From assembly GCA_965552055.1 (NCBI GenBank), contig CBEVQO010000005.1:79597-143596 (forward strand): a stretch of 64,000 bases of DNA. The letters are read 5' to 3'. The notes under the pieces are model-generated. The model saw nothing but the letters and a program-made list of their open reading frames with translations. It was not told the origin of the DNA and did no database searches. The DNA comes from an uncultured bacterium (GTDB lineage: Bacteria; Hydrothermota; UBA3073; NMUJ01; CBEVQO01). Below, in pieces: positions 1 to 64,000 of the stretch. Numbering within the stretch: position 1 is the first letter of the stretch; each line of letters begins with the position of its first letter. The position numbers were made by a program, and so were the translations under genes.

Positions 1-3000
1 TCACTATTCCTTTAGATTCTTTAAACTTTGGTGATGTATGGGTGGCGGACACTTCCTGCATACTTCTCTGGATTATAAATAAAGGTTCGGGTTATCTTGT
101 CATTGATAGTATCTCTTCTTCTTTGTCTTTCTTTGCATTACATACATTTCCCGATACTATGTTTTCTGGTGAAACTTCAGCGATAAAAATATGTTTTGTG
201 CCACAAGATACGGGAAACTTTGCAGAAACTCTTTATGTGTATTCTACAGACCCCGATACTCCTGCTTATCCTGTGAAATTGTGGGGAAGAGGTATAGCAT
301 CTGATATAGCTTTGTCCTGCAGTTTATACGATTTTGGGAATGTAAATGTTGGCGATTCCGCATTTTGGACACTCCAGATTTATAATAAAGGAAATGCAAA
401 TCTAATAATAGATAGTGTGAAAAATAAAGACACTCTTTTATTTATATGGGAAACTGTTATTCCCGAAACACTTACTCCTGGAGGCACGCTCATTGTTACA
501 GTGAAGTTTAGGCCTTATACTTATGGAGTGTTTGAAGATACTTTTGAGATTTATTCAAATGATTGGGATGAGTATGTGAAGAAAATCGCTGTTAAAGGGT
601 CAGGTTGTCAGCAGGATATAAAGGTGTCAGATACTCTTATAGATTTTGGGGTTGCGAAAGTGCAAACTACTTCAACATATTCGCTGAAAATTTACAATGT
701 AGGATATGCAACGCAATTAATAATTGACAGTGTAAGGACCACGGGGCTTGCCTTTACCCATACCTTTACAGAGCCTTGCACAATTCCTGCTGGCGATAGT
801 GTGATATGTGAAGTTAGATTTACACCGCGGGATACAGGTAATTTTGCAGGCACACTAACAATTTACTCAGATGATCCGGATGAGCAAACACTAACTTTGA
901 GTCTTAAAGGAAGAGGAGTTTTGCCAGATATCGAACTTAAAGACACGATACTGGTATTTGATTCTACATTGATAGGAGATACATCTTATAAGCAAACACT
1001 TATATGTAATAAAGGAGAATATGCATTGACGATTGATAGCGTAAAAGTAACACCGCCTTTCTTCTGCAATGTTATAACTCCTTTGGTAATTAATGGGTTT
1101 GATAGTGTAAGTATTACGATAGGTTTTGCACCTCAGGATACACTGAATTATTCTGCAGATTTTCTCATATTCTCCGATGACCCTGATGAATCTGTATCGG
1201 TTATTCATCTGGGTGGCAAAGGATATGGTGATCTTGTGCCTCCGCCTGCTCCTCAGAATTTAACAGCAAATGGCTCCAATCCTTCACCATGGTCAAAAGT
1301 ATCAGAATTTGTAATTGACTGGACTAATCCACAGGATCCTTCAGGAATAACAGGAGCATATTACAAACTTGATGCTCCACCTGAATCTGCAACTGATGGA
1401 ATATTTACGACACAAAAACCATGTACTGTGATTGTAAGTTCGGAAGGCGTGCATACTCTTTATCTATGGTTACAAGATGGAGCAGGCAATGTCAGTCATT
1501 TAAATCGTTCAATGGTAATTTTGCGTTACGATTCCACAGCACCTGTTGTATCAGCACAAGATTTGACGGCCAAAGAGGATAGCGCAAAAGAAGTAAGATT
1601 TGTAGTGAGAGATGAATTATCAGGGATAAGTGATGTCAAATTTATTTATAGAAAGGGAGGAAACCAAGATTCAATTGTCGTTACTCCTCAAAAAGTTGCT
1701 GATACTCTTTATTCTTATGTAATACCCGATAGTTTTGTCACGACACAGGGCATTGCGTACAGGATTTTAGCACAAGATTCAGCATCAAATGAGGTTTTAA
1801 CATCTTACTATGCAATAGCTGTTGAGATTGAGCAAAAAGAAGCACCATTTGAACTACCAGCAGGCTCTGAACAAACAGCTTACAGAATGATTTCAATACC
1901 TTATATCCTTGAAAATCCTGAGCCTTTAACTGTACTTGAGCCCGTATTTGGACAATACGATCCTGCTCACTGGAGATTGTTTGACTGGCAGGGAAAATGG
2001 GTTGAGGCAACAGATCCTGCTTTTAGAGATTTTGCACCGGGTAGAGCATTCTTCTTAATAACAAGGGATACAGGTAAAAAGATTGTAGGAACACAGGGAA
2101 TTACAGTGCCAATAGACTCGCCATTTGTAATTGAACTTGACTCAGGATGGAATCTTATCTCTACGCCTTTCACTTTTGAAATAATGAAGGAAAACATGTC
2201 TCTTGGTAACGGAGAACCTATAATTCTTTATTCATATGAGGGAAAATGGGATACTGTTAATTCTATGGAACCATGGAAAGGATATGCGATAAAAGTAAGT
2301 AATGCCACTACTCTACAAATTACACCATTTGCCGCTAAGAAAACAAAGGAAAAGATGACAGAACCTGACTGGATAATTCAAATAACAGCACAATGTGAAG
2401 AAGCAAAAGATGAATTAAATTTTGTTGGAGTGTATCAAGATGCAGAAGAAGAATACGATAAATATGAACTCTATGAACCACCATTTGTTGGCAAATATGT
2501 ATCTGTGTATTTCCGAAGGAATGACTGGGCGAAACCTGACATTTACACTACAGATTTCAGACCACCAGCAAAGGAAGGATATAAATTTGATTTCGAGGTA
2601 ATGTCAAACATTGGCTCACCTGTTAGGCTTACATTAAAAGGTATGGAAAAGTTACCATACGATTTTAAGGCTTATATTTTTGATAAGAATCTCGGTCAAA
2701 TTTACGATATTACGGATAATCCGGAGTATTATCTTAACTGTGGAAAAGAAGAAAGAAAACTCACATTGTTGATAGGTACAGAAGAATTCATTCAACAAAA
2801 TGTAGGAAAAACAATACCCGAAGAAATCGCTCTCACAGTGGTACCGAATCCGATGAGAGGTGATGCAATAATAAGGTTCGGAATACCTCAAAGGAGTAGG
2901 GTTATAATTGAGGTGTATGATATTATAGGGAGGATGATAAAGAGAGTAGATAAAGGAGAGTTGAATCCAGGTTATTACTTTGTAAAATGGGAGGATAATG

Positions 3001-3077
3001 AAAAATCTGGTATCTACTTTGTGAGGTTAAAAGCAATGGGTGAAGTTGTAACATCAAAAGTAATTAAAGTAAAATAG
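1..3077 (+). CDS. Large secreted surface protein with choice-of-anchor-D-like repeats, an FN3-like middle region and a C-terminal T9SS (Por) sorting domain; 5' partial
   Basis: The frame stays open upstream of the GTG at position 42 to the window start, and the upstream translation continues the same repeat type. There are recurrent ~100-aa units with a D-x-L/I-D/NFG...IxNxGNAxLxIDSV...Y/FSNDPDE motif. The last ~80 aa (VVPNPMRGDAIIRF...GIYFVRLKAMGEVVTSKVIKVK) match the type-A T9SS C-terminal sorting domain pattern. Confidence 0.8.
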   Translation, partial: TIPLDSLNFGDVWVADTSCILLWIINKGSGYLVIDSISSSLSFFALHTFPDTMFSGETSAIKICFVPQDTGNFAETLYVYSTDPDTPAYPVKLWGRGIASDIALSCSLYDFGNVNVGDSAFWTLQIYNKGNANLIIDSVKNKDTLLFIWETVIPETLTPGGTLIVTVKFRPYTYGVFEDTFEIYSNDWDEYVKKIAVKGSGCQQDIKVSDTLIDFGVAKVQTTSTYSLKIYNVGYATQLIIDSVRTTGLAFTHTFTEPCTIPAGDSVICEVRFTPRDTGNFAGTLTIYSDDPDEQTLTLSLKGRGVLPDIELKDTILVFDSTLIGDTSYKQTLICNKGEYALTIDSVKVTPPFFCNVITPLVINGFDSVSITIGFAPQDTLNYSADFLIFSDDPDESVSVIHLGGKGYGDLVPPPAPQNLTANGSNPSPWSKVSEFVIDWTNPQDPSGITGAYYKLDAPPESATDGIFTTQKPCTVIVSSEGVHTLYLWLQDGAGNVSHLNRSMVILRYDSTAPVVSAQDLTAKEDSAKEVRFVVRDELSGISDVKFIYRKGGNQDSIVVTPQKVADTLYSYVIPDSFVTTQGIAYRILAQDSASNEVLTSYYAIAVEIEQKEAPFELPAGSEQTAYRMISIPYILENPEPLTVLEPVFGQYDPAHWRLFDWQGKWVEATDPAFRDFAPGRAFFLITRDTGKKIVGTQGITVPIDSPFVIELDSGWNLISTPFTFEIMKENMSLGNGEPIILYSYEGKWDTVNSMEPWKGYAIKVSNATTLQITPFAAKKTKEKMTEPDWIIQITAQCEEAKDELNFVGVYQDAEEEYDKYELYEPPFVGKYVSVYFRRNDWAKPDIYTTDFRPPAKEGYKFDFEVMSNIGSPVRLTLKGMEKLPYDFKAYIFDKNLGQIYDITDNPEYYLNCGKEERKLTLLIGTEEFIQQNVGKTIPEEIALTVVPNPMRGDAIIRFGIPQRSRVIIEVYDIIGRMIKRVDKGELNPGYYFVKWEDNEKSGIYFVRLKAMGEVVTSKVIKVK

Positions 3078-3085
3078 GGGGTATT

Positions 3086-3667
3086 ATGAGATGGTTTCTT
3101 TTAATAACCATCTTATGTGCAGGATTGATAGGAGAAAGTTACGCTCAAAAACCAAAAACAACTACTACACGAAAAAGAAGAAAGAGAAGAAAAGCAAGGC
3201 CTAAGATTATTTTTACAGCACCTGATACGGTGATAGAGAATACTCCTATTGACCTTGCAGTAACAGTAAGATCAAGGTATCCTGTAAAATATGCATTGTT
3301 CTATTATATGAACTCTCAGATGACACAGTATAAAAGGTTAAAGCTCTCATTGACAGGGAAGACAAAATACACCTATTATTTTGGAGGACAAATTCCATCC
3401 GAAGATGTGATAGTGCCACAAATCTTTTACTACATAAGAGCTATTGATGTAAAAAAGAGAAGAGGTTATCTTTACTCTCGTAGAAAGCCAGGAGTAATCT
3501 ATGTTAAGAAAAAGAAAAAACCATTTCCTACTTATGCTGTTATTGGAGGGGTGGGCAGTGGTGTAATACTCGGTGGTGCGATAATAGCTGTGCTGATAGG
3601 CGGTAAAAAGGCAGCAGAAAAGCTGGAAGAGTTACCTCTGCCACCATCTTTTCCATCAGCCAGATAG
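3086..3667 (+). CDS. Hypothetical secreted/membrane-anchored protein (signal peptide, polybasic tract, C-terminal Gly-rich TM helix)
   Basis: There is an N-terminal hydrophobic signal (LLITILCAGLIGESYA), a KRRKRRKARPK tract, and a C-terminal TM segment AVIGGVGSGVILGGAIIAVLIGG. No recognisable catalytic motif. Confidence 0.45.
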   Translation: MRWFLLITILCAGLIGESYAQKPKTTTTRKRRKRRKARPKIIFTAPDTVIENTPIDLAVTVRSRYPVKYALFYYMNSQMTQYKRLKLSLTGKTKYTYYFGGQIPSEDVIVPQIFYYIRAIDVKKRRGYLYSRRKPGVIYVKKKKKPFPTYAVIGGVGSGVILGGAIIAVLIGGKKAAEKLEELPLPPSFPSAR

Positions 3668-4351
3668 GGAGGTTATCACCTGAAACAGATTGTATTTTGT
3701 GAAAGGCGAACTCTTATAAATAAAATCAAGAAAAGGACGGATTTTTTCTCTTAAACTATCTTTCGCAAACGGACAGATATTTTGAATCTCTGAAATTCCC
3801 TTTTCTTTTAAAAATTTATCAATCAATTCCTGTGTAAATCTATAAATTGGGCGTACAACTTTTATCCTTCCTTCAAAAAAATATTGCACAGGTTTTATCG
3901 TTTCAGCACGCGCATTATAAGCCATATTCATAAAGAATGTTTCAATAACATCTTCTGCATGATGAGCGAATGCAAAAGTTTTTATACCTCTTTTTTCACC
4001 CCATTTGAAAAGCGTCATTTTGCGTAAACGAGAACACAAATAGCAGGGATGCTTCAAATCTTTAATCTTATTCCAGATATCCTCTTCAATTATGACATAA
4101 TCAAATCCTCTTTGTTTAAAATATTCTTCAATTTTTTGAGTATCCCAATCGGGCATTTTTGGATTCACATGGGCAACTATAAAATCTATCCCGCCATATC
4201 TTAACTTATAAAGATGCAGAATTTCTGTAAGAAATAAACTATCTTTTCCACCCGAAAAGGCAATCAAAATTCTTTCATCTTTTTCAAAAATTTTAAATAA
4301 ATGAATTGTTTTTCTCAAAATCCTTAAACTTGTTTTCTCAATTTTTTTCAT
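3656..4351 (-). CDS. ttcA: PP-loop ATPase, TtcA-like tRNA 2-thiocytidine biosynthesis protein
   Basis: It carries an SGGKDS PP-loop motif near the N-terminus and a downstream CxxC (CYLCSRLRK). The size is ~230 aa. Confidence 0.65.
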   Translation of the reverse strand: MKKIEKTSLRILRKTIHLFKIFEKDERILIAFSGGKDSLFLTEILHLYKLRYGGIDFIVAHVNPKMPDWDTQKIEEYFKQRGFDYVIIEEDIWNKIKDLKHPCYLCSRLRKMTLFKWGEKRGIKTFAFAHHAEDVIETFFMNMAYNARAETIKPVQYFFEGRIKVVRPIYRFTQELIDKFLKEKGISEIQNICPFAKDSLREKIRPFLDFIYKSSPFTKYNLFQVITSLSG

Positions 4352-5256
4352 TTAAAAAATGAAGGATAAGAAATCCCAAATCTCTTTTTGTAATAGAGAT
4401 ACATCGAAACCACAAGAAAAGAATTTATAATTAAAAAGACAGGATAAATGCACGAAAGGATTAAAATGAGTATAAAACCTGTTATTCTTTGTGCCATTAT
4501 GCAATTTTTTCTGTTAAAATTTAAAAGTGGAAAAAGGAAAAGAATGATGCCTGTGCAGGCTACCGTACCCGCAACCCAGTCACCCCTTAATAGCGCGCAA
4601 ACTCCAGCTATCACAATAAAAATATAAGAAAGTTTAAGAGTATTCCTGATGCCAAGTTTTATTCCCGTTGTAATTTTAAAAACTCTTTTATCACCCTCAA
4701 TATCGAGCAAAGTTGTCAGCAAAAAAATAGCACCAACACCAAAAAAATAAGGTAAAGAATTCAAAAATGCAGAAAAAGTTATATCTTTTGCAATAGACCA
4801 GCCAGCGAGAAAATTCACAATACCATATCCCATTGAATTTAAAAATAAATCGAGAAAAGGTCTATCTTTCCAGCGAAAAGGAGGCAAAGAATAAAGCATT
4901 GCCATTATAAGAGATAAGGTAAATAAAATTTTAATCTCTGTAGATTTTTTCATTATCAAAATAAACGCCCCGATTATCAAAAGTAATGTTTGCAAATATG
5001 CATGCGATACAGGAATGATTCCTTCGGAAAGGAGAAAAAGTTTTCTATTAATTTTGTCAGATTCAATATCTTCAATTTGATTAAGTATGTATCCAGCGCC
5101 ACAAAGTAAGGTATAAGCTATGAAAATTATCCAGAAATCTTTTGACAGATGGAAAAACTTTTGAGTTGCCCTATAATATCCTGCAAGTAAAAAGCCCCAA
5201 GATGTGATAAGTAAAGTAGGACGCATCAAAAAAATATGGTCTAAAATTTTAACCAT
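4348..5256 (-). CDS. UbiA-superfamily prenyltransferase (polytopic membrane protein)
   Basis: Multiple TM helices. The first Asp-rich motif is NQIEDIESD (N-Q-x-x-D-x-x-x-D) and the second is DIEGD (DxxxD), both diagnostic of UbiA-family prenyltransferases. Confidence 0.65.
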   Translation of the reverse strand: MVKILDHIFLMRPTLLITSWGFLLAGYYRATQKFFHLSKDFWIIFIAYTLLCGAGYILNQIEDIESDKINRKLFLLSEGIIPVSHAYLQTLLLIIGAFILIMKKSTEIKILFTLSLIMAMLYSLPPFRWKDRPFLDLFLNSMGYGIVNFLAGWSIAKDITFSAFLNSLPYFFGVGAIFLLTTLLDIEGDKRVFKITTGIKLGIRNTLKLSYIFIVIAGVCALLRGDWVAGTVACTGIILFLFPLLNFNRKNCIMAQRITGFILILILSCIYPVFLIINSFLVVSMYLYYKKRFGISYPSFFK

Positions 5257-6149
5257 CTTTTATGTATTCCAAAGTAATTTTCTAATTTTCCACCAAAATT
5301 TGACTTAAAAATTGAAATTGATGGTTTATTTACGCCGAGGAAATCGAGAATATCATAATTATCTTTGTAATATTCAATAATATTGTGGATTAAAAAAGAA
5401 TTTGCTCCAAGTTTTAAACCTTCGTCTGTACTTCCAGCTAGCCAGTCATAAATTTTATCACGATATTTTAAAATTGCACGAACAGCATGGATTTTTTCAC
5501 CTATCCTTGCACAAAATATATCACATAAGCCATATTTTGAAATAGTTTCTATGAGATTTCTAATATACGCTTTATCGCAGGGTAATTTTTCCTTTCGTCT
5601 TTTATAACTTTGTAAAACAAGATTTGATACTGTTTCGAAATCCGTTGTTTTTCCAAATTCTCCGAGTTTTTCAAATTTTTTGATCTGTTTTCTGGCACTG
5701 TAAGTGATGTCCGTATTTTTCAAAGATAAAATTCTTGTGTAATAAATTTTTACATCAAAACCCGACCATAAAAATCCACGCATATCTTTTTCTGAAAGTG
5801 GCATAAAAATATCAACTATATTATAGTGTTTCAAAAAATTTGCGATTTTATACTGGGTTTCAAAAAGTCGCCTTTCATAAGAAGAAGGATGCATATCTTT
5901 TTTTGTCAAAAGTCCTGTGTATGTCATAAAAAGAGGAGTCCTTGCGAATTTTATCCCGAATTTCGAATATCCGCAGTAATAAAACAGGGCAAAGAGTTCA
6001 TCTTTAAAATAGATAGCATAATAACTTAAAGATTTAGAAGATGCCTTTTTAACAGCATTAAAGAAAGCATGATGGCAAAAAACATTATCCTCAAAAGATG
6101 AAAGCAAATCCTGCCATTTTAAGGTGTTGATTTTTACAATTTCTATCAT
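5241..6149 (-). CDS. Hypothetical protein, possibly a GNAT-fold (FemAB/BioF2-like, Acetyltransf_6) acyl/aminoacyl-transferase
   Basis: The C-terminal region (DILDFLGVNKPSISIFKSNFGGKLENYFG) resembles the FemAB/CelD-type GNAT-like domain. It is co-directional and overlapping with the UbiA-like and TtcA-like genes. The family assignment is tentative. Confidence 0.35.
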   Translation of the reverse strand: MIEIVKINTLKWQDLLSSFEDNVFCHHAFFNAVKKASSKSLSYYAIYFKDELFALFYYCGYSKFGIKFARTPLFMTYTGLLTKKDMHPSSYERRLFETQYKIANFLKHYNIVDIFMPLSEKDMRGFLWSGFDVKIYYTRILSLKNTDITYSARKQIKKFEKLGEFGKTTDFETVSNLVLQSYKRRKEKLPCDKAYIRNLIETISKYGLCDIFCARIGEKIHAVRAILKYRDKIYDWLAGSTDEGLKLGANSFLIHNIIEYYKDNYDILDFLGVNKPSISIFKSNFGGKLENYFGIHKRWLKF

Positions 6150-7855
6150 TTGCCTAAAATCAAATGGAGCAAACTACCTGCTGTGAGAGACGAAACAATC
6201 ATGATTAAGATTAGGAAAAGTAAGTTTTTAAATCCCAATTCTTTCCATATTGTTATGAAAGTAGCGATGCAAGGGAAAAACATCGTTAATATTACAGAAG
6301 CTACGATAAGTTGATTTCGCATAAGATTTAATGGCAAAAGCATACCTATTGCTGCATCTTTTCGTAAAAATCCGATTAAAATAGCGAGAATAGCTTCACC
6401 GGGTAATCCAAAAGCTTTTGATAGTACAGGCGAAAATATATGTGCAAGAACCGACATTATTCCGAAAGTGTAAAGAAGATTGGCAAAAAGAACCCCGATA
6501 AATACAAAAGGAACTGCTTCAAGAAGGAAACGCTTCATCCTTAGCCATAATTTTTTAAATAGAGTAGGAAAATGAGGCAATCTATAAGGCGGTATTTCCG
6601 TAAAGATTTCCGGGCTCTCGCCTTTTAAAAAGCGGTTTAAAATTAAGCCAAGTAAAATCCAGAATAGGAATAAAGTTAAAAATACAATGAAAATACCCTT
6701 TAAACCGAGTTTTGCTGATAATCCGAAAATCATTGCAATTTGTGCAGAACAAGGTATGGTTATAGATAAGAGGGCAATTGCTATAAAGCGCTGTCGAAGC
6801 GTCTCAAGCACCCTCGTAGCCATAACACCTGGAACATTGCAGCCAAAACCTAACATCATTGGAATAACCGCAAGACCATGTAGACCTAATCTATGAAAAA
6901 TATTGTCAAGAAGTATGGCAAAGCGGGGTAACCAGCCGAAATCTTCTAAAATACCAAGTATAAAATAAAAAGAAAAAACATAAGGTAAAACCATAGCGAT
7001 GGGAACATAAATACCCGTTGTTAAAAGACCAAAAGATTCTACAAAATCATCAACGGTTTCGGGCAATTTACCTATCAAAATATCATACAAAATTTTATTT
7101 TTCGCTAAAAAGGAAGCAATTTTTTTAAGTAAAGGTAGGTATAGTTCGAATAAAGGATTGAAGACATATTCTATTAGATTTTCACCTATGAATCTTACGA
7201 GATAAAAAGTAGCTGCGAGCACGGCAATCCCCAAAATAATGCCAGATACAGGTTTTATCGATAAATCAGCGAGTTTTTCGAGAAATGTATGATGACGATG
7301 ATAAATTTTTTGCACCTCTTTTACAATTTCCCCGACTTTATCCCATATATGCTCTTCTTCGACTTTTAGTTTGCTTTCTCTGGCTTCGCTCAATCTTTCC
7401 ACGAGTTCTTTTATTCCTTCGCCTGTTAATGCACAGGTAGGAATTACAGGTATTCCGAGTATTTTCTCCAGTTTTTTAACATCTATTTTAATACCTGTGT
7501 GCTTTGTCTCATCCCAGAAATTCAATAAAGAAATCATTTTTTTACCGGATTTTATTAACTGGAGTGTTAAGAATAAACTTCTTTCGAGATTTGTTGCATC
7601 CATTACATTTATTACGATGTCAGCGTCTTCGAGCAGTTTTGCAGCAACTTCTTCTGCCTTTGAAATGGGATTTAGAGAATAAATGCCAGGAGCATCTATA
7701 AGTTCATAAGTTTCATCACTTACTTTCATTTTTCCTTTCGTGAATTCAACAGTGGTACCCGGATAATTTGAAGATATGATGTGTATCCCTGTTAATCTGC
7801 TGAAAATTACACTTTTTCCTACATTGGGATTACCGAACAGGAGAATTTTTTTCAT
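6146..7855 (-). CDS. feoB: Ferrous iron transporter FeoB (N-terminal G-domain plus polytopic membrane domain)
   Basis: GNPNVGKS G1 motif and DxPG, followed by a long hydrophobic permease domain. I chose the second ATG (7855) because it has a GAGGT ribosome-binding site 8 nt upstream. The ORF-track start at 7891 lacks a Shine-Dalgarno sequence. Confidence 0.9.
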   Translation of the reverse strand: MKKILLFGNPNVGKSVIFSRLTGIHIISSNYPGTTVEFTKGKMKVSDETYELIDAPGIYSLNPISKAEEVAAKLLEDADIVINVMDATNLERSLFLTLQLIKSGKKMISLLNFWDETKHTGIKIDVKKLEKILGIPVIPTCALTGEGIKELVERLSEARESKLKVEEEHIWDKVGEIVKEVQKIYHRHHTFLEKLADLSIKPVSGIILGIAVLAATFYLVRFIGENLIEYVFNPLFELYLPLLKKIASFLAKNKILYDILIGKLPETVDDFVESFGLLTTGIYVPIAMVLPYVFSFYFILGILEDFGWLPRFAILLDNIFHRLGLHGLAVIPMMLGFGCNVPGVMATRVLETLRQRFIAIALLSITIPCSAQIAMIFGLSAKLGLKGIFIVFLTLFLFWILLGLILNRFLKGESPEIFTEIPPYRLPHFPTLFKKLWLRMKRFLLEAVPFVFIGVLFANLLYTFGIMSVLAHIFSPVLSKAFGLPGEAILAILIGFLRKDAAIGMLLPLNLMRNQLIVASVILTMFFPCIATFITIWKELGFKNLLFLILIMIVSSLTAGSLLHLILGK

Positions 7856-8084
7856 CTTCAACCTCGACAAATATTCGTTGTGCCATTCCAAATCCCACTG
7901 CTACAGTTGTGCCGGCTATCTCGACGATTGTGGGACCCCTTAAAGGCATTCCGGCTACCTTTTTCACAGTAGCTCCCGGTCGTATCCCCATGGAAATGAG
8001 TCTCATTATCATTCCTCTTCCACCTATAATTTTTGTTACCCTGCCAGATTGACCTGGACGCATCTGAGACAACGGAATTTCCAT
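7830..8084 (-). CDS. feoA: FeoA family iron transport protein
   Basis: A small SH3-like FeoA signature (MRPGQSGRVTKIIGGRGMIMRLISMGIRPGATV) lies immediately upstream of feoB and overlaps it. Confidence 0.8.
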   Translation of the reverse strand: MEIPLSQMRPGQSGRVTKIIGGRGMIMRLISMGIRPGATVKKVAGMPLRGPTIVEIAGTTVAVGFGMAQRIFVEVEDEKNSPVR

Positions 8085-8812
8085 TACAGGACTTCTACTC
8101 CTTCTTTCTGCAATAATTCTTTAAAGCGCTGACTATTCTCAAGCATCGCAGTGTTATTGAACATCACATATGCGGGTTTATCACCGAGCACCCATTTTTT
8201 TAATCTTTCGAGCTCTTCGTCTGTGTATTTGTATCTGTATCCTCCGATTCCATGCAATCTATAATATTTTATATCGCCATAGGTTTCGAGTCGTTTAAAT
8301 GGGTCAACACAATCTATAAGATTCAGTTTTTCGCATATTTCCAGGATTTCTTTGGGATGCCAATCACCACGAGGTTCCCATATAAATACGAAATTTTCTC
8401 TTTCTATTTTTTTGAAAAATTCAACTATGTTTCTTTTATGCTCTTCTGCCGGTGTAAACTTTGCAGGTGTTTGAAAGATTATCTTTTGAGCACCGAGTAT
8501 CTTTGCTATTTTTTTGAATTCCTCCCATGCTTCGAAAACTTCATCTGTTGGTCTGAAAAAACCGTATTTATCTTTTTTATTTTCAGGTATTTCGAATCCC
8601 AGTTTTCTATAGGTTGGGCTCGATGGAGGATGTGTTATCAGTTGCCATGCTTTTAATGTAAATTCAAAATGAATAGGTGCTTCATCTTTCCATCTTTTTG
8701 CAAGATTCTCAGTGGGAAGTTTATAAAATGTTTGTTGAATTTCTATTACACTGAATTTTTTAAAATAGCTTCTTTTAGAAGTTGGGAAGCCACAGCACCC
8801 TACTTTTATCAT
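8084..8812 (-). CDS. DUF72 (UPF0759) family protein
   Basis: The N-terminal IKVGCCGFP...YFKKFSVIEIQQTFYKLP region corresponds to the DUF72 signature (IGTSGW...FxxVEINxTFY). The length is ~240 aa. Confidence 0.7.
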   Translation of the reverse strand: MIKVGCCGFPTSKRSYFKKFSVIEIQQTFYKLPTENLAKRWKDEAPIHFEFTLKAWQLITHPPSSPTYRKLGFEIPENKKDKYGFFRPTDEVFEAWEEFKKIAKILGAQKIIFQTPAKFTPAEEHKRNIVEFFKKIERENFVFIWEPRGDWHPKEILEICEKLNLIDCVDPFKRLETYGDIKYYRLHGIGGYRYKYTDEELERLKKWVLGDKPAYVMFNNTAMLENSQRFKELLQKEGVEVL

Positions 8813-9126
8813 GCTACAAATTTCTCTATTACCCTCTTCAGCTCATGTTCGGGATATGCACCTATTATCCTGTGAACTTCTTTACCATCTTTAAAGATTA
8901 TCATCGTGGGTATCGCTTCGATTCTGTATTCTTCTGCGATTTTCCTGCATTCATCCACATTTAGTTTCGCGAACTTCATTTTACCTTCGAATTCCTTTGA
9001 TAACTTTTCAAGAACAGGAGCCACCCATTTGCATGGCATGCACCATTCAGCCCAGAAGTCCACGAGCACAGGCTCATCCGCCTCCAGAACTTCCTTTTTG
9101 AAATTCTCACAATTCAATACTTTCAT
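8809..9126 (-). CDS. trxA: Thioredoxin
   Basis: WCMPC active-site motif in a ~105-aa protein. The start is set at the internal ATG (MKVLNCENF), which is preceded by an AGGGGGG ribosome-binding site. The longer ORF-track start would collide with the secD start region. Confidence 0.85.
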   Translation of the reverse strand: MKVLNCENFKKEVLEADEPVLVDFWAEWCMPCKWVAPVLEKLSKEFEGKMKFAKLNVDECRKIAEEYRIEAIPTMIIFKDGKEVHRIIGAYPEHELKRVIEKFVA

Positions 9127-9212
9127 ATTCACCCCCCTATATTTTAATCCAAAACGGGAGATGTCAAGTTTTAAAATTTTTATTGACATTCTTCTATTTC
9201 GATTATCTTATA

Positions 9213-10766
9213 ATGATGAGGATAGGTGTTAAATTCATAATTGTAGGAATTGCTATAATTCTCGGTATCTGGCAGTTATCTTATACTTTCAAATATTATA
9301 GAATGTCGGAGAAGCAAAAAGAATATTTGTTGCCACAGGAATTAAAAAACATTGAAAAAAGGGCTATAAAATTGGGTCTTGATTTAAAAGGAGGAATGTA
9401 TATTGTGCTAAGGGCTCAGGTTGAGAAACTGTCTCCCAATGAGCGTGCAGATGCAGTTGATAGAGCGTTTGAGATAATAAGAAATAGAATAGACCAGTTT
9501 GGGATAAGTGAACCCCTTATTGCAAAGGAGCCCCCTGACAGGATTGTTATACAATTGCCTGGCGTTATTTCCCGTGAGACAGCAAGGGATATTTTACAAA
9601 AGACAGCACAGCTTGAATTTAGACTTGTAGAAAGACCTGAGAAACAGCGAAAAGTATTGGAGCAAATTGATAAAGTGATTTATGAAAAAGAGTTGAAAAA
9701 AGCAGGTGGAGACACTTTTGCGGTAATACCAAATCCTGTTACATCGCTGTTTTACAGAGGATTCTTTGTAAGAGAAGAAGATGTTCCTTTGCTTAAAAAA
9801 TATCTGGAAGATGAAGATGTAAAAAAGGTAATACCCGAGGATTGTGAATTTTTGTTCTCTATTCCTGACAAACTGGATGATGTAATGGTTAGGGAAGTTT
9901 TACTTACGAAGAAAGAGCCTTGCTTAACAGGTGATGCCATAAAGGATGCGCGCCCTGGTATCGGGACTGCTCGCGACCCACTTACTCCCCGTGTTGATTT
10001 AACTTTGCGTCCAGAAGCTCGCAGAAAATGGGCAATAGTAACGGGAGCAAATGTTGGAAGGAGAATAGCAATAGTGCTCGATGGAGTAATACAATCAGCA
10101 CCCCGTGTTATTGAAAGGATAGTAACAGGTAGATGCATGATAGAAATGGGTGGAGCTACTGCGGATGATGCGACATATCTTGCCAAGATTATAAGAGCAG
10201 GTGCTCTGCCCGTTCCGTTGGAAATCGAAGAAGAATTTATCGTTGGTCCTACACTTGGTCGCGATTCTATAAAAGCAGGGATAAAGTCGATTTATATAGC
10301 TTCTGTGATAGTGATTTGCTTCATGTTGATTTACTATGCTGCATCCGGATTGATCGCGAATTTCGCGCTTTTCCTGAACATATTACTTCTGCTGGCTGTG
10401 CTTGCAGGGTTAAAGCTTACCCTTACACTCCCGGGTATCGCCGGAATTGTTTTGACTGTTGGTATGGCAGTAGATGCTAATGTTTTAATTTTTGAGAGAA
10501 TAAGGGAAGAATTGAGAGCGGGCAGGACGATAAAAAGTGCACTTGATGCAGGCTATTCAAATGCTTTAAGAACGGTAGTCGATGCGAACATCACTACACT
10601 TTTGATGGCACTTTTACTGTGGTGGAAAGGAAAAGGACCTATAAAAGGCTTTGGCGTTACACTAACATGGGGAATTTTGATAAACCTGTTTACCGCAGTA
10701 TTTGTGACAAAGACAATATTTGACTTTTTCGTAACCAAATTAAAGGTCAAAAAACTATCAATATAG
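9213..10766 (+). CDS. secD: Protein-export membrane protein SecD
   Basis: An N-terminal TM helix is followed by LGLDLKGGMYIVL, a periplasmic domain, and a C-terminal six-TM SecDF membrane domain. No adjacent secF. The start is uncertain (9183, 9213 or 9216 ATG). Confidence 0.85.
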   Translation: MMRIGVKFIIVGIAIILGIWQLSYTFKYYRMSEKQKEYLLPQELKNIEKRAIKLGLDLKGGMYIVLRAQVEKLSPNERADAVDRAFEIIRNRIDQFGISEPLIAKEPPDRIVIQLPGVISRETARDILQKTAQLEFRLVERPEKQRKVLEQIDKVIYEKELKKAGGDTFAVIPNPVTSLFYRGFFVREEDVPLLKKYLEDEDVKKVIPEDCEFLFSIPDKLDDVMVREVLLTKKEPCLTGDAIKDARPGIGTARDPLTPRVDLTLRPEARRKWAIVTGANVGRRIAIVLDGVIQSAPRVIERIVTGRCMIEMGGATADDATYLAKIIRAGALPVPLEIEEEFIVGPTLGRDSIKAGIKSIYIASVIVICFMLIYYAASGLIANFALFLNILLLLAVLAGLKLTLTLPGIAGIVLTVGMAVDANVLIFERIREELRAGRTIKSALDAGYSNALRTVVDANITTLLMALLLWWKGKGPIKGFGVTLTWGILINLFTAVFVTKTIFDFFVTKLKVKKLSI

Positions 10767-10777
10767 AAGGAGGAAAA

Positions 10778-11854
10778 TTGAAAAAATTTTTAATTTTAGT
10801 GCTGTTACTTGGTGGATGTGTAATTATGGTTACAGAGAATTATTATCCTGAGATACCTTCTGAGGAAAGTAAATCAGCTGGTTTTACAGAAGTTAATTAT
10901 GAATTTTCGGTTAAAGCAGAAGACCCTGATACCGATGATGTATCTGTTAAAATGGATTTCGGGGATGGCACTGTAACCGAGTGGTCTCCCTATAAACCGA
11001 GTGGCTCAATTTTTACATTTTCACATACTTATCACTCTTCAAACCTTTATATCATTTACATAAAAATTAGAGACGAATGGGGGAATGAAACCGACTGGAA
11101 CAAATTTAAAGAATTTAAAGTTTACGATGTGGATAAAAAAATAATGCCTTCCTCTGGATTCGCAGGTGTTACTTATAATTTTCAATTCGCAATAATAGAT
11201 CCAGTAGGAGAAATAATAACGCTTTATGTTGATTGGGGAGATAACGATAGCACGACTGTTTCACAATTCGTTGATAATGATTTTAATTTATCTCACAGGT
11301 ATATGAAAAAAGGAAACTATGAGATTAAAATAAGGATAGAAGATAGTGAAAACAATTTAACGGAGTGGTATACTTTACACAATTTTTCTGCATTTGGCTA
11401 TGTAATCAAACTAACATGGGGTTCTGTTCCATCTGACCTTGATGCATATCTATTTTTACCTTCAGGAGATACCGTTTATTATGGTAATACGGGGGATACT
11501 GCGTGGTATCCTTATGCTTTGCTGAAGGGTGATGTAAGTTCGGGCTATGGTCCTGAAGAAATTGTAATATCGGCGCTGGTATCCGGTGATTATATTTTTG
11601 CTGTTAAGGATTATTCAGGTGATGGTACAATAACCCAATCAGGTGCACATGTAGATGTTTATTATACAACTGATCTCACAACACCTGTTTATCAATTTGA
11701 TGTGCCCAATGTTGACAGCGAACCTTTCTGGTGGTGGATTGTATTTGAGATAGATGGGACAACAGGACAAATCACAGAATTAAATTATGTTCAAAATGCG
11801 GGTCCTGTTAAGAGAAAAAAATTCTTGACAAGTGCATATTGTGGTTATAAATAA
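10778..11854 (+). CDS. Lipoprotein with PKD-like repeats and a PPC (pre-peptidase C-terminal)-like domain
   Basis: Lipobox LLLGGC. DFGDGTVTEWS and DWGDNDSTT motifs are typical of PKD domains. The C-terminal region (LDAYLFLPSGDTVYY...GDYIFAVKDYSGDG) is PPC-like. Confidence 0.55.
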   Translation: MKKFLILVLLLGGCVIMVTENYYPEIPSEESKSAGFTEVNYEFSVKAEDPDTDDVSVKMDFGDGTVTEWSPYKPSGSIFTFSHTYHSSNLYIIYIKIRDEWGNETDWNKFKEFKVYDVDKKIMPSSGFAGVTYNFQFAIIDPVGEIITLYVDWGDNDSTTVSQFVDNDFNLSHRYMKKGNYEIKIRIEDSENNLTEWYTLHNFSAFGYVIKLTWGSVPSDLDAYLFLPSGDTVYYGNTGDTAWYPYALLKGDVSSGYGPEEIVISALVSGDYIFAVKDYSGDGTITQSGAHVDVYYTTDLTTPVYQFDVPNVDSEPFWWWIVFEIDGTTGQITELNYVQNAGPVKRKKFLTSAYCGYK

Positions 11855-11860
11855 TGTTAA

Positions 11861-12055
<195 letters not shown>

Positions 12056-12056
12056 A

Positions 12057-12227
12057 ATGTCGATAGACCCTGATTTGTTGAAAATATTAGCATGTCCGAA
12101 ATGTAAAGGTGATCTGGAATACGATGAAGAGAACGATAGATTAATCTGTCGCAACTGCAAACTCGCATACAGGATAGAAGACGGGATTCCAATCATGCTG
12201 ATTGATGAAGCCGAGCAAATTGAGTAG
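12057..12227 (+). CDS. Trm112/YcaR (UPF0434) family small zinc-ribbon protein
   Basis: A 56-aa ORF that is not in the supplied ORF track because it is under 60 aa. It translates to MSIDPDLLKILACPKCKGDLEYDEENDRLICRNCKLAYRIEDGIPIMLIDEAEQIE, with the CPxC...CxxC pattern and the LxCP and GIPxML hallmarks of Trm112p-like proteins. Confidence 0.7.
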   Translation: MSIDPDLLKILACPKCKGDLEYDEENDRLICRNCKLAYRIEDGIPIMLIDEAEQIE

Positions 12228-12984
12228 AACCTACCAGCTGAACAAAGATAGATTCTTTTCATTTTTGCTAAAACTTTCTGAAGATTTTAAAATTTATTAT
12301 CCTGTTAAAATTAAAGATGGAATTTACTTTGAGAAATTTAAGCCCAACAAATCGCCCGAGCCTTATTTTTCAGGGATAAGAGCAGTTGAGCCTGTATCGA
12401 TTTTCTTCACGGGTAAGCCAGAAGAGAAAAGAATAATAATGGGTGTAAAAGCATGTGATATCGCAGGGCTTAGAGTTCTTGATAAAATAATAAAAGATGA
12501 AAATTACCATAAAATGAGGAAAGAAACAATTCTTGTGACAGCCGATTGCCCTTTTCCCGAGGAAACATGCTTCTGCAATTTAAGAGGAATAGAGCCATAT
12601 TGCGATGAAGATGCAGATATCGTAATAAGTCCCCTCGGAGATAGATATCTGTTACAGGCGATATCCGATAGGGGTAAAAAAATAATAGATAAAACAAAAA
12701 ATATCCTTTCAATAGCGACAGAAAGTGATATTGCAGAAAAATTAAGAATAAGAAAAGAAGCTAAAGAAAAACTAAAAGTCATAAATGAAAGAGAATTTAA
12801 AAGCATAAAAGAGAATTGTGTTCGGTGTTTCGGCTGTAGATATATCTGTCCTACATGTTATTGTGAAGAAAAAGTTTGTTCTTTTGAAGAGAGAATAGAA
12901 TGCAAAGCAGAGAATTGCACTGGCTGTGGAAGATGCATATCTGTGTGTCCAGGGATGCTCGATATAAGGAGTTATCTCAAATGA
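12202..12984 (+). CDS. HydB/AsrA-like iron-sulfur subunit (sulfhydrogenase beta-subunit family), short paralog
   Basis: C-terminal CVRCFGCRYICPTCYC and CTGCGRCISVCP ferredoxin motifs. The N-terminal region is colinear with the 19165 HydB-like protein. The start is uncertain because it overlaps the Trm112-like gene. Confidence 0.65.
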   Translation: MMKPSKLSRTYQLNKDRFFSFLLKLSEDFKIYYPVKIKDGIYFEKFKPNKSPEPYFSGIRAVEPVSIFFTGKPEEKRIIMGVKACDIAGLRVLDKIIKDENYHKMRKETILVTADCPFPEETCFCNLRGIEPYCDEDADIVISPLGDRYLLQAISDRGKKIIDKTKNILSIATESDIAEKLRIRKEAKEKLKVINEREFKSIKENCVRCFGCRYICPTCYCEEKVCSFEERIECKAENCTGCGRCISVCPGMLDIRSYLK

Positions 12985-14396
12985 AATGCAGGTTTTGTAA
13001 TCTCGGTTGTGAACTCGATTTAATAGATAGGGATAATAGAAAAATAATAAGTTATAAAGAACCACTTTGTCCAAGAGGAAATGCGATACCCTTATTACTT
13101 GAGTCAGAAAACAGGTTAAAAGAGCCAATTGTAAATGGTAAAGAGGCGAACTGGGAAAAGGCTTTGAGAGAAGTTTATTTGATATTGAAGTCCTATAAAG
13201 GTGATGAAATTGCGATAACTTTTGATATAGGGCTGAAGGACAAAGATTATGCTTTGTGTAGAGGATTCGCAAAATCTTTCAATGCAAAAAATGCTTCGTC
13301 ATTTTTGTCAGAAGAATATTATCTTAATTATTCAATAAAGGATGAAAAAAATGCAGGTCTTGAGGATGTAATAAAATATGAAAATTTTATCGTAATAGGG
13401 GATATTTTCTCTTATATTCCTAAGATTGCAAAGTATTTGATAAGGAAAAATCTTTTTGTCATTGACAGTTATTATTCTGCTGTTGCGAAGTTTTCTTCAA
13501 AATTTGTGAAAGTGAGAAATTGCACACAATCCATTTTTTTGATGGGATTACTTTCTTTAAAAAAGGAAATAGATGTTGATATTGACCTTATTTGTGATGT
13601 TTGTCAGGTAGATAAAAAAGCGATTCTGGATTTTTATAAAGGTTTGCAGAATAAAGATTTTTTGGTAATTTATGGCAGATGGTTTTTTAATTCATTAAAT
13701 CCCGTTTTTGATGCTCTATTTCCTCGCTATTTTGCGAAAAAATTTGGTTTTAAATCTTTCTGCATACATACAGAAAAGAGCCAAATAGGTGAAAATGATT
13801 TTGTCCAGATCTTAAAAGATATTGATGAAGGGAAGATAAAAGTTTTGATAAATTTTGGGGATACCCTTTCTTATTATCAGCAGTTGAAAAAATACTTTGA
13901 CAAACTTGAGCATCTTATTCTTATACAGACAGAAAGAACCGATTTAAAAGCAGATGTAATATTACCTTTGGAGGTTACCAGAATAATATCAGAATTGAGT
14001 TCCCGTTTGAATAAGAAAGTGGAAGAAGTTCCTTCAGGAAAAAAGGAGATAAAAGAAAGCGAGTTAGAAGAATATGGTAAAGAAGTTTTAAAAGGAGTTT
14101 TTCCCGATATAATATGCATTGACGATGCATATGGTTTTCGAAAAGTTTTTACAAGAAAAAACAGGATATTTTTATCTCCAACTTTTGCAAAGAAAAATGG
14201 AATAAGAAGAGAAGCGCTTTTAAAGACATCCAGAGGTGAATTTGAAGTGGAAGTTGTTTTCAAAGATGAACTGGAATCCGGAATTATAGTGGATACTTCC
14301 GATGTTTCCATCCGTAAATTTTTTGAAATGATGATTGACAAAGACAGGGATTTTGTAATATTTAAGATAGAAGGCTTTAAGTTATGCAAAAAGTAA
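12981..14396 (+). CDS. Molybdopterin-oxidoreductase (formate dehydrogenase alpha)-like protein, short and divergent
   Basis: The N-terminal Fe4S4 domain pattern is CRFCNLGCEL...(27 aa)...CPRG, and RLKEPIVNGKEANWEKAL matches the formate dehydrogenase alpha-subunit N-terminal region. At 471 aa it is much shorter than a catalytic FdhH/FdhA, and the distal part is low-complexity. Its start overlaps the upstream stop as ATGA. Confidence 0.5.
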   Translation: MKCRFCNLGCELDLIDRDNRKIISYKEPLCPRGNAIPLLLESENRLKEPIVNGKEANWEKALREVYLILKSYKGDEIAITFDIGLKDKDYALCRGFAKSFNAKNASSFLSEEYYLNYSIKDEKNAGLEDVIKYENFIVIGDIFSYIPKIAKYLIRKNLFVIDSYYSAVAKFSSKFVKVRNCTQSIFLMGLLSLKKEIDVDIDLICDVCQVDKKAILDFYKGLQNKDFLVIYGRWFFNSLNPVFDALFPRYFAKKFGFKSFCIHTEKSQIGENDFVQILKDIDEGKIKVLINFGDTLSYYQQLKKYFDKLEHLILIQTERTDLKADVILPLEVTRIISELSSRLNKKVEEVPSGKKEIKESELEEYGKEVLKGVFPDIICIDDAYGFRKVFTRKNRIFLSPTFAKKNGIRREALLKTSRGEFEVEVVFKDELESGIIVDTSDVSIRKFFEMMIDKDRDFVIFKIEGFKLCKK

Positions 14397-14755
14397 TTGG
14401 CATAAATTCTTCTCTTTGTATAGATTGTGGTTCATGTGAATCTGCGTGTTATTCTCGTTTTTATGAAAAGCGTCTTCACAGGAATTATCCCTGCAAGCAT
14501 TGTTCATCGCCACCGTGTGTAATTGTCTGTCCTACAGGTGCTCTTAGAAAGCAAAATGGAGTAGTTTATCTTCATAAATTTTTATGCGTGGGATGCAAAA
14601 GCTGTGTTTTTGCGTGTCCCTTTGGTGTGCTCGAGGATTTTGTGAATAAAGGGAGTATTCAGAAGTGTGATTTATGCAAAGATGAGGGCATGCCAAAATG
14701 CGTCGAAAGTTGCCCTACTTCTGCACTTTTTCTAAAAAATGAGGAAAAGATTTAA
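14384..14755 (+). CDS. HycB/HydN-like multi-cluster 4Fe-4S ferredoxin
   Basis: Four Cys clusters (CIDCGSCESAC, CKHC..PPCVIVCP, CVGCKSCVFACP, CDLCKD...CVESCP). Confidence 0.8.
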   Translation: MQKVIGINSSLCIDCGSCESACYSRFYEKRLHRNYPCKHCSSPPCVIVCPTGALRKQNGVVYLHKFLCVGCKSCVFACPFGVLEDFVNKGSIQKCDLCKDEGMPKCVESCPTSALFLKNEEKI

Positions 14756-15707
14756 AAAAAATACCTTCGAGAGAATTTTAACCCATTACACTTACAGACA
14801 GATACCCTTTTTATTGCAAAAAATATGCGGTAAACTGTCTTTTTCTTATTCTCTTTCTTTTTGTATTGCTGTGGAAAATATCATTGGTATAGAAGTGCCT
14901 TTAAGGGCGAAGTTTATAAGGACTATTTTTTCGGAGATTGAGAGGATAGAGTTTCATCTTATATGGCTTTCTTTTCTTGCGAAATTTTCTTTTTCTGAAA
15001 GAATTTTTTTAAAATTATTCTCTTTGCGCGATAAGATTAACGAATTGAAGGATTTTTTGTCAAAAGGTGTTGCGATAATAAACACGATCGGCGGGGTAAG
15101 GGTAGATATAGAAGCATGTGATGAAGTTTTTGTGAGTTTAAGAGAATTTGAGAGGAATTTTTCTATTGCAGTAGATTTTTTTAATAGCAATTTTTTCAGA
15201 AGATTATCGAAAGGTTTGGGTTTTTTAAGTCGAGAGATTGCCGAAAAATATGGTGTGAAGGGGGTAGTTGGCAGGGCGTCGTGCATCCGGGAGGATGCCA
15301 GAAAACATTGTGATTACGGGGTTTACGGGTTAATCGAATGGAATGTGGCAACTTGTGAAGGGGGAGATGTATTTTCGAGGACAAAAGTATTGATTCAGGA
15401 AATATTTGAATCTTTGAAAATCATAAATCAGTGCTTTAATAAAATCGAAGGGGAAAAAATTTGTGTAACGGTAAAAAAAATACCACCTGGAGAAGGCAAA
15501 GGGATAGTAGAATCACCTTTTGGTGAAATACGGCATTGTGTTTTATCCGATGGCTCAAATGTTCCTAAAAAATGTGAGATAATGGATGCTTATGAAAATA
15601 TGACTCCGTTGATGAAAGAGATAGTAGAAACCCGTGTTTATGAAGAGAAAATGTTAGCATTAAGTTCTTTTTATCCTTTCTTTTACTTTTATCGATATGA
15701 AATTTAA
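14739..15707 (+). CDS. [NiFe]-hydrogenase large-subunit (NuoD/HycE)-like protein lacking most Ni-Fe cysteine ligands and the N-terminal ~50 aa
   Basis: It is clearly homologous to the bona fide large subunit at 24876. Compare ICGKLSFSYSLSFCIAVENIIGIEVPLRAKFIRTIFSEIERIEFHLIWL with [49 protein letters not shown], and KIPPGEGKGIVESPFGEIRHCVLSDGSN with EVPPGEGIGTHEAPRGEVFHYVKSDGSN. In the RxCGxC motif only the first Cys is kept (CGKL), and there is no C-terminal DPCxxC. Confidence 0.6.
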   Translation: MRKRFKKNTFERILTHYTYRQIPFLLQKICGKLSFSYSLSFCIAVENIIGIEVPLRAKFIRTIFSEIERIEFHLIWLSFLAKFSFSERIFLKLFSLRDKINELKDFLSKGVAIINTIGGVRVDIEACDEVFVSLREFERNFSIAVDFFNSNFFRRLSKGLGFLSREIAEKYGVKGVVGRASCIREDARKHCDYGVYGLIEWNVATCEGGDVFSRTKVLIQEIFESLKIINQCFNKIEGEKICVTVKKIPPGEGKGIVESPFGEIRHCVLSDGSNVPKKCEIMDAYENMTPLMKEIVETRVYEEKMLALSSFYPFFYFYRYEI

Positions 15708-16107
15708 TGAAAAAAATTGTGTGGGTTGCGGTGTATGTGTGAGGATGTGTCCTTTTAATGCTCGTGAAATGTTCGATGATTTGGAAAATGGCATAAGGAA
15801 GCTTAAATTTTATCCCGAAAGATGCAGGAGATGTGGTTTATGTAAAGAAGTTTGTATAAATTCTGCAATAAATGAAGAAGGCGGAGTAGATGAAATTAAA
15901 AAAGAGTTAGTATTTTGTGATAAATGTGGTGCTGTTTTGACAACGCGTGCACATTTATTTTACATAATAAATAAGTTAAAAGAGAAGTATTATGCAAATC
16001 AAACTTTGAGGAGAATATCAGCGGAAAATATGGGAATTGAAACCAGAGATTTAAAACTTTGTCCTTTATGTTTAATGGAAGAGTATAAGAAAGTGAGGGC
16101 GATATGA
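15697..16107 (+). CDS. NuoI/HycF/MbhN-like 2x[4Fe-4S] subunit
   Basis: CVGCGVCVRMCP and CRRCGLCKEVC motifs. Its tail (CDKCGAVLTTRAHLFYIINKLKEKYY) parallels the 32889 NuoI-like protein (CDRCGEVISTKQHLLWLAHKLGEMAY). Confidence 0.75.
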   Translation: MKFNEKNCVGCGVCVRMCPFNAREMFDDLENGIRKLKFYPERCRRCGLCKEVCINSAINEEGGVDEIKKELVFCDKCGAVLTTRAHLFYIINKLKEKYYANQTLRRISAENMGIETRDLKLCPLCLMEEYKKVRAI

Positions 16108-19100
16108 AAAAATATTTGATTGTACTTTTTGTGTGTTTAAATGTAGAGGCGCTTACCCTTAAGAATCCATTTGACATGCCCAAAAAAGGCATCTGGTATC
16201 GCAAACCTGGTATAAAAGCGGTTGACGGGATAGGATTGATGGTGGGTTATCCTCTTTCTTCTGTTCGTATTTTTAAATATTCCCTTGGATATCAATTGAA
16301 GTATTTACCGATGCTTGGGGTTGGCTGTGCATTCTGGGAAGGGCTTTGTTACTATAATTATAGCGATTCCCTGTGCAGTTCGCTTTTTCCAGTGTATTTT
16401 TATCTGGTAAATGGTTATAGTCCTTATCGTGATAAGAAAGCAAAAGACTGGTCCTGCAGGCCTGTTCTTTACACCTATGTGTCTTTTTCCATGTGGTCAA
16501 GTTTGAGGTATCACAGCAAAAGGGATGGTGCTTTTATAAGAGGGGGACTTGCTTTAAGATGGAATTTTGGTACATTTTCTTATGGCTTGGAAGCGGGTGT
16601 GTTTAAAATATGGTCTAAAAATGGTTTTGATACCGGTATAAAATTTTATTTTGGATTGATAGGTGGCTGGGGTGGATGGCTGGGTCTTGGTGTTAAGAAA
16701 TTTTATCCTCCTAAATTTGTGCCAGAAGTTGTAATAGAAGATTCTACAGGAGATGGAGTTTTTACACCATCAGAGAAAGGAAAAATAATTTTAAAAGTAA
16801 AAAATGAAGGAAAAGGACCTTCTTTGAAATTGAAAATATTTCCCGAAATTTTAACAGAACAATTTAAAGATGCGATAAAGATAGGCAAATTTAAAATGGT
16901 TAAAAGAATAAAAGTGGGTGCTGAACATCAATGGGAAGTGCCTTTGCGAACAGAATGGTTTTTACCTGAGGGCGAATGTGAAATTGCATTTAAAGGTATA
17001 GATGCAAAGTTTAATAAAATGGAAGTGAGGACGAAAATCAGGGCACAGAGAACACCTCCTCCAGAGTTATATGTTGAATTCAAAGATAAAACAGGTGATG
17101 GAATTTTAACGGGAGAAGAATCAGGAGAGATAAAGGTGAGTGTGCAAAATGTTGCGAGAACAACCCTTTACGGCATAAAATTGATATGCCGTCCGGATAA
17201 AGATTTGCAAAAATATATTTCGGTTAAAAAATCGGTGGTAATAGGAAAATTATCACCCCGTAGAAGAAAAGAAGCAAAATTTGATTTAAGAAGTTTACAT
17301 TCATTACCAACGGGTGAATTTAAATTAACAATTGTTTGCAGGGATGCCCGTGGTAGAGAAAATAAAGAAGAGATTACTATAAAAACACAGAAATTACCTG
17401 CACCTGATTTCGAAGTAGAATTCGCCGACCCCAATAATTCAGGCTATCTTGAAGCAGGAGAAGAAGCAGAAATTTTGCTTAAATTTAAAAATAAATCAAT
17501 AGGCACTAATAAAAACATAGTTGTTAATCTATCTTTAAAAGAGAAAAAATTCGAAAAACATATTGAAATACCCGAAAAAGTGAAATGCGGAGATATATTG
17601 AGCGGTAAAGAAAAGAGGATACCCGTTAAAATAAAAGCTGGCTTTTATCTACCCGATGGTGAGATAACAATTGTTGCAAGGGGTAAAGATGACCTTGACA
17701 ATACTTTTGAAAAAGAGTTAAAAATAAGGACAAAGAGTGTGGTGCTACCGGAAATGATAGTAGAATTTAGGGACGAAAACAAAAACAGTGCACTTGAACC
17801 ATCTGAAAAGGGTAATATTTTTGTTGTTTTGAAAAATAGATGGGCGTTGCCGAATAGAGGTATAAAATTGAAATTGAATATTAAGGAGTTAAAATTCCAG
17901 AAAGAAATTATTTTGCAAAAGTTTATAAATGTTGGTACAATAAAACCGGGTGCTGTTTGCAGTACCAGGGCATTTATCGTTGCGAAGCCCACGCTACCGG
18001 AAGGCGAGTTTACGATAAAAATAGAAGGAGAAGATTTTAAAGGTAATAAATTTTCGAAAGAGATAACCATACCCACTCGAAAAATCCTTGCACCTGAGCT
18101 ATCCGTATCTTTTGCTGATGCATCCGGGGACGGTATTTTTGATGCAGGTGAAGAGGGGGTATTGAAACTGAAGTTGAAAAATGTAAGTGGATTAAAGCAT
18201 CAAGATGTTGTTATGGAAATAAAGGTAAAGGAACATAAATTTGCTAAAGATTTGAAGTTTCAGGATAAAGTGAATATGGGTGACCTTTTACCTGATGAAG
18301 AGAAGGAGAAAGAAATAAAGATAGTGGCTAAAAAATCTTTGCAATCAGGTGAATTTACTTTACTTATAAAAGGAGAAGATAAACTTGGTGTTAAATTTTC
18401 GGAAGAACTTACTATAAGAACAAAAGCACTTCCGCCTCTTGCGCTAACACCAAGATTAATAGATGAAAGGAAAGATGGTGTGCTTGAAGCAGGTGAGAAA
18501 GCAGAATTTCATCTCGAAATAACGAATTCAACTCCCGTTAAATTAACAGGGATAAAAGTTTATTTAATGCCCGATGTAAAGATAGCAAGGTATTTAAAAT
18601 TTGTAAAAAGCAAATCTGTTGGCTCAATGGAACCCGGTGCTACAGATAGCGTGAAATTACCGGTTAGAGCATTTTATAACATCAGGGAAGGAGAATTTCC
18701 TTTAACATTTAAAATCGAAACCGCAGAAGGAATAAAAGCCGAAGGGAAATACCTGTTGAAAACCAAAAAAGCGTATCCACCTGAAATGTATGTGAGATTT
18801 GAAGACGAATCAAAAGATGGTGTGCTTTCGCCGGGTGAAAAGGGAGAGGTAAAAATAAGTTTCAAAAATACATCTTTTGTAAGATTTTCAAATGTTAGGC
18901 TAACATTTAACATAAAAGAGATAAGATACAGGAAATTGGTAAAAATTCAATCTTCCAGAAAGATAAAGATAGAGCCACAATCTGAGGAAGAAATAGCAAT
19001 ACCTGTGAGCACGAAGAAAAAAATAAAAGAAGGACAATTTACCATCGCTATAGATTACGAGGATGAATTCCATCATAGAATAAAACGGGAAATAAAAATC

Positions 19101-19115
19101 GAGGTAAAAAAATAA
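16104..19115 (+). CDS. Surface protein: N-terminal ~200-aa aromatic-rich putative beta-barrel region followed by ~8 tandem CARDB-like Ig-fold repeats
   Basis: Signal peptide. The N-terminal segment is rich in alternating aromatic and Gly residues (GLIGGWGGWLGLGV). Then come repeated ~115-aa units starting P(E/D)hxVEFxDxxxDGxLxxGExGxhxhxhKN, typical of CARDB domains. Confidence 0.6.
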   Translation: MKKYLIVLFVCLNVEALTLKNPFDMPKKGIWYRKPGIKAVDGIGLMVGYPLSSVRIFKYSLGYQLKYLPMLGVGCAFWEGLCYYNYSDSLCSSLFPVYFYLVNGYSPYRDKKAKDWSCRPVLYTYVSFSMWSSLRYHSKRDGAFIRGGLALRWNFGTFSYGLEAGVFKIWSKNGFDTGIKFYFGLIGGWGGWLGLGVKKFYPPKFVPEVVIEDSTGDGVFTPSEKGKIILKVKNEGKGPSLKLKIFPEILTEQFKDAIKIGKFKMVKRIKVGAEHQWEVPLRTEWFLPEGECEIAFKGIDAKFNKMEVRTKIRAQRTPPPELYVEFKDKTGDGILTGEESGEIKVSVQNVARTTLYGIKLICRPDKDLQKYISVKKSVVIGKLSPRRRKEAKFDLRSLHSLPTGEFKLTIVCRDARGRENKEEITIKTQKLPAPDFEVEFADPNNSGYLEAGEEAEILLKFKNKSIGTNKNIVVNLSLKEKKFEKHIEIPEKVKCGDILSGKEKRIPVKIKAGFYLPDGEITIVARGKDDLDNTFEKELKIRTKSVVLPEMIVEFRDENKNSALEPSEKGNIFVVLKNRWALPNRGIKLKLNIKELKFQKEIILQKFINVGTIKPGAVCSTRAFIVAKPTLPEGEFTIKIEGEDFKGNKFSKEITIPTRKILAPELSVSFADASGDGIFDAGEEGVLKLKLKNVSGLKHQDVVMEIKVKEHKFAKDLKFQDKVNMGDLLPDEEKEKEIKIVAKKSLQSGEFTLLIKGEDKLGVKFSEELTIRTKALPPLALTPRLIDERKDGVLEAGEKAEFHLEITNSTPVKLTGIKVYLMPDVKIARYLKFVKSKSVGSMEPGATDSVKLPVRAFYNIREGEFPLTFKIETAEGIKAEGKYLLKTKKAYPPEMYVRFEDESKDGVLSPGEKGEVKISFKNTSFVRFSNVRLTFNIKEIRYRKLVKIQSSRKIKIEPQSEEEIAIPVSTKKKIKEGQFTIAIDYEDEFHHRIKREIKIEVKK

Positions 19116-19131
19116 TTTAACCTGAAAAATT

Positions 19132-19158
19132 GTTGACAAAGAAATAATTTCATTATAA
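19132..19158 (+). promoter_or_regulatory. Sigma70-like promoter element TTGACA-N15-TATAAT ending 6 nt before the ATG of the hydrogenase operon (possible leaderless transcript)
   Basis: TTGACA at 19132-19137 and TATAAT at 19153-19158. The ATG at 19165 has no Shine-Dalgarno sequence. Confidence 0.5.
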
Positions 19159-19164
19159 TAGGCG

Positions 19165-20154
19165 ATGAAGACCCTGTTCTGTTACAAGGATGTTTTTAGA
19201 GAGTTTTTAAAGAAGTTATCCTGCAGATATAAAATTTTTGCTCCTGTTGAAGGCATTTTTGGTACTTCTTTTGAGCAGCTTGATGAAGATAATATTGATA
19301 GGATTCGCTTATTTGATGCTCGTTTGTCACAATCACTTAAATGGTTTTTCTATCCGCCTTTTGAATGTGTAACAGAAGAAGCAAAAGCAGAAGATTTTAT
19401 AGTGATAGGAGCAAAAGCATGCGATATAAAGGCTTTAAAAATACTTGATAATGTGTTTATTGGTGGAGATTATGTTGATGATTTTTATAAATCAAAAAGA
19501 GAAAAGGGTATAATAATTGCTTGTGATTGCACTGAGCCTTTGGAATATTGTTTTTGCATATTGCTGGGTGATAAGCCATATGTTGAAGAGGGTGCTGACC
19601 TATCGATTTCCGAGGTCCCACGGGGATACATAATAGATGTTTTGACGGAAAAAGGAGAGAATTTAATTCGTGGATTGAATTCAAGAGAAGCAGAAAGGAC
19701 AGAAATTGAGCAAAGGGAGGACAATAGAAAAAAAGTTATAGAAAAATTAAAAGAGATAAATAAGAAATTCAAATCCCTTGATAATGTTCGTGATATTATA
19801 AAAGATTTATATGATAGTGAAGTGTGGCGTGAATATAGTGAGAGATGTGTTGAATGTGGTGCATGCACAATGGTATGTCCATCCTGTCATTGTTTCCTTT
19901 TACAGGAGAGTGTTGTCAGGGAATTTGGCAAAAACAGAGTTTGGGATTCATGCCAATATACCGGGTTTGCAAGGGAAGCAGGAGGTGCCAATCCTCGTAA
20001 AGAAGTATTTGAGCGCCTGAGAAACAGGTATTATTGTAAGTTCCAGTATAAGCCCGAGAATTTTGACCTTGTTGCGTGCACTGGCTGTGGTAGATGTGTT
20101 GCGGCGTGTCAGGGTGGGATTGATATGAGAGAGGTTTTGAGCAAGATGCTATGA
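19165..20154 (+). CDS. Sulfhydrogenase beta-subunit (HydB/AsrA)-like iron-sulfur protein
   Basis: CVECGACTMVCPSCHCF and CTGCGRCVAACQ motifs. 329 aa. ATGA coupling to the downstream gene. Confidence 0.75.
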   Translation: MKTLFCYKDVFREFLKKLSCRYKIFAPVEGIFGTSFEQLDEDNIDRIRLFDARLSQSLKWFFYPPFECVTEEAKAEDFIVIGAKACDIKALKILDNVFIGGDYVDDFYKSKREKGIIIACDCTEPLEYCFCILLGDKPYVEEGADLSISEVPRGYIIDVLTEKGENLIRGLNSREAERTEIEQREDNRKKVIEKLKEINKKFKSLDNVRDIIKDLYDSEVWREYSERCVECGACTMVCPSCHCFLLQESVVREFGKNRVWDSCQYTGFAREAGGANPRKEVFERLRNRYYCKFQYKPENFDLVACTGCGRCVAACQGGIDMREVLSKML

Positions 20155-21020
20155 GCATTTATAAGCCAATAAGAGCAAGGGTAGAGAAAATAGTTGATGA
20201 GACACCAAACATTAAAACATTTACACTTGTGCCAGAAAAGGAGATATCTTTTAAAACCGGTCAATTTATAGCACTTACTGTGCCAAAAGTAGGAGAAGCT
20301 CCTTTTACCCCTTCATCTTCACCTTATCAGAAAGATAAATTTGATGTTACGATAATGAAAATCAATTATAGAACAAGAGAAGGATTTGAGTATAAAGGTT
20401 ATGTTACTAATGCGATTCACAATTTGAAAGAAGGAGATGTTGTTGGAGTGAGGGGTCCTTATGGTCGTGGTTATCCTGTTGATAAGATGTATGGTAAAGA
20501 GATTTTGATAGTAGGTGGTGGTGTTGGCATGGCACCTTTGAGGTCTTTTCTTTTGACAGTTTTGCATGATATTGATAAATTTAAGAGGGTTATTTTATGT
20601 TACGGAGCAAGGACTCCCAAAGATATAGTTTATAAGAAGCAATTTGAAGAAGAATGGATGAAAAACGAAAGGTTAGAGGTTTACAGAAGTGTTGACAAAG
20701 CAGATGAAACTTGGCGAGAAGTTGAAGGAGTAGTTACTGTTTTACTTGATCAGTTTAAACCCGGTGATAAAAAAGCAATAAATCCGGATGAGTGTATATC
20801 TGTGGTTTGTGGTCCACCTATAATGATGAAATTTACGGTTAAAAAGCTGGTTGAAGATTTGAAGTTAAAGCCTGAAAATATTTATTTGTCTATGGAAAAG
20901 AATATGTCATGTGGCTTGGGTAAATGCGGTCACTGTCAGATAGGCAAATATTATGCATGTAAAGATGGTCCGGTATTTGCATATTCAGAAATAATGGATA
21001 TACCGGGGATATGGGAATGA
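20151..21020 (+). CDS. Sulfhydrogenase gamma-subunit (HydG/AsrB/PyrK)-like FAD/NAD(P)-binding oxidoreductase with C-terminal [2Fe-2S]
   Basis: FNR-like fold (ILIVGGGVGMAPLRSF, GPP motif) and a C-terminal CGLGKCGHCQIGKYYACKDGPVF cluster motif. Confidence 0.8.
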   Translation: MSIYKPIRARVEKIVDETPNIKTFTLVPEKEISFKTGQFIALTVPKVGEAPFTPSSSPYQKDKFDVTIMKINYRTREGFEYKGYVTNAIHNLKEGDVVGVRGPYGRGYPVDKMYGKEILIVGGGVGMAPLRSFLLTVLHDIDKFKRVILCYGARTPKDIVYKKQFEEEWMKNERLEVYRSVDKADETWREVEGVVTVLLDQFKPGDKKAINPDECISVVCGPPIMMKFTVKKLVEDLKLKPENIYLSMEKNMSCGLGKCGHCQIGKYYACKDGPVFAYSEIMDIPGIWE

Positions 21021-21424
21021 AATCAAAAATTGTAGAGAAGGTTCGTTTTACAAATTTTGTTGATAAAGAAAAGGTAGTGGAAGCCGATGCTTTAATTGAT
21101 ACAGGTGCTACTATTTGTGCTTTACCGAAAGATATGGTTGAGAAATTGGGCTTACAGAGATTGAGGAAAGCAAAAGTCCGCCATGCTGATAATAGAGTAG
21201 CGGAAAAAGATGTTTACGGTGTTGTAACTATAAGGATTCTCAACAGAGAAGGTGAGTTTAATGTTGTATGTGAGGAAGAGGGTACCCAGCCCTTGATTGG
21301 CTTAACGGTTTTGGAGCAATTAGATTTAATGATTGACCCATCGAGGAAATGTGTGATACCCAACCCAAGGTCAGGTGATTTACCTGTAGTTGATTTAATA
21401 AGCCATGAAGCGAATATTTATTGA
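21017..21424 (+). CDS. Retropepsin-like (clan AA) small aspartic protease, paralog 1
   Basis: ALIDTGATICALP carries the D-T-G-A catalytic motif. ~135 aa. The distal IGLTVLEQLDLMIDP region is retropepsin-like. ATGA overlap with the hydG-like stop when started at the 21017 ATG (the ORF-track start is 21011). Confidence 0.6.
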   Translation: MKSKIVEKVRFTNFVDKEKVVEADALIDTGATICALPKDMVEKLGLQRLRKAKVRHADNRVAEKDVYGVVTIRILNREGEFNVVCEEEGTQPLIGLTVLEQLDLMIDPSRKCVIPNPRSGDLPVVDLISHEANIY

Positions 21425-21863
21425 TCTGGAGAAGTGTTATAAATGCGAGAAGTGTGTAGCCAGGTGCAACTATCCGTATCATCCGGATAATAATGGGGTG
21501 CTGAAACTGATAGAAATGGGTGTGAGGGAAACCGTTTGCAGAAAATGTGAAGATGCTCCCTGTATAAATGCATGTCCAAACGAAGCTCTTGAAAGATTAG
21601 AAGATGGAAGAGTTAAAAGGTATAATATGAGGTGTACTGGATGTGGCACATGTGTTGTTGCATGTCCTTTTGGTGTTATTTTCCATGAAATAATAACCTA
21701 TTATGATTCGCAATGTGATTTCTGTGAAGGAAGGGAACCTTTATGTGTGAAGACATGTCCTCATGGTGCGATAAAATATGAAGAGGTTGAAGAAGAGCCC
21801 GAAAAAAGGGTTTATGTTATTGGAGATAAATTTGCTGTTCATGCAATGGGGTGGGAGAGATGA
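21405..21863 (+). CDS. HycB/HydN-like 4Fe-4S ferredoxin (electron-transfer subunit)
   Basis: Four Cys clusters (CYKCEKCVARC, CRKCEDAPCINACP, CTGCGTCVVACP, CDFCEG..CVKTCP). Confidence 0.8.
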   Translation: MKRIFIDLEKCYKCEKCVARCNYPYHPDNNGVLKLIEMGVRETVCRKCEDAPCINACPNEALERLEDGRVKRYNMRCTGCGTCVVACPFGVIFHEIITYYDSQCDFCEGREPLCVKTCPHGAIKYEEVEEEPEKRVYVIGDKFAVHAMGWER

Positions 21864-22780
21864 AGTGGCTATTTGATTTTGTGGTATTTCCTGGCTTTGT
21901 ATTTACTGCGGTAATTGGGTGTATAGTCAAGTGGTTTGACAGGAAGCTTACTGCGAGGATACAGTGGCGGGTTGGTCCACCTTTTTTACAGCAGTTTTAT
22001 GACTTTATAAAACTTACTGCGAAGGAAACGATAATACCAAAAGGTGCAGGTGCTACATTTGTATTGCCTCCGATTATAAGTGTAGTAGCAGTTACTATTG
22101 TGTCAACATTGATATGGAAAGCGATATTAAATCCCGAGCAGACATTTGTTGGTGACCTTATCGTTGTGATTTATTTCCTTATGGTTCCTAATATTTGTGC
22201 GATAATAGGGGGTGCTGCTTCTCGCAATCCTTTGGCTTCTTTGGGTGTAAGCAGGGAGTTGAAGCTGTTACTTGCTGACGAGTTGCCCTTTATTCTTGCT
22301 GCATTTGTACCTGTTATAAAGGCACATACAATTAGACTTGGAGAGTTACTTACATGGCAATGGAATAATGAATTGTTTATTGCTTCTGCATCAGGTATTA
22401 TTGCATTTCTCGTAATTTTAGCGTGTATGCAGGCGAAACTTGCTTATCAGCCATTTGACATTCCTGAGGCAGAGACAGAGATAATAGCAGGTCCTTATAC
22501 TGAGTATTCTGGTGTGCTTCTGGGTCTTTTCCTTTTATCTCGCTGGATGCTGTTATTTGCACTACCCATGTTTGTAGTTGTTATGTTCCTTGGTGGCATT
22601 AAATTTTCTGGCTGGCATACTCTCTGGGGTATTTTGAAGTATATAGGATTGCTGATTTTGATAATAGTGGTTAAGAATACGAATCCGAGGATAAGGATAG
22701 ATCAGGCTCTTAAATTTTTCTGGTGGGGTGTTACACCTCTTGCTATTTTGTCTGTTGTTCTTGCACTATTTGGTTTGTAA
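21860..22780 (+). CDS. NuoH/MbhM/HycD-like membrane subunit of the group-4 hydrogenase
   Basis: RKLTARIQWRVGPP signature of NuoH-family subunits and ~8 TM helices. Start chosen at the ATG that overlaps the upstream stop as ATGA. The ORF track uses the GTG at 21851. Confidence 0.85.
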   Translation: MKWLFDFVVFPGFVFTAVIGCIVKWFDRKLTARIQWRVGPPFLQQFYDFIKLTAKETIIPKGAGATFVLPPIISVVAVTIVSTLIWKAILNPEQTFVGDLIVVIYFLMVPNICAIIGGAASRNPLASLGVSRELKLLLADELPFILAAFVPVIKAHTIRLGELLTWQWNNELFIASASGIIAFLVILACMQAKLAYQPFDIPEAETEIIAGPYTEYSGVLLGLFLLSRWMLLFALPMFVVVMFLGGIKFSGWHTLWGILKYIGLLILIIVVKNTNPRIRIDQALKFFWWGVTPLAILSVVLALFGL

Positions 22781-22887
22781 TGCGAGCGTTAGCGAGCTCA
22801 TTTCATATGGGTTTTTTGTCGCACCCGAGCGAAGCGAGGGTTGCGCAAATGGGAAGGTGGGGACTGGGAGGCGGGGCTAAAAATATC
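22781..22887 (-). repeat. GC-rich intergenic repeat, compact inverted copy (R1) of the family also found at 33947 and 45537
   Basis: The reverse complement contains TTAGCCCCGCCTCCCAGTCCCCACC, a CGCAACCCTCGC core, and GCTCGCTAACGCTCGCA. These match the head, core and tail motifs of R2 and R3. Confidence 0.7.
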
Positions 22888-22914
22888 TTGACAAAGTTAT
22901 ATTTTGATTATAAG
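22888..22914 (+). promoter_or_regulatory. Internal promoter-like element TTGACA-N15-TATAAG upstream of the NuoB-like gene
   Basis: Same architecture as the other promoters in the window. It lies between repeat R1 and the ATG at 22922. Confidence 0.45.
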
Positions 22915-22921
22915 AAGAGCC

Positions 22922-23338
22922 ATGGGTATTAAGATTGGTGCTTTAAAGAGGTCTATATGGCTTTTTCATTTTAATTCGGGTTCATGCAATAACTGTGATA
23001 TTGAGATTGTTGACTGTTTAACTCCTCGGTATGACATTGAGAGATTTGGCTTGAAACTTGTAGGTAGCATTCGTCATGCTGATGTTCTTGTAGTAACGGG
23101 TTTTGTCAGCCGTCAGAGTGCTATTCGTTTAAAGAGGTTGTGGGAGATGATGCCAGAGCCTAAGTTTGTTGTAGCAGTTGGTACCTGTGCGTGTTCTGGT
23201 GGTATTTTTGCAGAATCCTATCATATGGCGGGTCCTGTTGATAAGATAATACCTGTTCATGCTTATATACCAGGTTGTCCGCCCAAGCCGGAAGCTATAA
23301 TTTCTGGTATTGTGAAATTGTTGAACACTTTAAAATGA
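22922..23338 (+). CDS. NuoB/MbhJ-like [NiFe]-hydrogenase small subunit (group 4)
   Basis: CNNCDIEI, GTCACSGG and IPGCPP cysteine motifs for the proximal 4Fe-4S cluster. Start set at the ATG (MGIKIG) downstream of the promoter element. The ORF-track start at 22904 lies inside the promoter. Confidence 0.85.
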   Translation: MGIKIGALKRSIWLFHFNSGSCNNCDIEIVDCLTPRYDIERFGLKLVGSIRHADVLVVTGFVSRQSAIRLKRLWEMMPEPKFVVAVGTCACSGGIFAESYHMAGPVDKIIPVHAYIPGCPPKPEAIISGIVKLLNTLK

Positions 23339-23712
23339 GTGAAATCAAAGTTATGGAGGATTTACTGAAAGAGGCAAAGAAATATATTGAAGAGGGTAAT
23401 GTTGTTCAGGCGAGCGAGAAGATTTATAAGGTGATAGAGGAAGGCATTAAGTTTTTATCGAGCAGGGATGGAGTTCCTGAATATTCTGTTGCGCAGAAGG
23501 AAGGCAGGTGGTGGACGCATTTACTTGGTAAGGCAGCTGTTCGACTTTCTAAAAAATATAATGAACAGATGATAAATGATTGCTGGGCAAATGCCTATGA
23601 CCTTCATGTATGGGGTTATCACGAAAGGAAATATGATATGGATACGGTTAAACCTAAATTGAGATATGCAGAGTGGATGCTTGAATTTGTAAAGAAGGTG
23701 TCAAATGAGTGA
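23335..23712 (+). CDS. Small helical protein, family X copy A (tentatively PaREP1/HEPN-like)
   Basis: ~125 aa. EAKKYIEEGNVVQASEKIYKVIEEGIKFL...LHVWGYHER motifs. The start overlaps the NuoB-like stop as ATGA. The longer ORF-track start at 23275 is rejected. Confidence 0.55.
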   Translation: MSEIKVMEDLLKEAKKYIEEGNVVQASEKIYKVIEEGIKFLSSRDGVPEYSVAQKEGRWWTHLLGKAAVRLSKKYNEQMINDCWANAYDLHVWGYHERKYDMDTVKPKLRYAEWMLEFVKKVSNE

Positions 23713-24085
23713 GGAGATAAAAGTTATGGAAGAGTTGCTGAAGGAGGCAAAGAAATATATTGAAGAGGGTAATGTTGTTCAGGCGAGCGAGAAGATTTAT
23801 AAGGTGATAGAGGAAGGCATTAAGTTTTTATCGAGCAGGGATGGAGTTCCTGAATATTCTGTTGCGCAGAAGGAAGGCAGGTGGTGGACGCATTTACTTG
23901 GTAAGGCAGCTGTTCGACTTTCTAAAAAATATAATGAACAGATGATAAATGATTGCTGGGCAAATGCCTATGACCTTCATGTATGGGGTTATCACGAAAG
24001 GAAATATGATATGGATACGGTTAAACCTAAATTGAGATATGCAGAGTGGATGCTTGAATTTGTAAAGAAGGTGTCAAATGAGTGA
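23705..24085 (+). CDS. Small helical protein, family X copy B (identical to copy A at nucleotide level except the first ~25 nt)
   Basis: Tandem duplicate with an 8-nt ATGAGTGA start/stop overlap. Confidence 0.55.
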   Translation: MSEEIKVMEELLKEAKKYIEEGNVVQASEKIYKVIEEGIKFLSSRDGVPEYSVAQKEGRWWTHLLGKAAVRLSKKYNEQMINDCWANAYDLHVWGYHERKYDMDTVKPKLRYAEWMLEFVKKVSNE

Positions 24086-24458
24086 GGAGATAAAAGTTAT
24101 GGAAGAGTTGCTGAAGGAGGCAAAGAAATATATTGAAGAGGGTAATGTTGTTCAGGCGAGTGAGAAGATTTATAAGGTGATAGAAGAAGGCATTAAGTTT
24201 TTATCGAGCAAGGATGGGATACCAGAGTATTCTGTTGCGCAGAGAGAAGGCAGATGGTGGATGCATTTGCTTAGTAAGGCATCTCGTCGTCTTTCTAAAA
24301 AATATAATGAAGATGAAATTTATCATGTGTGGAGTGTTGCGTATGATTTGCATGTATGGGGCTATCATGAAAGGAAACTTGATATAGAAGATGTTAAGCC
24401 AAATATTAAATATGCGGAGTGGATGCTTGAATTTGTGAAGAAGGTGTCAAATGAGTAA
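24078..24458 (+). CDS. Small helical protein, family X copy C (~80% identical to A and B)
   Basis: Third tandem copy, with the same 8-nt overlap into the NuoC-like gene. Confidence 0.55.
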   Translation: MSEEIKVMEELLKEAKKYIEEGNVVQASEKIYKVIEEGIKFLSSKDGIPEYSVAQREGRWWMHLLSKASRRLSKKYNEDEIYHVWSVAYDLHVWGYHERKLDIEDVKPNIKYAEWMLEFVKKVSNE

Positions 24459-24879
24459 GATTGATAAAATAAAAGAAAAGTTTGAGAAAGAGATAAAAAA
24501 GATAAAAAAAGTTGGTGAATTTGAATATTTTATTGATATTGACAGAAGAGATTTGCTTAAAGTGGTTGATTATATTTTTAACGATTTAAAAGGCAGATAC
24601 AATATTTTGTCTGCAACGGATCTGGAAGAGGGTTTTGAGATCCTTTATCATTTTAGTTTTGATGAAGAAGGTAAAAGGGTTACTTTGAGGGTGATGCTGT
24701 CTCATGAAAATCCAGAAGTTGAATCGATAAGTAGTATTGTAAAAGGTGCGCAATGGATAGAGAGGGAGATTATGGATTTACTTCCTATTAAATTTTTGAA
24801 TCATCCTGATCCTCGCAGATTTATCTTATCCGATGATTGGGAAGAGGGGGTATATCCTTTGAGAAGGGAGAAGAGATGA
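24451..24879 (+). CDS. NuoC/MbhK-like hydrogenase subunit
   Basis: EILYHFSF...RVTLRVML and the AQWIEREIMDLLPIKFLNHPDPRRFIL NuoC signature. Confidence 0.8.
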   Translation: MSKIDKIKEKFEKEIKKIKKVGEFEYFIDIDRRDLLKVVDYIFNDLKGRYNILSATDLEEGFEILYHFSFDEEGKRVTLRVMLSHENPEVESISSIVKGAQWIEREIMDLLPIKFLNHPDPRRFILSDDWEEGVYPLRREKR

Positions 24880-26087
24880 AAAGGGTGATACCGATAGGCC
24901 CTTATCATCCATTACAGGAAGAAGCGGAGTTTTTCCAATTATATGTTGAAGGTGAAACGGTAGTTGATGTTGACTGGAAAACAGGTTTTAATCACAGGGG
25001 GATAGAGAAAATTTCACAATCGCTTTCTTATGATCAAGTTGCTTTTCTTGTGGAGAGAGTTTGTGGGATATGTTCCACTTCTCATCCGATTGCCTATTGT
25101 AATGCTGTTGAAGAGATATGTGGTATTGAGATACCTGAGAGAGCAAAGTATATAAGGAGCATAATAGGCGAATTGGAGCGTATACATTCGCATTTATTGT
25201 GGCTGGGGCTCGCAGGTCATTTTATTGGATATGACACACTGTGGATGTGGGCATGGAAATACAGAGAGCCTGTTCTCGACATCATGGAGATGATAACGGG
25301 AAATAGGCAAAATTATGCAATGATGAAGCCAGGGGGCGTTAGGAGAGATATCGATGAAGATAAGATACCTGATATTAAAAAAGTTTTAAATAGTTTGAAA
25401 CCTGTTCTTGAAAAGTTTGCCAAAATTGCAATGGATGATCCTGTTTTGCATGCTCGCACAAAGGGTGTTGGTATATTGACAAAGGAAGAGGCACATAATT
25501 TTGGGGCAGTGGGTCCTACTGCGAGGGCATCTGGCTTAAAAATAGATGTGAGGTGTGATTTTCCTTATGCTGCTTATCCTCTTGTTGAATGGGAAGTTAT
25601 AACAACGGAAAATGGAGATGTTTTTGATAAAATTGTTGTAAGAGTGCTTGAGATGATAGAATCTGTTAAAATAATTGAGCAATGTCTTGATAGGTTGAAA
25701 GAAGCGAAAGGAGAGATTGATGCAAAGATAAAGGAAGTTCCACCTGGTGAAGGTATAGGGACTCATGAAGCTCCAAGGGGTGAGGTTTTTCATTATGTAA
25801 AGTCAGATGGCAGTAATAGACCTGTGAGGCACAAAATAAGGGCACCGAGTTATTGTAATGTTCCGACATTTAAAGTTACATGCGTTGGATATCAGGTTGC
25901 TGATGCGGTTATTGCGCTTGCAGCGGTTGACCCTTGTTACAGCTGTACTGAAAGGATGGAAGCGATAGTTGATGGCAAAAGGATTTTAAAGTGGAGAGAT
26001 TTGATAAGGATGAGCAGGCAGAAGACAGAAAAGATAAAGGCAGAGGTTGGCAGGGATTTTCTTTTGAAAGAAAAACCCGAATTGTGA
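24876..26087 (+). CDS. Group-4 [NiFe]-hydrogenase large subunit (NuoD/HycE/MbhL-like) with intact Ni-Fe ligands
   Basis: N-terminal ERVCGICSTSH (RxCGxC) and C-terminal DPCYSCTER (DPCxxC). After the cleavage-site Arg there is a ~43-aa C-terminal extension. Start at the ATG with a GGGAGAAGAG ribosome-binding site and ATGA overlap with the NuoC-like stop. Confidence 0.9.
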   Translation: MKRVIPIGPYHPLQEEAEFFQLYVEGETVVDVDWKTGFNHRGIEKISQSLSYDQVAFLVERVCGICSTSHPIAYCNAVEEICGIEIPERAKYIRSIIGELERIHSHLLWLGLAGHFIGYDTLWMWAWKYREPVLDIMEMITGNRQNYAMMKPGGVRRDIDEDKIPDIKKVLNSLKPVLEKFAKIAMDDPVLHARTKGVGILTKEEAHNFGAVGPTARASGLKIDVRCDFPYAAYPLVEWEVITTENGDVFDKIVVRVLEMIESVKIIEQCLDRLKEAKGEIDAKIKEVPPGEGIGTHEAPRGEVFHYVKSDGSNRPVRHKIRAPSYCNVPTFKVTCVGYQVADAVIALAAVDPCYSCTERMEAIVDGKRILKWRDLIRMSRQKTEKIKAEVGRDFLLKEKPEL

Positions 26088-26491
26088 TGGATGTAATAAA
26101 AGAAATGGAAGTAAGTTTATATTGTGACGGAAAAAGTAGTAAAAAGATGAGATTATATTTTGATAGTGGCTCACCTTATACTTTTATAAAAAAGTCGAGT
26201 GCAGAAGCGATAGGAGGTATTTTTAAATTACCATCTGAAGAAAGATTCGTTGGACTTGGAGGCGGCGGATTTATAAGTGCGGAAGCACAGCATCTTCATA
26301 TAAAGGTTTCAAATGTATGGTGCGCGCATTTTGTTTATGTGATTGATGATGCTATTTTCAAAGATGAGTATGATATGCTTGTTGGTCATGATTTTATGCA
26401 AAAATATGGTATAAAGGTGGTGCCTCATACAGGTGATATTGAGATAGATGAGGTTAGATTGAAATTATCGCAAACTGTGAGGATGGTATGA
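26087..26491 (+). CDS. Retropepsin-like small aspartic protease, paralog 2 (D-S-G-S variant)
   Basis: YFDSGSPYTFI aligns with the DTGA and DTGS motifs of paralogs 1 and 3. The ATG overlaps the large-subunit TGA by 1 nt (TGATG). Confidence 0.5.
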   Translation: MDVIKEMEVSLYCDGKSSKKMRLYFDSGSPYTFIKKSSAEAIGGIFKLPSEERFVGLGGGGFISAEAQHLHIKVSNVWCAHFVYVIDDAIFKDEYDMLVGHDFMQKYGIKVVPHTGDIEIDEVRLKLSQTVRMV

Positions 26492-28281
26492 CGGATATTC
26501 TTTATCTATTATTAATACCTGCTGGTGCCGGTGTTTTGAGTTTGTTGTTGCCTCGTCGTGCTAAAATTGGTGCAGAAATAATTGGCTTACTTGGTAGTGC
26601 GGGAGCGCTCTTTTATTGTGTGCTTATCTATTTGCGTTATAACTCATTTACCAATGCATGGTGGAGAATCGATGGATTATCCCGTTTTATACTTTTATTC
26701 TGTGGTATTTTTGGATTTATAATAACTCTTTATTCACTTCCTTATATGAGGAAATTTAAAAAGTTAAATGAGTATTATGGCTATCTGTTATTTACAATTG
26801 CAGGTTCATTTGGTGTGGTTCTTGCCAACAATTTGATTTTATTCCTTGCCTTGTGGGGCTTTTTGGGTTTGACTCTTTATCTTCTGGTAAACATAAGTGA
26901 TGAAGGCTCGCCTGCAGCGAAGAAGACGATGATAATTGTAGGAGGTGCAGATTGTTTGATGATATTCGGGATAGTTGTATTAATTTTGATGACTTTTTCT
27001 TTCAGGATGGACCAGATGAATGTAAATGTTTCGGTTTCTCCTTTAGCGGCTCTTGCCTTTGTTGTTCTTGCACTTGCTGCCTTTGCCAAAGCAGGTGTTA
27101 TGCCCATGCATACATGGATGCCTGATTATACGCAATGTGCACCAACATCCGTAGCTGCTTATCTGCCTGCGTCACTTAATAAATTGTTGGGAATATATCT
27201 GCTTATGAGATTGGTTAAAGATATTTTTAAGTTGAATAATGCTATGCAAATATTTTTGCTTGCTATTGGAGCATTCACTATTATAGCTGGTGTAATGATG
27301 GCGTTAATCCAGCATGATGTTAAAAGAGTGCTTTCTTATGATGCAATATCACAGGTTGGATATATGGTGCTGGGGATAGGGACATTGAATTCCATAGGTT
27401 TTAGCGGAGGTTTATTCCATATGTTAAATAGTGCGATATTTACAGGATGTTTATTTCTTACTGCAGGGAGTGTTGAACACAGGTCAGGCACAACCGACCT
27501 TGATAAACTTGGAGGATTGTCTCGCTATATGCCTGTTACTTTTATTGCATTTATAATATCAGCGCTGGCGATATCAGGAGTGCCGCCACTTAATGGCTTT
27601 TTCAGTAAATGGATGATTTATCAGGGGATAATTAAGCTTGGTGAAAAGAGTAAACTTTGGATTTTGTGGATTGCGTGTGCGATGTTTGGTAGTGCGTTGA
27701 CCCTTGCAAGTTTTATGAAGCTTTTGCATGCAATTTTCCTCGGACAAAAAGCCGATTATAAGAAAGAAATAAAAGAGGTGAATTTTGCAATGTTGCTACC
27801 GCAAATGTTCCTTGCTGCTTTATGCTTTGTATTTGGTATATGGGCATTTAATGTTCCACTGAGTAAATTGATTTATCCTGCTGTTGGAAGTGTGCCTCAT
27901 TTTGTAGGCTGGTGGGAGCCCTGTCTTGCTACGATTTTGATAATCGTGGGAATATTAATAGGTGCTATAATTTATGTTGCTGGAAAAGTGAAGGTCAGGG
28001 AAGAGGAGCATCCATTTATCGGTGGAGAGATTTTACCAGAAGAAGCAAGGATTACGGGTGTAGATTTTTATAAGACAGTAGAAGAGATGTGCGTTATAAG
28101 GACTTTTTACGGCTTGGCAAAGAAAAAATTGTTCGATATTTATGAATTGTGCAAAAGAATGTTTCTCTATCTTGGAAGTAAGATTTCGAAGTTGCATACT
28201 GGTGTTTTGACATCTTATATTGGCTGGATATTCTTTGGTTTTATCATAATTTTATTCGTGGTTTGGATGCTTAAATGGTAG
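26488..28281 (+). CDS. MrpA/NuoL-like antiporter-type membrane subunit (proton-conducting membrane transporter family)
   Basis: 597 aa with ~16 TM helices. The WMPDYTQCAPTSVAAYLPASLNKLLGIYLLMRL core is typical of the NuoL/MrpA/MrpD family. Confidence 0.8.
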   Translation: MTDILYLLLIPAGAGVLSLLLPRRAKIGAEIIGLLGSAGALFYCVLIYLRYNSFTNAWWRIDGLSRFILLFCGIFGFIITLYSLPYMRKFKKLNEYYGYLLFTIAGSFGVVLANNLILFLALWGFLGLTLYLLVNISDEGSPAAKKTMIIVGGADCLMIFGIVVLILMTFSFRMDQMNVNVSVSPLAALAFVVLALAAFAKAGVMPMHTWMPDYTQCAPTSVAAYLPASLNKLLGIYLLMRLVKDIFKLNNAMQIFLLAIGAFTIIAGVMMALIQHDVKRVLSYDAISQVGYMVLGIGTLNSIGFSGGLFHMLNSAIFTGCLFLTAGSVEHRSGTTDLDKLGGLSRYMPVTFIAFIISALAISGVPPLNGFFSKWMIYQGIIKLGEKSKLWILWIACAMFGSALTLASFMKLLHAIFLGQKADYKKEIKEVNFAMLLPQMFLAALCFVFGIWAFNVPLSKLIYPAVGSVPHFVGWWEPCLATILIIVGILIGAIIYVAGKVKVREEEHPFIGGEILPEEARITGVDFYKTVEEMCVIRTFYGLAKKKLFDIYELCKRMFLYLGSKISKLHTGVLTSYIGWIFFGFIIILFVVWMLKW

Positions 28282-28823
28282 ACCTTTATATCATAATTGG
28301 GATTATGATTTTAAGTGCCATAATTGCTCTTGAAGTACGGGACCTTATTTCTTCGATTATATGTGCTGGTGTGTGTGGTTTTGCACTTGTTTTTGTGTTT
28401 CTGCGTTTACATGCACCTGACCTTGCGGTCGTTCAAATGATTGTGGAAACTCTATCTTTAATAATTTTAATAGCAGCAATTTTGAGGACTACAAGAGAAG
28501 ATGTTCAGGAAGGGATTTCATTTAACAAAGTAATTTTGTATCTTGGAGGACTATTTTTTGTGATAATATTTATGATATTTGCATATAATGTTATAAATGA
28601 TATGGCGAAGTTTGGAGAGCCATATTTGAGAATGTCTTATCCTTATATTGAGCAAGGTGTTAGAAGTTTATTCAATGGTGGTCCAAAAGTTGCGAATATT
28701 GTGGGAGCTGTTCTGCTTGATTTCAGGGGATATGATGCACTTGGATGTGCTACAGTGCTGTTTGCCTCTGCGATAGGTGTTCTTGTAGTTTTGAGGAAAA
28801 TAGGTAGAAAAAAGGATGTTTAA
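28275..28823 (+). CDS. MbhD/MrpA-C-terminal-like (DUF4040-type) small membrane subunit
   Basis: 182 aa with 4-5 TM helices, located in the Mrp module. Confidence 0.55.
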   Translation: MVDLYIIIGIMILSAIIALEVRDLISSIICAGVCGFALVFVFLRLHAPDLAVVQMIVETLSLIILIAAILRTTREDVQEGISFNKVILYLGGLFFVIIFMIFAYNVINDMAKFGEPYLRMSYPYIEQGVRSLFNGGPKVANIVGAVLLDFRGYDALGCATVLFASAIGVLVVLRKIGRKKDV

Positions 28824-29217
28824 ATTTGATAAATATTTAAAGGAAGCAAAGAGATATATTGAAAAAGGGGATGCGGTGCAGGCAAGCGAGAAACTTTATA
28901 AGTGTGGTAAAGAAGCGATAAAATTGCTAGCTGAAACTTTTGATATTGAAGAAAATAAAGAAGCAAAAGAGATGGGAAGATGGTATACGCCTTTACTTGG
29001 AAATGCTGCGATTAGATTGAGTAAAATTGTGGATAGCAGGATATTTGCTTTTTGGAAGACAGTTTATTATTTGCATTGTGAAGGGTTTCATGAGCGTCAT
29101 CTTGATGTTGAAAATGTAAGAGAAAATCTTAAAGATATTGAAGAATTGGTTGAAATAGCGAAGAAATATAAAAATGAAAGAGGGATAAATGAAGGAAGGG
29201 ATGAGTTTGATAGTTAA
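28816..29217 (+). CDS. Small helical protein, family X copy D (~35% identical to A-C)
   Basis: AKRYIEKGDAVQASEKLYKCGKEAIKLL...LHCEGFHERHLD. The same 8-nt overlap style (ATGTTTAA) with the upstream gene. Confidence 0.5.
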   Translation: MFKFDKYLKEAKRYIEKGDAVQASEKLYKCGKEAIKLLAETFDIEENKEAKEMGRWYTPLLGNAAIRLSKIVDSRIFAFWKTVYYLHCEGFHERHLDVENVRENLKDIEELVEIAKKYKNERGINEGRDEFDS

Positions 29218-29626
29218 AACAGTTGCAAGGATTTTAAGCTGGGTAATAGCACTTTATGGTGCTTACATTGTGGCGCATGGTCATCTTACACCTGGTGGTG
29301 GTTTTGCAGGGGGTGCTATAATTGCCTGTGCTTTTATTCTGCTGTTCCTCGCTTACGGGTCCGAGGTGAAAGAAAGCCGGGTTAAGCTTTTACAGGCGTT
29401 ATTTGCAGGAAGCCTTGGAGTATTCTTCTTCTGGCTGATTGCACTACTTGGATTATGTTTCGGAACATACTTCTTCTCAAACTTATTTGCTAAGGGTAAA
29501 GCATTTTGTCTTTTTAGTGGTGGGATAATTCCTGTTTGTAATGCTACGATAGGTTTTGGAGTGGCAGGTGCTTTGTGTATGATATTCATAGGTTTTGCTG
29601 CAATTAAATTATTGGAAGGAAAATGA
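29189..29626 (+). CDS. MrpB/MnhB-like membrane subunit
   Basis: HGHLTPGGGFAGGAI signature of MnhB-family subunits. Confidence 0.75.
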   Translation: MKEGMSLIVKTVARILSWVIALYGAYIVAHGHLTPGGGFAGGAIIACAFILLFLAYGSEVKESRVKLLQALFAGSLGVFFFWLIALLGLCFGTYFFSNLFAKGKAFCLFSGGIIPVCNATIGFGVAGALCMIFIGFAAIKLLEGK

Positions 29627-29973
29627 TTTATTATTTGCTTGGAATATTGCTTTTTGCGATAGGGCTGTATGGAGTGCTTACAAAGAGGAATCTATTTAAA
29701 ATAATAATTGGCTTGCTGATAATAGAATATGCTGTATTTTTGATGTTTGCACTTGTGGGATACAGAGAAGGAGGCATTGCTCCTGTTTTTGTGAAAGGCT
29801 TATCAGCAGGAGATGCGATACAAAAAATGGTTGACCCTATTCCTCAATCACTGGCTCTAACTGTGATGATTATTGGATTGGGTGCTATTGCATTGATATG
29901 TGCACTTGCCGTAAGGATTTATGAAAAATATGGTACACTCGATGTCAGGAAAATTAAGAAATTAAAAGGATGA
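29623..29973 (+). CDS. MrpC/NuoK-like membrane subunit
   Basis: 116 aa with three TM helices. YLLGILLFAIGLYGVLTKRNLFKIIIGLLIIEYAV is typical of NuoK/MrpC. Confidence 0.8.
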   Translation: MIYYLLGILLFAIGLYGVLTKRNLFKIIIGLLIIEYAVFLMFALVGYREGGIAPVFVKGLSAGDAIQKMVDPIPQSLALTVMIIGLGAIALICALAVRIYEKYGTLDVRKIKKLKG

Positions 29974-30332
29974 TGGGCATGGTGGAAGTTAAAATTAAAA
30001 TGATAAATCCCCAGAATGGTAAAAAAATGTGTGAGTTAAACTTTGTAGCAGATACAGGTTCGATTTACAGTGTGGTATCTGTTGAGGAACTTTCAAAGAT
30101 AGGGATAACTCCTCGGTATGAGCGTGAGTTTAAAACTATTGACGGTAAAAAGATTCGTCGCAAAGTTGGCATTGCAATATTTAAATACAAAGAATATGAA
30201 GGAGGAGCTCCTGTGATTTTTGGTGAAAAAGAAGATATGAATGTGCTTGGTGTTACTGCACTCGAAGCAATGGGACTGGAAGTTGACCCTGTAAATAAAG
30301 AATTAAAACCTGTAGAATTATTGTTGCTATGA
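29970..30332 (+). CDS. Retropepsin-like small aspartic protease, paralog 3
   Basis: FVADTGSIYSVV (D-T-G-S). 120 aa. The ATG overlaps the upstream stop as ATGA, and the downstream start overlaps this gene's stop as ATGA. Confidence 0.55.
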   Translation: MMGMVEVKIKMINPQNGKKMCELNFVADTGSIYSVVSVEELSKIGITPRYEREFKTIDGKKIRRKVGIAIFKYKEYEGGAPVIFGEKEDMNVLGVTALEAMGLEVDPVNKELKPVELLLL

Positions 30333-31813
30333 TGGAGTGGAGCATTCCAATATTTGTTGCTATACCTTTATTCTTTGCGTTTATTTTACCGATTGCAGGT
30401 AGGAAGTCAGAGAGGGTGGGTGATGTGCTTGCAAATATAGGGACACTTACTACATTAATATTCGCTATACTGAATGTTAAATTTATGAAAGAAACATCGG
30501 TATATTATGTCGGAGGATGGAAGTTGCCCATGGGAATCTATCTTGTGCGTGATGCACTTACAATATTTATGCTCATTACGGTAAATCTTGTTGCGTTTAT
30601 GTCAACTTTATTCTCAATAAATTATATGCAGAAATTTACAGATAAAACAAAATATTATGCATTATTTATGTTGATGCTTGCTGGTATGAATGGTGTGATA
30701 ATTACAGGTGACTTTTTCAACCTTTATGTTTTCCTTGAGATAGCTGCGATTGCATCTTATGCACTTGTAGCGTATGGGATAGAATCAGAAGAGTTAGAAT
30801 CTGCATTCAAATATCAGGTGATGGGAAGTGTCGGTTCTGCATTTATTCTTCTGGCAATAATTCTGATTTATTCTCATACAGGTACATTGAATATGGCTGA
30901 TGTAGGTAAAGTTCTTAAAGAAAAAGGTTTATCAAATCTTTTAATTTTTACAAGTGTTTTATTTATCGTTGGCTTTGGTATAAAGGCTGGTGTTATTCCT
31001 TTCCATGCGTGGTTGCCCGATGCACATCCATCTGCACCTGCACCAATATCCGCAATGCTATCAGGAGCTGCGATAAAAGTAATGGGAATCTATCCATTAA
31101 TCAGAATAATTTATAATGTAATAGGGTTTAATGAATTGTTCTCCAACATTTTGATGATTCTTGCTGTCATTTCAATAATAATCGGTGATTTACTTGCACT
31201 GTTGCAATGGGATTATAAGCGTTTGCTTGCATATTCGAGTATAAGCCACATCGGATTCATATTGCTTGCTGTGGGATTGGGTACGCCTCTTGGAATTCTT
31301 GCAGGATTATTCCATTTATTTAATCATTCTGTTATTAAAGCGTTGTTATTCCTGAATTCTGGTAGTATTGTTTATTCTGCTGGTACTAGGGATTTAAAAG
31401 AGATGGGAGGATTAGATAAAGATATGCCTGTGACAAGTAAAACAAATCTAATAGGTTCTATGTCTATTGCAGGTATTCCGCCATTTAATGGATTCTGGTC
31501 GAAGTTGCTGATTATAGTGGCGTGTATTACAGCGGGTAAAGCGGGCTATGCATGGTGGGCGATAGCAGGTAGTATAATCACACTCGCTGTGTTTGCCAAA
31601 GCATACAAATATGTATTCTGTGGTGAAAGTAAGAAAAAAGTTAAAGAATCACCTGCATGGATGTGTATAGCGATGATAATACTGGCAATAATTTGTGTTG
31701 CAGGAGGATTGTTGCTCTTACCAGAAGTAAAAGTCGCTTTCTTAAATCCAGTAGTGGAAGTGATTAGAGGAGGTTTACAGTATATCGATAGGGTGCTGGG
31801 AGGATTGCAATGA
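30329..31813 (+). CDS. MrpD/NuoN-like antiporter-type membrane subunit
   Basis: HAWLPDAHPSAPAPISAMLSGAAIKVMGIYPLIRI core and ~14 TM helices. Confidence 0.85.
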   Translation: MMEWSIPIFVAIPLFFAFILPIAGRKSERVGDVLANIGTLTTLIFAILNVKFMKETSVYYVGGWKLPMGIYLVRDALTIFMLITVNLVAFMSTLFSINYMQKFTDKTKYYALFMLMLAGMNGVIITGDFFNLYVFLEIAAIASYALVAYGIESEELESAFKYQVMGSVGSAFILLAIILIYSHTGTLNMADVGKVLKEKGLSNLLIFTSVLFIVGFGIKAGVIPFHAWLPDAHPSAPAPISAMLSGAAIKVMGIYPLIRIIYNVIGFNELFSNILMILAVISIIIGDLLALLQWDYKRLLAYSSISHIGFILLAVGLGTPLGILAGLFHLFNHSVIKALLFLNSGSIVYSAGTRDLKEMGGLDKDMPVTSKTNLIGSMSIAGIPPFNGFWSKLLIIVACITAGKAGYAWWAIAGSIITLAVFAKAYKYVFCGESKKKVKESPAWMCIAMIILAIICVAGGLLLLPEVKVAFLNPVVEVIRGGLQYIDRVLGGLQ

Positions 31814-32295
31814 GGTATATCGTTTTGTTCATCTTTGCTTATGTAATGTGGATTCTGCTGACCTGTGCCGTTGACTGGCAGCATTTACTTACAGGCGCAC
31901 TTGTATCTTTACTTATCACAATAATTTTTGGCAAAAGTGCATTCGCCGGTAAGGTTAAATTCTTTGATTTAAGAAGATGGTTCTGGTTTATAGTTTACAT
32001 CTTTGTATTTTTATGGGAATGTATAAAGGCAAATATTGATGTTGCGTACAGGGTTATTCATCCTCTTATGCCGATAAAACCTGGAATTGTGAAAGTTAAA
32101 ACAAATTTGAAGTCGGACATTGCGAAAACATGGCTGGCAAATTCAATAACAATGACACCGGGAACATTATCTGTGGATATAGATGGGGAATACCTTTATG
32201 TCCACTGGATGTATGTGAGGGATGAAAGTTTGGAAGGTGCTACAGAAAAAATAGTCGGTAGATTTGAAAAGTTACTTATGAGAATATTTGAATAG
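31810..32295 (+). CDS. MrpE-like subunit
   Basis: 161 aa with two N-terminal TM helices plus a soluble tail, in the MrpE position of the Mrp gene order. Confidence 0.65.
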   Translation: MRYIVLFIFAYVMWILLTCAVDWQHLLTGALVSLLITIIFGKSAFAGKVKFFDLRRWFWFIVYIFVFLWECIKANIDVAYRVIHPLMPIKPGIVKVKTNLKSDIAKTWLANSITMTPGTLSVDIDGEYLYVHWMYVRDESLEGATEKIVGRFEKLLMRIFE

Positions 32296-32303
32296 GAGCA
32301 GTT

Positions 32304-32558
32304 ATGATGCCACTAATTTTAATATTGATAGGAATAATGGTGCTGTGCCTGATAAGAGTATGGTCTGGTCCCACTATTGCCGATAGGCTTGTTGCAGTTA
32401 ATATGTTTGGGATAATTATGGCAGGAATTACAGGGTTGCTTTCGATTCTTTTCTATCGGGAATTCCTTATAGATATTGCTCTTGCATGTATTTTTTTGCT
32501 TTTCATAGGCACAATAGCGTTTGCGAAATATCTGGAAAAGAGGAGGTTTGATGATTGA
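32304..32558 (+). CDS. MrpF-like subunit
   Basis: 84 aa. IRVWSGPTIADRLVAVNMFGIIMAG is the MrpF/PhaF signature. Confidence 0.75.
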   Translation: MMPLILILIGIMVLCLIRVWSGPTIADRLVAVNMFGIIMAGITGLLSILFYREFLIDIALACIFLLFIGTIAFAKYLEKRRFDD

Positions 32559-32892
32559 GAAAATAGGTTTTGTAATAATATGCATTGGAATTGCTTTTAA
32601 CTTCTTCGGGATACTTGGGTTATTGCGTTTACCCGATGTTTACAATAGATTACAGGCATCTACAAAATGTGTAGCTCTTGGCACATGCGGGATAATGTTT
32701 GGTGTATTTTTGATGGCACTGGCGAAAGGAATGATAAGTTTGGGTATAAAAGCACTTGTTGCAATACCTTTAATTTTCATTACATTAGCTACCGGTTCAC
32801 ATGCACTCGCAAGGGGAGCACATAAATTTGGCATAAAGCTATGGGAAAAGAGCATCTGCGATAAATATAAAGAAGATAAGGGGGATAAATGA
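32551..32892 (+). CDS. MrpG/MnhG-like subunit
   Basis: GILGLLRLPDVYNRLQASTKCVALG is the MnhG signature. Start at the ATG with an AGGAGG ribosome-binding site. Confidence 0.75.
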   Translation: MIEKIGFVIICIGIAFNFFGILGLLRLPDVYNRLQASTKCVALGTCGIMFGVFLMALAKGMISLGIKALVAIPLIFITLATGSHALARGAHKFGIKLWEKSICDKYKEDKGDK

Positions 32893-33509
32893 AATTGCCG
32901 AAAATTAGAGAATTGGGAGAAGCTTTGAAAGCAATTTTTACAGGTCCCTATACTCTTAAATTCCCGGCAGGTCCGCCAGCAGAAACCACCAAATACTACA
33001 GGGGAAAGCCTGTGCCAGACGACGATTATTGCGTGGGATGCACTGCATGCGCATCAGTGTGTCCTTCAAAAGCAATAGAAGTGGAAGATGACCCGAAAAA
33101 GGGAATAAGAAAAATAATAAGAAGATACGATAAATGCATATACTGTGGGCAATGTGAAAGATATTGTCTCACAGAAAAAGGTGTTCACCTGACACAGGAA
33201 TGGGATTTAGCGGGATTCAAGCGCGATGAGATGCGATATGTCCAGGAAAAAGAATTAGTAGTTTGTGATAGATGCGGAGAAGTGATAAGCACAAAGCAAC
33301 ATCTTTTATGGCTTGCACATAAACTTGGAGAAATGGCTTACGGAAATTATCCTTTGATTTTGGTATCCTATGATAAATTACAAATTGTAAAACCTGTTCG
33401 CGAAAAAATAGAAAAAGAAAAACCAGTAACAAGGCAGGACTTTTTCAGAATCTTATGCCCCAAATGTAAACACATAGTCATCCTTTACGATAAATACGCG
33501 ATAAGGTGA
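32889..33509 (+). CDS. NuoI/MbhN-like 2x[4Fe-4S] hydrogenase subunit
   Basis: CVGCTACASVCP and CIYCGQCERYC motifs. Confidence 0.85.
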   Translation: MKLPKIRELGEALKAIFTGPYTLKFPAGPPAETTKYYRGKPVPDDDYCVGCTACASVCPSKAIEVEDDPKKGIRKIIRRYDKCIYCGQCERYCLTEKGVHLTQEWDLAGFKRDEMRYVQEKELVVCDRCGEVISTKQHLLWLAHKLGEMAYGNYPLILVSYDKLQIVKPVREKIEKEKPVTRQDFFRILCPKCKHIVILYDKYAIR

Positions 33510-33946
33510 AAATAGTAGTTTGTGGTGTAGGTAACAGATTGAGGGGCGATGACGCAATAGGTTTACTTATAATAGAAGAACTCAAAAAAGAAAATTTGAA
33601 CGCAATACTTATAAATGCAGGAAGTGCACCTGAAAATTATCTTCAAAAAATAATAAATCATAATCCGGATATTTTGCTAATCATAGATGCTGTGGACTTC
33701 AAAGGCATACCTGGTCAGACAAAAATTGTTAATGTAGAAGAATTGGAAGATAAGTTTTTTTCAACACATTCCCTTTCTTTAAAATTTCTGACACAATACT
33801 TAAAACAATTTTTACCTGATTTGAAAATTTTGCTGATAGGCATTCAGCCAAAAGATACAAATTTAAGAGAAGGAATAACAAAAGAATTAAAAGAAAAATT
33901 ACCACAAATTAAAAAAGAAATTATCAAAATGCTAAAAAATTATTAG
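33506..33946 (+). CDS. Hydrogenase maturation endopeptidase (HycI/HybD family)
   Basis: KIVVCGVGNRLRGDDAIGLLI is the GxGNxxxxDDGxG nickel-dependent C-terminal processing protease signature. Confidence 0.85.
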   Translation: MKIVVCGVGNRLRGDDAIGLLIIEELKKENLNAILINAGSAPENYLQKIINHNPDILLIIDAVDFKGIPGQTKIVNVEELEDKFFSTHSLSLKFLTQYLKQFLPDLKILLIGIQPKDTNLREGITKELKEKLPQIKKEIIKMLKNY

Positions 33947-34246
33947 CCCCACCTCCCAGTCCCCGCCTTCCCATGTGCACACCCCTCGCAAGGCACAGCC
34001 TTGACAACACCATAGCTCTATAAACGCCCTTCCCGTAAAACCCGACCCATACGCCCCAAAATCACAAAGTACCTTGCTCGGGGTGTGACAAAATACCCAT
34101 TGGTGATAGGCTCGCTTACGCTCGCATTAAAAATTTTTTGATATGCACCCTCGCTAACAAAATGTGATTCATCTTCCACTGCTCGGGTGTGACAAATATT
34201 CTTATGTGAAACACGCTCCGCCCGTAATAAAAACCCAAATCCCCAC
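33947..34246 (+). repeat. GC-rich intergenic repeat R2 (head-core-tail motifs with internal sub-repeats)
   Basis: Starts TTAGCCCCACCTCCCAGTCCCCGCC...TGCACACCCCTCGC. It contains two copies of GCTCGGGGTGTGAC and of CCCGTAA(A/T)AA, plus the tail CTCGCTTACGCTCGCATTAAAAATTTT shared with R3. GC content is far above the flanking DNA. Confidence 0.7.
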
Positions 34247-34273
34247 TTGACAAAATTAGATTTTTATTATAAT
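34247..34273 (+). promoter_or_regulatory. Promoter-like TTGACA-N15-TATAAT followed by an AGGAGG ribosome-binding site
   Basis: TTGACA at 34247-34252 and TATAAT at 34268-34273. Upstream of the 34325 gene. Confidence 0.5.
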
Positions 34274-34324
34274 ATTAGATATGTCTAACAATGTTTGGGA
34301 TATAGAATTAAAAAGGAGGGTGGG

Positions 34325-35314
34325 ATGAGGTGTGTGTTTGTTGTGGTTGTGGGAGGCGGTCTTTTCTTTTCGTCCATTGAGGCTGTATTTGCTGAGCCGA
34401 CCGTAGGGTGTCCTCACGATGTGGGCAAAGGTAAATTCAAAGTTCGCAATAGAACAGCGTATATTCGGGCATCGAAATGCTACTCTGACGAAGTATGGAA
34501 GGCGCTTCGCGATAGTTCACAGTACTCAAAAGATTATGACAAAATGGTGGGTTTGCCAGAGGGCTGGCATATGAAGAAGAACAAAATTGCAATAGGATTG
34601 GAGTATGGGATTATTGATAGGCTAAGTGTGGGAATCTTCCTTCCTTATGTGGTGAAAGATTTAAAGAGACAGGTCTGGTCGAAGCAGGCTAATAAAACTG
34701 TATGGAAGGAGGTTAAGGATAGTGGACTTGAGGATTTCTGGCTATCGGTCAAATATCTGGTATATTCAAAATCCAAAGGATTACTGGGCTTTAACTGGGA
34801 GGATGGGCTTTTTGTTGCCCTCAGCTATAAGCCTTCTGTTAGTTCTGATGAGAAGATTAAAAATGGTATAGGAAGCGGAGCAAATGAGTTTAAATTTGTG
34901 GTTCTCTCTCATCCTCATTTTACCGAGAACTTCTTCCTGTGTAGCGATGTATGGTATCAATACAGAGGAAAGGTCAAAGAGATAGATGGCTTTTCGAAGT
35001 CTGGCTGGGAACTTGGAGATAGATTTGGGTATCGTTTCTTTTTTGGATATGAGTTTAAAAAATTCGCCATAGTTGGTGGTCCACAGGGTTGGCTTGCCCA
35101 AAGTAATAAAGATAAAGACGGAAAAGAAATTGAAGATAGTAATATGTATTCCCACGGAATAGTGGTAAAATTGCGATACCAACCATTTGGGGATGAAGAG
35201 GCAGGCTCCATAGACCTTGGTATAAGAATACCTTATGCAAATAAAACCGCTTTTGCTCCTGATTTTATGCCGGTTATCTGTGGAAGAATGAAATTTGGCA
35301 AATTTAATTTTTAA
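34325..35314 (+). CDS. Hypothetical outer-membrane beta-barrel-like protein
   Basis: Signal peptide. Alternating hydrophobic strands. A C-terminal ...RMKFGKFNF ending in Phe is typical of OMP beta-barrels. Start at the ATG after the AGGAGG ribosome-binding site. Confidence 0.45.
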   Translation: MRCVFVVVVGGGLFFSSIEAVFAEPTVGCPHDVGKGKFKVRNRTAYIRASKCYSDEVWKALRDSSQYSKDYDKMVGLPEGWHMKKNKIAIGLEYGIIDRLSVGIFLPYVVKDLKRQVWSKQANKTVWKEVKDSGLEDFWLSVKYLVYSKSKGLLGFNWEDGLFVALSYKPSVSSDEKIKNGIGSGANEFKFVVLSHPHFTENFFLCSDVWYQYRGKVKEIDGFSKSGWELGDRFGYRFFFGYEFKKFAIVGGPQGWLAQSNKDKDGKEIEDSNMYSHGIVVKLRYQPFGDEEAGSIDLGIRIPYANKTAFAPDFMPVICGRMKFGKFNF

Positions 35315-35346
35315 TTGACTTTTTGAATTTAAAATTATAATTATCT

Positions 35347-35823
35347 GTGAAGAAGAATTTAACTGCGAGTCTGGAAGATTATTTAGAAGCAATATTTATT
35401 ATTTCTCAAAGCCATAAAGTAGTGCGTGTTAAGGATTTGGTGAAACATTTAAAAGTAGCAGGTGCATCTGTTGAAAATGCTTTAAAAATTCTAAAAGAAA
35501 AAGGATTGATTAATCATGAAAAATACGGTTACATAGAGCTAACGGAAAAAGGTGAAAAGGAGGCACAAAAAATCTATGAGCGTCATAAAGTGCTTCAAAG
35601 ATTTTTTTCGCAGATTTTAGGTTTGGATGAATCAACAGCACAAAAGGATGCCTGTGCAATCGAGCATTACATAAGTGAGGAAGGATTAGAAAGATTAATC
35701 AAATTTTTGAAATTTATAGAAGAATGTCCACAAGGAACTCCAAACTGGCTGAAAAGTTTACACTACTATTTTAAGACAGGAAAAAGACCGGAAGAATGTC
35801 CAAAAAGGAAATCCGCCGATTAA
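35347..35823 (+). CDS. DtxR/MntR-family metal-dependent transcriptional repressor
   Basis: N-terminal LEDYLEAIFIISQSHKVVRVKDLVKHLKVAGASVENALKILKEKGLI winged-helix region, then a dimerisation region ERHKVLQRFF. GTG start. Confidence 0.8.
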   Translation: MKKNLTASLEDYLEAIFIISQSHKVVRVKDLVKHLKVAGASVENALKILKEKGLINHEKYGYIELTEKGEKEAQKIYERHKVLQRFFSQILGLDESTAQKDACAIEHYISEEGLERLIKFLKFIEECPQGTPNWLKSLHYYFKTGKRPEECPKRKSAD

Positions 35824-35829
35824 TTAAAT

Positions 35830-36063
35830 TTATTCAAAGACTGCTTTTACTTCCTTTACTTCTGGGATTTCGTCTTTTATTCTCTTTTCGATAAAGCCTT
35901 TAAGTGTCATCTGAGCAAATGGGCATCCAGCGCATCTGCCTTTGAGACGCACAGTAACCACGCCTTCATCCGTTATTTCAACCAGTTCTACATCGCCTCC
36001 ATCTATCGCAAGATATGGCTTTATTTTATCAACAACATTCTGTACCCTTTCTCTATCAATCAT
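35830..36063 (-). CDS. NifU-like (Nfu-type) Fe-S cluster assembly domain protein
   Basis: LAIDGGDVELVEI...GRCAGCPFAQMTLKGFIEKRI matches the NifU C-terminal domain CxxC signature. Start at the ATG with an AGGAGG ribosome-binding site. Confidence 0.8.
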   Translation of the reverse strand: MIDRERVQNVVDKIKPYLAIDGGDVELVEITDEGVVTVRLKGRCAGCPFAQMTLKGFIEKRIKDEIPEVKEVKAVFE

Positions 36064-36490
36064 CTTTCCTCCTGTTAAAAAGTTTAGAAAAAGTGTCAAT
36101 TATTCTTTTTGCATGTTTAAAGCCTTCTTTTATCATCTCAACTCCAACTCCTCCCCTGTAATATCCCAAGATATGCAAATTTTCATGAACAACTCTTAAA
36201 GATGCCTGCAATTTGCCATTGTGGGGTGCTTTCTTAAGCCATTCCCAGTATTCATCATAAGAAGTAGGTAGCTTATCTTCCGGACAGCCTTTTGATAGGG
36301 CAAATGCATCGATTGCAAGTAATGCAGAGAGATAACCTATAGCACATGCCTCTTTTACAGGTTTCTCATCCGTATAAATCCCATATTTTATTTCAACATT
36401 TTTCAAAATCTCTTTTGCATTGTTGAAATAGCGATGCGACATCTCAATCGCCTCTTCAGCACTCGTTGGACGCTTAAATGCCTTCATCAT
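36056..36490 (-). CDS. Small helical protein, family X copy E (divergent subfamily; shares the LHxxGY(H/Y) core with A-D)
   Basis: 144 aa. KEACAIGYLSALLAIDAFAL...NLHILGYYRGG. Overlaps the NifU-like start by 8 nt. Confidence 0.5.
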   Translation of the reverse strand: MMKAFKRPTSAEEAIEMSHRYFNNAKEILKNVEIKYGIYTDEKPVKEACAIGYLSALLAIDAFALSKGCPEDKLPTSYDEYWEWLKKAPHNGKLQASLRVVHENLHILGYYRGGVGVEMIKEGFKHAKRIIDTFSKLFNRRKDD

Positions 36491-36936
36491 GGATTATAAT
36501 CTTCACGCTTCTTTTTTCTATCAAAAAGTTTGGAAAAAGTGTCGATTATTCTTTTTGCATGTTTAAAACCTTCTTTTATCATTTCAACTCCAACTCCTCC
36601 CCTGTAGTATCCAAAAATATGCAGATTTTCGTAAACAACTCTTAGAGATGCCTGCAATTTACCATTGTGGGGTGCTTTCTTAAGCCATTTCCAGTATTCA
36701 TCATAAGAAGTGGGTAGTTTGTCTTCCGGACAGCCTTTTGATAGGGCAAATGCGTCAATTGCGAGTAATGCAGAGAGATAACCTATAGCACATGCTTCTT
36801 TTACAGGTTTCTCATCCGTATAAATCCCATATTTTATTTCAACATTTTTCAAAATCTCTTTTGCATTGTTAAAATAGCGATGCGACATTTCAATCGCTTC
36901 TTTGGCGCTCGTTGGACGCTTAAATGCTTTCATCAC
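36487..36936 (-). CDS. Small helical protein, family X copy F (~96% identical to E)
   Basis: Tandem duplicate of E. Its stop overlaps the E start as ATGA. Confidence 0.5.
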   Translation of the reverse strand: MMKAFKRPTSAKEAIEMSHRYFNNAKEILKNVEIKYGIYTDEKPVKEACAIGYLSALLAIDAFALSKGCPEDKLPTSYDEYWKWLKKAPHNGKLQASLRVVYENLHIFGYYRGGVGVEMIKEGFKHAKRIIDTFSKLFDRKKKREDYNP

Positions 36937-36976
36937 GAATTATAATCAAAAAATGAATCTGTCAAGTTTTCAAAAA

Positions 36977-37555
36977 TTAAAATTTTATAACAGCAAGATG
37001 TCTGCCTGTTTTGCCTTTATCTCTTCTGTAAGAGAAAAATTTATCCGGATGCTCATAGGTGCACAATCCGGGATTGAAAACTTTAACGCCTATCCTTTTA
37101 AGCTTTTCCTCAATTCCTCCCCACAAATCAATGTCATAACAGTTAGGACAGATAGAGGGGCTTATCAGAGCAAATTCAGGTGCTGGCACTAATTTCAGCA
37201 TAGATTCAATGATGCCAGATTCAAAGCCACGCCTACCAATATGTAAAATGCCGATATACTCGGGATGATAAAGAAAAAGAGCAACACAATCTGCAACATA
37301 CACTCCAAGTGTTAAATCTTTTTTGAAAGTTATTAAACCATCGCCTTCTAAATCTTCTTTCTTATCCACAATTCTCACAATGTTGCTATGAATCTGCTTT
37401 AAAGTGATGAGATTTTCTTCACTTATGCCTATTTCTTTAAAATATCTTTTTCTATTTTCTTTCACATTTTCGGGTAAATCCCCAACATTAAAAGATAAAT
37501 TTAAACTTTCAAAATTTCCTTCGCTAACCCCTCCCATCCTTGTCGGAAAATACAT
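36977..37555 (-). CDS. YfiH/PgeF (DUF152, Cu-oxidase_4) family purine-nucleoside phosphorylase/laccase-domain protein
   Basis: MGGVSEGNFESLNLSFNVGD...HSNIV N-terminal signature and a conserved C-terminal Cys/His region. Confidence 0.7.
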   Translation of the reverse strand: MYFPTRMGGVSEGNFESLNLSFNVGDLPENVKENRKRYFKEIGISEENLITLKQIHSNIVRIVDKKEDLEGDGLITFKKDLTLGVYVADCVALFLYHPEYIGILHIGRRGFESGIIESMLKLVPAPEFALISPSICPNCYDIDLWGGIEEKLKRIGVKVFNPGLCTYEHPDKFFSYRRDKGKTGRHLAVIKF

Positions 37556-37592
37556 TTTTACATTTTTGTAAGAGAAGTAAAAAAGTAATAAT

Positions 37593-38309
37593 TTACCTTT
37601 TTGTAGCAATTGCATCTTTTATTCTTTTCTGTGCGAATTCGTAATATTGAGGCGAAATTTCGAATCCTATGAAATTTCTGCCAGTTTCAAGTGCAGCTAC
37701 TGCTGTTGTGCCAGAACCTATAAAGGGGTCGAGCACTATATCCCCCGGATTGCTCGAATACAAAATTAACTTTTTTACAAGCTCGAGAGGTAGTTTTGTT
37801 GCAGTTTTTATCTTGCCAGTCCAGTACTCTCTTTTCATAAAAATAACATCTTCGGGATAATGGTCAATCTTATTGAAAATATATTTTTTCGGATTCTTCA
37901 CTGCAAAAATTATATGATAATGACTTGTTACAAATTTTCGCCTTGTATAAACACCAAATTGATATTTCCATATCAGATGATTTATAACCGTTAATCCTGC
38001 ATCGTCCACTGCTATCAAAATATCTTTTAAATTAGTCCAGCCAGAAAAAATATAAATGCTACCTGTTTCTTTAAGAACTCTTTTGCATTCAAAAATCCAT
38101 TTTCTTGAAAATTCGAGATATTTCTCTTTGGGTATTTCATTGTAGTCTTCGAGCACTTTTTCTGCTTTTCTGTGATAATTTGAGCGCTTTGCTTTGAAAT
38201 CAATTGCAAAAGGCGGGTCTGTTATTACAAGGTCAATAGAATTATCCGGCAATTCTTTAAGAAGAATAAGGGCATCACCGCAATATATTTTATTCAACTC
38301 AAACATCAT
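37593..38309 (-). CDS. Beta-class DNA amino-methyltransferase (N6-adenine or N4-cytosine), apparently orphan
   Basis: Motif IV DPPF (LVITDPPFAIDF) lies near the N-terminus and motif I FIGSGTT near the C-terminus, which is the beta permutation. No restriction endonuclease candidate is adjacent. Confidence 0.85.
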   Translation of the reverse strand: MMFELNKIYCGDALILLKELPDNSIDLVITDPPFAIDFKAKRSNYHRKAEKVLEDYNEIPKEKYLEFSRKWIFECKRVLKETGSIYIFSGWTNLKDILIAVDDAGLTVINHLIWKYQFGVYTRRKFVTSHYHIIFAVKNPKKYIFNKIDHYPEDVIFMKREYWTGKIKTATKLPLELVKKLILYSSNPGDIVLDPFIGSGTTAVAALETGRNFIGFEISPQYYEFAQKRIKDAIATKR

Positions 38310-38546
38310 TTAAAATACTTAAATTATAACAATGTCAACAATTTTTAGCCTGCTCAACTCATATGTAATGCGTGCATTCCGTTTGTAATAGAATTTTAAA
38401 ATTTCGCTTGACATTTTCCGTTATCGATTATATAACTACGATGCAAACTTTGAGACATAACTTGCTTAATTGCATTTTAATGAAAAGAAGCACGGATATG
38501 AATAGGGAGGCGCAATTGCTTTAAATGTAAATAAAGGAGGTGTAAA

Positions 38547-39332
38547 ATGATGGGTGCAGTATTGTTGCAAATAGTGTGGATACTTTTAATTGGAGCGATT
38601 ACTGGCTTTCTGGCTACCTGGCTTGGAATTGGTGGATGCTTCTTAAGAATACCTATGATGATGGCGCTATTGGGCTTACCCATCAAAACGGCTTATGCAG
38701 TGAATATGGCTGTTATATCTATCGCCACAATACCAGGTGTAATTACGCATTACAGGATGAAGCATGTGTATAAAAAGGGATTCATTGTTGCTGCTATAGG
38801 AGCGGCAATAGGCGTGATAATCGGCACACAAATAGCAATGTATGTTCCATCAAGGACTCTCAAAATAATCTTCGGTATCGCATGTATTGGCGTCGGAATT
38901 TATATGACATATTCTTCCATAAAGGGTAAAGGAAAAATGCCTCCAAGAGTGACGGTTGACCAGGTCGAGAAGCTGGAGCATGGGCTGAAACTCGGTGGCT
39001 TTATGTTTTTGGCTGGTATAGCAACCGGTCTTTGTGGCTTCGGTGGAGGCATTTACTACATGCCTATTTTTAATGCGTTAGGTTATCCAATGCATATCGC
39101 TATAGGCACATCTTCAACTCAGATGATACCTGTTGCAGCAATTGGTGCAACGAACTTGACGATACATGGTTTCCAGAACTGGTTCTATGTTCTAACAATT
39201 GGACTTGTGACAATGTTTTTCTCATGGTTAGGAGCACGAGCTACAAAGATAATGAAGGCATGGGTCTTGAGAGGAATATTTGGAGTCCTCATAGGACTTG
39301 TTGGACTTTCTGTTGCCATAGGATTAATTTAA
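38547..39332 (+). CDS. TauE/SafE-family (sulfite exporter-like) membrane protein
   Basis: Two internal repeats, each with a Gly-rich motif (GIGGCFLRIP..., GFGGGIYYMP...), and 7-8 TM helices. AGGAGG ribosome-binding site. Confidence 0.75.
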   Translation: MMGAVLLQIVWILLIGAITGFLATWLGIGGCFLRIPMMMALLGLPIKTAYAVNMAVISIATIPGVITHYRMKHVYKKGFIVAAIGAAIGVIIGTQIAMYVPSRTLKIIFGIACIGVGIYMTYSSIKGKGKMPPRVTVDQVEKLEHGLKLGGFMFLAGIATGLCGFGGGIYYMPIFNALGYPMHIAIGTSSTQMIPVAAIGATNLTIHGFQNWFYVLTIGLVTMFFSWLGARATKIMKAWVLRGIFGVLIGLVGLSVAIGLI

Positions 39333-39835
39333 ATTGTCAGATAAATTTAAATTTACCAAATGATAAGGAAAGCAAAAGATGATGGAGCGGATTTTTATTT
39401 TTGTCGGCAGTTCGACTCGAAGAAAAATCAAAAAAAGATATGCGAGAGATATAGGATTAGAAATAAAATTATTCCTCTATGAAAAAGCCAAGATGGAAAT
39501 TCACTTTATATCTGACCGCCATAGAATGAAGAATGCTATCTTGAAAAATGTGATATAGAACAGCAATTTGAAATTACCCATCAGGTATCCTGTTTAACGC
39601 ATGGACATCTACGCTCACAGATGGCATGCGGAATCTATGTCCAACTTGGAATTAATCTACTTAAGGGCATGACTCACAGAGAGGCATACGAAAAGGAGAA
39701 TTCTGAAATATGATATATCAAAATTAAAAGGAGGAGCTCATAAAATCAGATGGTTATGTAGTCAATACACTGGAAGCAAGTTTATGGTGTTTTTTAAATA
39801 ATGATTCATATGAAAATACGGTACTGGTAGCAGTA

Positions 39836-41629
39836 TTACTCTGGCTTAACTACTGCTTTTATGATGTTTTCCGGCACTTCGTGTTTGCGCAAAAATTCTT
39901 CCCTTTCTTTTTTCATCCTCTGCACCCATTCTCTGTATTCATTTAATCTCCCTTTCTTCTCGTAATATAGTCTGGGCTCAAGTATCTCTGCTGGTACTCT
40001 TTCGAGTAGCCATGCATTTTCAGGTGCATTAACATCTGGTATTTCATAGCCAAAATCCGGGTCTTTCTTCCATTTTATTTTATCTAAAATCATTGCTTCA
40101 AGCATCGAAGAGGAATGTCTTATTTTTACTTTTAGTGCTTCGCCTCGTTTCTCATCGAGTTCATCACCACCGATATATCCCGTATTCATCATCCACACTG
40201 TTAATTTTGGTAATTTTTTAAGGAGTTCTGAGAATCTCTCTGCCTGCAAGCGATGTACTCTTGGGAAAAACGGCTGGGTAAATGGTGACCTTTCTTTTCC
40301 TCTTTCTTTGCCTGCTGCTGATGTCTTTGTTGTTTCACCGAGCATAAAGTATCCTGCTGCCTGTTCGGGTGATGTAAAGCGAACAATACCGGGTGTCGCA
40401 GCATCTCTTCCCTCATCACGATTCAAAATCCCGAGAAACCTTAAAGGAGGCACCTTCCTTGGGTCTGCTGCATTTTCGATAACTCTCATAGGAATGATTG
40501 ACCTGCCGTTTTGTGTCCACACAACAAAATCCCAGCCATCTTTCGGAACATTGTATTTGTCAACAATTTCTTCAAGCTTGACTTCTCCTTTTATATAACT
40601 TTCCACATTTTCCGGAGGTGCACCGGTTTTTATAAGTGTATCGCTCCAGACCGCTACTTCTTCTCTTGATAAAATTTGTTTTGAAAAATCAAAAGTTCCA
40701 TCTGGTTTCATGAATACATTTTCAACCCATGCATCAGGATGTGTTGTTCCCTTGTAAATGATTGGCTCAGATTCAGGTGTTAATCCAAAGGTCTTTGCGA
40801 AGCATCCATTTTCGGTAATGGTAATTTTACCATCCGGCCATATACAAATCATATCGTCCTGAAGAGGCTGTGTTAATTCTCCCTGCTTTGAAAATGTGGT
40901 TGTGGTTTTTCCTGTGCCTGACAGTCCAAGTACTGCGAGCATTACGCTCTCGCCTTTCGCATGAACAACTTTTGCACCAGCATGAAGAACCAATCCACCT
41001 TTCTGATAAACATATTCGTTTAACATCCTTAATAAACCTTTCTTACTTTCCCCAAAGTAATCTGCATATAAAACATGATGCGACCAGTTTTCAAGGTCAA
41101 CTATCATCGCCTGATTCCCTGGCATATCTTCGAGATATAAACCAGATGTAAATACCAGTCTAAATAAAGGCTTGAATGGCTTTTTAAGCATGTCAGGGGG
41201 TTCTACCATTTCCCTTGGGAAAAGCAAAACCTGTTGCATACCCGCTACATTGGCGCATTCAAAAGTATAAAAGCACTGACAGGGAACAGCATAGTCATAT
41301 TCAAGCCCAAGATAACCATGTATTTCAATTACTACTCCCTGTTTTTCGACAAATTCCTTTTGACGATTTAACAATTCCTGTGCCTTATCGGGATTTATGA
41401 TTTTATGGGAGTAAAGATGTGCATCTTCTTCTGGTGCGATTATGTAAGTATATTTTGCCATCCTTGCTTTGTTTTTCGTTATTTTATTAACATTGCCGTA
41501 TGCCGTGATGAATGTCGCAGGAGTGTACTTCAATGCTATTTTTCTTATTTCCCTCTGGCTCGGATTCTCAATATATTTGACATTGAAAGGTTTTAAATTT
41601 TCGTAAGCTTTTTTCCTTTCCCACATCAC
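39836..41629 (-). CDS. pckA: Phosphoenolpyruvate carboxykinase (ATP-dependent)
   Basis: GLSGTGKTT kinase-1a motif, and YADYFGESKKGLLRMLNEYVYQKGGLVLHAG corresponds to the PckA YAGEMKKG...MHCSAN region. AGGAG ribosome-binding site. Confidence 0.9.
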   Translation of the reverse strand: MMWERKKAYENLKPFNVKYIENPSQREIRKIALKYTPATFITAYGNVNKITKNKARMAKYTYIIAPEEDAHLYSHKIINPDKAQELLNRQKEFVEKQGVVIEIHGYLGLEYDYAVPCQCFYTFECANVAGMQQVLLFPREMVEPPDMLKKPFKPLFRLVFTSGLYLEDMPGNQAMIVDLENWSHHVLYADYFGESKKGLLRMLNEYVYQKGGLVLHAGAKVVHAKGESVMLAVLGLSGTGKTTTTFSKQGELTQPLQDDMICIWPDGKITITENGCFAKTFGLTPESEPIIYKGTTHPDAWVENVFMKPDGTFDFSKQILSREEVAVWSDTLIKTGAPPENVESYIKGEVKLEEIVDKYNVPKDGWDFVVWTQNGRSIIPMRVIENAADPRKVPPLRFLGILNRDEGRDAATPGIVRFTSPEQAAGYFMLGETTKTSAAGKERGKERSPFTQPFFPRVHRLQAERFSELLKKLPKLTVWMMNTGYIGGDELDEKRGEALKVKIRHSSSMLEAMILDKIKWKKDPDFGYEIPDVNAPENAWLLERVPAEILEPRLYYEKKGRLNEYREWVQRMKKEREEFLRKHEVPENIIKAVVKPE

Positions 41630-41730
41630 TCTCTCCTTTTTACTAATTTAATCAAAATACAGCATTGTCAACTATTTTTATTGACAAACTGAAATTATCA
41701 GTAAAAATTAATAGTAAAAAGGAGGGAGAT

Positions 41731-42975
41731 ATGGCAAGAATATCTCCTGCTGAAATGGCTAAAAAGCAATTAGAAAAAGCAGCAAAGATTATGAAACTTG
41801 ACCCAAATTTGCTCGAAATATTAAAACATCCTAAGCGAGTAGTAGAAGTATCAATCCCTGTGAGAATGGATGATGGCTCAATAAAAGTATTCACAGGTTA
41901 TAGATGTCAGTATAACGATTTCAGGGGACCCTTTAAAGGGGGTATTCGCTTTCATCCCGATGTAACAAAAGAAGAAGTTATAGCACTTGCTGCTTGGATG
42001 ACTTGGAAGTGTGCAGTTATAGATATTCCTTTTGGAGGAGGAAAGGGAGGAATAAAATGTGACCCCACGAAACTCTCTTTAAGGGAATTGGAAAGGTTAA
42101 CGAGGCGCTTCACTTATACTTTGATGCCGTTACTCGGACCTTCAATTGATATACCTGCTCCAGATGTATTTACCGATGAAAAGACCATGGCTTGGATAAT
42201 GGATACTTTTAGTGTATTTCAGGGACAAACAGAACCTGGTGTTGTAACAGGTAAATCACGCACAATAGGGGGCTCAGTAGGAAGGAGGGAAGCCACGGGT
42301 AGAGGTGTTGCTATCTGCACAAGGGAGATAATGAAATTATATGGAGATGATATAAAAGGAAAAACCGTAGCAGTGCAGGGATTCGGAAATGTCGGCTCTT
42401 ATGCATCAAAATATTTATCCGAAATGGGAGCAAAAATAATAGCTGTAACGGATATCACAGGTGGAGTTTATGACGAGAATGGATTGAATATTCCAGAATT
42501 GATGGAATATGTAAAAGAAAAGAAAGGTGTTAGAGGATTTACAAAAAAATCAATAACAAATGAAGAACTATTCAAACTTGATGCCGATATAATAGTCCCT
42601 GCTGCACTAGAATGTGTTATAACAGAAGAAAATATGAAAGATATAAAAGCAAAATACATTTCCGAAGGAGCAAATGGTCCCACAACACCTGAAGCAGATG
42701 AATACCTTTACAAAAATGGCAAAATAATAATTCCAGATATTCTGGCAAATTCAGGGGGTGTGCTTGTCAGTTATTTTGAATGGGTGCAGGATAGAATGAG
42801 CTTTTACTGGTCTGAAGAAGAAGTTTTCGCAAGAATGGAAGATAAAATAAAAAAAGCAGTAAAAGAAGTTTATGAAACAGCAAAAGAATACAATACAGAT
42901 TTAAGAACAGGTGCATATATACTTGCAATAAAAAGAGTAGCAGATGCTTATTATGAAAGAGGTCTATTCCCATAA
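41731..42975 (+). CDS. gdhA: Glutamate dehydrogenase
   Basis: KGGIRFHP substrate-binding motif and the GFGNVG Rossmann motif. Start at the ATG after the AAAGGAGGG ribosome-binding site (the ORF-track start at 41665 is too far upstream). Confidence 0.9.
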   Translation: MARISPAEMAKKQLEKAAKIMKLDPNLLEILKHPKRVVEVSIPVRMDDGSIKVFTGYRCQYNDFRGPFKGGIRFHPDVTKEEVIALAAWMTWKCAVIDIPFGGGKGGIKCDPTKLSLRELERLTRRFTYTLMPLLGPSIDIPAPDVFTDEKTMAWIMDTFSVFQGQTEPGVVTGKSRTIGGSVGRREATGRGVAICTREIMKLYGDDIKGKTVAVQGFGNVGSYASKYLSEMGAKIIAVTDITGGVYDENGLNIPELMEYVKEKKGVRGFTKKSITNEELFKLDADIIVPAALECVITEENMKDIKAKYISEGANGPTTPEADEYLYKNGKIIIPDILANSGGVLVSYFEWVQDRMSFYWSEEEVFARMEDKIKKAVKEVYETAKEYNTDLRTGAYILAIKRVADAYYERGLFP

Positions 42976-44341
42976 ACTTTCGGAACTGAGGTTAGTTGCA
43001 AGGGAATTAATGAAAAATTTGAAGAAAAAAGTTTATTACGGGGATTTGCGTCTTGAATACAGGAAAGTATTATCTTTTAAAGTATCGGAAAAGGGAGTTG
43101 ATTCTCTTACACTCGAAGAAAGGGTATCCGGAGGCGTAAGGGTGTGGAAAGGTGCTTTTTCTTTTGCTTCTTTTGATTCACTGGAGAAAATAGCAGAGTC
43201 AATAGAATCGGCGATAAGTTTATCAAAATTATATTGTGAAGATAAAAAATTAACAATTGCTGAAAAAGTCGAAGGAGAATTCTATTATCCGGTGGAGAAA
43301 AATCCAGCAGAAGTTTCAGATGGCGAGAAAAAAGAATTGTTTAAAAAATGGGTAAACATAGCACTCGAAGAGATGAATGTAAAATCTGCCATTATAAATT
43401 ATATCGAAATACATTCTGTAAGAGTTTTCGCAAATACCGAAGGCTCTTTGATTTCACAAATATCACCTTACATAATTGCTTACGGTAGTATAACCGCAGA
43501 AAAAGAGAATATAAAAGAGACTATTTATTGCTATTCATGTAAAAGGGATTTCAATAAATTCAAAGATGAAATGGAAAAAGAAATCAGAGATAAATCTGGC
43601 TATGTAAATAAACTCGTACTTTATCCAAGGGTTAGAACAGGCATTTATGATATTGTCATCGACCCTGATATTTCCGGCACATTCGCGCATGAAGCATTCG
43701 GACACCTTGCGGAAGCAGATTTCCATTATCAAAATAAGGAAATGCAAAAAGTTTTTAAGAAAGGAAGGAAAATTGGTAATGAAATGATAAGCATAGTTGA
43801 TGATGGCTCCGATATTGCTTATTTCGGTGGATACTACTTCGATGACGAAGGCGTAAAGCCAGAGAAAACTTATCTTATGAAAAATGGAGAAATAACAGGT
43901 AGATTACATACCATCGAGACAGCAACCATAATGGGTGAAAAACCAACGGGAAATGGAAGGATAACGGACGCTCGCTTCCCACCTGTAGCCAGAATGTCCA
44001 TAACCTATATTGAACCTGGCAAAGATAAAAAAGAAGATTTGATAGCGAGTATAAAAAATGGATTCTACTGCGAAGGAGCAGCAGGAGGATGGACAGAATT
44101 CACAACTTTTACTTTCACTCCATTAAAAGTTTATAAAGTTGAGGATGGAAAAATAAAATATCCTGTAAGAGGTGTATCTTTGCAGGGTGATATTTTTGAG
44201 ACATTGAAGAATGTAAGGGGTGTTAGCAGTGAGCTGCGATTTGTAGATGGCTGGTGCGGTAAAGATGAGCAATATCCCTTACCCATTAGCTGGGGTGGAC
44301 CTTATCTTTTGATAGAAAAGGTGAGAATAAGTGGCGATTGA
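42953..44341 (+). CDS. tldD: TldD-family metallopeptidase
   Basis: HEAFGHLAE (HExxxH) motif and a Gly-rich GGGxxxG C-terminal region. Start uncertain (42944 or 42953). Confidence 0.8.
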   Translation: MKEVYSHKLSELRLVARELMKNLKKKVYYGDLRLEYRKVLSFKVSEKGVDSLTLEERVSGGVRVWKGAFSFASFDSLEKIAESIESAISLSKLYCEDKKLTIAEKVEGEFYYPVEKNPAEVSDGEKKELFKKWVNIALEEMNVKSAIINYIEIHSVRVFANTEGSLISQISPYIIAYGSITAEKENIKETIYCYSCKRDFNKFKDEMEKEIRDKSGYVNKLVLYPRVRTGIYDIVIDPDISGTFAHEAFGHLAEADFHYQNKEMQKVFKKGRKIGNEMISIVDDGSDIAYFGGYYFDDEGVKPEKTYLMKNGEITGRLHTIETATIMGEKPTGNGRITDARFPPVARMSITYIEPGKDKKEDLIASIKNGFYCEGAAGGWTEFTTFTFTPLKVYKVEDGKIKYPVRGVSLQGDIFETLKNVRGVSSELRFVDGWCGKDEQYPLPISWGGPYLLIEKVRISGD

Positions 44342-45536
44342 TATAGAAATAAAAAGAGAAGAAGTAAAATCAATAAGATTGTCTTTTTCTGATAAAAAAT
44401 TGATAAATTGCGAGAGAAGAATTGCGAAAGTGATAACTGTTAGATTAAGTGATGAGAAAAAAAGTGTGATAGTAAGCGGAAGTTTGCCAGAGCAGGAGCT
44501 GATATTGAGGGCAAGAAATCTTTTGAAATACGGAGAAGAAAGAGATTTTGAACTATCACCTGCTCAAACGATTTCAGAAAAAATGCAATTTAAAGAACCA
44601 GACATTAAAAGAATTTGCGAAAAAATAAGAGAAATTATGCCAGAAAATCTATCATCCGAATTATTCTTTGAAATAGGAGATGTAAGCGTAAATCATGAAA
44701 ATACAAAAGGTTTTTCAGGTGAATACTCAAAAAGATACTATTCTATATCTTTCTCGATTCCAGTGGAACACGAAGGAGAAATAATTTTTCTGAATTACTC
44801 GGATATTTCTACTGCCGATAATTCCAGAGAAATCATAAAAGAATTGTTGAAAGAATATGAAAGTTTTCCAAAGAAAAGAGAAAAAGAACCTGCTAATTTG
44901 CCTGTTGTTTTGCATCCGGATGCTGTTTCAGACTTAATCAAAATGTGCACTTATTTTGCAAGGGGTGAGTATATACACAAATGTGTGAGTCCTTTTTGTG
45001 ATAAATTAGGAGAAAAGATATTTTCCGGGGAATTGACAATTGAGCATATACCTGATGATAAAAATTTCGCAGGATGGCGTCCTTTTGACGATGAGTGTAC
45101 ACCAACAAAGAGATTTAAGTTTATAGAAAAAGGTGTATTGAGGAATTTATTTTTATCGCGAAAGAGTGCAAAAAAGTTATCCCTTGAACCAAATGGGTGC
45201 GCTATATTCGGAGAATCACCGTTTTTCAGAATTGAAGAGACAGCACTTGCTCTGGATGTTTATCCAGGTAAAAATTTATTAACTTCATTAAAAGATTTTA
45301 TTTTGATAAGAGATGCATCTTTTGATATTTATCCAACAGGTGAATTCGTGGCAGATTGCATACTTGCATATCTTTACAGGAAAGGCAAAAAAGAAAAATA
45401 TTTGAGAAGCTTCCAGATAGCTGGAAACATTTTCGATATACTTGGTAAAAATTTAATCTTTTTGAGCAAGAAAAGAATAAGAATAGGAAATATAATAGCT
45501 CCCTATATTGGTTTTTCAGGTGTAAAAATTATATAA
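44331..45536 (+). CDS. PmbA/TldE-like partner of TldD (no HExxH)
   Basis: Same-family fold but lacking the metal-binding motif. Adjacent to and overlapping tldD, as in characterised TldD/TldE pairs. Confidence 0.6.
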   Translation: MAIDIEIKREEVKSIRLSFSDKKLINCERRIAKVITVRLSDEKKSVIVSGSLPEQELILRARNLLKYGEERDFELSPAQTISEKMQFKEPDIKRICEKIREIMPENLSSELFFEIGDVSVNHENTKGFSGEYSKRYYSISFSIPVEHEGEIIFLNYSDISTADNSREIIKELLKEYESFPKKREKEPANLPVVLHPDAVSDLIKMCTYFARGEYIHKCVSPFCDKLGEKIFSGELTIEHIPDDKNFAGWRPFDDECTPTKRFKFIEKGVLRNLFLSRKSAKKLSLEPNGCAIFGESPFFRIEETALALDVYPGKNLLTSLKDFILIRDASFDIYPTGEFVADCILAYLYRKGKKEKYLRSFQIAGNIFDILGKNLIFLSKKRIRIGNIIAPYIGFSGVKII

Positions 45537-45924
45537 ATTTTTAGCCCCGCCTCCCTATCCCCACCGCCCTCGTGCACACCCCTCGCTACCAAAAGGCATT
45601 GTCTTGACCACTCACGCTCTTTAAAATGCCCTACCCGTAATAAAGCAAGTTCGCAACCGAAACCTCAATCACATCAAAAACTGCACTACTGCACTCTATA
45701 ACCTCTCCCCATAATGAGTGTAGTATCGCACCTAAATCGGCTCCCGCTTTCATTACCACTACCCTTAAAAATCTCCATTTCTGCTCCCAAAATGCAGTTC
45801 AGCTCTCACCGCTCGGGGTGTTGACTCACAACCCATATGTAATGTGCTCGCTTACGCTCGCATTAAAAATTTTACAGGTTAACCTGATACTGATGTGGCT
45901 TCTTACCTCCTGTGAAATAATTTG
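45537..45924 (+). repeat. GC-rich intergenic repeat R3
   Basis: TTAGCCCCGCCTCCCTATCCCCACCGCCCTCGTGCACACCCCTCGC..., CCCGTAATAAAG, GCTCGGGGTGTTGAC, and CTCGCTTACGCTCGCATTAAAAATTTT shared with R2. Confidence 0.7.
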
Positions 45925-45951
45925 TTGACAGAGGAAAATGTTAATTATAAT
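45925..45951 (+). promoter_or_regulatory. Promoter-like TTGACA-N15-TATAAT followed by an AAAGGAGGG ribosome-binding site
   Basis: Same architecture as at 19132, 34247, 22888, 50355, 38395 and 41695. Confidence 0.5.
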
Positions 45952-45968
45952 ATGCAAAAGGAGGGAGT

Positions 45969-47966
45969 GTGAGGCATGTTGCTTTATTATTCATCATTTT
46001 TACAGGGACGGCTTTCGCAAAGGTATGGGTTGTTGATACCACAGGTGCAGAGGGCAAAAAGCTACAATCTGCAATTGACTCCGCATGGCAAGACCCGGGG
46101 ATTGATACTGTGCTGGTAAAGGATGGAACCTATCATCTATTTATAAATGACACTATGGGCTTGATAATGCATGATTCTGTGGTGCTCATGAGTGAAAACG
46201 GAGCTGAAAAATGCACATTAACAGCTGTATCAGAGGATGGCACAGATACCGCATGGCATGTCATCTATTGCAGTGGATGGGATACTGCATCGCACGCAGC
46301 ACTTATAAAGGGCTTCACCATAAAAGATGGCAATGCAACGGGTCCTTCTTCTCACACTTGGGGAGGCGGAATCTACATTTATTCTGCGTCACCCACAATA
46401 GATTCATGTATAATCACAAACAATTCTGCTAGTGGCGGTGGAGGAATTTTCATTTATTACTATTCTTCCCCCGCATTATTAGGCAATACAATTACAAACA
46501 ATTATGCTGATGCTGGTAGCGGAATTTTTATCTGGTGCCATTCTTCTCCCACAGTATCAGGCAATACAATTGCAAACAATCATGCTTATTATGGCGGCGG
46601 AATTTTCATATCTGATTATTCTTCCCCTACAGTGTCAGGTAATACAATTACAAATAATTATGTTAATAACTATGGCGGCGGGATTTTCATAACAGACTAT
46701 TCTTCACCCTTATTATCATGCAACACAATTATAAACAATCATGCTGATGATGGCGGTGGAATTTACATTTCCTTTTCTTCTTTTCCCATATTAACAGGAA
46801 ATACAATCACAAACAATCGTGCTTTTGTTAACGGTGGAGGTGTTTTAATTGAACTTCGTTCCTCACCCACATTATTATACAATGCTATTACAGATAATCT
46901 TGCTTCATATGGTAGCGGAATTTTCATTACAAATTATTCTTCCGTAAAGATAACAAAATGCGTAATCGGAATGAACAAAAGCAATTATGGTGGTGCAATA
47001 TATGACACACTTCATTCAAAAATTATAATCGACAGTTCGTTCATTGTGGATAATGTAGGTCTCGCTTATATTGCATCTGATGCAGATTCAGGAGTGACAT
47101 TCAAACTAACATACAGCCATATATATTATAACACTTTACAGCAAGATACCGAAATCAAAAATTTTTCGGGTGTAACTATAAATCTTGAAAATAATTTCTG
47201 GTGGGACACAACAGATGCAGAAATATCTGCAAAAATATCGGGTGCAAATGACCATACCCCGTGGTTCAGCCACTTTATACCGGGTGTGCCGGGTGAACCC
47301 GTTAGCATTGACTCTTTTAAAAATTACGATAAAGATTTCTCACAAGTTATTGACTCACTTGGCAAAGAAGATACACTTTACATAAGGATTTACGGACAGG
47401 ATAGGGATGCACATATACATGAAATCGCAGTGGTAATAATAAAATCGAGTGTTTATCCACAGGGAATAGCAGTTGGGCTCGTTGAAACAGATACAAATTC
47501 AGGAATATATGAAGGCAAAGCTTATGTTCTGGAAAGCACAGGAAATGACGATATAAGGGATGACGATATAAATCAAATTATCCGTGTTAATCCAGATGGA
47601 GACGATATTTTCATCATCAGCAATATTGAGCCACAGAAAAAATTTTATGTTAAATATAAAAAAGGTGCTGGGATAAAAGAAATTTCAGTAGAAAAATTCA
47701 AAGTAAGCAATATGCCAAATCCATTCAGCAAATTCACAAAGATTAAATATCAATTGCCAGAAGAAGAAAAAGTAAGGATTGAAATAATAGATGTAACAGG
47801 AAGATTGATAAAAGTATTGGTTAATGAAAAGAAATCACCGGGATTTCATTCTGTAACATGGAAAGGTGAAGACGCCAGAGGCAAAACTGTTCCACCTGGA
47901 ATCTACTTCTATCTCATAAAAGCAGGCAAAAACAAAGCAATAAAGAAAATGATAAAATTGAAATAA
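45969..47966 (+). CDS. Secreted right-handed parallel beta-helix repeat protein with C-terminal T9SS sorting domain
   Basis: Signal peptide (AFA|K). ~9 tandem 22-aa units SSPT(V/L)SGNTITNN(Y/H)A..GGGIFI, which are pectate-lyase-like PbH1 repeats. C-terminal NMPNPFSKFTKIKY...GIYFYLIKAGKNKAIKKMIKLK matches the T9SS type-A C-terminal domain. Confidence 0.75.
   Translation: MRHVALLFIIFTGTAFAKVWVVDTTGAEGKKLQSAIDSAWQDPGIDTVLVKDGTYHLFINDTMGLIMHDSVVLMSENGAEKCTLTAVSEDGTDTAWHVIYCSGWDTASHAALIKGFTIKDGNATGPSSHTWGGGIYIYSASPTIDSCIITNNSASGGGGIFIYYYSSPALLGNTITNNYADAGSGIFIWCHSSPTVSGNTIANNHAYYGGGIFISDYSSPTVSGNTITNNYVNNYGGGIFITDYSSPLLSCNTIINNHADDGGGIYISFSSFPILTGNTITNNRAFVNGGGVLIELRSSPTLLYNAITDNLASYGSGIFITNYSSVKITKCVIGMNKSNYGGAIYDTLHSKIIIDSSFIVDNVGLAYIASDADSGVTFKLTYSHIYYNTLQQDTEIKNFSGVTINLENNFWWDTTDAEISAKISGANDHTPWFSHFIPGVPGEPVSIDSFKNYDKDFSQVIDSLGKEDTLYIRIYGQDRDAHIHEIAVVIIKSSVYPQGIAVGLVETDTNSGIYEGKAYVLESTGNDDIRDDDINQIIRVNPDGDDIFIISNIEPQKKFYVKYKKGAGIKEISVEKFKVSNMPNPFSKFTKIKYQLPEEEKVRIEIIDVTGRLIKVLVNEKKSPGFHSVTWKGEDARGKTVPPGIYFYLIKAGKNKAIKKMIKLK
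46380..46900 (+). repeat. In-frame 66-bp tandem DNA repeats (~8 units) encoding the beta-helix rungs
   Basis: Direct nucleotide-level periodicity, for example ...aatcatgcttattatggcggcggaattttcatatctgattattcttcccctacagtgtcaggtaatacaattacaaat... Confidence 0.7.
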
Positions 47967-47996
47967 AGTTGATTATAATATGAAAAAGGGGGGAGT

Positions 47997-48695
47997 ATGT
48001 GCAAATGCTTGATTATTGCTTTAATATTTGGATTGCACGAAGGAGAATTTGGTGGGGGTGTAGGTTTTATTAAAGGTTATTATTTCATGTCTGGAATCAC
48101 CGGTTTTATGAGAGGACTCTCACCAATGTGGGAAAATATATTTGAAGGTGAAAATATAAGTCCGATTCTCTCCATAACTGGCATTAAGGGTTATGTTTAT
48201 ATAAAACATAGGTTCAAGTTGGGAATAATGGCTAACAAAGGTCTAACAAGGGCAAGCGTTGCGTTTGATACTCTCTATTACTCGTGCTTATTTTCGATTG
48301 ATTATTGGACATTCTTAATGGAATATTCCCCTGTGAGACAAGTTGGTTTCGAGATGATATTTAATATAGGGCTCGGCACAGGCAATGCTACCTTGAATTT
48401 ATTAAAAATAAGGCGATTACCATGTTGGGAGGAAATATGTGAAAATGAAGAAGACGGATGGGGCTCTTCTGAACTCTACGCAGATTTTGGAAATCTTACA
48501 TTGGGAATCGAATTGTTATTCCCAATAATCTCATGCTTTAAAATAGGTTTAGGAGGGGGCTTAATTTACAGTAAAATACCATTCGGCAGTTGGTACTTAC
48601 ATCGAAGAGGATATCGTGTTCCTGATTCTAAAGGAGTTAATCTCGAAGGATTCACTTTTACAATTACAATTGCATTTGATAGACGCAATTTTTAA
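47997..48695 (+). CDS. Hypothetical outer-membrane beta-barrel-like protein
   Basis: Amphipathic strand pattern and a C-terminal ...TFTITIAFDRRNF ending in Phe. AAGGGGGG ribosome-binding site. Confidence 0.4.
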   Translation: MCKCLIIALIFGLHEGEFGGGVGFIKGYYFMSGITGFMRGLSPMWENIFEGENISPILSITGIKGYVYIKHRFKLGIMANKGLTRASVAFDTLYYSCLFSIDYWTFLMEYSPVRQVGFEMIFNIGLGTGNATLNLLKIRRLPCWEEICENEEDGWGSSELYADFGNLTLGIELLFPIISCFKIGLGGGLIYSKIPFGSWYLHRRGYRVPDSKGVNLEGFTFTITIAFDRRNF

Positions 48696-48697
48696 TT

Positions 48698-50350
48698 ATG
48701 AATAAATTGCGTAAAATTTTGAATGAGATTGATGGAAAAGGTTATGGTGCTTACAAGCGCCTTTATGGAGAATATAATTTTGGCAAATATACTCTTGAAA
48801 TTACAAAAGTTCAGCCCGACCCCTATGCTCCACCATCTCGCGCAATTATAAAAATACCACAAAAAATAGCAAGATTCCCAAAAGAGGCATATTCAAATCT
48901 TTCGAGAAAAACAGCGTTGATAGATTTTCTGACAAGATTATTTGCTAAAAATATAAAAAATCCAGATATTAAATGTGCGAGGTGCGGACAGGAGATACTT
49001 TTGAGGTCATCAGTTGAAATCACGGATAATTTTTTAAAATTTAAGTTAAAAATTGAATTGCCAGCAGCAGGAAGGAGAATCCTCGGAGATAAGGCATACA
49101 AAATATTTTTTAAAGATTTGCCACAGATTGTTGAAAAAACTTTAATTTATGATAATATTCCAAAAAATGAGTTGTGGAGACATATTGAGATTTGTGAAGA
49201 CCAGGATTTTCTGCGTGAAAAATTAAAAGAAGAAGGTCTAATTGCATTTGTGAGAGAAGGCGCTGTCCTTCCCCGTAAATCAGGCGTTGACCCGCGTCCC
49301 CTTCCAAATGCAGTAAAATTCATCTCCCCCGATAGTTTAAGAAAAAAGTTTATTTTAAAATCTGGAAGGGAAATTGAAGGCATGGCAATAAAAGAAGGAA
49401 TAACAATAATTTGTGGTGGTGGATTTCATGGTAAATCAACGCTCTTAGAGGCGCTGCAATTCGGGGTTTACAACCATATAGAAGGTGATGGAAGAGAATT
49501 TGTCATAACAAGGGAAGATGCAGTAAAAATAAGGGCAGAAGATGGAAGATACATAGAAAAAGTTGATATATCACCTTTTATTTCGGAGTTGCCCTATGGT
49601 AAAGATACATTGCACTTTTCAACAGAGGATGCGAGTGGCTCAACTTCTCAGGCAGCAAACATAATGGAAGCGCTTGAGATGGGCTCAAAACTTTTACTTA
49701 TAGATGAAGATACAACAGCAACAAATCTCATGATACGGGATAGAAGGATGCAAAAAGTTGTAATGAAGGAAAAAGAACCAATAACTCCTTTCATAGACAG
49801 GATAAGGGAATTGTGGGAAAGATTTAAAATCTCAGTTATAATGATAACAGGCGGGCTTGGAGATTATTTTGAAGTTGCAGATTATATAATACAGATGGAA
49901 AATTATCTTCCACATGATATAACCCAAAAAGCAAAAGAAGTTGTGAATGACTTTCCATCCGGAAGGAGTGTAGAAGTGAAAAAAGAATTTCATCTACCTC
50001 AACCCCGCAGAATAGTTAGAAATTCGGTTGACCCGAGAAAAGGTAAAAAGATAAAAATTGACGCAAAAGGAATAGATACTCTGGTTTTTGGCAGGTATCA
50101 AATAGATTTATCATGTGTGGAACAGATTGCAGATGTATCGCAGGTGAAAACCATTGGCGAAATAATTTATTATGCAGTAAAGAAATATGGAAATCTTACA
50201 ATAAGGGAGATGATAGAAAGGTCTATCTCCGATACGATAAGGGAAGATTTTAAGAATTTAAGGTCAAAGGATTCGTGTGACTATGCCTTACCACGCAAAT
50301 ACGAAGTAGCATCAGCCCTTAATCGCTTAAGAACATTAAAAGTGATATAA
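48698..50350 (+). CDS. Predicted ATPase of the ABC class (COG3044 / ABC_ATPase family)
   Basis: Walker A GGGFHGKST, Walker B LLLIDEDTT, and the family-typical N-terminal region (YGAYKRLYGEY...PDPYAPPSR). Confidence 0.75.
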   Translation: MNKLRKILNEIDGKGYGAYKRLYGEYNFGKYTLEITKVQPDPYAPPSRAIIKIPQKIARFPKEAYSNLSRKTALIDFLTRLFAKNIKNPDIKCARCGQEILLRSSVEITDNFLKFKLKIELPAAGRRILGDKAYKIFFKDLPQIVEKTLIYDNIPKNELWRHIEICEDQDFLREKLKEEGLIAFVREGAVLPRKSGVDPRPLPNAVKFISPDSLRKKFILKSGREIEGMAIKEGITIICGGGFHGKSTLLEALQFGVYNHIEGDGREFVITREDAVKIRAEDGRYIEKVDISPFISELPYGKDTLHFSTEDASGSTSQAANIMEALEMGSKLLLIDEDTTATNLMIRDRRMQKVVMKEKEPITPFIDRIRELWERFKISVIMITGGLGDYFEVADYIIQMENYLPHDITQKAKEVVNDFPSGRSVEVKKEFHLPQPRRIVRNSVDPRKGKKIKIDAKGIDTLVFGRYQIDLSCVEQIADVSQVKTIGEIIYYAVKKYGNLTIREMIERSISDTIREDFKNLRSKDSCDYALPRKYEVASALNRLRTLKVI

Positions 50351-50354
50351 ATTG

Positions 50355-50381
50355 TTGACAAAATCAAATAAGAATTAAAAT
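50355..50381 (+). promoter_or_regulatory. Promoter-like TTGACA-N15-TAAAAT with the ATG 6 nt downstream (possible leaderless)
   Basis: TTGACA at 50355-50360 and TAAAAT at 50376-50381. ATG at 50387. Confidence 0.4.
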
Positions 50382-50383
50382 TT

Positions 50384-51454
50384 TTGATGTCGATTTATGA
50401 GGCAGAGATAAGAAGGGGGATTTTCCATGAAGATTTTCTTACTTCGAAAGTTTTCGGTATCTTCAACATTGTAAACAAAAAAATTTTGCTTTATAATTTT
50501 TTAAGGTTTCTCGGGATAAATGTTCCGCAAAAGGATTGTGATAGGTTAAAAATAACTTTCTGGCGATTAGAAGGTAAAAGGGTGCCCGATGTTATTATCT
50601 CAAATGATAGGATTTTGCTTTACATTGAAGCGAAACTGCATTCTATATCGGAACAGCAATTGATAGAAGAATACAAAGACGGTGTTTTGAAATCGCACAA
50701 ATTCAAACTAATTGTGATAACTCCGGATATTGTATTACCCGAAGAAATTAAAAAAGTTTTTATGAATTTAAAAGCTACTCGCAAAATAGTTAACATTCAA
50801 TGGCTTTCCTGGCGCAAATTAAATAAATTTTTAAAAAAAGAAGCGAGCAGAGTTGATTACAATGATACCGAGCGAAAATTGTTAAAAGAAACTGTGAGAT
50901 TGCTTGACGGACTTGGATTTGGCGAATTTAAAGGTTTTAATGTAAAAATCGATAAATTAAAGTTTGATGATTTTCTCACATTACTTTCTGATTTTTCGCA
51001 TCTATGTAAAGATGTTGCAGAAAATCTCGATATTGATATTTTGACTCAAATTTCAAAGTCAAGAGAATCGAAGTCAATAAATTTACCAGAAGAATGGTTG
51101 CCACATACATTTACGGTTTATCTTTCAAAAGATAAAAGCAATAAAAATGCACTTTTTCTGGAATTATGTTTAAAAACTCCTATCTGCATAAATTATGGAG
51201 TTGAAATAAAGGAAGATGAAATTGAATTTGAATGTGTTCGTAAGTTTTTTGATTTGAAAAGATTTAGAGCAAGTTTTTTATCACAGGGAATAGAACTTGA
51301 TTGCAATTCAGAAGAGGAATTTAGAAATGCTTTATTTTCCGAAACAAAGGGTGTGCGTTTTTTAAGGACATTTTTTGTAAATGATTTGAATGATAAAGAT
51401 TATTTCAATTTGATGATTTCAGATTTATCACAACTGCGTGATTTATTATGGTGA
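50384..51454 (+). CDS. PD-(D/E)xK nuclease-superfamily-like hypothetical protein
   Basis: N-terminal YEAE, then GKRVPDVIISNDRILLYIEAKL (hPD...14 aa...ExK) as in the restriction-endonuclease-like fold. The ATG start is probably 50387. Confidence 0.5.
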   Translation: MMSIYEAEIRRGIFHEDFLTSKVFGIFNIVNKKILLYNFLRFLGINVPQKDCDRLKITFWRLEGKRVPDVIISNDRILLYIEAKLHSISEQQLIEEYKDGVLKSHKFKLIVITPDIVLPEEIKKVFMNLKATRKIVNIQWLSWRKLNKFLKKEASRVDYNDTERKLLKETVRLLDGLGFGEFKGFNVKIDKLKFDDFLTLLSDFSHLCKDVAENLDIDILTQISKSRESKSINLPEEWLPHTFTVYLSKDKSNKNALFLELCLKTPICINYGVEIKEDEIEFECVRKFFDLKRFRASFLSQGIELDCNSEEEFRNALFSETKGVRFLRTFFVNDLNDKDYFNLMISDLSQLRDLLW

Positions 51455-52533
51455 AAGTGCTGATGATATGCGACCCTTATCCCAATGATGTGAAACCAAT
51501 AGTTCAGGTTTATTTGAAGGAGCATGTAGAGATGGCAAAAAGGATAGCAGAAGTGAGATTGCTTGCATTAAATAGATTTCATTTTTTATTAGATAATTTT
51601 GTGAGATTCAAATACAAGGGTGAAAAAATTGAAGTTTATTTTACACAATTTGATAAGTTTTTAAGTTACATTTTGTATTATGTTATAAGTATAATGCTTT
51701 ATCTTTTGTATTTTCGCAAATTTTCACCTCATCTTTTGCATGCACACGATGTTTTTCCAGCAGGTTTCCTTGCTTATCTTTTAGCGAAAATTTTTAAGAA
51801 AAAATATATAATAACAGTACATTCAACCCATCTGATAACCGATAGAATAAATCCACTGAAAAGATTTCTTTTCAGAAGAATATTCGAGAATGCAAAAAAA
51901 GTAATTTTTGTGAGTAACTATTGTAAGAAAGAAATAGGAAAAAGATTGAATTTGAGTTGTTTTAACTGCATCAGTATTCCAAATCCGGTAGGATTGGTGT
52001 CTATACCGCATCATGAATCGAATAATGTGATTTTTGTTGGTAGTATTACAAGAAGAAAAGGAGTCCATAATTTAGTAGAAGCATTTGCTTCTTTAGATAC
52101 CGAAGATAATCTTATTTTAATTGGAGATGGTGATATGAGGGAAGAAATAGAAAAAAAGATACATGATAGAGGTATAAAAAATGTAGTGATGAAAGGTATG
52201 CTTCAGCCTTACGAAGTATTTAGAGAAATGGCGCGATGTAAATTTCTTATCTTACCGAGTGAAATAGAGACATTTGGCAAGGTTTTAATCGAAGCTATGT
52301 CTCTTGGGAAACCGGTTATTGCTACAAAATGTGGCGGACCAGAAGAGATAGTTAAGCCTTTTTGCGGGATACTCATCCCAAAAGGAGATGTTAAAGCACT
52401 CAAAGAAGCGATAGAATATATGTTGAAAAACTACAGAAAATACGATTCTGAAAAGATAAAAAAATATGTGGAGGAAAATTTCTCAATAGAAGCAGTAGCA
52501 AAAAAATTAAAGGAGGTGTATTATGAAGCGTGA
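51448..52533 (+). CDS. Glycosyltransferase family 4 (GT-B)
   Basis: FVGSITRRKGVHNLVEAF and the ETFGKVLIEAMSLGKPVIAT EX7E-type C-terminal motif. Confidence 0.8.
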   Translation: MVKVLMICDPYPNDVKPIVQVYLKEHVEMAKRIAEVRLLALNRFHFLLDNFVRFKYKGEKIEVYFTQFDKFLSYILYYVISIMLYLLYFRKFSPHLLHAHDVFPAGFLAYLLAKIFKKKYIITVHSTHLITDRINPLKRFLFRRIFENAKKVIFVSNYCKKEIGKRLNLSCFNCISIPNPVGLVSIPHHESNNVIFVGSITRRKGVHNLVEAFASLDTEDNLILIGDGDMREEIEKKIHDRGIKNVVMKGMLQPYEVFREMARCKFLILPSEIETFGKVLIEAMSLGKPVIATKCGGPEEIVKPFCGILIPKGDVKALKEAIEYMLKNYRKYDSEKIKKYVEENFSIEAVAKKLKEVYYEA

Positions 52534-54850
52534 TAAAATTTATATTGCGGTATTATTTTTGTTATCTCTTTTATATTTCGGACGATTTTTAACGGGAAAA
52601 TACATGATACATGGTTCCGATTATCTTCTGGAGGGTTATGTTTTTCATAACTGGATTGCGGAAGAGATGCGTAAAGGCGTTGTTCCTCACTGGTGTCCTT
52701 ATATTTTTGGTGGATTACCACTTGGTTCGCATTTAACATTTATCAGGATTATCTATTTGATATTTCCTGTGCATATTGCTTGGAATTGGCTTTTTATGCT
52801 ATCCATGTTCTTTGCGGGTTTGGGTGTTTTTCTTCTTTTAAAGCAGATGAAGGTATCATCGGAAGTTTCCTTTTTATCTGCTCTTATTTATATGAGCTCG
52901 GGATGTGTTCTTTCTGTTACTTATCCCGGGCATGATGGAAAAGCTTATGCTGCTGCTTTTTTGCCTTTTATATTCCTGTTTTTATATAGAGGCATTAAAA
53001 AAGTCAATTTGTGGGATTTTTTGATTTTCGGCGGACTTTATGGACTTTCCGCTGTTCACTCTCATTTTCAAATAATTTATTTCTTTGCTTATTTTTGCCT
53101 TTCTTATTATATTTATGCATTTATTTTATCGAGACAAAAAAAGAAATTATTACTTTATGGCATTTTGGGAGCTCTTCTTGTTGTTTTCCTAGCTGCTCAT
53201 AAATTTTTACCGACTTTCAGGCATTTAAAATGGGGTGCAAGAGGTGCATTTGAAAGAGGATATGAGTTTGCAACATCATGGGCAATACCAGTAAACGAGC
53301 TTTTAAATCTCATAACTCCACACTTCTCAGGGATACTCGATAATTACTGGGGATACAACTATTTCAGATTAAATACTTTTTATCTCGGAATACTGGCAAT
53401 CCTTTTGTTTTTCCTGTCCTTTAAATTTTATAAAAAGACGAAATTTTTCCTGATAGCAGCTATTGTTACACTTTTGCTCTCTTTAGGAGGGAACACTCCT
53501 CTTTACAAATTGGTTTATTATGGACTACCGGGTGCTAAAAAATTGAGAGCACCTTCTATGTTTTTCTACATCACAAATTTAAATCTTGCTATAATAAGTG
53601 GATTGGTAATGCAGGAGATTTTGAATATTAAAAATGAAAAGGAAAAAAGAAGAACACTTAATCTGATATTTGTCTTTACGGGTATTATTTTCCTTTTGTT
53701 GTTAATTTTTGGTGCTTTTAAACATGTGATGCTTCCAGCCCTTAAAGATTATTTTACCACGCGTTTAATAAGTATGTGGGGTGCTACGGGTGATGCGAAA
53801 ATAGCGCGCTTCATAGCTAACTATCCAAATTTCGTAAAGGGACTCACTTTTGCATTTATCATTACGGTAATTTATACTTTTATAATGTGGCTTATTTTGC
53901 GAAAAAAATTGGATTATAAATTTTTAATCTATACACTTTGTTTTGTCACTTTAGTAGATGAATGGCTAATTTGCAAGAAATTCTTACAGAAAGCTCCACA
54001 TCCATCGGAATATTTTAGAAAAGATGAAGTTGTGCAATTTTTATCTTATGATAAGAGTATTTTCAGAGTATTTCCTCTTCATTACGAACATGCAAGAGAT
54101 GAATATTTAATGTATCATGGGATACAGTCACTGGGAGGTTACACTGCAAATCCCTATTACCGCTATCAGCTGCTAATAGGTGCAGGAAAAAGTGTTATGT
54201 TTAATCCGGTGAATTTAATACAATATCCACATTTGCTTAATATTTTAAACACAAAGTACATAATAGCATACAGTATGCCGGAGACCACAAAAGTTGATAA
54301 AAGATATAGAAAACAGGTAGCTATGTGGAAAAATTATCTTAAGAATTTCAAAGAAGCATATAGATTGAGGACAAGACCTTTTGTAATTTACCTTAATGAG
54401 AAAAGATTCGAAAGAGCATTCCTGTGTCCAGATTATGTTGTTGTTTCGGAAGATAGTGCATTGAAACTTATGTTGAATCCAGATTTCAATCTTAAAAGAT
54501 ATGTAATACTTGAGGAAGATGTGGATTTTGAACATAATGATAGAGTAGAAGGCGAAGTTCAAATTTTAAGATATTCAGCTAATGAAGTTGAACTGAGAGT
54601 GAAGACAGATAAAGAATGTTTCCTTGTGCTAACCGATAACTATCATCCTATATGGGAATGTGAGGTGGATGGTGTTCCTGCAAAGATTTATCTTGCTGAT
54701 TTCGCTTTTAGAGCCGTTAGAGTGCCTGCAGGTGAGCATACGGTAAAATTCAGGTGCAAATCTCCAGATAAACCTTTGCATAGATTAATGTTTATACTTG
54801 GGTTAATTGCTTTTGCTTTTGCAGTTTATAAAAAGAGAAAAGAAAAATGA
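52523..54850 (+). CDS. YfhO-like polytopic membrane protein (glycosylation-associated), with large N-terminal TM domain, extracytoplasmic domain and terminal TM helix
   Basis: ~13 TM helices in the first 460 aa, a soluble ~280-aa domain, and a C-terminal TM (LMFILGLIAFAFAVY). Overlaps the GT4 gene. Confidence 0.5.
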   Translation: MKRDKIYIAVLFLLSLLYFGRFLTGKYMIHGSDYLLEGYVFHNWIAEEMRKGVVPHWCPYIFGGLPLGSHLTFIRIIYLIFPVHIAWNWLFMLSMFFAGLGVFLLLKQMKVSSEVSFLSALIYMSSGCVLSVTYPGHDGKAYAAAFLPFIFLFLYRGIKKVNLWDFLIFGGLYGLSAVHSHFQIIYFFAYFCLSYYIYAFILSRQKKKLLLYGILGALLVVFLAAHKFLPTFRHLKWGARGAFERGYEFATSWAIPVNELLNLITPHFSGILDNYWGYNYFRLNTFYLGILAILLFFLSFKFYKKTKFFLIAAIVTLLLSLGGNTPLYKLVYYGLPGAKKLRAPSMFFYITNLNLAIISGLVMQEILNIKNEKEKRRTLNLIFVFTGIIFLLLLIFGAFKHVMLPALKDYFTTRLISMWGATGDAKIARFIANYPNFVKGLTFAFIITVIYTFIMWLILRKKLDYKFLIYTLCFVTLVDEWLICKKFLQKAPHPSEYFRKDEVVQFLSYDKSIFRVFPLHYEHARDEYLMYHGIQSLGGYTANPYYRYQLLIGAGKSVMFNPVNLIQYPHLLNILNTKYIIAYSMPETTKVDKRYRKQVAMWKNYLKNFKEAYRLRTRPFVIYLNEKRFERAFLCPDYVVVSEDSALKLMLNPDFNLKRYVILEEDVDFEHNDRVEGEVQILRYSANEVELRVKTDKECFLVLTDNYHPIWECEVDGVPAKIYLADFAFRAVRVPAGEHTVKFRCKSPDKPLHRLMFILGLIAFAFAVYKKRKEK

Positions 54851-55653
54851 TTTATAAAATATACAAGGATTTTATAAAATTTCTGGAGAAAATAAAAGAG
54901 AGAGAAGGCAATAAATTAGAGTTTTACAGAAAATATTATCTTGATAAACATTTTGAGTTTTTGATGGCATACTGGAAAAGTATGTTTTCGTATTCGCCGG
55001 AGAAATGGCTGTATGAAAGAGTTAATCAGATAAAATATCGGGATTATAAATTTTTAATCGTAAATGTAAAAGAAAATCCACCTGAATTTATAGTAGAGGA
55101 TACATTGAGGCTGTGTCGGAAAGTGTCGCTTTTTGATAAATTGCCCGATGTCTATTTATTTGTGGGCTTTTTCTCATCCGATGGTGCTACTTTTTTCTTT
55201 AAAGATTCACCTGTTATAGCAATTGGTCTTGAGCGCTTTTTTGATTTTGCGGATATGAAATATGTAGTGGCACATGAATATGGACATTTCTGGTTTTTAA
55301 GTTTATGTAAAATGGAAACAAAATATCTCTGGCAAAAGATTTTAAAAGAAGGACTTGCATTTTACTTTACAAAATGCGTATTTAAGAATTCTCCTCTTTA
55401 CAAAATATTATTGATGCACAGAAGGAAAATTAATGCTTGCATTTCTCAGGAAAGCATTATAATAAATTATGTGAAAGGGAATTTTTATAAAAAATTTGAT
55501 GGAAGTTACGAGAGGGAGATTAATTATTTGAGTTATAAATTGATTTATGATGTTGCGAAGAAATTCTCTTTTGATGTTAGAAGTTTGTTTTACGAGGCAT
55601 CGGAGAGAGGGGAGCTGCTTTTAAAGGAGGGTTTGTGCCTTTTGAGCAGGTAG
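54847..55653 (+). CDS. Hypothetical protein with HExxH motif (putative zinc-dependent peptidase, DUF2268-like)
   Basis: VVAHEYGHFWF. Confidence 0.4.
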   Translation: MIYKIYKDFIKFLEKIKEREGNKLEFYRKYYLDKHFEFLMAYWKSMFSYSPEKWLYERVNQIKYRDYKFLIVNVKENPPEFIVEDTLRLCRKVSLFDKLPDVYLFVGFFSSDGATFFFKDSPVIAIGLERFFDFADMKYVVAHEYGHFWFLSLCKMETKYLWQKILKEGLAFYFTKCVFKNSPLYKILLMHRRKINACISQESIIINYVKGNFYKKFDGSYEREINYLSYKLIYDVAKKFSFDVRSLFYEASERGELLLKEGLCLLSR

Positions 55654-56042
55654 CACATACTGCTGACCTTGCTCTGAAAATATGGGCTGATGACCTTAAA
55701 AGTTTATTCTGCGAAGCCGGAAAAGCGTTGTTTGCGACGATTACAGATATTAATAAAATAAAAAAAGAAGAGAAGACAGAAATTGAAATAAAAGCAGAGG
55801 GATATGAGAATCTATTGCACGATTTTCTCGAAGAATTAATCTTTTATTTTGATGCACGATATAAATTATTTTGTGACTTTGAAGTGCTTGAACTTACGCC
55901 GAATTATTTAAAGATAAGGTGCTGGGGTGAGAGCATAAAAGGACATAAAATAGAAAAGTGCGTAAAGGCAGCAACTTATCATGAGTTTGAAATCAAAAAG
56001 GAAAATGGTAAATACATTACAACAATCATATTTGATGTGTAA
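55635..56042 (+). CDS. Archease
   Basis: FEQVAHTADLALKIWADDLKSLFCEAGKALFATI matches the archease N-terminal HTAD signature. GTG start after the AAAGGAGGG ribosome-binding site. Confidence 0.8.
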   Translation: MPFEQVAHTADLALKIWADDLKSLFCEAGKALFATITDINKIKKEEKTEIEIKAEGYENLLHDFLEELIFYFDARYKLFCDFEVLELTPNYLKIRCWGESIKGHKIEKCVKAATYHEFEIKKENGKYITTIIFDV

Positions 56043-56691
56043 TTGGAATTTGTCACCGCGAGATGCTGTAGAATTTCAAAAGAAATTATCGCGAAAAGTG
56101 AAGATAACAAAATATCAAGGTAAACTGGAATTAGTTGCAGGTTGTGATGTATCTTTTTTGCGCGATTTGGGCTGCGCAGCTGTCGTTGTGATGAAATTAC
56201 CGGAATTCGAAATAGTTGAAAAAGAGATTTTTATCGATTTTGTGGAATATCCCTATATTCCTGGATTGCTTGCTTTTAGAGAAGGTCCCCTTTTGTTGCA
56301 GGCAATTAATAAGCTGAAAATAAAGCCGGATATTTTTATTTTTGACGGACAGGGTATTGCCCATCCAAGAGGTCTGGGAATTGCTTCTCACATGGGTGTG
56401 TTATTAGATATTCCTACAATTGGATGTGCGAAATCGATTTTGATAGGAAAATACCAAAATTTGGGGAACAAAAAAGGAGATTTTTCGCCTTTGATTTATC
56501 GAGGCAAGATCGTGGGATACGCTTTGAGAACGAGAGAAAATGTGAAGCCTGTTTTCGTTTCACCCGGTAATCTTTGTAATTTTGAAGATGCAAGGGAAAT
56601 CGTCCTGAAGTGTTGTAAAAAATACAGATTGCCCGAGCCTTTAAGACAGGCACATATCGAGAGTAATGCACATATACAGGAGGGGGTATGA
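56035..56691 (+). CDS. nfi: Endonuclease V
   Basis: LVAGCDVSF, YIPGLLAFREGPLLL, IFDGQGIAHPRGLGIASHMGVLLDIPTIGCAKS. Start at the ATG overlapping the archease stop (ATGTGTAA) chosen by length comparison with characterised EndoV. The ORF-track start is 55981. Confidence 0.85.
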   Translation: MCNWNLSPRDAVEFQKKLSRKVKITKYQGKLELVAGCDVSFLRDLGCAAVVVMKLPEFEIVEKEIFIDFVEYPYIPGLLAFREGPLLLQAINKLKIKPDIFIFDGQGIAHPRGLGIASHMGVLLDIPTIGCAKSILIGKYQNLGNKKGDFSPLIYRGKIVGYALRTRENVKPVFVSPGNLCNFEDAREIVLKCCKKYRLPEPLRQAHIESNAHIQEGV

Positions 56692-57569
56692 AAGCATTTG
56701 TTTTTCCGGGTCAGGGTGCGCAATTTGTAGGTATGGGAAAAGACCTTTATGAAAAATATGAAAAGGTAAAAGAAATATTTGACAAAGCAGTGGAAATACT
56801 GGGTTACGATATTAGAAAACTATGTTTTGAAGGTCCGGAAGATGAATTGACTAACACTCGCAATGCTCAACCAGCAATTTTTCTGCATTCATCTGCTATG
56901 CTGCAATTGATAAATGAAAAGCCCGATATTACAGCGGGTCATAGTTTGGGTGAATATACAGCGCTTTATTGTGCGGGAGTATTTGATTTTGAGACAGCAT
57001 TAAAAGTGGTGGCAAAAAGAGGTGAATTGATGGCTAAAGCAGGAGAAAAGGCAAAAGGAAAAATGTCGGCAGTGATAGGTCTTTCAATAGAAAAAATCGA
57101 AAAAATACTGAGTGATTTATCAAAAAAGGGAGTGATTTTGATAGCGAATTATAACTCGCCGCAACAGGTGGTAATAAGTGGTGAAGAAAAGTTAATTGAA
57201 GAAGCAAATGAGATTTTAAAGAAAGAGGGAGCAAAAAGAGTAATTCCTTTAAAAGTGAGCGCAGCATTTCATAGCCCTTTGATGGATGAAGCAGGTAGGG
57301 AATTTGCACAATTTCTTGATAGGGTAGAATTTAGGGAGCCTGAAATTCCCGTTGTGCCAAATGCTACTGCAAAAGTTACAAAAGATGTAAAAGAAATAAA
57401 AGATGCGTTGAAAAAACAAATGACATCAAAGGTATTATGGATACAGTCTGTGGAAGAGATGATAAAATGGGGTGTGAAAAAGTTCTGTGAAATAGGTCCT
57501 GGTAGAGTTTTAACGGGATTGATAAAAAAGATAGCGCCAGAGGTAGAAGTAGAAAAGATTGAGCTATGA
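56688..57569 (+). CDS. fabD: Malonyl-CoA:ACP transacylase
   Basis: AFVFPGQGAQFVGMG and the GHSLGEYTAL active-site motif. Confidence 0.9.
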   Translation: MKAFVFPGQGAQFVGMGKDLYEKYEKVKEIFDKAVEILGYDIRKLCFEGPEDELTNTRNAQPAIFLHSSAMLQLINEKPDITAGHSLGEYTALYCAGVFDFETALKVVAKRGELMAKAGEKAKGKMSAVIGLSIEKIEKILSDLSKKGVILIANYNSPQQVVISGEEKLIEEANEILKKEGAKRVIPLKVSAAFHSPLMDEAGREFAQFLDRVEFREPEIPVVPNATAKVTKDVKEIKDALKKQMTSKVLWIQSVEEMIKWGVKKFCEIGPGRVLTGLIKKIAPEVEVEKIEL

Positions 57570-60500
57570 TTTTGTTTTTATTACTTCAATATAAATTAGT
57601 GTGGTGTGATAGTGTAAATTTCAGCAATTATGATAGAGCCTTTGCAATAAAATTTAGAGGAAGCGAAATACTCGTTGCGGGATACGGTGTTATAAATCTT
57701 GCATATCGTGGAGTTATTTTACATTACGATAAATCCGGGAATTTGTTAAGAATAGATACAATTTACACGGGTGCAGCTACTTACATTTATGACATGGATG
57801 TAAAGCAGGATAAGATAATTCTTGCAGGACAGAGAGGTATAGGTTCATCCGGTGATTTACTCATTGTAAGAATGGATACTTTAGGTGATACTCTCTGGAC
57901 AAAATGTGTTGATAAATTTGGAGATGCAGAAAGAGGCAACGGAATATTTTATGCGAATAATGACACTTTTGTTGTAACAGGTTATGCAAAACTTAATGCC
58001 AATAATTATTTTTACACTTTAATGTTAATGGATACTGCTATCATATGGCAAAATAGCGATTATTTAGGACAGGGAGAAGATGTGATTTATACTAATGCTG
58101 GAGTTTTTGCATGTGGAGTAGGAGAGTTGTCTTCAAGTGAGGCATTTTTACTTTTAAAATATAATTTCACAGGTAATATTGTAAATATAGATACAATTGA
58201 TTTCGCAGGAGATGAAGGAGCATATTCTTTGATAAAAGAAAATCAAATTTATGTTACAGGATATGTTGTGCCTTCAGCAAATGCAGATTGCTATATTGTG
58301 AAATATAATTTTAATTGCGATACTATATGGACAGGGAAATTTGCTAAAGGCGGTGGAGATTATGGGTATTCTGTATTTTGTAAAAATGGCTATGTATATG
58401 TAGCAGGTATGACACAGACAGCAACAAGGGGAAATGATATTCTCATTTTGCAATACGATACTCTTGGTAATTTGATGTATTGTGATTCAATCGATTTAGG
58501 GACGGATGAAGAGGCGCACGGTATAATAGTTGACGATTCGCTAAATGTTTACATTTGCGGATATAAAGGCGGGGTTAATACAGATATTTTTGTGCTGAAA
58601 CTGATGCCGGTAGCTGACATTGAATTGTCAGATACTTTTCGTGACTTTGGCAATGTAAAAGTTGGTGATACAGTAAGATGGCAATATCTTATCATTAAAA
58701 ATACAGGTTTTAAGTGTTTAACAATAGATAGTATAAAAGTGGATTTTCCGTATTTTGTGGATATTTCTCAAATTGCGATATCACCTTCTGATAGTGTACT
58801 ACTTACAGTTTCTTTTTCACCAAAGGATTCGGGAGTTGTTGAGAAATTGTTGAAAATATATTCAAATGACCCAGATGAGCCTATAAGTACAGTAAGATTA
58901 AAAGGAGGAGGGTTAAAGCCGGGAATCTCTCTTTCCGATACTATTTTGGATTTTGGACAAGTTTTAAAAGGCGATACATCAACGAAAATACTTGTCATAA
59001 AAAATGCAGGCAATGATACTCTTTTTGTAGATAGTATGAAAATAGAAGGAAATTATTTTTCTGCGAAGTTACAATCTTTTTATTTGTTACCTGCTCAAAC
59101 TTACAATGAAACACTTTATTTTATTCCCCAAGATACAGGCGAATTTACAGGTACATTTTACATATACTCAAATGACCCCGATAAGCATGTATCTTATGTT
59201 GATTTAATGGGAAAAGGAATTAAACCGATTTTAATAATATCCCAACGAAATATAGATTTTGGAAATGTTGACCTAAAAGACACAGTGATGTCGCAAATTT
59301 GTCTCAAAAATGCAGGGAACGCGAATCTCATTATAGATAGTGTTAAAAATGAATTAGAGTGTTTCTGGTTTAGCCAGATTTCTGGATGCACTTTGACACC
59401 AAAAGATTCTACCCTTTTAAACATTTATTTTAGTCCGAAAGATTCCGGTGAATTTTCAGATACTTTAAAAATTTACTCTACCGATATTGATAGTCCTTTG
59501 AAATTTGTCTCAATTTTTGGAATGAGCATTTTGCCTTATATTTTGCTTTCGCAGAATTTTTATGATTTTGGTCAAATCTTTATAGGTGATAGTGCTGAAT
59601 TTTCGTTTTACATAAAAAACATAGGTTCTGCAACTCTTATCATTGACAGTATTGCTGGAGAAGAAAATTCGTTTAAAGTATTGCTACAGGATAGTACGAT
59701 AAGGAGAGAAGATAGTGCTTTATGTGTTATTAAATTTATTCCTCAACGAATGGGAGAGATTTCAGAATCAATCTGTTTTTATTCGAACGACCAGAAAAGA
59801 GTCAAAGTTTATTTTTATGCTACAGGTACGGGATTGTGGGCGGATATTGAAGTTGGGGATACCACACTGGATTTTGGTGTAATCGCAATAAATGATACCT
59901 TTGAGAAAGAGATAATGGTGTATAATCAGGGAAATTACAGGATAAAGATAGATAGTGTGATTTTGAGAGATTCGGTATTCTGGCTCACTTCTTTTCCAGA
60001 GAGTATTGCGGGGTTTGACACTGTTTATCTCAAAGTATATTTTGCACCCAAAGATAGCATTGAATATACAGGGAAGTTATACATTTATTCGGATGATGAA
60101 GATGAAGGAATTTTAAGCGTAGCGCTGAAAGGAAAAGGAGGTTTACCTGAAATAAAGGTTTACCCTGATTTCTTAGATTTTGGAGAAGTAAATTTAAAAG
60201 ATACAGCGGATACCCATATTGTGATAAAGAATGAAGGAGATGCATTACTTGAAATAACAAAAATGACCTTTACGGATACCAGCTTCTGGACACTATCTTC
60301 TTTTCCTCTATATATTTCTGGCAGTGATAGTATTCTTTTGGGGATTTATTATAATCCCAAAGATACTTCTTCTGTGCTTTGCACACTTTATATTTACTCA
60401 AACGATAAAGAAAATGCAGTTCTCACCCCTATATTGAAAGGTAAAGGCACGATATTAAAAATTGAAGAAATATCACCTGTTTATAATTTTGTAGAGATAA

Positions 60501-60724
60501 AACCGAATCCGGCAAAAAATAAAATAACTATTTATTTTGAAAAAGAAGTTAAAGTTGATATTGGAATCTTTGATATTTGTGGAAGAAGTGTTAAAAATTA
60601 TAAAGGGGAATTTAAGAGGCTTGATATCGATTTGAAAGAGTTTAAATCGGGTATTTATTTTGTGAGATGTGAGATTGAGGGGAAGAGATTCGGTTTTAAG
60701 TTTTTGAAGATGGGGGCAGAATGA
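57566..60724 (+). CDS. Large secreted protein: N-terminal beta-propeller-like region, ~6 choice-of-anchor-D-like repeats, C-terminal T9SS sorting domain
   Basis: Recurrent DFG.V..GDT...L.IKN.G...L.IDS...YSNDPDE units as in the first CDS. C-terminal KPNPAKNKITIYF...GIYFVRCEIEGKRFGFKFLKMGAE. Confidence 0.8.
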   Translation: MILFLLLQYKLVWCDSVNFSNYDRAFAIKFRGSEILVAGYGVINLAYRGVILHYDKSGNLLRIDTIYTGAATYIYDMDVKQDKIILAGQRGIGSSGDLLIVRMDTLGDTLWTKCVDKFGDAERGNGIFYANNDTFVVTGYAKLNANNYFYTLMLMDTAIIWQNSDYLGQGEDVIYTNAGVFACGVGELSSSEAFLLLKYNFTGNIVNIDTIDFAGDEGAYSLIKENQIYVTGYVVPSANADCYIVKYNFNCDTIWTGKFAKGGGDYGYSVFCKNGYVYVAGMTQTATRGNDILILQYDTLGNLMYCDSIDLGTDEEAHGIIVDDSLNVYICGYKGGVNTDIFVLKLMPVADIELSDTFRDFGNVKVGDTVRWQYLIIKNTGFKCLTIDSIKVDFPYFVDISQIAISPSDSVLLTVSFSPKDSGVVEKLLKIYSNDPDEPISTVRLKGGGLKPGISLSDTILDFGQVLKGDTSTKILVIKNAGNDTLFVDSMKIEGNYFSAKLQSFYLLPAQTYNETLYFIPQDTGEFTGTFYIYSNDPDKHVSYVDLMGKGIKPILIISQRNIDFGNVDLKDTVMSQICLKNAGNANLIIDSVKNELECFWFSQISGCTLTPKDSTLLNIYFSPKDSGEFSDTLKIYSTDIDSPLKFVSIFGMSILPYILLSQNFYDFGQIFIGDSAEFSFYIKNIGSATLIIDSIAGEENSFKVLLQDSTIRREDSALCVIKFIPQRMGEISESICFYSNDQKRVKVYFYATGTGLWADIEVGDTTLDFGVIAINDTFEKEIMVYNQGNYRIKIDSVILRDSVFWLTSFPESIAGFDTVYLKVYFAPKDSIEYTGKLYIYSDDEDEGILSVALKGKGGLPEIKVYPDFLDFGEVNLKDTADTHIVIKNEGDALLEITKMTFTDTSFWTLSSFPLYISGSDSILLGIYYNPKDTSSVLCTLYIYSNDKENAVLTPILKGKGTILKIEEISPVYNFVEIKPNPAKNKITIYFEKEVKVDIGIFDICGRSVKNYKGEFKRLDIDLKEFKSGIYFVRCEIEGKRFGFKFLKMGAE

Positions 60725-61803
60725 AAGAGATGGTTGTGGCTGTTCCCAATATGGGTCCTCTGGCGATAGTTGCCCGTGGTATTTTTAAGTCACTTGGTAT
60801 ACCGATAGTTACTGTGCCAAGAATTACTCGTGAGATGATAGAACGCGGAGTCAAATATTCACCTGAATTTGCGTGTTTTCCTTTAAAGGCAGTGCTTGGC
60901 AATTTTATGAAAGCAGCAGAGATGGGTGCAACTCACCTCTTGATATTCGGTGGAGGAGGACCCTGTAGATTCGGATTATATGGAGTAACTCTTGACTATA
61001 TACTCAAAGATTTGGGATACGATGCAAAGGTTCTGATCTTTGATACGATAAGAGAAGAATGGAGCAAAGAGATGTATAAAGAAATAGGATTTCTGGACCA
61101 TAGATTAAAGATAAAAAATATGGCAAGAGCTTTATTTGTTGGATATTATAAGCTGAGGCTTGCGGAATATGCTGAGAAACTTGCAGGAGAATATAGGGCA
61201 TATCAGGTGGAGAAAGGTGCAGTTGATAGAGTATTGAAGGAAGCTTATCAGATGATAGATGAAGAATTTTCAATTCACAGACTTATGAAGATGAAGAAAA
61301 AAATAAAAGAAATGTTCGATAAAGTGGAAAAAGATATGAGCAGAGAAGTTGTAAGAGTCGGGATAGTAGGTGAGATTTATATGACAGTGGAGCCCACCAT
61401 GAATCTTGAACTGGAACGCAGGCTCGGGGAATTAGGAGCAGTATGCGATAGGAATATAACAGCCTGGAACTATGTGACAGAGACCTTAAAATTAAATAGA
61501 AAATATAAATATGTGCAAAAACTTGCGAAACCTTATTTGAAGTATCATGCAGGCGGTAAGAGCAGTTATTCGGTTGGTTTTACAATAGATTATGCATTAA
61601 AGGGCTATGATGGAGTTGTACATATAATGCCTTTCGGCTGTATGCCAGAAATTATAGCACAGTCAATAATAAATAAAGTTTCAAAAGATTATAATATACC
61701 TGTGCTCGAAGTGGTACTCGATGAGCATGTAGCGGAAGCAGGTTTGCAAACAAGATTAGAGGCTTTTGTTGATTTACTTTTTAAAAGAAAAATTAAAAGG
61801 TGA
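60721..61803 (+). CDS. DUF2229-family protein (acyl-CoA dehydratase activase-related domain)
   Basis: VAVPNMGPLAIVARGIFKSLG...YSPEFACFPLKAVLGNF resembles the standalone DUF2229 proteins (IGIPRAL...VDEACLPVK). Confidence 0.5.
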   Translation: MKEMVVAVPNMGPLAIVARGIFKSLGIPIVTVPRITREMIERGVKYSPEFACFPLKAVLGNFMKAAEMGATHLLIFGGGGPCRFGLYGVTLDYILKDLGYDAKVLIFDTIREEWSKEMYKEIGFLDHRLKIKNMARALFVGYYKLRLAEYAEKLAGEYRAYQVEKGAVDRVLKEAYQMIDEEFSIHRLMKMKKKIKEMFDKVEKDMSREVVRVGIVGEIYMTVEPTMNLELERRLGELGAVCDRNITAWNYVTETLKLNRKYKYVQKLAKPYLKYHAGGKSSYSVGFTIDYALKGYDGVVHIMPFGCMPEIIAQSIINKVSKDYNIPVLEVVLDEHVAEAGLQTRLEAFVDLLFKRKIKR

Positions 61804-64000
61804 TTCTGAGCGCCATAATACTGTGGCATCAGTTAAATACACAAAATTATGTAGTTTTATATCCCGGGGATTATGAAAAAATAGCAATTCAGGTAGCAAA
61901 ATATCTGGAGACATACAGAATGAAAGTGAAAGAAATAACAGGCGTTAAAAATGAGAAGTTAATCTGTGTGATTGAAGATATGGGGCTTTTTTCTAATGGT
62001 TTTGCTTTACCTCCTTTAAATACAATTCATATTTTTACCGGTATTCCTTCTTCTGATCCTCATTTTGATGTAAGGTCGTGGTTTCGCATTGTTACCCTTC
62101 ATGAGCAAACTCACTGTGCACATATGAGAAATTATACGGGTCTTTCTTTGATTTTTAGATTGCTTTTCGGTGAAATTATGTCGGGGAATATGTGGGTGCC
62201 TAACTGGATTGTAGAAGGTGTGACAGTTTATACTGAATCGCAGATAGATAAATATGATGGTAGATTGAACACAGGATACTATAACGCATATTTACTCTGT
62301 TGTGCGGCACATAGAAAAATTCCGGGCTTAGCATCTATCGCAAATAATATAGCAAGATATCCGTATTATACTCAACATTATTTATTTGGCGGAGAATTTA
62401 CACAATATCTCGCAATAAAAGGACATTTGTCTTCGCTTTATAATGATTTGTCATTGTTTTTCTTTCCATGGATAAATATTGAGCTTTCCTTTTTTGTAAA
62501 TTATTTAAATTTTCCGTTTCTGCTTGCCGAAAGATGGAGAAAAACATTATATCGAAAAGCAAAATGGGTAAAAAATGGTAAAACCTTACTAAAAACAAAT
62601 AGCGAGATAAAATTTTTGACTATATATGGTGATTATCTTTACTATGTGAAAAAAAGAGTAAATGCAAGTGCACCTCTGGAAATCGTAGAGGAAAGCGGTA
62701 TTTACAGGTTAAATCTGGAAAATAATATAGAAGAAAAGTTGATAAATGCGTTTGTAGAGATTCCTTTTAAAATAAAAGATGATAAAATTTATTATTGCGT
62801 TGATAAAATGAAAAGAGGTTATAAAAATATAACTGCATGGGGATATGGAGTTTACAGAAAATTAATTTCATACGATTTACAATCGGGTGAAAAGAAAAAA
62901 ATATATGAAGGAAATATAAGAAGTTATGAAGTTTTAAAATACGATAAAATTTTAATTTTTGAAGAAGATAGGTTATTACATACTTCGATTAAGTTGTTGG
63001 ATAATGGAAAGATTGAAACGATAGGAGAACTTGATGGAAAAATAATTCTTGAGAGTGTGCTTTTTGATAGTTTGATTTTTTGTGTTGTGCATGATGAAAA
63101 ATGGGGTAAAGATTTGTATGCTTTAGATTTAAAAGATATGGAAATAAAAAGGATAACGAAGACGCCTTTTTCGGAAATGTGCATTTCCAGATATGGTGAT
63201 CTATTAATCTTTGTAGCAAATAAGGATAATTTTTATAAAATTTATGGATATGATGTTAAAAGGAAAAGATTTTACGAGTTGCTATCCGAAACATTTTCGG
63301 CTTATCCTGTTGTATATAAAGATAAAATTTTTTATGTTACATTACATCCCGAAGGTGAAGAAATTTGTGTATCTTTATACACGAAAAAAGATATAGATTA
63401 TCCTGAATTTTCTGAAGAATATGGTATTCATCCAGAAGAATTTGCGGTTAAAAAGAGTTCCTGTTATGCAAATGAATTGAGATTTCTTTTGCCCGTATTC
63501 TATGTCTTGTTTCCGCCTTATGTGTTTTGTATTATAAGTGCTGATGCTTTCATGCAAAAAGCGTTGGGAGTATTTTACACCAGATACGAAGAAAATACTT
63601 ATATAAACAGCATTGGATATTGCATAATTAAGCCATTTATTGTGTTTGGAAATATAGAAAGGTATAATTTTGATTCGCAAAAGGAATTTGAGAGCTACGG
63701 GGCAGGTGTAAATTTAATCGCCAGATACAATATGGGATACGGAGAAAATTTGAGAATATATGGAATTAGAGTGCAATATGAGAAAGATACCCTTGATAAG
63801 GTAAAAATTGAAAAAGATGTTTTTGTGTTTTCAAATTTAAAAGGTTTTAACAATTACAAAAATTTAATGTTCGGAGTGTATCAGGTTGATGGTGATATTA
63901 AGGTGTATTTTGATTATTTACATGAGGAATATATAAGGTTTTTAAAGGCAGAGTATGGGGTGGGTATGGGATACTGGGGAAGTGGGTGGAGCTGTGAATA
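61800..64000 (+). CDS. Large hypothetical protein, 3' partial: HExxH-containing N-terminal domain, TolB-like beta-propeller-like repeats, aromatic-rich C-terminal region
   Basis: The frame starting at the GTG at 61800 (or the ATG at 61919) stays open to the window end, so the track, which seems to list only ORFs that end in a stop, omits it. It contains LHEQTHCAHM (HExxH) and repeated YGDYLYYV / DDKIYYCV / GDLLIFVANKDNFYKIYGYD / KDKIFYVTLHPEGE blades. Confidence 0.5.
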   Translation, partial: MILSAIILWHQLNTQNYVVLYPGDYEKIAIQVAKYLETYRMKVKEITGVKNEKLICVIEDMGLFSNGFALPPLNTIHIFTGIPSSDPHFDVRSWFRIVTLHEQTHCAHMRNYTGLSLIFRLLFGEIMSGNMWVPNWIVEGVTVYTESQIDKYDGRLNTGYYNAYLLCCAAHRKIPGLASIANNIARYPYYTQHYLFGGEFTQYLAIKGHLSSLYNDLSLFFFPWINIELSFFVNYLNFPFLLAERWRKTLYRKAKWVKNGKTLLKTNSEIKFLTIYGDYLYYVKKRVNASAPLEIVEESGIYRLNLENNIEEKLINAFVEIPFKIKDDKIYYCVDKMKRGYKNITAWGYGVYRKLISYDLQSGEKKKIYEGNIRSYEVLKYDKILIFEEDRLLHTSIKLLDNGKIETIGELDGKIILESVLFDSLIFCVVHDEKWGKDLYALDLKDMEIKRITKTPFSEMCISRYGDLLIFVANKDNFYKIYGYDVKRKRFYELLSETFSAYPVVYKDKIFYVTLHPEGEEICVSLYTKKDIDYPEFSEEYGIHPEEFAVKKSSCYANELRFLLPVFYVLFPPYVFCIISADAFMQKALGVFYTRYEENTYINSIGYCIIKPFIVFGNIERYNFDSQKEFESYGAGVNLIARYNMGYGENLRIYGIRVQYEKDTLDKVKIEKDVFVFSNLKGFNNYKNLMFGVYQVDGDIKVYFDYLHEEYIRFLKAEYGVGMGYWGSGWSCE

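Follow-up and report, generated by a model that had tools for sequence, protein, structure and literature searches.

Between the NuoB-like and NuoC-like genes of a hydrogenase operon in an uncultured organism, a small gene is repeated three times head to tail, with two of the copies identical over most of their length. This arrangement raises the question of what these genes encode, how the middle copy came into being and what such genes might be doing between the subunits of a respiratory enzyme. All coordinates given here refer to the window, which is the whole stretch of 64,000 nucleotides that was analysed. The DNA is AT-rich, and SecD and FeoB proteins of the bacterial type identify the organism as a bacterium. 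Scans of the window for tRNAs and for Rfam families gave no matches. As a whole, the locus is probably best explained as a recombining array of PaREP1 genes, whose HEPN-domain products are accessory riders in the hydrogenase operon.

The features on which the argument depends are as follows.

19165–33946, plus strand: host operon of a group 4 (Mbh/Mrp-type) [NiFe]-hydrogenase, assigned from Pfam matches and gene order
21011–21424, plus strand: retropepsin-like gene 1, motif DTGA (gag-asp_proteas E 1e-9; Asp_protease_2 E 1.5e-7)
22919–23338, plus strand: NuoB/MbhJ-like hydrogenase small subunit (Pfam Oxidored_q6 E 4.7e-34)
23335–23712, plus strand: PaREP1 copy A, 125 aa (Pfam PF05942 E 2.5e-29)
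23371–24160, plus strand: exact tandem repeat, 2.12 units of 373 nt (period-373 identity map)
23705–24085, plus strand: PaREP1 copy B, a chimera, 126 aa (Pfam PF05942 E 3.2e-29)
24078–24458, plus strand: PaREP1 copy C, 126 aa (Pfam PF05942 E 5.4e-31; AF2 model with pLDDT 97.5)
24451–24879, plus strand: NuoC/MbhK-like subunit (Pfam Complex1_30kDa E 1.4e-25)
24876–26087, plus strand: [NiFe]-hydrogenase large subunit, NuoD/MbhL-like (Complex1_49kDa E 1e-73; NiFeSe_Hases E 7e-19)
26087–26491, plus strand: retropepsin-like gene 2, motif DSGS (Peptidase_A2B E 5e-5), between the NuoD-like and MbhH-like genes
28816–29217, plus strand: PaREP1 paralogue D, 133 aa (PF05942 E 2.8e-28), between the MbhD/E-like and MnhB-like genes
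29970–30332, plus strand: retropepsin-like gene 3, motif DTGS (Asp_protease_2 E 4e-4), between the NuoK-like and MrpD-like genes

The host operon runs in the order Fer4_22, FAD/NAD, ferredoxin, NuoH, NuoB, NuoC, NuoD, two MrpD/MbhH-like genes, MbhD/E, MnhB, NuoK, MnhE, MnhG, ferredoxin and, as its last gene, the HycI protease, with overlaps of 1–29 nt nearly throughout. The large subunit carries both of its CxxC motifs (RVCGICSTSH and DPCYSCTER). Into this series are set seven extra small genes, four of the PaREP1 type and three retropepsin-like, which occupy five junctions in the alternating order Asp, Pa, Asp, Pa, Asp. Retropepsin-like gene 1 lies at the junction of the FAD/NAD and ferredoxin subunit genes and matches TIGR03698 with an E-value of 9e-15 and 54.9 bits, below the 57.35-bit cutoff of that model; gene 3 matches the same model at 5e-11, likewise under the cutoff. 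The start of gene 2 was taken from the gene call of a sister strain (L001), and the protein is recovered at E 3.5e-35 by a profile built in this analysis. PADLOC returned only weak matches for the retropepsin-like genes (PDC-M08B and PEPT_D).

The three array genes were placed correctly by the earlier note, and their starts are spaced 373 nt apart. Copies A and B are identical over 342 nt (A nt 37–378 and B nt 40–381), much as the roughly 340 nt given in that note, whose starting point near codon 9 is slightly early, since the last difference falls in codon 12. What the note had overlooked is that copies B and C are also identical over nt 1–83. Because of this second identity the exact repeat is 417 nt long and out of register with the genes: 23371–23787 equals 23744–24160 at an offset of 373, with both ends off the gene boundaries. 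A repeat of this length and exactness cannot be due to chance. Overall, copies B and C share 85.3% of their nucleotides and copies A and C 82–84%, so that the value of about 80% previously given for copy C was somewhat low.

At all sites where copies A and C differ, copy B follows C through nt 39 and A from nt 84 onwards, with a single switch between them. The breakpoint therefore falls within nt 40–83, a 44-nt tract that is common to the parental copies and is present in all three genes (23371–23414, 23744–23787 and 24117–24160). Apart from this junction combination, copy B has no sequence of its own. The combination is captured by a 95-nt string covering B nt 21–115 (TATGGAAGAGTTGCTGAAGGAGGCAAAG...GGCGAGCGAGAAG...GATAGAGGAAGGCA), in which a C-type head precedes C at nt 84 and G at nt 108; it occurs once in the window.

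Each gene of the array is joined to its neighbours by overlapping stop and start codons. The NuoB-like gene overlaps copy A by 4 nt (ATGA), the A/B and B/C junctions are 8-nt overlaps that both read ATGAGTGA, and the stop of copy C overlaps the start of the NuoC-like gene by 8 nt (ATGAGTAA), in agreement with the junctions described before. Every array copy also carries the purine-rich sequence AAGAAGG at its 3ˊ end. Scans of the operon for promoters and terminators gave counts close to the shuffled expectation and thus no sign of an internal one in the array. With its overlapping codons and AAGAAGG sequences, the array is probably expressed by translational coupling. Paralogue D, which has approximately 45% amino acid identity to copies A–C, likewise has an 8-nt overlap at its upstream junction (ATGTTTAA).

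The product had been described as a small helical protein, which is correct, and the Pfam match and the AF2 model now allow it to be named as a PaREP1/HEPN protein. All four copies in the window match PF05942 with 98.5–107.3 bits against a cutoff of 24.4. A sequence search of the PDB yields a single relative, S. solfataricus c02003 (2JPU/2Q00; phmmer E 1.1e-14), and the confident model of copy C finds 2Q00 as its best fold match (TM 0.81–0.87, rmsd 1.8–2.3 Å), followed by the HEPN proteins 2HSB, 1O3U, 1UFB and 1WOL (TM 0.63–0.72). An alignment of 15 database relatives with the four window copies has 22 invariant columns (QASEK, GRW, LHxxGxHE), all of which are kept in the four window copies. 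The invariant residues include G58-R59-W60, H92 and H97-E98, the last three belonging to the motif L91-H92-x-x-G95-x-H97-E98. None of the 19 aligned sequences has an arginine at the motif position of the Rx4-6H active site, and an H-x4-H arrangement stands in place of the canonical HEPN R-x4-6-H. The same pattern, with the histidine conserved and the arginine absent, has been reported for PaREP1/PaREP8, which were assigned to the HEPN-T clade and for which tandem arrays were also reported (Anantharaman et al. 2013, PMC3710099).

The window copies do not have an N-terminal RHH domain, and they start approximately 40 residues later than archaeal members of 160–170 aa. That domain is a trait of the Thermoproteales subfamily (Makarova 2009), and its absence thus marks a subfamily rather than defining membership in the family. 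The array genes are PaREP1/PaREP8-type HEPN-domain genes of a short form without RHH. No match to PaREP1 was obtained with PADLOC or among NCBIfam models. Between array copies, dN/dS is 0.13–0.27. Because the copies are under purifying selection and keep all residues that are invariant in the family, the proteins are functional. Copies A and C are near-identical at their 5ˊ (codons 13–43) and 3ˊ (codons 111–127) ends even at synonymous sites, and their middle part holds 14 synonymous and 20 non-synonymous codon differences. The homogeneous ends are consistent with gene conversion or with a constraint imposed by translational coupling.

The earlier note had proposed that copy number might vary in the population and that related genomes should be compared at this position. 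A sister strain bears this out. L001 (ENA ERZ27248328) shares 98.4–98.7% of its nucleotides with the window across 19.5 kb and about 99% around the array, with 0–3 mismatches in most 250-nt bins, and at its NuoB/NuoC junction it carries two PaREP1 copies versus three in the window. The first of the two matches copy A at 99.2% of nucleotides. The second is 88% identical to B and equally so to C, and is a mosaic: 25 of its sites are of the A type and 33 of the C type, another 7 agree with neither, and 13 are private. Divergence along the operon peaks in this last array copy, where 381 nt hold 45 mismatches. Such a patchwork indicates gene conversion, and a secondary rise in divergence along the NuoD-like gene suggests an imported recombination tract. 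Because L001 has two copies of which the second is a patchwork, the array is polymorphic among strains in both copy number and sequence, and recombination and gene conversion within it are ongoing in the population. The single switch in copy B and the mosaic in L001 together support the suggestion, made at the outset from the identity of A and B, of recent duplication or continuing conversion.

Other strain-level material is more limited at this position. L002 (JGI 3300022470; the same contig as L089, and the only same-species contig found in the metagenome scan) is 99.4% identical, and its contig breaks off after 142 nt of a B-like second copy, so it is uninformative on copy number. L169 (Logan SRR21024894; 99.2%) is an independent assembly that includes PaREP1-D and retropepsin-like gene 3, and PaREP1-D is also present in L001. 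In all, PaREP1 genes are present in the four strain-level assemblies (99.0–99.6% identity) wherever the position is covered. Exact-protein look-ups with copy C, NuoC and NuoD gave no independent assembly with the three-copy allele. The difference between strains could reflect the gain of a copy in the lineage of the window, a loss in L001 or a collapsed L001 assembly. If the duplication were older than the strain split, approximately 2.4 differences between A and B would be expected in 342 nt at a background divergence of about 0.7%, and none is seen (P ~0.09). Dating the duplication after the split was considered but rejected, because the lack of differences is only weakly improbable on the alternative.

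The simplest account of copy B is a single event. One unequal crossover, or one replication slip, in the 44-nt tract of copies A and C would double a 373-nt unit and produce a gene with the head of C and the body of A. On this account the third copy arose, or is maintained, via homologous recombination within the array. A different possibility, also raised at the outset, is that the genome has only copies A and C and that the assembler looped once too often to create B. Copy B is known from one assembly only and is made entirely of sequence found in its neighbours, the 417-nt exact repeat exceeds typical short reads, and the end of the L002 contig inside the second copy implies that assemblers struggle here. 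However, a true two-copy genome would share only 44 exact nucleotides between its copies, which is shorter than normal reads or final k-mers and hence gives no loop to follow. Assemblers also usually collapse tandem repeats, which makes three copies more likely a lower bound. Moreover, the window includes a tandem pair of DUF5618 genes (HEPN-like) with 96% amino acid identity and approximately 30 nucleotide differences in their first 415 nt; this pair cannot be an artefact, and tandem duplication therefore does occur in this genome. On balance we judge an assembly error unlikely.

It is equally unlikely that the three copies are old and stable in number, with A and B made identical by conversion. 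Conversion is clearly active, as the patchwork second copy of L001 attests, the ends of A and C are nearly free of differences even at synonymous sites while their middle parts are not, and the second copy of L002 is B-like across its first 142 nt. Nevertheless, this history needs two conversion tracts in copy B, at nt 40–381 and nt 1–83, that abut exactly, and one crossover covers both; judged from the sequence pattern, two such tracts would be less parsimonious than the single event. The presence of only two copies in L001 also argues against it. As tandem arrays are known for this family, the triplication is a recent duplication of an ordinary kind, and what is unusual is its place.

With regard to that place, searching the GTDB species genomes with the large subunit yielded 80 loci (NuoD-like proteins of 58–79% identity; 1.18 Mb) from unclassified bacteria, Omnitrophota, Planctomycetota, Ignavibacteria and others. 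Apart from the inserted genes, the gene order of the window operon matches these related loci. None of the 80 orthologous operons has a PaREP1 or retropepsin-like ORF, and PaREP1 is therefore not a conserved hydrogenase subunit; the PaREP1 genes are lineage-specific add-ons. A 1003-aa protein encoded upstream of the window operon is likewise found in none of the 80 loci.

Elsewhere, PaREP1 genes occur as singles or arrays and in very varied company: the 126 neighbours span 96 Pfam families, the commonest being MNT-type nucleotidyltransferases and Asp_protease_2/gag-asp_proteas proteins with four members each of the 126. Tandem arrays are also present in three other loci (L092, L101 and L150). 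In L092, at least three PaREP1 genes with 8-nt overlaps (ATGGATAA) follow gap-pgk, placing a PaREP1 array in a second housekeeping operon. This contig derives from the JGI sample that also gave L002 and has a GC content of 35.8% compared to 35.7% for the window, with a tetranucleotide correlation of 0.93; it is probably from the same or a closely related organism.

The most likely role of the PaREP1 proteins is that of accessory HEPN riders, of the conflict or stress type, in a tightly coupled operon, alongside retropepsin-like genes, which accompany PaREP1 elsewhere. An opposing view is that in this lineage the hydrogenase has acquired PaREP1, and perhaps the retropepsin-like proteins too, as accessory or assembly factors, with the array adjusting dosage. 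This would fit the tight translational coupling within the operon, retention of the genes in all four strain-level assemblies and purifying selection. It would also fit the confinement of all seven PaREP1 and retropepsin-like genes to one operon, in alternation, with no further members of either kind elsewhere in the 64-kb window. The rough chance that five independent sites would all fall in a 14.8-kb operon of a 64-kb window is (14.8/64)^5 ~ 7e-4, and this confinement, which a pure hitch-hiker model leaves unexplained, hints at an operon-specific role. Yet the orthologous operons lack these genes, the family lies beside unrelated genes elsewhere, and the gap-pgk array of the same-sample contig with matching composition is in a non-hydrogenase operon. 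Furthermore, the PDB fold search gave no match of a PaREP1-like chain in respiratory-complex structures. Recruitment as a hydrogenase factor consequently appears improbable to us, and we return to accessory riders as the preferred reading.

Transposition was also considered as a means of insertion. The array is surrounded by an 8-nt direct repeat (AAATGAGT) and retropepsin-like gene 3 by a 7-nt one (ATGATGG). These were rejected as traces of transposition, because nothing comparable is present at the other three sites and two of 66 random pairs of host gene starts match as well.

The recurrence of retropepsin-like genes beside PaREP1 extends beyond the window. A profile made from the three retropepsin-like proteins of the window and iterated on the fetched loci detected 18 ORFs in 14 of 82 PaREP1-anchored loci, most of them with the D-T/S-G motif. 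Twelve of the 18 are within 500 bp of a PaREP1 gene, mostly downstream on the same strand, and none is more than 2 kb from one, with 262 kb available. The 1.18 Mb of hydrogenase-anchored loci hold no such ORF. Literature searches found no paper in the library consulted that describes a link between HEPN or PaREP1 proteins and retropepsins. PaREP1 has been described as expanded in Crenarchaea and not linked to MNT, with its partner unidentified (Makarova et al., PMC2701414, PMC3632139). We favour the view that the array belongs to a HEPN family of the conflict or stress type, which hitch-hikes in tightly coupled operons and for which a retropepsin-like protein may be a working partner. A bolder version, which we hold only as a speculation, is that PaREP1 and the clan AA retropepsin-like proteases form an unrecognised two-gene partnership that supplies the 'unidentified partner' of Makarova et al. 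The two would be intercalated alternately at five junctions here, and a further insertion of this kind probably follows gap-pgk; embedded in operons, they would serve as modules of conflict or regulation, with the recombining array diversifying or dosing the HEPN protein.

The duplication mechanism and the tandem arrays of the PaREP1 family are already known; new are the bacterial host, the intercalation in a respiratory hydrogenase operon and the association with retropepsins. In itself the triplication illustrates, in textbook fashion, unequal crossover and gene conversion caught between strains, and is mainly of use as a marker of strain variation and as a warning for assembly. More significant is that PaREP1, regarded as essentially crenarchaeal, is found here in a bacterium and coupled inside an energy-conserving hydrogenase operon. 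In addition, across unrelated metagenomic loci PaREP1 and retropepsin-like genes are neighbours far more often than placement independent of distance would give. Should this link prove real, PaREP1 would have a candidate partner open to testing, and the locus would show how genes of the conflict type can colonise junctions within a housekeeping operon.

Compared with known systems, the array most closely resembles PaREP1/PaREP8 as represented by c02003 (2Q00/2JPU), with which it shares the Pfam match, the fold, the invariant residues, the loss of the HEPN arginine with retention of the histidine, the tandem PaREP operons and lineage-specific expansion in thermophile-type organisms. It differs in its bacterial host, in its short form of 125–133 aa compared to archaeal proteins of roughly 170 aa, and in its position at a hydrogenase subunit junction with overlapping stop and start codons. 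The HEPN-MNT systems (HepT-MntA) are similar in having a small HEPN-fold protein with a mobile, scattered distribution that turns up in gene islands of the same sort (L083 and L087). Unlike them, the array lacks the arginine of Rx4-6H and has no adjacent nucleotidyltransferase, its neighbours being the NuoB-like and NuoC-like genes.

The operon itself corresponds to Mbh/Mrp-type group 4 operons in its full canonical gene set and order, its CxxC motifs and the HycI gene at its end, whereas the seven extra genes, like the GC-rich spacer of 138 nt that precedes the NuoB-like gene, are absent from these relatives. Finally, as in paralogue arrays that undergo concerted evolution, there is a chimeric middle copy with one breakpoint, together with mosaic alleles, homogenised ends and copy-number polymorphism. 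Relative to those arrays the mechanism holds nothing unusual, which leaves the gene family and its location as the sole peculiarities.

The group 4 [NiFe]-hydrogenase operon carries three retropepsin-like genes (clan AA, D-T/S-G), which are divergent from one another in sequence. They occupy junctions other than those that hold genes of PaREP1, the small HEPN-domain family, such that the two kinds of insertion alternate along the operon:

21011-21424, retropepsin-like gene 1
26087-26491, retropepsin-like gene 2
29970-30332, retropepsin-like gene 3

None of these three genes is present in any of the 80 orthologous operons from other species. Among 82 PaREP1-anchored loci (L090-L168 plus L083, L084 and L087), retropepsin-like ORFs are clustered beside PaREP1 genes on unrelated metagenomic contigs, with 12 of 18 ORFs located within 500 bp of PaREP1 and none farther away than 2 kb. 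We found no description of this link in the literature searched. Examples include the following:

L123 583-972, one ORF
L118 567-992, one ORF
L125 1857-2216 and 3079-3522, two ORFs
L100 485-913, one ORF

At two sites, the inserted block opens with the same bases as the host gene downstream:

23332-23339 and 24448-24455, AAATGAGT on both sides of the PaREP1 array
29970-29976 and 30329-30335, ATGATGG on both sides of retropepsin-like gene 3

Such shared flanking bases are not seen at the remaining three insertion sites of the operon, and the pattern is marginal, barely exceeding that of random pairs of gene starts.

The junction of the NuoH-like and NuoB-like genes contains a GC-rich spacer (47% versus 36%), pieces of which reappear in inverted orientation just past the operon ends. 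In the close relative L003, these two genes are much nearer each other, and their stop-to-stop frames overlap.

22781-22918, 138-nt spacer
33952-33964, inverted piece, GGGGACTGGGAGG
45537-45555, inverted piece, GGGAGGCGGGGCTAAAAAT

Relative to the sister-strain contig L001, the NuoD-like gene is approximately 5% divergent at 24750-25750, against a background of approximately 0.7%. This region is continuous with the divergent last PaREP1 copy, and the pattern suggests that recombination brought in a tract of DNA from a strain less closely related.

A second hydrogenase-like cluster, conserved in L001, lies upstream. Besides a short NuoD-like protein, it encodes three proteins of the ferredoxin type and one of 498 aa that has no annotation. 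Between the two clusters stands one of three genes for giant proteins (~1000 aa), at 16104-19115, and this gene has no counterpart in any of the 80 related loci.

12202-16107, second cluster
14739-15707, short NuoD-like protein (322 aa)
42-3077, giant protein, 'choice-of-anchor D' and OS_HP2-like domains
16104-19115, giant protein, OS_HP2-like domain and weak Ig-like-type domain matches (e.g. Transglut_C)
57566-60724, giant protein, 'choice-of-anchor D' and OS_HP2-like domains

Two further small helical genes, of the DUF5618 family (PF18498), stand in tandem elsewhere in the window; they overlap by 4 nt and share 96% amino acid identity, with ~30 nt differences across the first 415 nt. The pair has its own upstream TTGACA-17-TATAAT and lies two genes (~0.7 kb) from an N6/N4 DNA methylase gene, with a Cu-oxidase_4 gene between.

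36056-36490 (-), DUF5618 gene
36487-36936 (-), DUF5618 gene
37593-38309 (-), N6/N4 DNA methylase gene

The DUF5618 pair is probably HEPN-like as well, since its profile weakly matches the LHxxGY region of PaREP1 (hhalign E 7e-5).

A PaREP1 array also follows GAPDH and PGK genes on L092 (205-3308), where at least three copies stand in tandem with 8-nt overlaps. This contig derives from the JGI sample that also yielded the same-species contig L002, and in GC content and tetranucleotide usage it matches the window. Its PaREP1 genes carry EQW in place of the family-conserved GRW.

Follow-up and report, generated by a model that had tools for sequence, protein, structure and literature searches.

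The closest described relatives of the genes considered here belong to the PaREP1/PaREP8 family (PF05942; HEPN-T clade; structures 2q00/2jpu, Sulfolobus solfataricus). PaREP1 genes occur as tandem repeats, and the R of their Rx4-6H motif is missing (PMC3710099); they mark strain-specific regions in Pyrobaculum (PMC3558965), have been seen as possible orphan toxins (PMC3632139) and are not linked to MNT in published analyses (PMC2701414, PMC3632139). MtlR-type HEPN proteins have no catalytic motif and are encoded in the operon that they are thought to regulate (PMC3710099). For DUF5618 (PF18498; structure 3mfn, Dfer_2879 of Dyadobacter fermentans), no function was described in the literature searched.

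The window (the whole stretch of DNA analysed, 64,000 nt) carries six small genes that had been proposed to form a single helical family of 125-150 aa proteins, with a tentative PaREP1/HEPN identity. All six ORFs were confirmed in position, at 125-149 aa, and the two that were modelled (C and E) were all-helical.

23335..23712, + strand: PaREP1 copy A, 125 aa (PF05942 E 2.5e-29), first unit of a 373-nt tandem array
23705..24085, + strand: PaREP1 copy B, 126 aa (PF05942 E 3.2e-29), 8-nt overlap on each side
24078..24458, + strand: PaREP1 copy C, 126 aa (PF05942 E 5.4e-31), overlapping the NuoC start by 8 nt
28816..29217, + strand: PaREP1 copy D, 133 aa (PF05942 E 2.8e-28), between MbhD-like and MnhB-like genes
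35830..36063, - strand: NifU-domain (Nfu-type) gene (PF01106 E 6.6e-27), downstream of E
36056..36490, - strand: DUF5618 copy E, 144 aa (PF18498 E 5.5e-25), HEPN fold
36487..36936, - strand: DUF5618 copy F, 149 aa (PF18498 E 5.2e-26), tandem duplicate of E

Copies A-D scored far above the Pfam cut-off for PaREP1 and, as in that family, are without the R of Rx4-6H, include tandem repeats, and keep every invariant residue (QASEK, GRW, W85, LHxxG[FY]HE). The N-terminal EAKxYIExGxxVQASEKxYK segment reported for A-D was present, and it is near-invariant across the PaREP1 family. Unlike the usual PaREP1, their host is a bacterium, and unlike the Thermoproteales proteins they are of the short type that lacks an RHH-like extension at the N-terminus (PMC2701414). 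Their start and stop codons overlap those of the operon genes between which they are embedded; elsewhere, by contrast, PaREP1 genes have near-random orientation relative to their neighbours. By description they resemble MtlR as operon-embedded HEPN proteins without the catalytic motif; MtlR, however, is conserved with its operon across species, and the HEPN genes here are missing from orthologous operons.

HEPN-MNT (HepT-MntA) type II/VII toxin-antitoxin modules were a further comparison, as HepT/HEPN toxin structures were among the fold matches of the small proteins and elsewhere HEPN/MNT pairs rank with the most frequent neighbours of PaREP1. Unlike HepT-MntA, the small HEPN genes lack both an MNT partner and the Rx4-6H motif, and they do not form an autonomous cassette of two genes under a promoter of its own.

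Two families with a HEPN fold

The six genes are not one family. A-D are PaREP1; E and F matched DUF5618 at about 5e-25 to 5e-26 and had no PaREP1 match, so the tentative PaREP1 identity held for the first group and not for the second. Sequence identity between the groups was 19-23%. An hhalign comparison gave a probability of 74.5% over 47 C-terminal columns, aligning both groups exactly at the distal LHxxG[YF][HY] core, which was found in 6/6 proteins as claimed. The AF2 model of copy C (pLDDT 97.5) matched 2q00, the PaREP1 structure, with a TM of 0.81-0.87. That of copy E (pLDDT 91.5) matched 3mfn, 1ufb, 2hsb and 2q00; the TM of the E/F model to 3mfn, the DUF5618 structure, was 0.75-0.88, and copy E also matched 3mfn in sequence (E 5e-11). 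Fold matches crossed the families (PaREP1 model to 3mfn, TM 0.71; DUF5618 model to 2q00, TM 0.64/0.75). PaREP1 and DUF5618 are thus related at the superfamily level only, and the suspected homology of the two groups stands as a distant one, at the level of the fold. The models show that the fold of DUF5618 is of the HEPN type and lies close to those of PaREP1, 2hsb and 1ufb.

The canonical Rx4-6H motif was absent from both the PaREP1 and the DUF5618 copies, and HEPN activity is therefore putative. In its place PaREP1 has the invariant residues R59, H92, H97 and E98. No match was found between the HEPN-fold proteins and the PADLOC models.

Insertions in a hydrogenase operon

Copies A-D lie in an operon that also contains three retropepsin-like ORFs, missed in the initial annotation and interleaved with the hydrogenase genes.

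19165..33946, + strand: host operon, group-4 membrane-bound [NiFe] hydrogenase of Mbh/Mrp type (from Pfam tables, including that of the near-identical strain L002)
21011..21424, + strand: retroA, retropepsin-like (clan AA) aspartic protease, DTGA motif, between FAD/NAD-binding and 4Fe-4S genes
26087..26491, + strand: retroB, retropepsin-like protease, DSGS motif, between hydrogenase large-subunit and MrpD-like genes
29970..30332, + strand: retroC, retropepsin-like protease, DTGS motif, between MnhC-like and second MrpD-like genes
23333..23340, + strand: left copy of AAATGAGT, NuoB stop overlapping the insert start
24449..24456, + strand: right copy of AAATGAGT, PaREP1-C stop overlapping the NuoC start

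The order of the operon is Fer4_22, FAD/NAD, Fer4, NuoH, NuoB, NuoC, NuoD, MrpD and MbhD, followed by MnhB, MnhC, MrpD, MnhE, MrpF, MnhG, NuoI and HycI. Seven inserts, four PaREP1 and three retropepsin-like genes, occupy five of its stop-start junctions. The A-B-C array sits between the NuoB-like and NuoC-like genes; A and B are 99% identical in protein and 97.6% in DNA, the start of A forms an ATGA overlap with the NuoB stop codon, and B belongs to tandem repeat family D1, spaced at 373 nt. The placement of D after an MbhD-like gene was borne out, the MrpB-like neighbour being MnhB-like.

Like the clan AA prokaryotic retropepsins (TIGR03698 'clan_AA_DTGF'; PF13975/PF13650), the three additional ORFs are single-domain proteins of ~120-135 aa with D[TS]G. 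RetroA (likely start ATG at 21017) exceeded the gathering score of PF13975 (39.1 bits) and matched TIGR03698 (E 8.8e-15). Unlike typical clan AA matches, retroB was above cut-off in PF12384 only (23.4 bits, above the gathering score), and retroC was below every curated cut-off (TIGR03698 E 5.3e-11, under the model cut-off); retroB aligned with both retroA and retroC. Matches of the retropepsins to PADLOC candidate defence components were weak (retroB to PDC-M08B, E 5.7e-6). No description of retropepsins inside a hydrogenase operon was found in the sources searched.

Orthologous operons at four relatives' loci (L082/83, L084, L085/86 and L173/174; large-subunit identity 79, 77, 71 and 69%) have the same gene order with the five junctions empty, among them the retroA junction (L082, L174, L085) and the retroB junction. 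The four PaREP1 and three retropepsin-like genes are therefore lineage-specific insertions into an otherwise standard operon. The embedding in metallo-enzyme operons that had been remarked on is real here, but is confined to one lineage. All seven inserts overlap both neighbouring genes, by 1-29 nt, and are translationally coupled to them; with no separate promoter or spacer, they would be expressed as translationally coupled passengers of the hydrogenase operon. Their base composition is that of the operon, which means that they did not arrive recently.

Free-standing homing endonuclease genes and phage 'morons' are likewise small genes in junctions of conserved arrays, present or absent between close relatives. 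The inserts resemble them in occupying conserved junctions and in a history decoupled from the flanks, and differ in having no known homing-type nuclease, phage context, or promoter and terminator of their own; any insertion mechanism is hypothetical. The AAATGAGT octamer at both ends of the array equals the empty-site junction in L173, a repeat that only just exceeds the null expectation (P(>=5 nt beyond ATG) = 0.025). The retroC insert has ATGATGG at both ends. No transposon-like ends were found on the inserts.

Family-wide gene neighbourhoods

It had been proposed that the small proteins serve metallocluster enzymes ([NiFe] hydrogenase, NifU/Fe-S) as assembly or stability factors or accessory subunits, rather than being a selfish element. 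Within the window 6/6 genes do lie, translationally coupled, in [NiFe] hydrogenase or NifU-domain operons. E and F, described as ~96% identical and ATGA-coupled, showed 95% protein identity (135/142) and the ATGA overlap, and their reported operon with a NifU-like gene was confirmed: the E stop codon overlaps the start of the NifU-domain gene (likely ATG at 36063) by 8 nt, and the two genes are translationally coupled.

The wider families do not share this context. PaREP1 is widespread, multi-copy and mostly crenarchaeal, and among 153 independent loci only one had hydrogenase/Mrp genes within 10 kb, with PaREP1 not embedded there; NifU was near none (0/153). Hydrogenase, Mrp and NifU families were absent from the 25 listed of the 157 Pfam families found among 150 immediate neighbours. 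The expected bias towards metallo-enzymes was thus not seen; PaREP1 neighbours were heterogeneous (MNT/HEPN modules, further PaREP1 genes, CRISPR/TA islands). Relatives of E and F (55-68% identity) adjoin a TPR-protein gene or sit between CobT-like and CoaX genes, and NifU was never seen beside them in the neighbourhoods examined; unlike these relatives, E and F form a tandem pair with coupling to a NifU-domain gene. E/F are an independent HEPN-fold family, likewise wedged against unrelated genes. In addition, the orthologous hydrogenase operons manage without the small genes, the HEPN fold is nucleic-acid-directed, and no conserved Cys/His cluster-binding motif was found across the PaREP1 family beyond H92 and H97. 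With two families in place of one, a dedicated metallocluster role is very improbable, and none of the six HEPN-fold proteins is likely to assist in metallocluster assembly.

PaREP1 and retropepsin-like genes recur as neighbours elsewhere. Retropepsin density within 1 kb of PaREP1 was 6-7 times that beyond 2.5 kb (P = 1.7e-8, 1.1e-6 and 6e-5 at three thresholds), with a retropepsin near only about 7-16% of PaREP1 loci. Nothing on such a pairing was found in the literature searched, and neither small-gene family was found on viral contigs or plasmids.

Turnover, selection and possible role of the inserts

In L002, whose flanking genes are near-identical (dS 0.01-0.07), the array has two copies, not three, and the second differs from C at a dS of 0.48; copies and alleles thus turn over within one species. 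Copy D is kept in a relative 15% diverged in DNA (L127, a single 1.3 kb metagenome contig), where the insert is 93.7% identical in nucleotides and the flanks 78-84% (dS 0.19 versus 0.53-0.88; Fisher p = 1e-9). Such a pattern is in keeping with the D insert having been transferred or converted after the lineages split, and from these divergences insert histories appear decoupled from the flanking genes. Each insert is nearer to genes of Thermoproteota genomes than to its own operon paralog: C is 54% identical to P0003 and 47% to D, D is 54% identical to archaeal P0005 and 47% to C, and retroC shares 40% identity with a Thermofilaceae homolog (L057) and 23% with retroA. The identities indicate that the inserts have independent origins.

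The best reading, to which we assign a probability of about 0.5, is that conflict-type gene cassettes are lodged in the operon. The inserts would be drawn from the multi-copy genes of the flexible genome that are typical of thermophilic Crenarchaeota, in which both gene types recur side by side, with PaREP1 and retropepsin making up a module of conflict or stress type. PaREP1 may act as a HEPN dimer, binding or cleaving RNA via its non-canonical site (R59, H92, H97, E98), and the retropepsin part may be a dimeric aspartic protease that would control PaREP1 or act with it. A place in the overlapped junctions of an important operon would ensure that the genes are expressed and raise the cost of deleting them. 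The turnover of copies and alleles, the decoupled history of D, the independent origins, the heterogeneous PaREP1 neighbourhoods and the PaREP1-retropepsin adjacency favour this reading. Against it stand the restriction of the inserts to one operon of the window, the absence of PaREP1 paralogs beyond it among the database hits, of viral or plasmid copies and of transposon-like ends, the marginal boundary repeats, the matched base composition, the lack of PADLOC matches for the HEPN-fold proteins and of the canonical motif, the single contig behind the decoupling, and the small share of PaREP1 loci with a retropepsin nearby.

The main rival, a good deal less probable, is that the genes were recruited from the archaeal pool and domesticated to assist or regulate the hydrogenase of this lineage. 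RNA-binding HEPN proteins could adjust how the polycistronic mRNA of roughly 15 kb is translated or processed, as has been proposed for inactive MtlR, an operon-embedded non-catalytic HEPN regulator (PMC3710099); alternatively, a chaperone and a protease could act on subunits at high temperature. All five insert sites, independent acquisitions, are in the hydrogenase operon and none in the remaining ~50 kb of the window (P about 0.003-0.008 under junction-proportional placement), and this clustering means that an operon-linked function fits at least as well as a selfish one. Seamless coupling, matched composition, purifying selection and the persistence of D in L127 also agree with recruitment, as does the lack of further small HEPN genes in the 64 kb window and of PaREP1 paralogs outside the operon among same-assembly database hits. 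Against it, four orthologous operons of otherwise the same composition lack the inserts, copy number and alleles differ between near-identical strains, which is unexpected for a stoichiometric subunit, insert history is decoupled from the flanks, and PaREP1 contexts family-wide are unrelated to hydrogenases.

Selection bears on the conflict-type reading's other competitor, that the inserts are functionless, decaying remnants kept as precise deletion from overlapped junctions is rare. Imprecise loss from the seamless overlaps would harm essential neighbours, and the final ~10 codons of D are a frameshift extension, as might be expected of such remnants. This explanation is nevertheless highly doubtful, as all seven ORFs are intact and the inserts are under purifying selection, with dN/dS values of 0.14-0.27 between paralogs and 0.17 between D orthologs. 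Residues that are invariant in the family have likewise been kept, as have the D[TS]G motifs of the proteases.

Identity and fold of the six small genes

All six small ORFs of the initial annotation were present, as follows:

A, 23335-23712: PaREP1 (PF05942) gene in the head-to-tail array A-B-C (23335-24458; 373-nt spacing), which has NuoB-like and NuoC-like genes on either side
B, 23705-24085: PaREP1 gene, same array
C, 24078-24458: PaREP1 gene, same array
D, 28816-29217: PaREP1 gene, flanked by MbhD-like and MnhB-like genes
E, 36056-36490, minus strand: DUF5618 (PF18498) gene, upstream of a NifU-domain gene
F, 36487-36936, minus strand: DUF5618 gene, upstream of the same NifU-domain gene

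No further copies turned up in the window when all its ORFs of 30 aa or more were scanned by HMM. Protein identity was 99% between A and B, 82% between A and C, 47% between A and D, 95% between E and F, and 19-23% between A-D and E/F. Pfam searches with all six showed two families in place of the single six-member family first supposed. A-D are PaREP1 proteins, as had been guessed, scoring 98.5-107.3 bits against PF05942 (E 2.5e-29 to 5.4e-31; gathering cut-off 24.4). E and F had no match to PF05942 and scored 88.4 and 91.7 bits, respectively, against PF18498 (cut-off 33; E-value about 5e-25 to 5e-26).

The motifs described for these proteins are real: the QASEK and LHxxG[FY]HE segments were invariant in a 25-member PaREP1 alignment. 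GRW and R59 were also invariant, and QASEK, GRW and LHxxG[FY]HE were all found in A-D; the E/F counterpart of the last segment is LHI[LF]GYYR. Archaeal PaREP1 homologs in the same alignment carry ~40 additional N-terminal residues. A ribbon-helix-helix (RHH)-like N-terminal extension is a feature of a Thermoproteales subfamily and lies outside the Pfam domain (PMC2701414); it is absent from A-D, which begin at the HEPN core. At its other end, D differs by a 2-nt indel from its counterpart in L127, a diverged relative, so that its last ~10 codons (…INEGRDEFDS; 29150-29217) are a frameshift extension, giving a 29-nt overlap of D with MnhB. The L127 counterpart ends KNEKGG* just ahead of the MnhB start.

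AlphaFold (AF2) models of C and E had pLDDT values of 97.5 and 91.5. The C model matched 2q00 (TM 0.81-0.87, rmsd 1.8-2.3), followed by the canonical HEPN structures 2hsb, 1o3u, 1ufb and 1wol, and also 3mfn (TM 0.71); the PaREP1 homolog profile matched the solved Sulfolobus protein 2jpu/2q00 with an E-value of 7.7e-29. E matched 3mfn both by sequence (E 5e-11) and as a model (TM 0.75-0.88), then 1ufb and 2hsb, and its model also matched the PaREP1 structure 2q00 (TM 0.64/0.75, probability 1.00). Against 2hsb, 1o3u, 1ufb, 1wol, the sacsin HEPN domain and HepT, both models gave TM 0.55-0.74 with high probability. All six proteins are thus predicted to form a four-helix up-down bundle of the HEPN type. 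In a profile-profile comparison, homology between PaREP1 and DUF5618 was limited to the last 47 columns (probability 74.5%, E 2.7e-5). Taken with the two Pfam assignments and the fold matches, this indicates two families of one superfamily (HEPN). The placement of DUF5618 in that superfamily, made at the level of predicted folds, appears to be undescribed, and no mention of DUF5618 was found in the literature.

The Rx4-6H RNase motif is absent from both families. In its place are the segments LHVWGYHE (A-C), LHCEGFHE (D) and LHILGYYR or LHIFGYYR (E/F). PaREP1 proteins have been noted to lack Rx4-6H, and other conserved basic residues might substitute for it (Anantharaman et al., PMC3710099).

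Insertions in the hydrogenase operon

A-D lie in a hydrogenase operon together with three further small ORFs, which the initial annotation had passed over:

Hydrogenase operon, 19165-33946: group-4 membrane-bound [NiFe] hydrogenase fused to Mrp-type antiporter modules; the last gene encodes a HycI protease
retroA, 21011-21424: retropepsin-like gene, catalytic motif DTGA
retroB, 26087-26491: retropepsin-like gene, catalytic motif DSGS
retroC, 29970-30332: retropepsin-like gene, catalytic motif DTGS

All three carry the D[TS]G motif. retroA and retroB were above a Pfam gathering score, and retroC, which fell under the cut-offs, could nevertheless be aligned with both; by sequence, the three are clan AA retropepsin-like aspartic proteases. 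The operon therefore contains seven extra small genes at five junctions (the inserts). In PADLOC, two models were weakly matched by the retropepsins: the candidate defence component PDC-M08B (E 5.7e-6 to 1.6e-4) and PEPT_D (E 4.7e-3), which describes type III-associated aspartyl proteases of Sulfolobales. No literature on PDC-M08 was found. The HEPN-fold proteins had no match in PADLOC at E ≤ 0.1 and none in PHROG.

The hydrogenase large subunit has thousands of homologs, and those with named sources are all bacterial (Latescibacteria, Omnitrophica, Elusimicrobiota, Mcinerneyibacterium). The source species was not among the GTDB representatives, for which the best match was 49%. Three contigs (L001, L002 and L089) were near-identical to the window (98.4-99.4% nt) and L127 was more diverged (85% nt). 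Contigs L032 and L125 proved to be one Guaymas Basin scaffold under two deposited names, which identifies the Ga0180301 sample series, the source also of L127 and L173, as hydrothermal sediment. Core gene order was identical in four orthologous operons, with large-subunit identities of 79% (L082/L083), 77% (L173/L174), 71% (L084) and 69% (L085/L086), and in all of them the five junctions were free of PaREP1 and retropepsin genes. Filled and empty junctions could be aligned base for base. The inserts are therefore lineage-specific additions rather than conserved subunits.

Each of the seven inserts shares 1-29 nt with the gene on either side, in overlaps that include ATGA, ATGAGTGA and TGATG. 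Because of these overlaps the inserts have no promoter region of their own and must be translated within the polycistron; they differ in this from autonomous type II toxin-antitoxin cassettes, having neither intergenic space nor an own promoter region. The 15 kb operon has only one non-coding gap of any size, a 123-nt stretch between the NuoH-like and NuoB-like genes (22781-22903), all other junctions overlapping or being ≤8 nt apart. An internal regulatory element might lie in this gap. Rfam detected no RNA genes in the window.

The A-B-C array has on both sides AAATGAGT, the sequence of the empty NuoB/NuoC junction, and retroC is likewise bordered by ATGATGG. As target-site duplications these were only marginally non-random (P = 0.025 and 0.069, respectively) against a boundary-repeat null built from other gene starts, and were not accepted. 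No terminal inverted repeats or transposon-like ends were found at the inserts, and no transposase. With direct repeats that are marginal and confined to two junctions, the inserts are thus unlike transposons, insertion sequences or MITEs. Relatives of PaREP1 and DUF5618 were absent from viral contigs (IMG/VR), and PaREP1 was absent from plasmids (PLSDB).

The inserts behave as functional genes, as judged from low dN/dS values among the array paralogs (0.14-0.27) and for D of the window versus L127 (0.17). L127 was used here because near-identity made dN/dS between the window and L002, a near-identical strain, uninformative for most genes. They also turn over. Between L002 and the window, flanking genes have a dS of only 0.01-0.07, yet the L002 array has two copies versus three, the second of them at a dS of 0.48 from C. 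D was 93.7% identical (nt) between the window and L127 versus 78-84% in its flanks (Fisher p = 1e-9), with a dS of 0.19 versus 0.53-0.88. The high-identity tract covers ~28,820-29,320, reaching ~100 nt into MnhB. The lower dS argues for later common ancestry, through transfer or conversion, rather than tighter protein constraint; the history of D would accordingly be decoupled from that of its flanks, as seen against L127, a single 1.3 kb metagenome contig.

Several inserts are nearer to outside homologs than to their operon paralogs, and the acquisitions were independent. C is 54% identical to outside homologs versus 47% to D, D is closest to an archaeal protein (P0005, 54%), and retroC is 40% identical to a Thermofilaceae gene versus 23% to retroA. 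Local duplication gave rise to A, B and C only. A foreign composition was looked for and rejected, since insert GC and GC3 match the operon; the inserts are on this evidence not recent arrivals.

All five insertion sites of the window are in the hydrogenase operon and none elsewhere, a concentration with P ~0.003-0.008 if any same-strand junction is equally likely. This is the strongest argument for an operon-linked role, and it favours the main rival explanation, in which the lineage domesticated the inserts as regulators or accessory factors of the operon. If the inserts do serve the hydrogenase, they would be an example of proteins from conflict systems that an energy-conserving complex has recently recruited. 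Alternatively, the concentration may reflect a preference for the dense, overlapped junctions of this operon.

Neighbourhoods of PaREP1, retropepsin and DUF5618 genes

PaREP1 relatives numbered 289 in a genome scan and at least 525 in a metagenome scan. Those with names were nearly all from Thermoproteota, with a few from Anaerolineae and Dehalococcoides. The initial annotation had proposed a bias of the family toward metallo-enzyme operons, which did not hold: among 153 independent PaREP1 loci, only one (L080) had hydrogenase or Mrp genes within 10 kb, 3 kb off and with PaREP1 not embedded, and none had NifU nearby. PaREP1 genes embedded in a hydrogenase operon were found only in L002, L089 and L127, all of the window's own lineage. 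A role as hydrogenase subunit or maturation factor is likewise disfavoured by this lack of conserved co-occurrence and by the four orthologous operons that do without the inserts.

Among 150 immediate neighbours taken at 97 PaREP1 loci, 157 Pfam families were counted, led by other PaREP1 genes, MNT nucleotidyltransferases, canonical HEPN proteins, wHTH regulators and a few aspartyl proteases. Orientation relative to neighbours was near random (153 same strand, 133 opposite). PaREP1 has been described as a Thermoproteales expansion, frequently fused to RHH, unlinked to MNT and possibly a toxin with an unidentified partner (PMC2701414, PMC3632139), and it marks 6 of the 16 largest strain-specific regions of Pyrobaculum oguniense (PMC3558965). 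In the window, an MNT partner is missing beside every copy A-F, whose neighbours are hydrogenase/Mrp subunits, another copy, a YfiH-like gene or NifU; they differ in this from HEPN-MNT toxin-antitoxin systems.

A sensitive profile found a retropepsin-like gene in 24 of the 153 independent loci. Retropepsin density was 5.3 per 100 kb within 1 kb of PaREP1 versus 0.86 per 100 kb beyond 2.5 kb (Poisson P = 1.7e-8), and under strict thresholds the enrichment was 6.8-fold (P = 1.1e-6) and 6.2-fold (P = 6e-5). This profile search with its within-locus density control superseded a first adjacency test based on phmmer, which was weak (6 of 13 loci at ≤500 bp versus a null mean of 2.4, P = 0.011). Most of the neighbouring proteases at strict thresholds keep the D[TS]G[AS] motif, and the pairs are often on the same strand, 47-255 bp apart. 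Positions 1500-15000 of L003 (JGI 3300045871, Ga0496376_000101) hold a PaREP1 gene of the short form, followed after 470-490 bp by an aspartyl protease gene. The two are flanked by type I CRISPR-Cas genes (Cas3, Cas7/DevR) and several HepT-MNT and PIN modules, a typical defence/toxin-antitoxin island. In L057, a Thermofilaceae MAG contig (JAVYWK010000028.1), 5-6 retropepsin and three PaREP1 genes occur in 19 kb, apparently a joint expansion of the two families within a single island. The cluster itself spans 1700-15900, ~14 kb. Five PaREP1-like ORFs were also seen in 20 kb of L055 (Thermoprotei archaeon B15_G16, QMRC01000002.1), and one 323 kb Guaymas scaffold yielded three of the PaREP1 loci (L026, L032 and L055). 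No literature linking HEPN or PaREP1 with aspartyl proteases was found.

DUF5618 was sampled in three distinct contexts, none with NifU, and the suggested link of this family to NifU and Fe-S assembly is not borne out. In L169/L170 it lies upstream of a TPR-protein gene with a 4-nt overlap. In the four contigs L087/L088 and L171/L172 it is wedged between CobT-like (DBI_PRT) and CoaX (type III pantothenate kinase) genes, with gaps of 16 and 30 nt in L087/L088 and wider ones in L171/L172. At these other loci DUF5618 is best described as behaving much like the PaREP1 and retropepsin inserts. The contexts without NifU, the orthologous operons without inserts and the single PaREP1 locus near a hydrogenase together contradict the earlier reading of the six genes as metallocluster assembly factors.

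The best-supported account is that the inserts, PaREP1-type HEPN proteins with a retropepsin-like partner, belong to families of small genes that are associated with conflict and typical of the flexible genome. One thermophilic bacterial lineage would have repeatedly acquired PaREP1 and retropepsin genes, which would have settled, with translational coupling, between the genes of its Mbh/Mrp hydrogenase operon. An RNA-directed activity of the HEPN proteins under control of the protease may be inferred from the predicted fold, conserved residues and neighbourhood. A stronger proposal, to which we give rather low odds, is that PaREP1 HEPN proteins and small retropepsins form an unrecognised two-component conflict module, in which the protease is the partner of the 'orphan' PaREP1, and which colonises stop-start overlaps of essential operons as promoterless coupled cassettes spread between lineages by recombination. 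Such spread, if it occurs, would explain an insert more conserved than its flanks, and for prokaryotic selfish or defence genes a conflict module at operon junctions would amount to a new way of life.

The families themselves are already known; embedding at operon junctions in a bacterium and the PaREP1-retropepsin adjacency appear to be undescribed. PaREP1 is among the largest uncharacterised gene expansions of thermophilic Crenarchaeota, and earlier analyses did not settle whether its members are toxins that act with a still unknown partner. The adjacency, being statistically supported, offers a concrete candidate for that partner. The bacterial case, in which both families have been repeatedly acquired and wired into one respiratory operon by translational coupling, shows that such genes can sit inside essential operons and not in defence islands alone.

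Other features of the window

Upstream of the DUF5618 pair is an N4/N6 DNA methylase gene, which overlaps a YfiH/PgeF-like (Cu-oxidase_4) gene (36977-38309, minus strand); no restriction enzyme was seen near the methylase gene. Past the NifU-domain gene, on the opposite strand and convergent with it, is a gene for a DtxR-type iron-dependent repressor (35347-35823). Upstream of the hydrogenase operon, a second cluster (12202-19115), also present in L002, encodes 4Fe-4S proteins, a short, 322-aa Complex1_49kDa/NiFe-hydrogenase-like protein and one of 1003 aa whose only matches, Ig-like or transglutaminase-C, are faint. GC skew was persistently positive across the window (1-64000), the cumulative skew climbing nearly throughout, and most genes are on the plus strand, a pattern consistent with one replichore whose genes are co-oriented. 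Genes for archease and endonuclease V adjoin (overlapping as listed) at 55635-56691 within a long co-oriented block, unrelated to the inserts.
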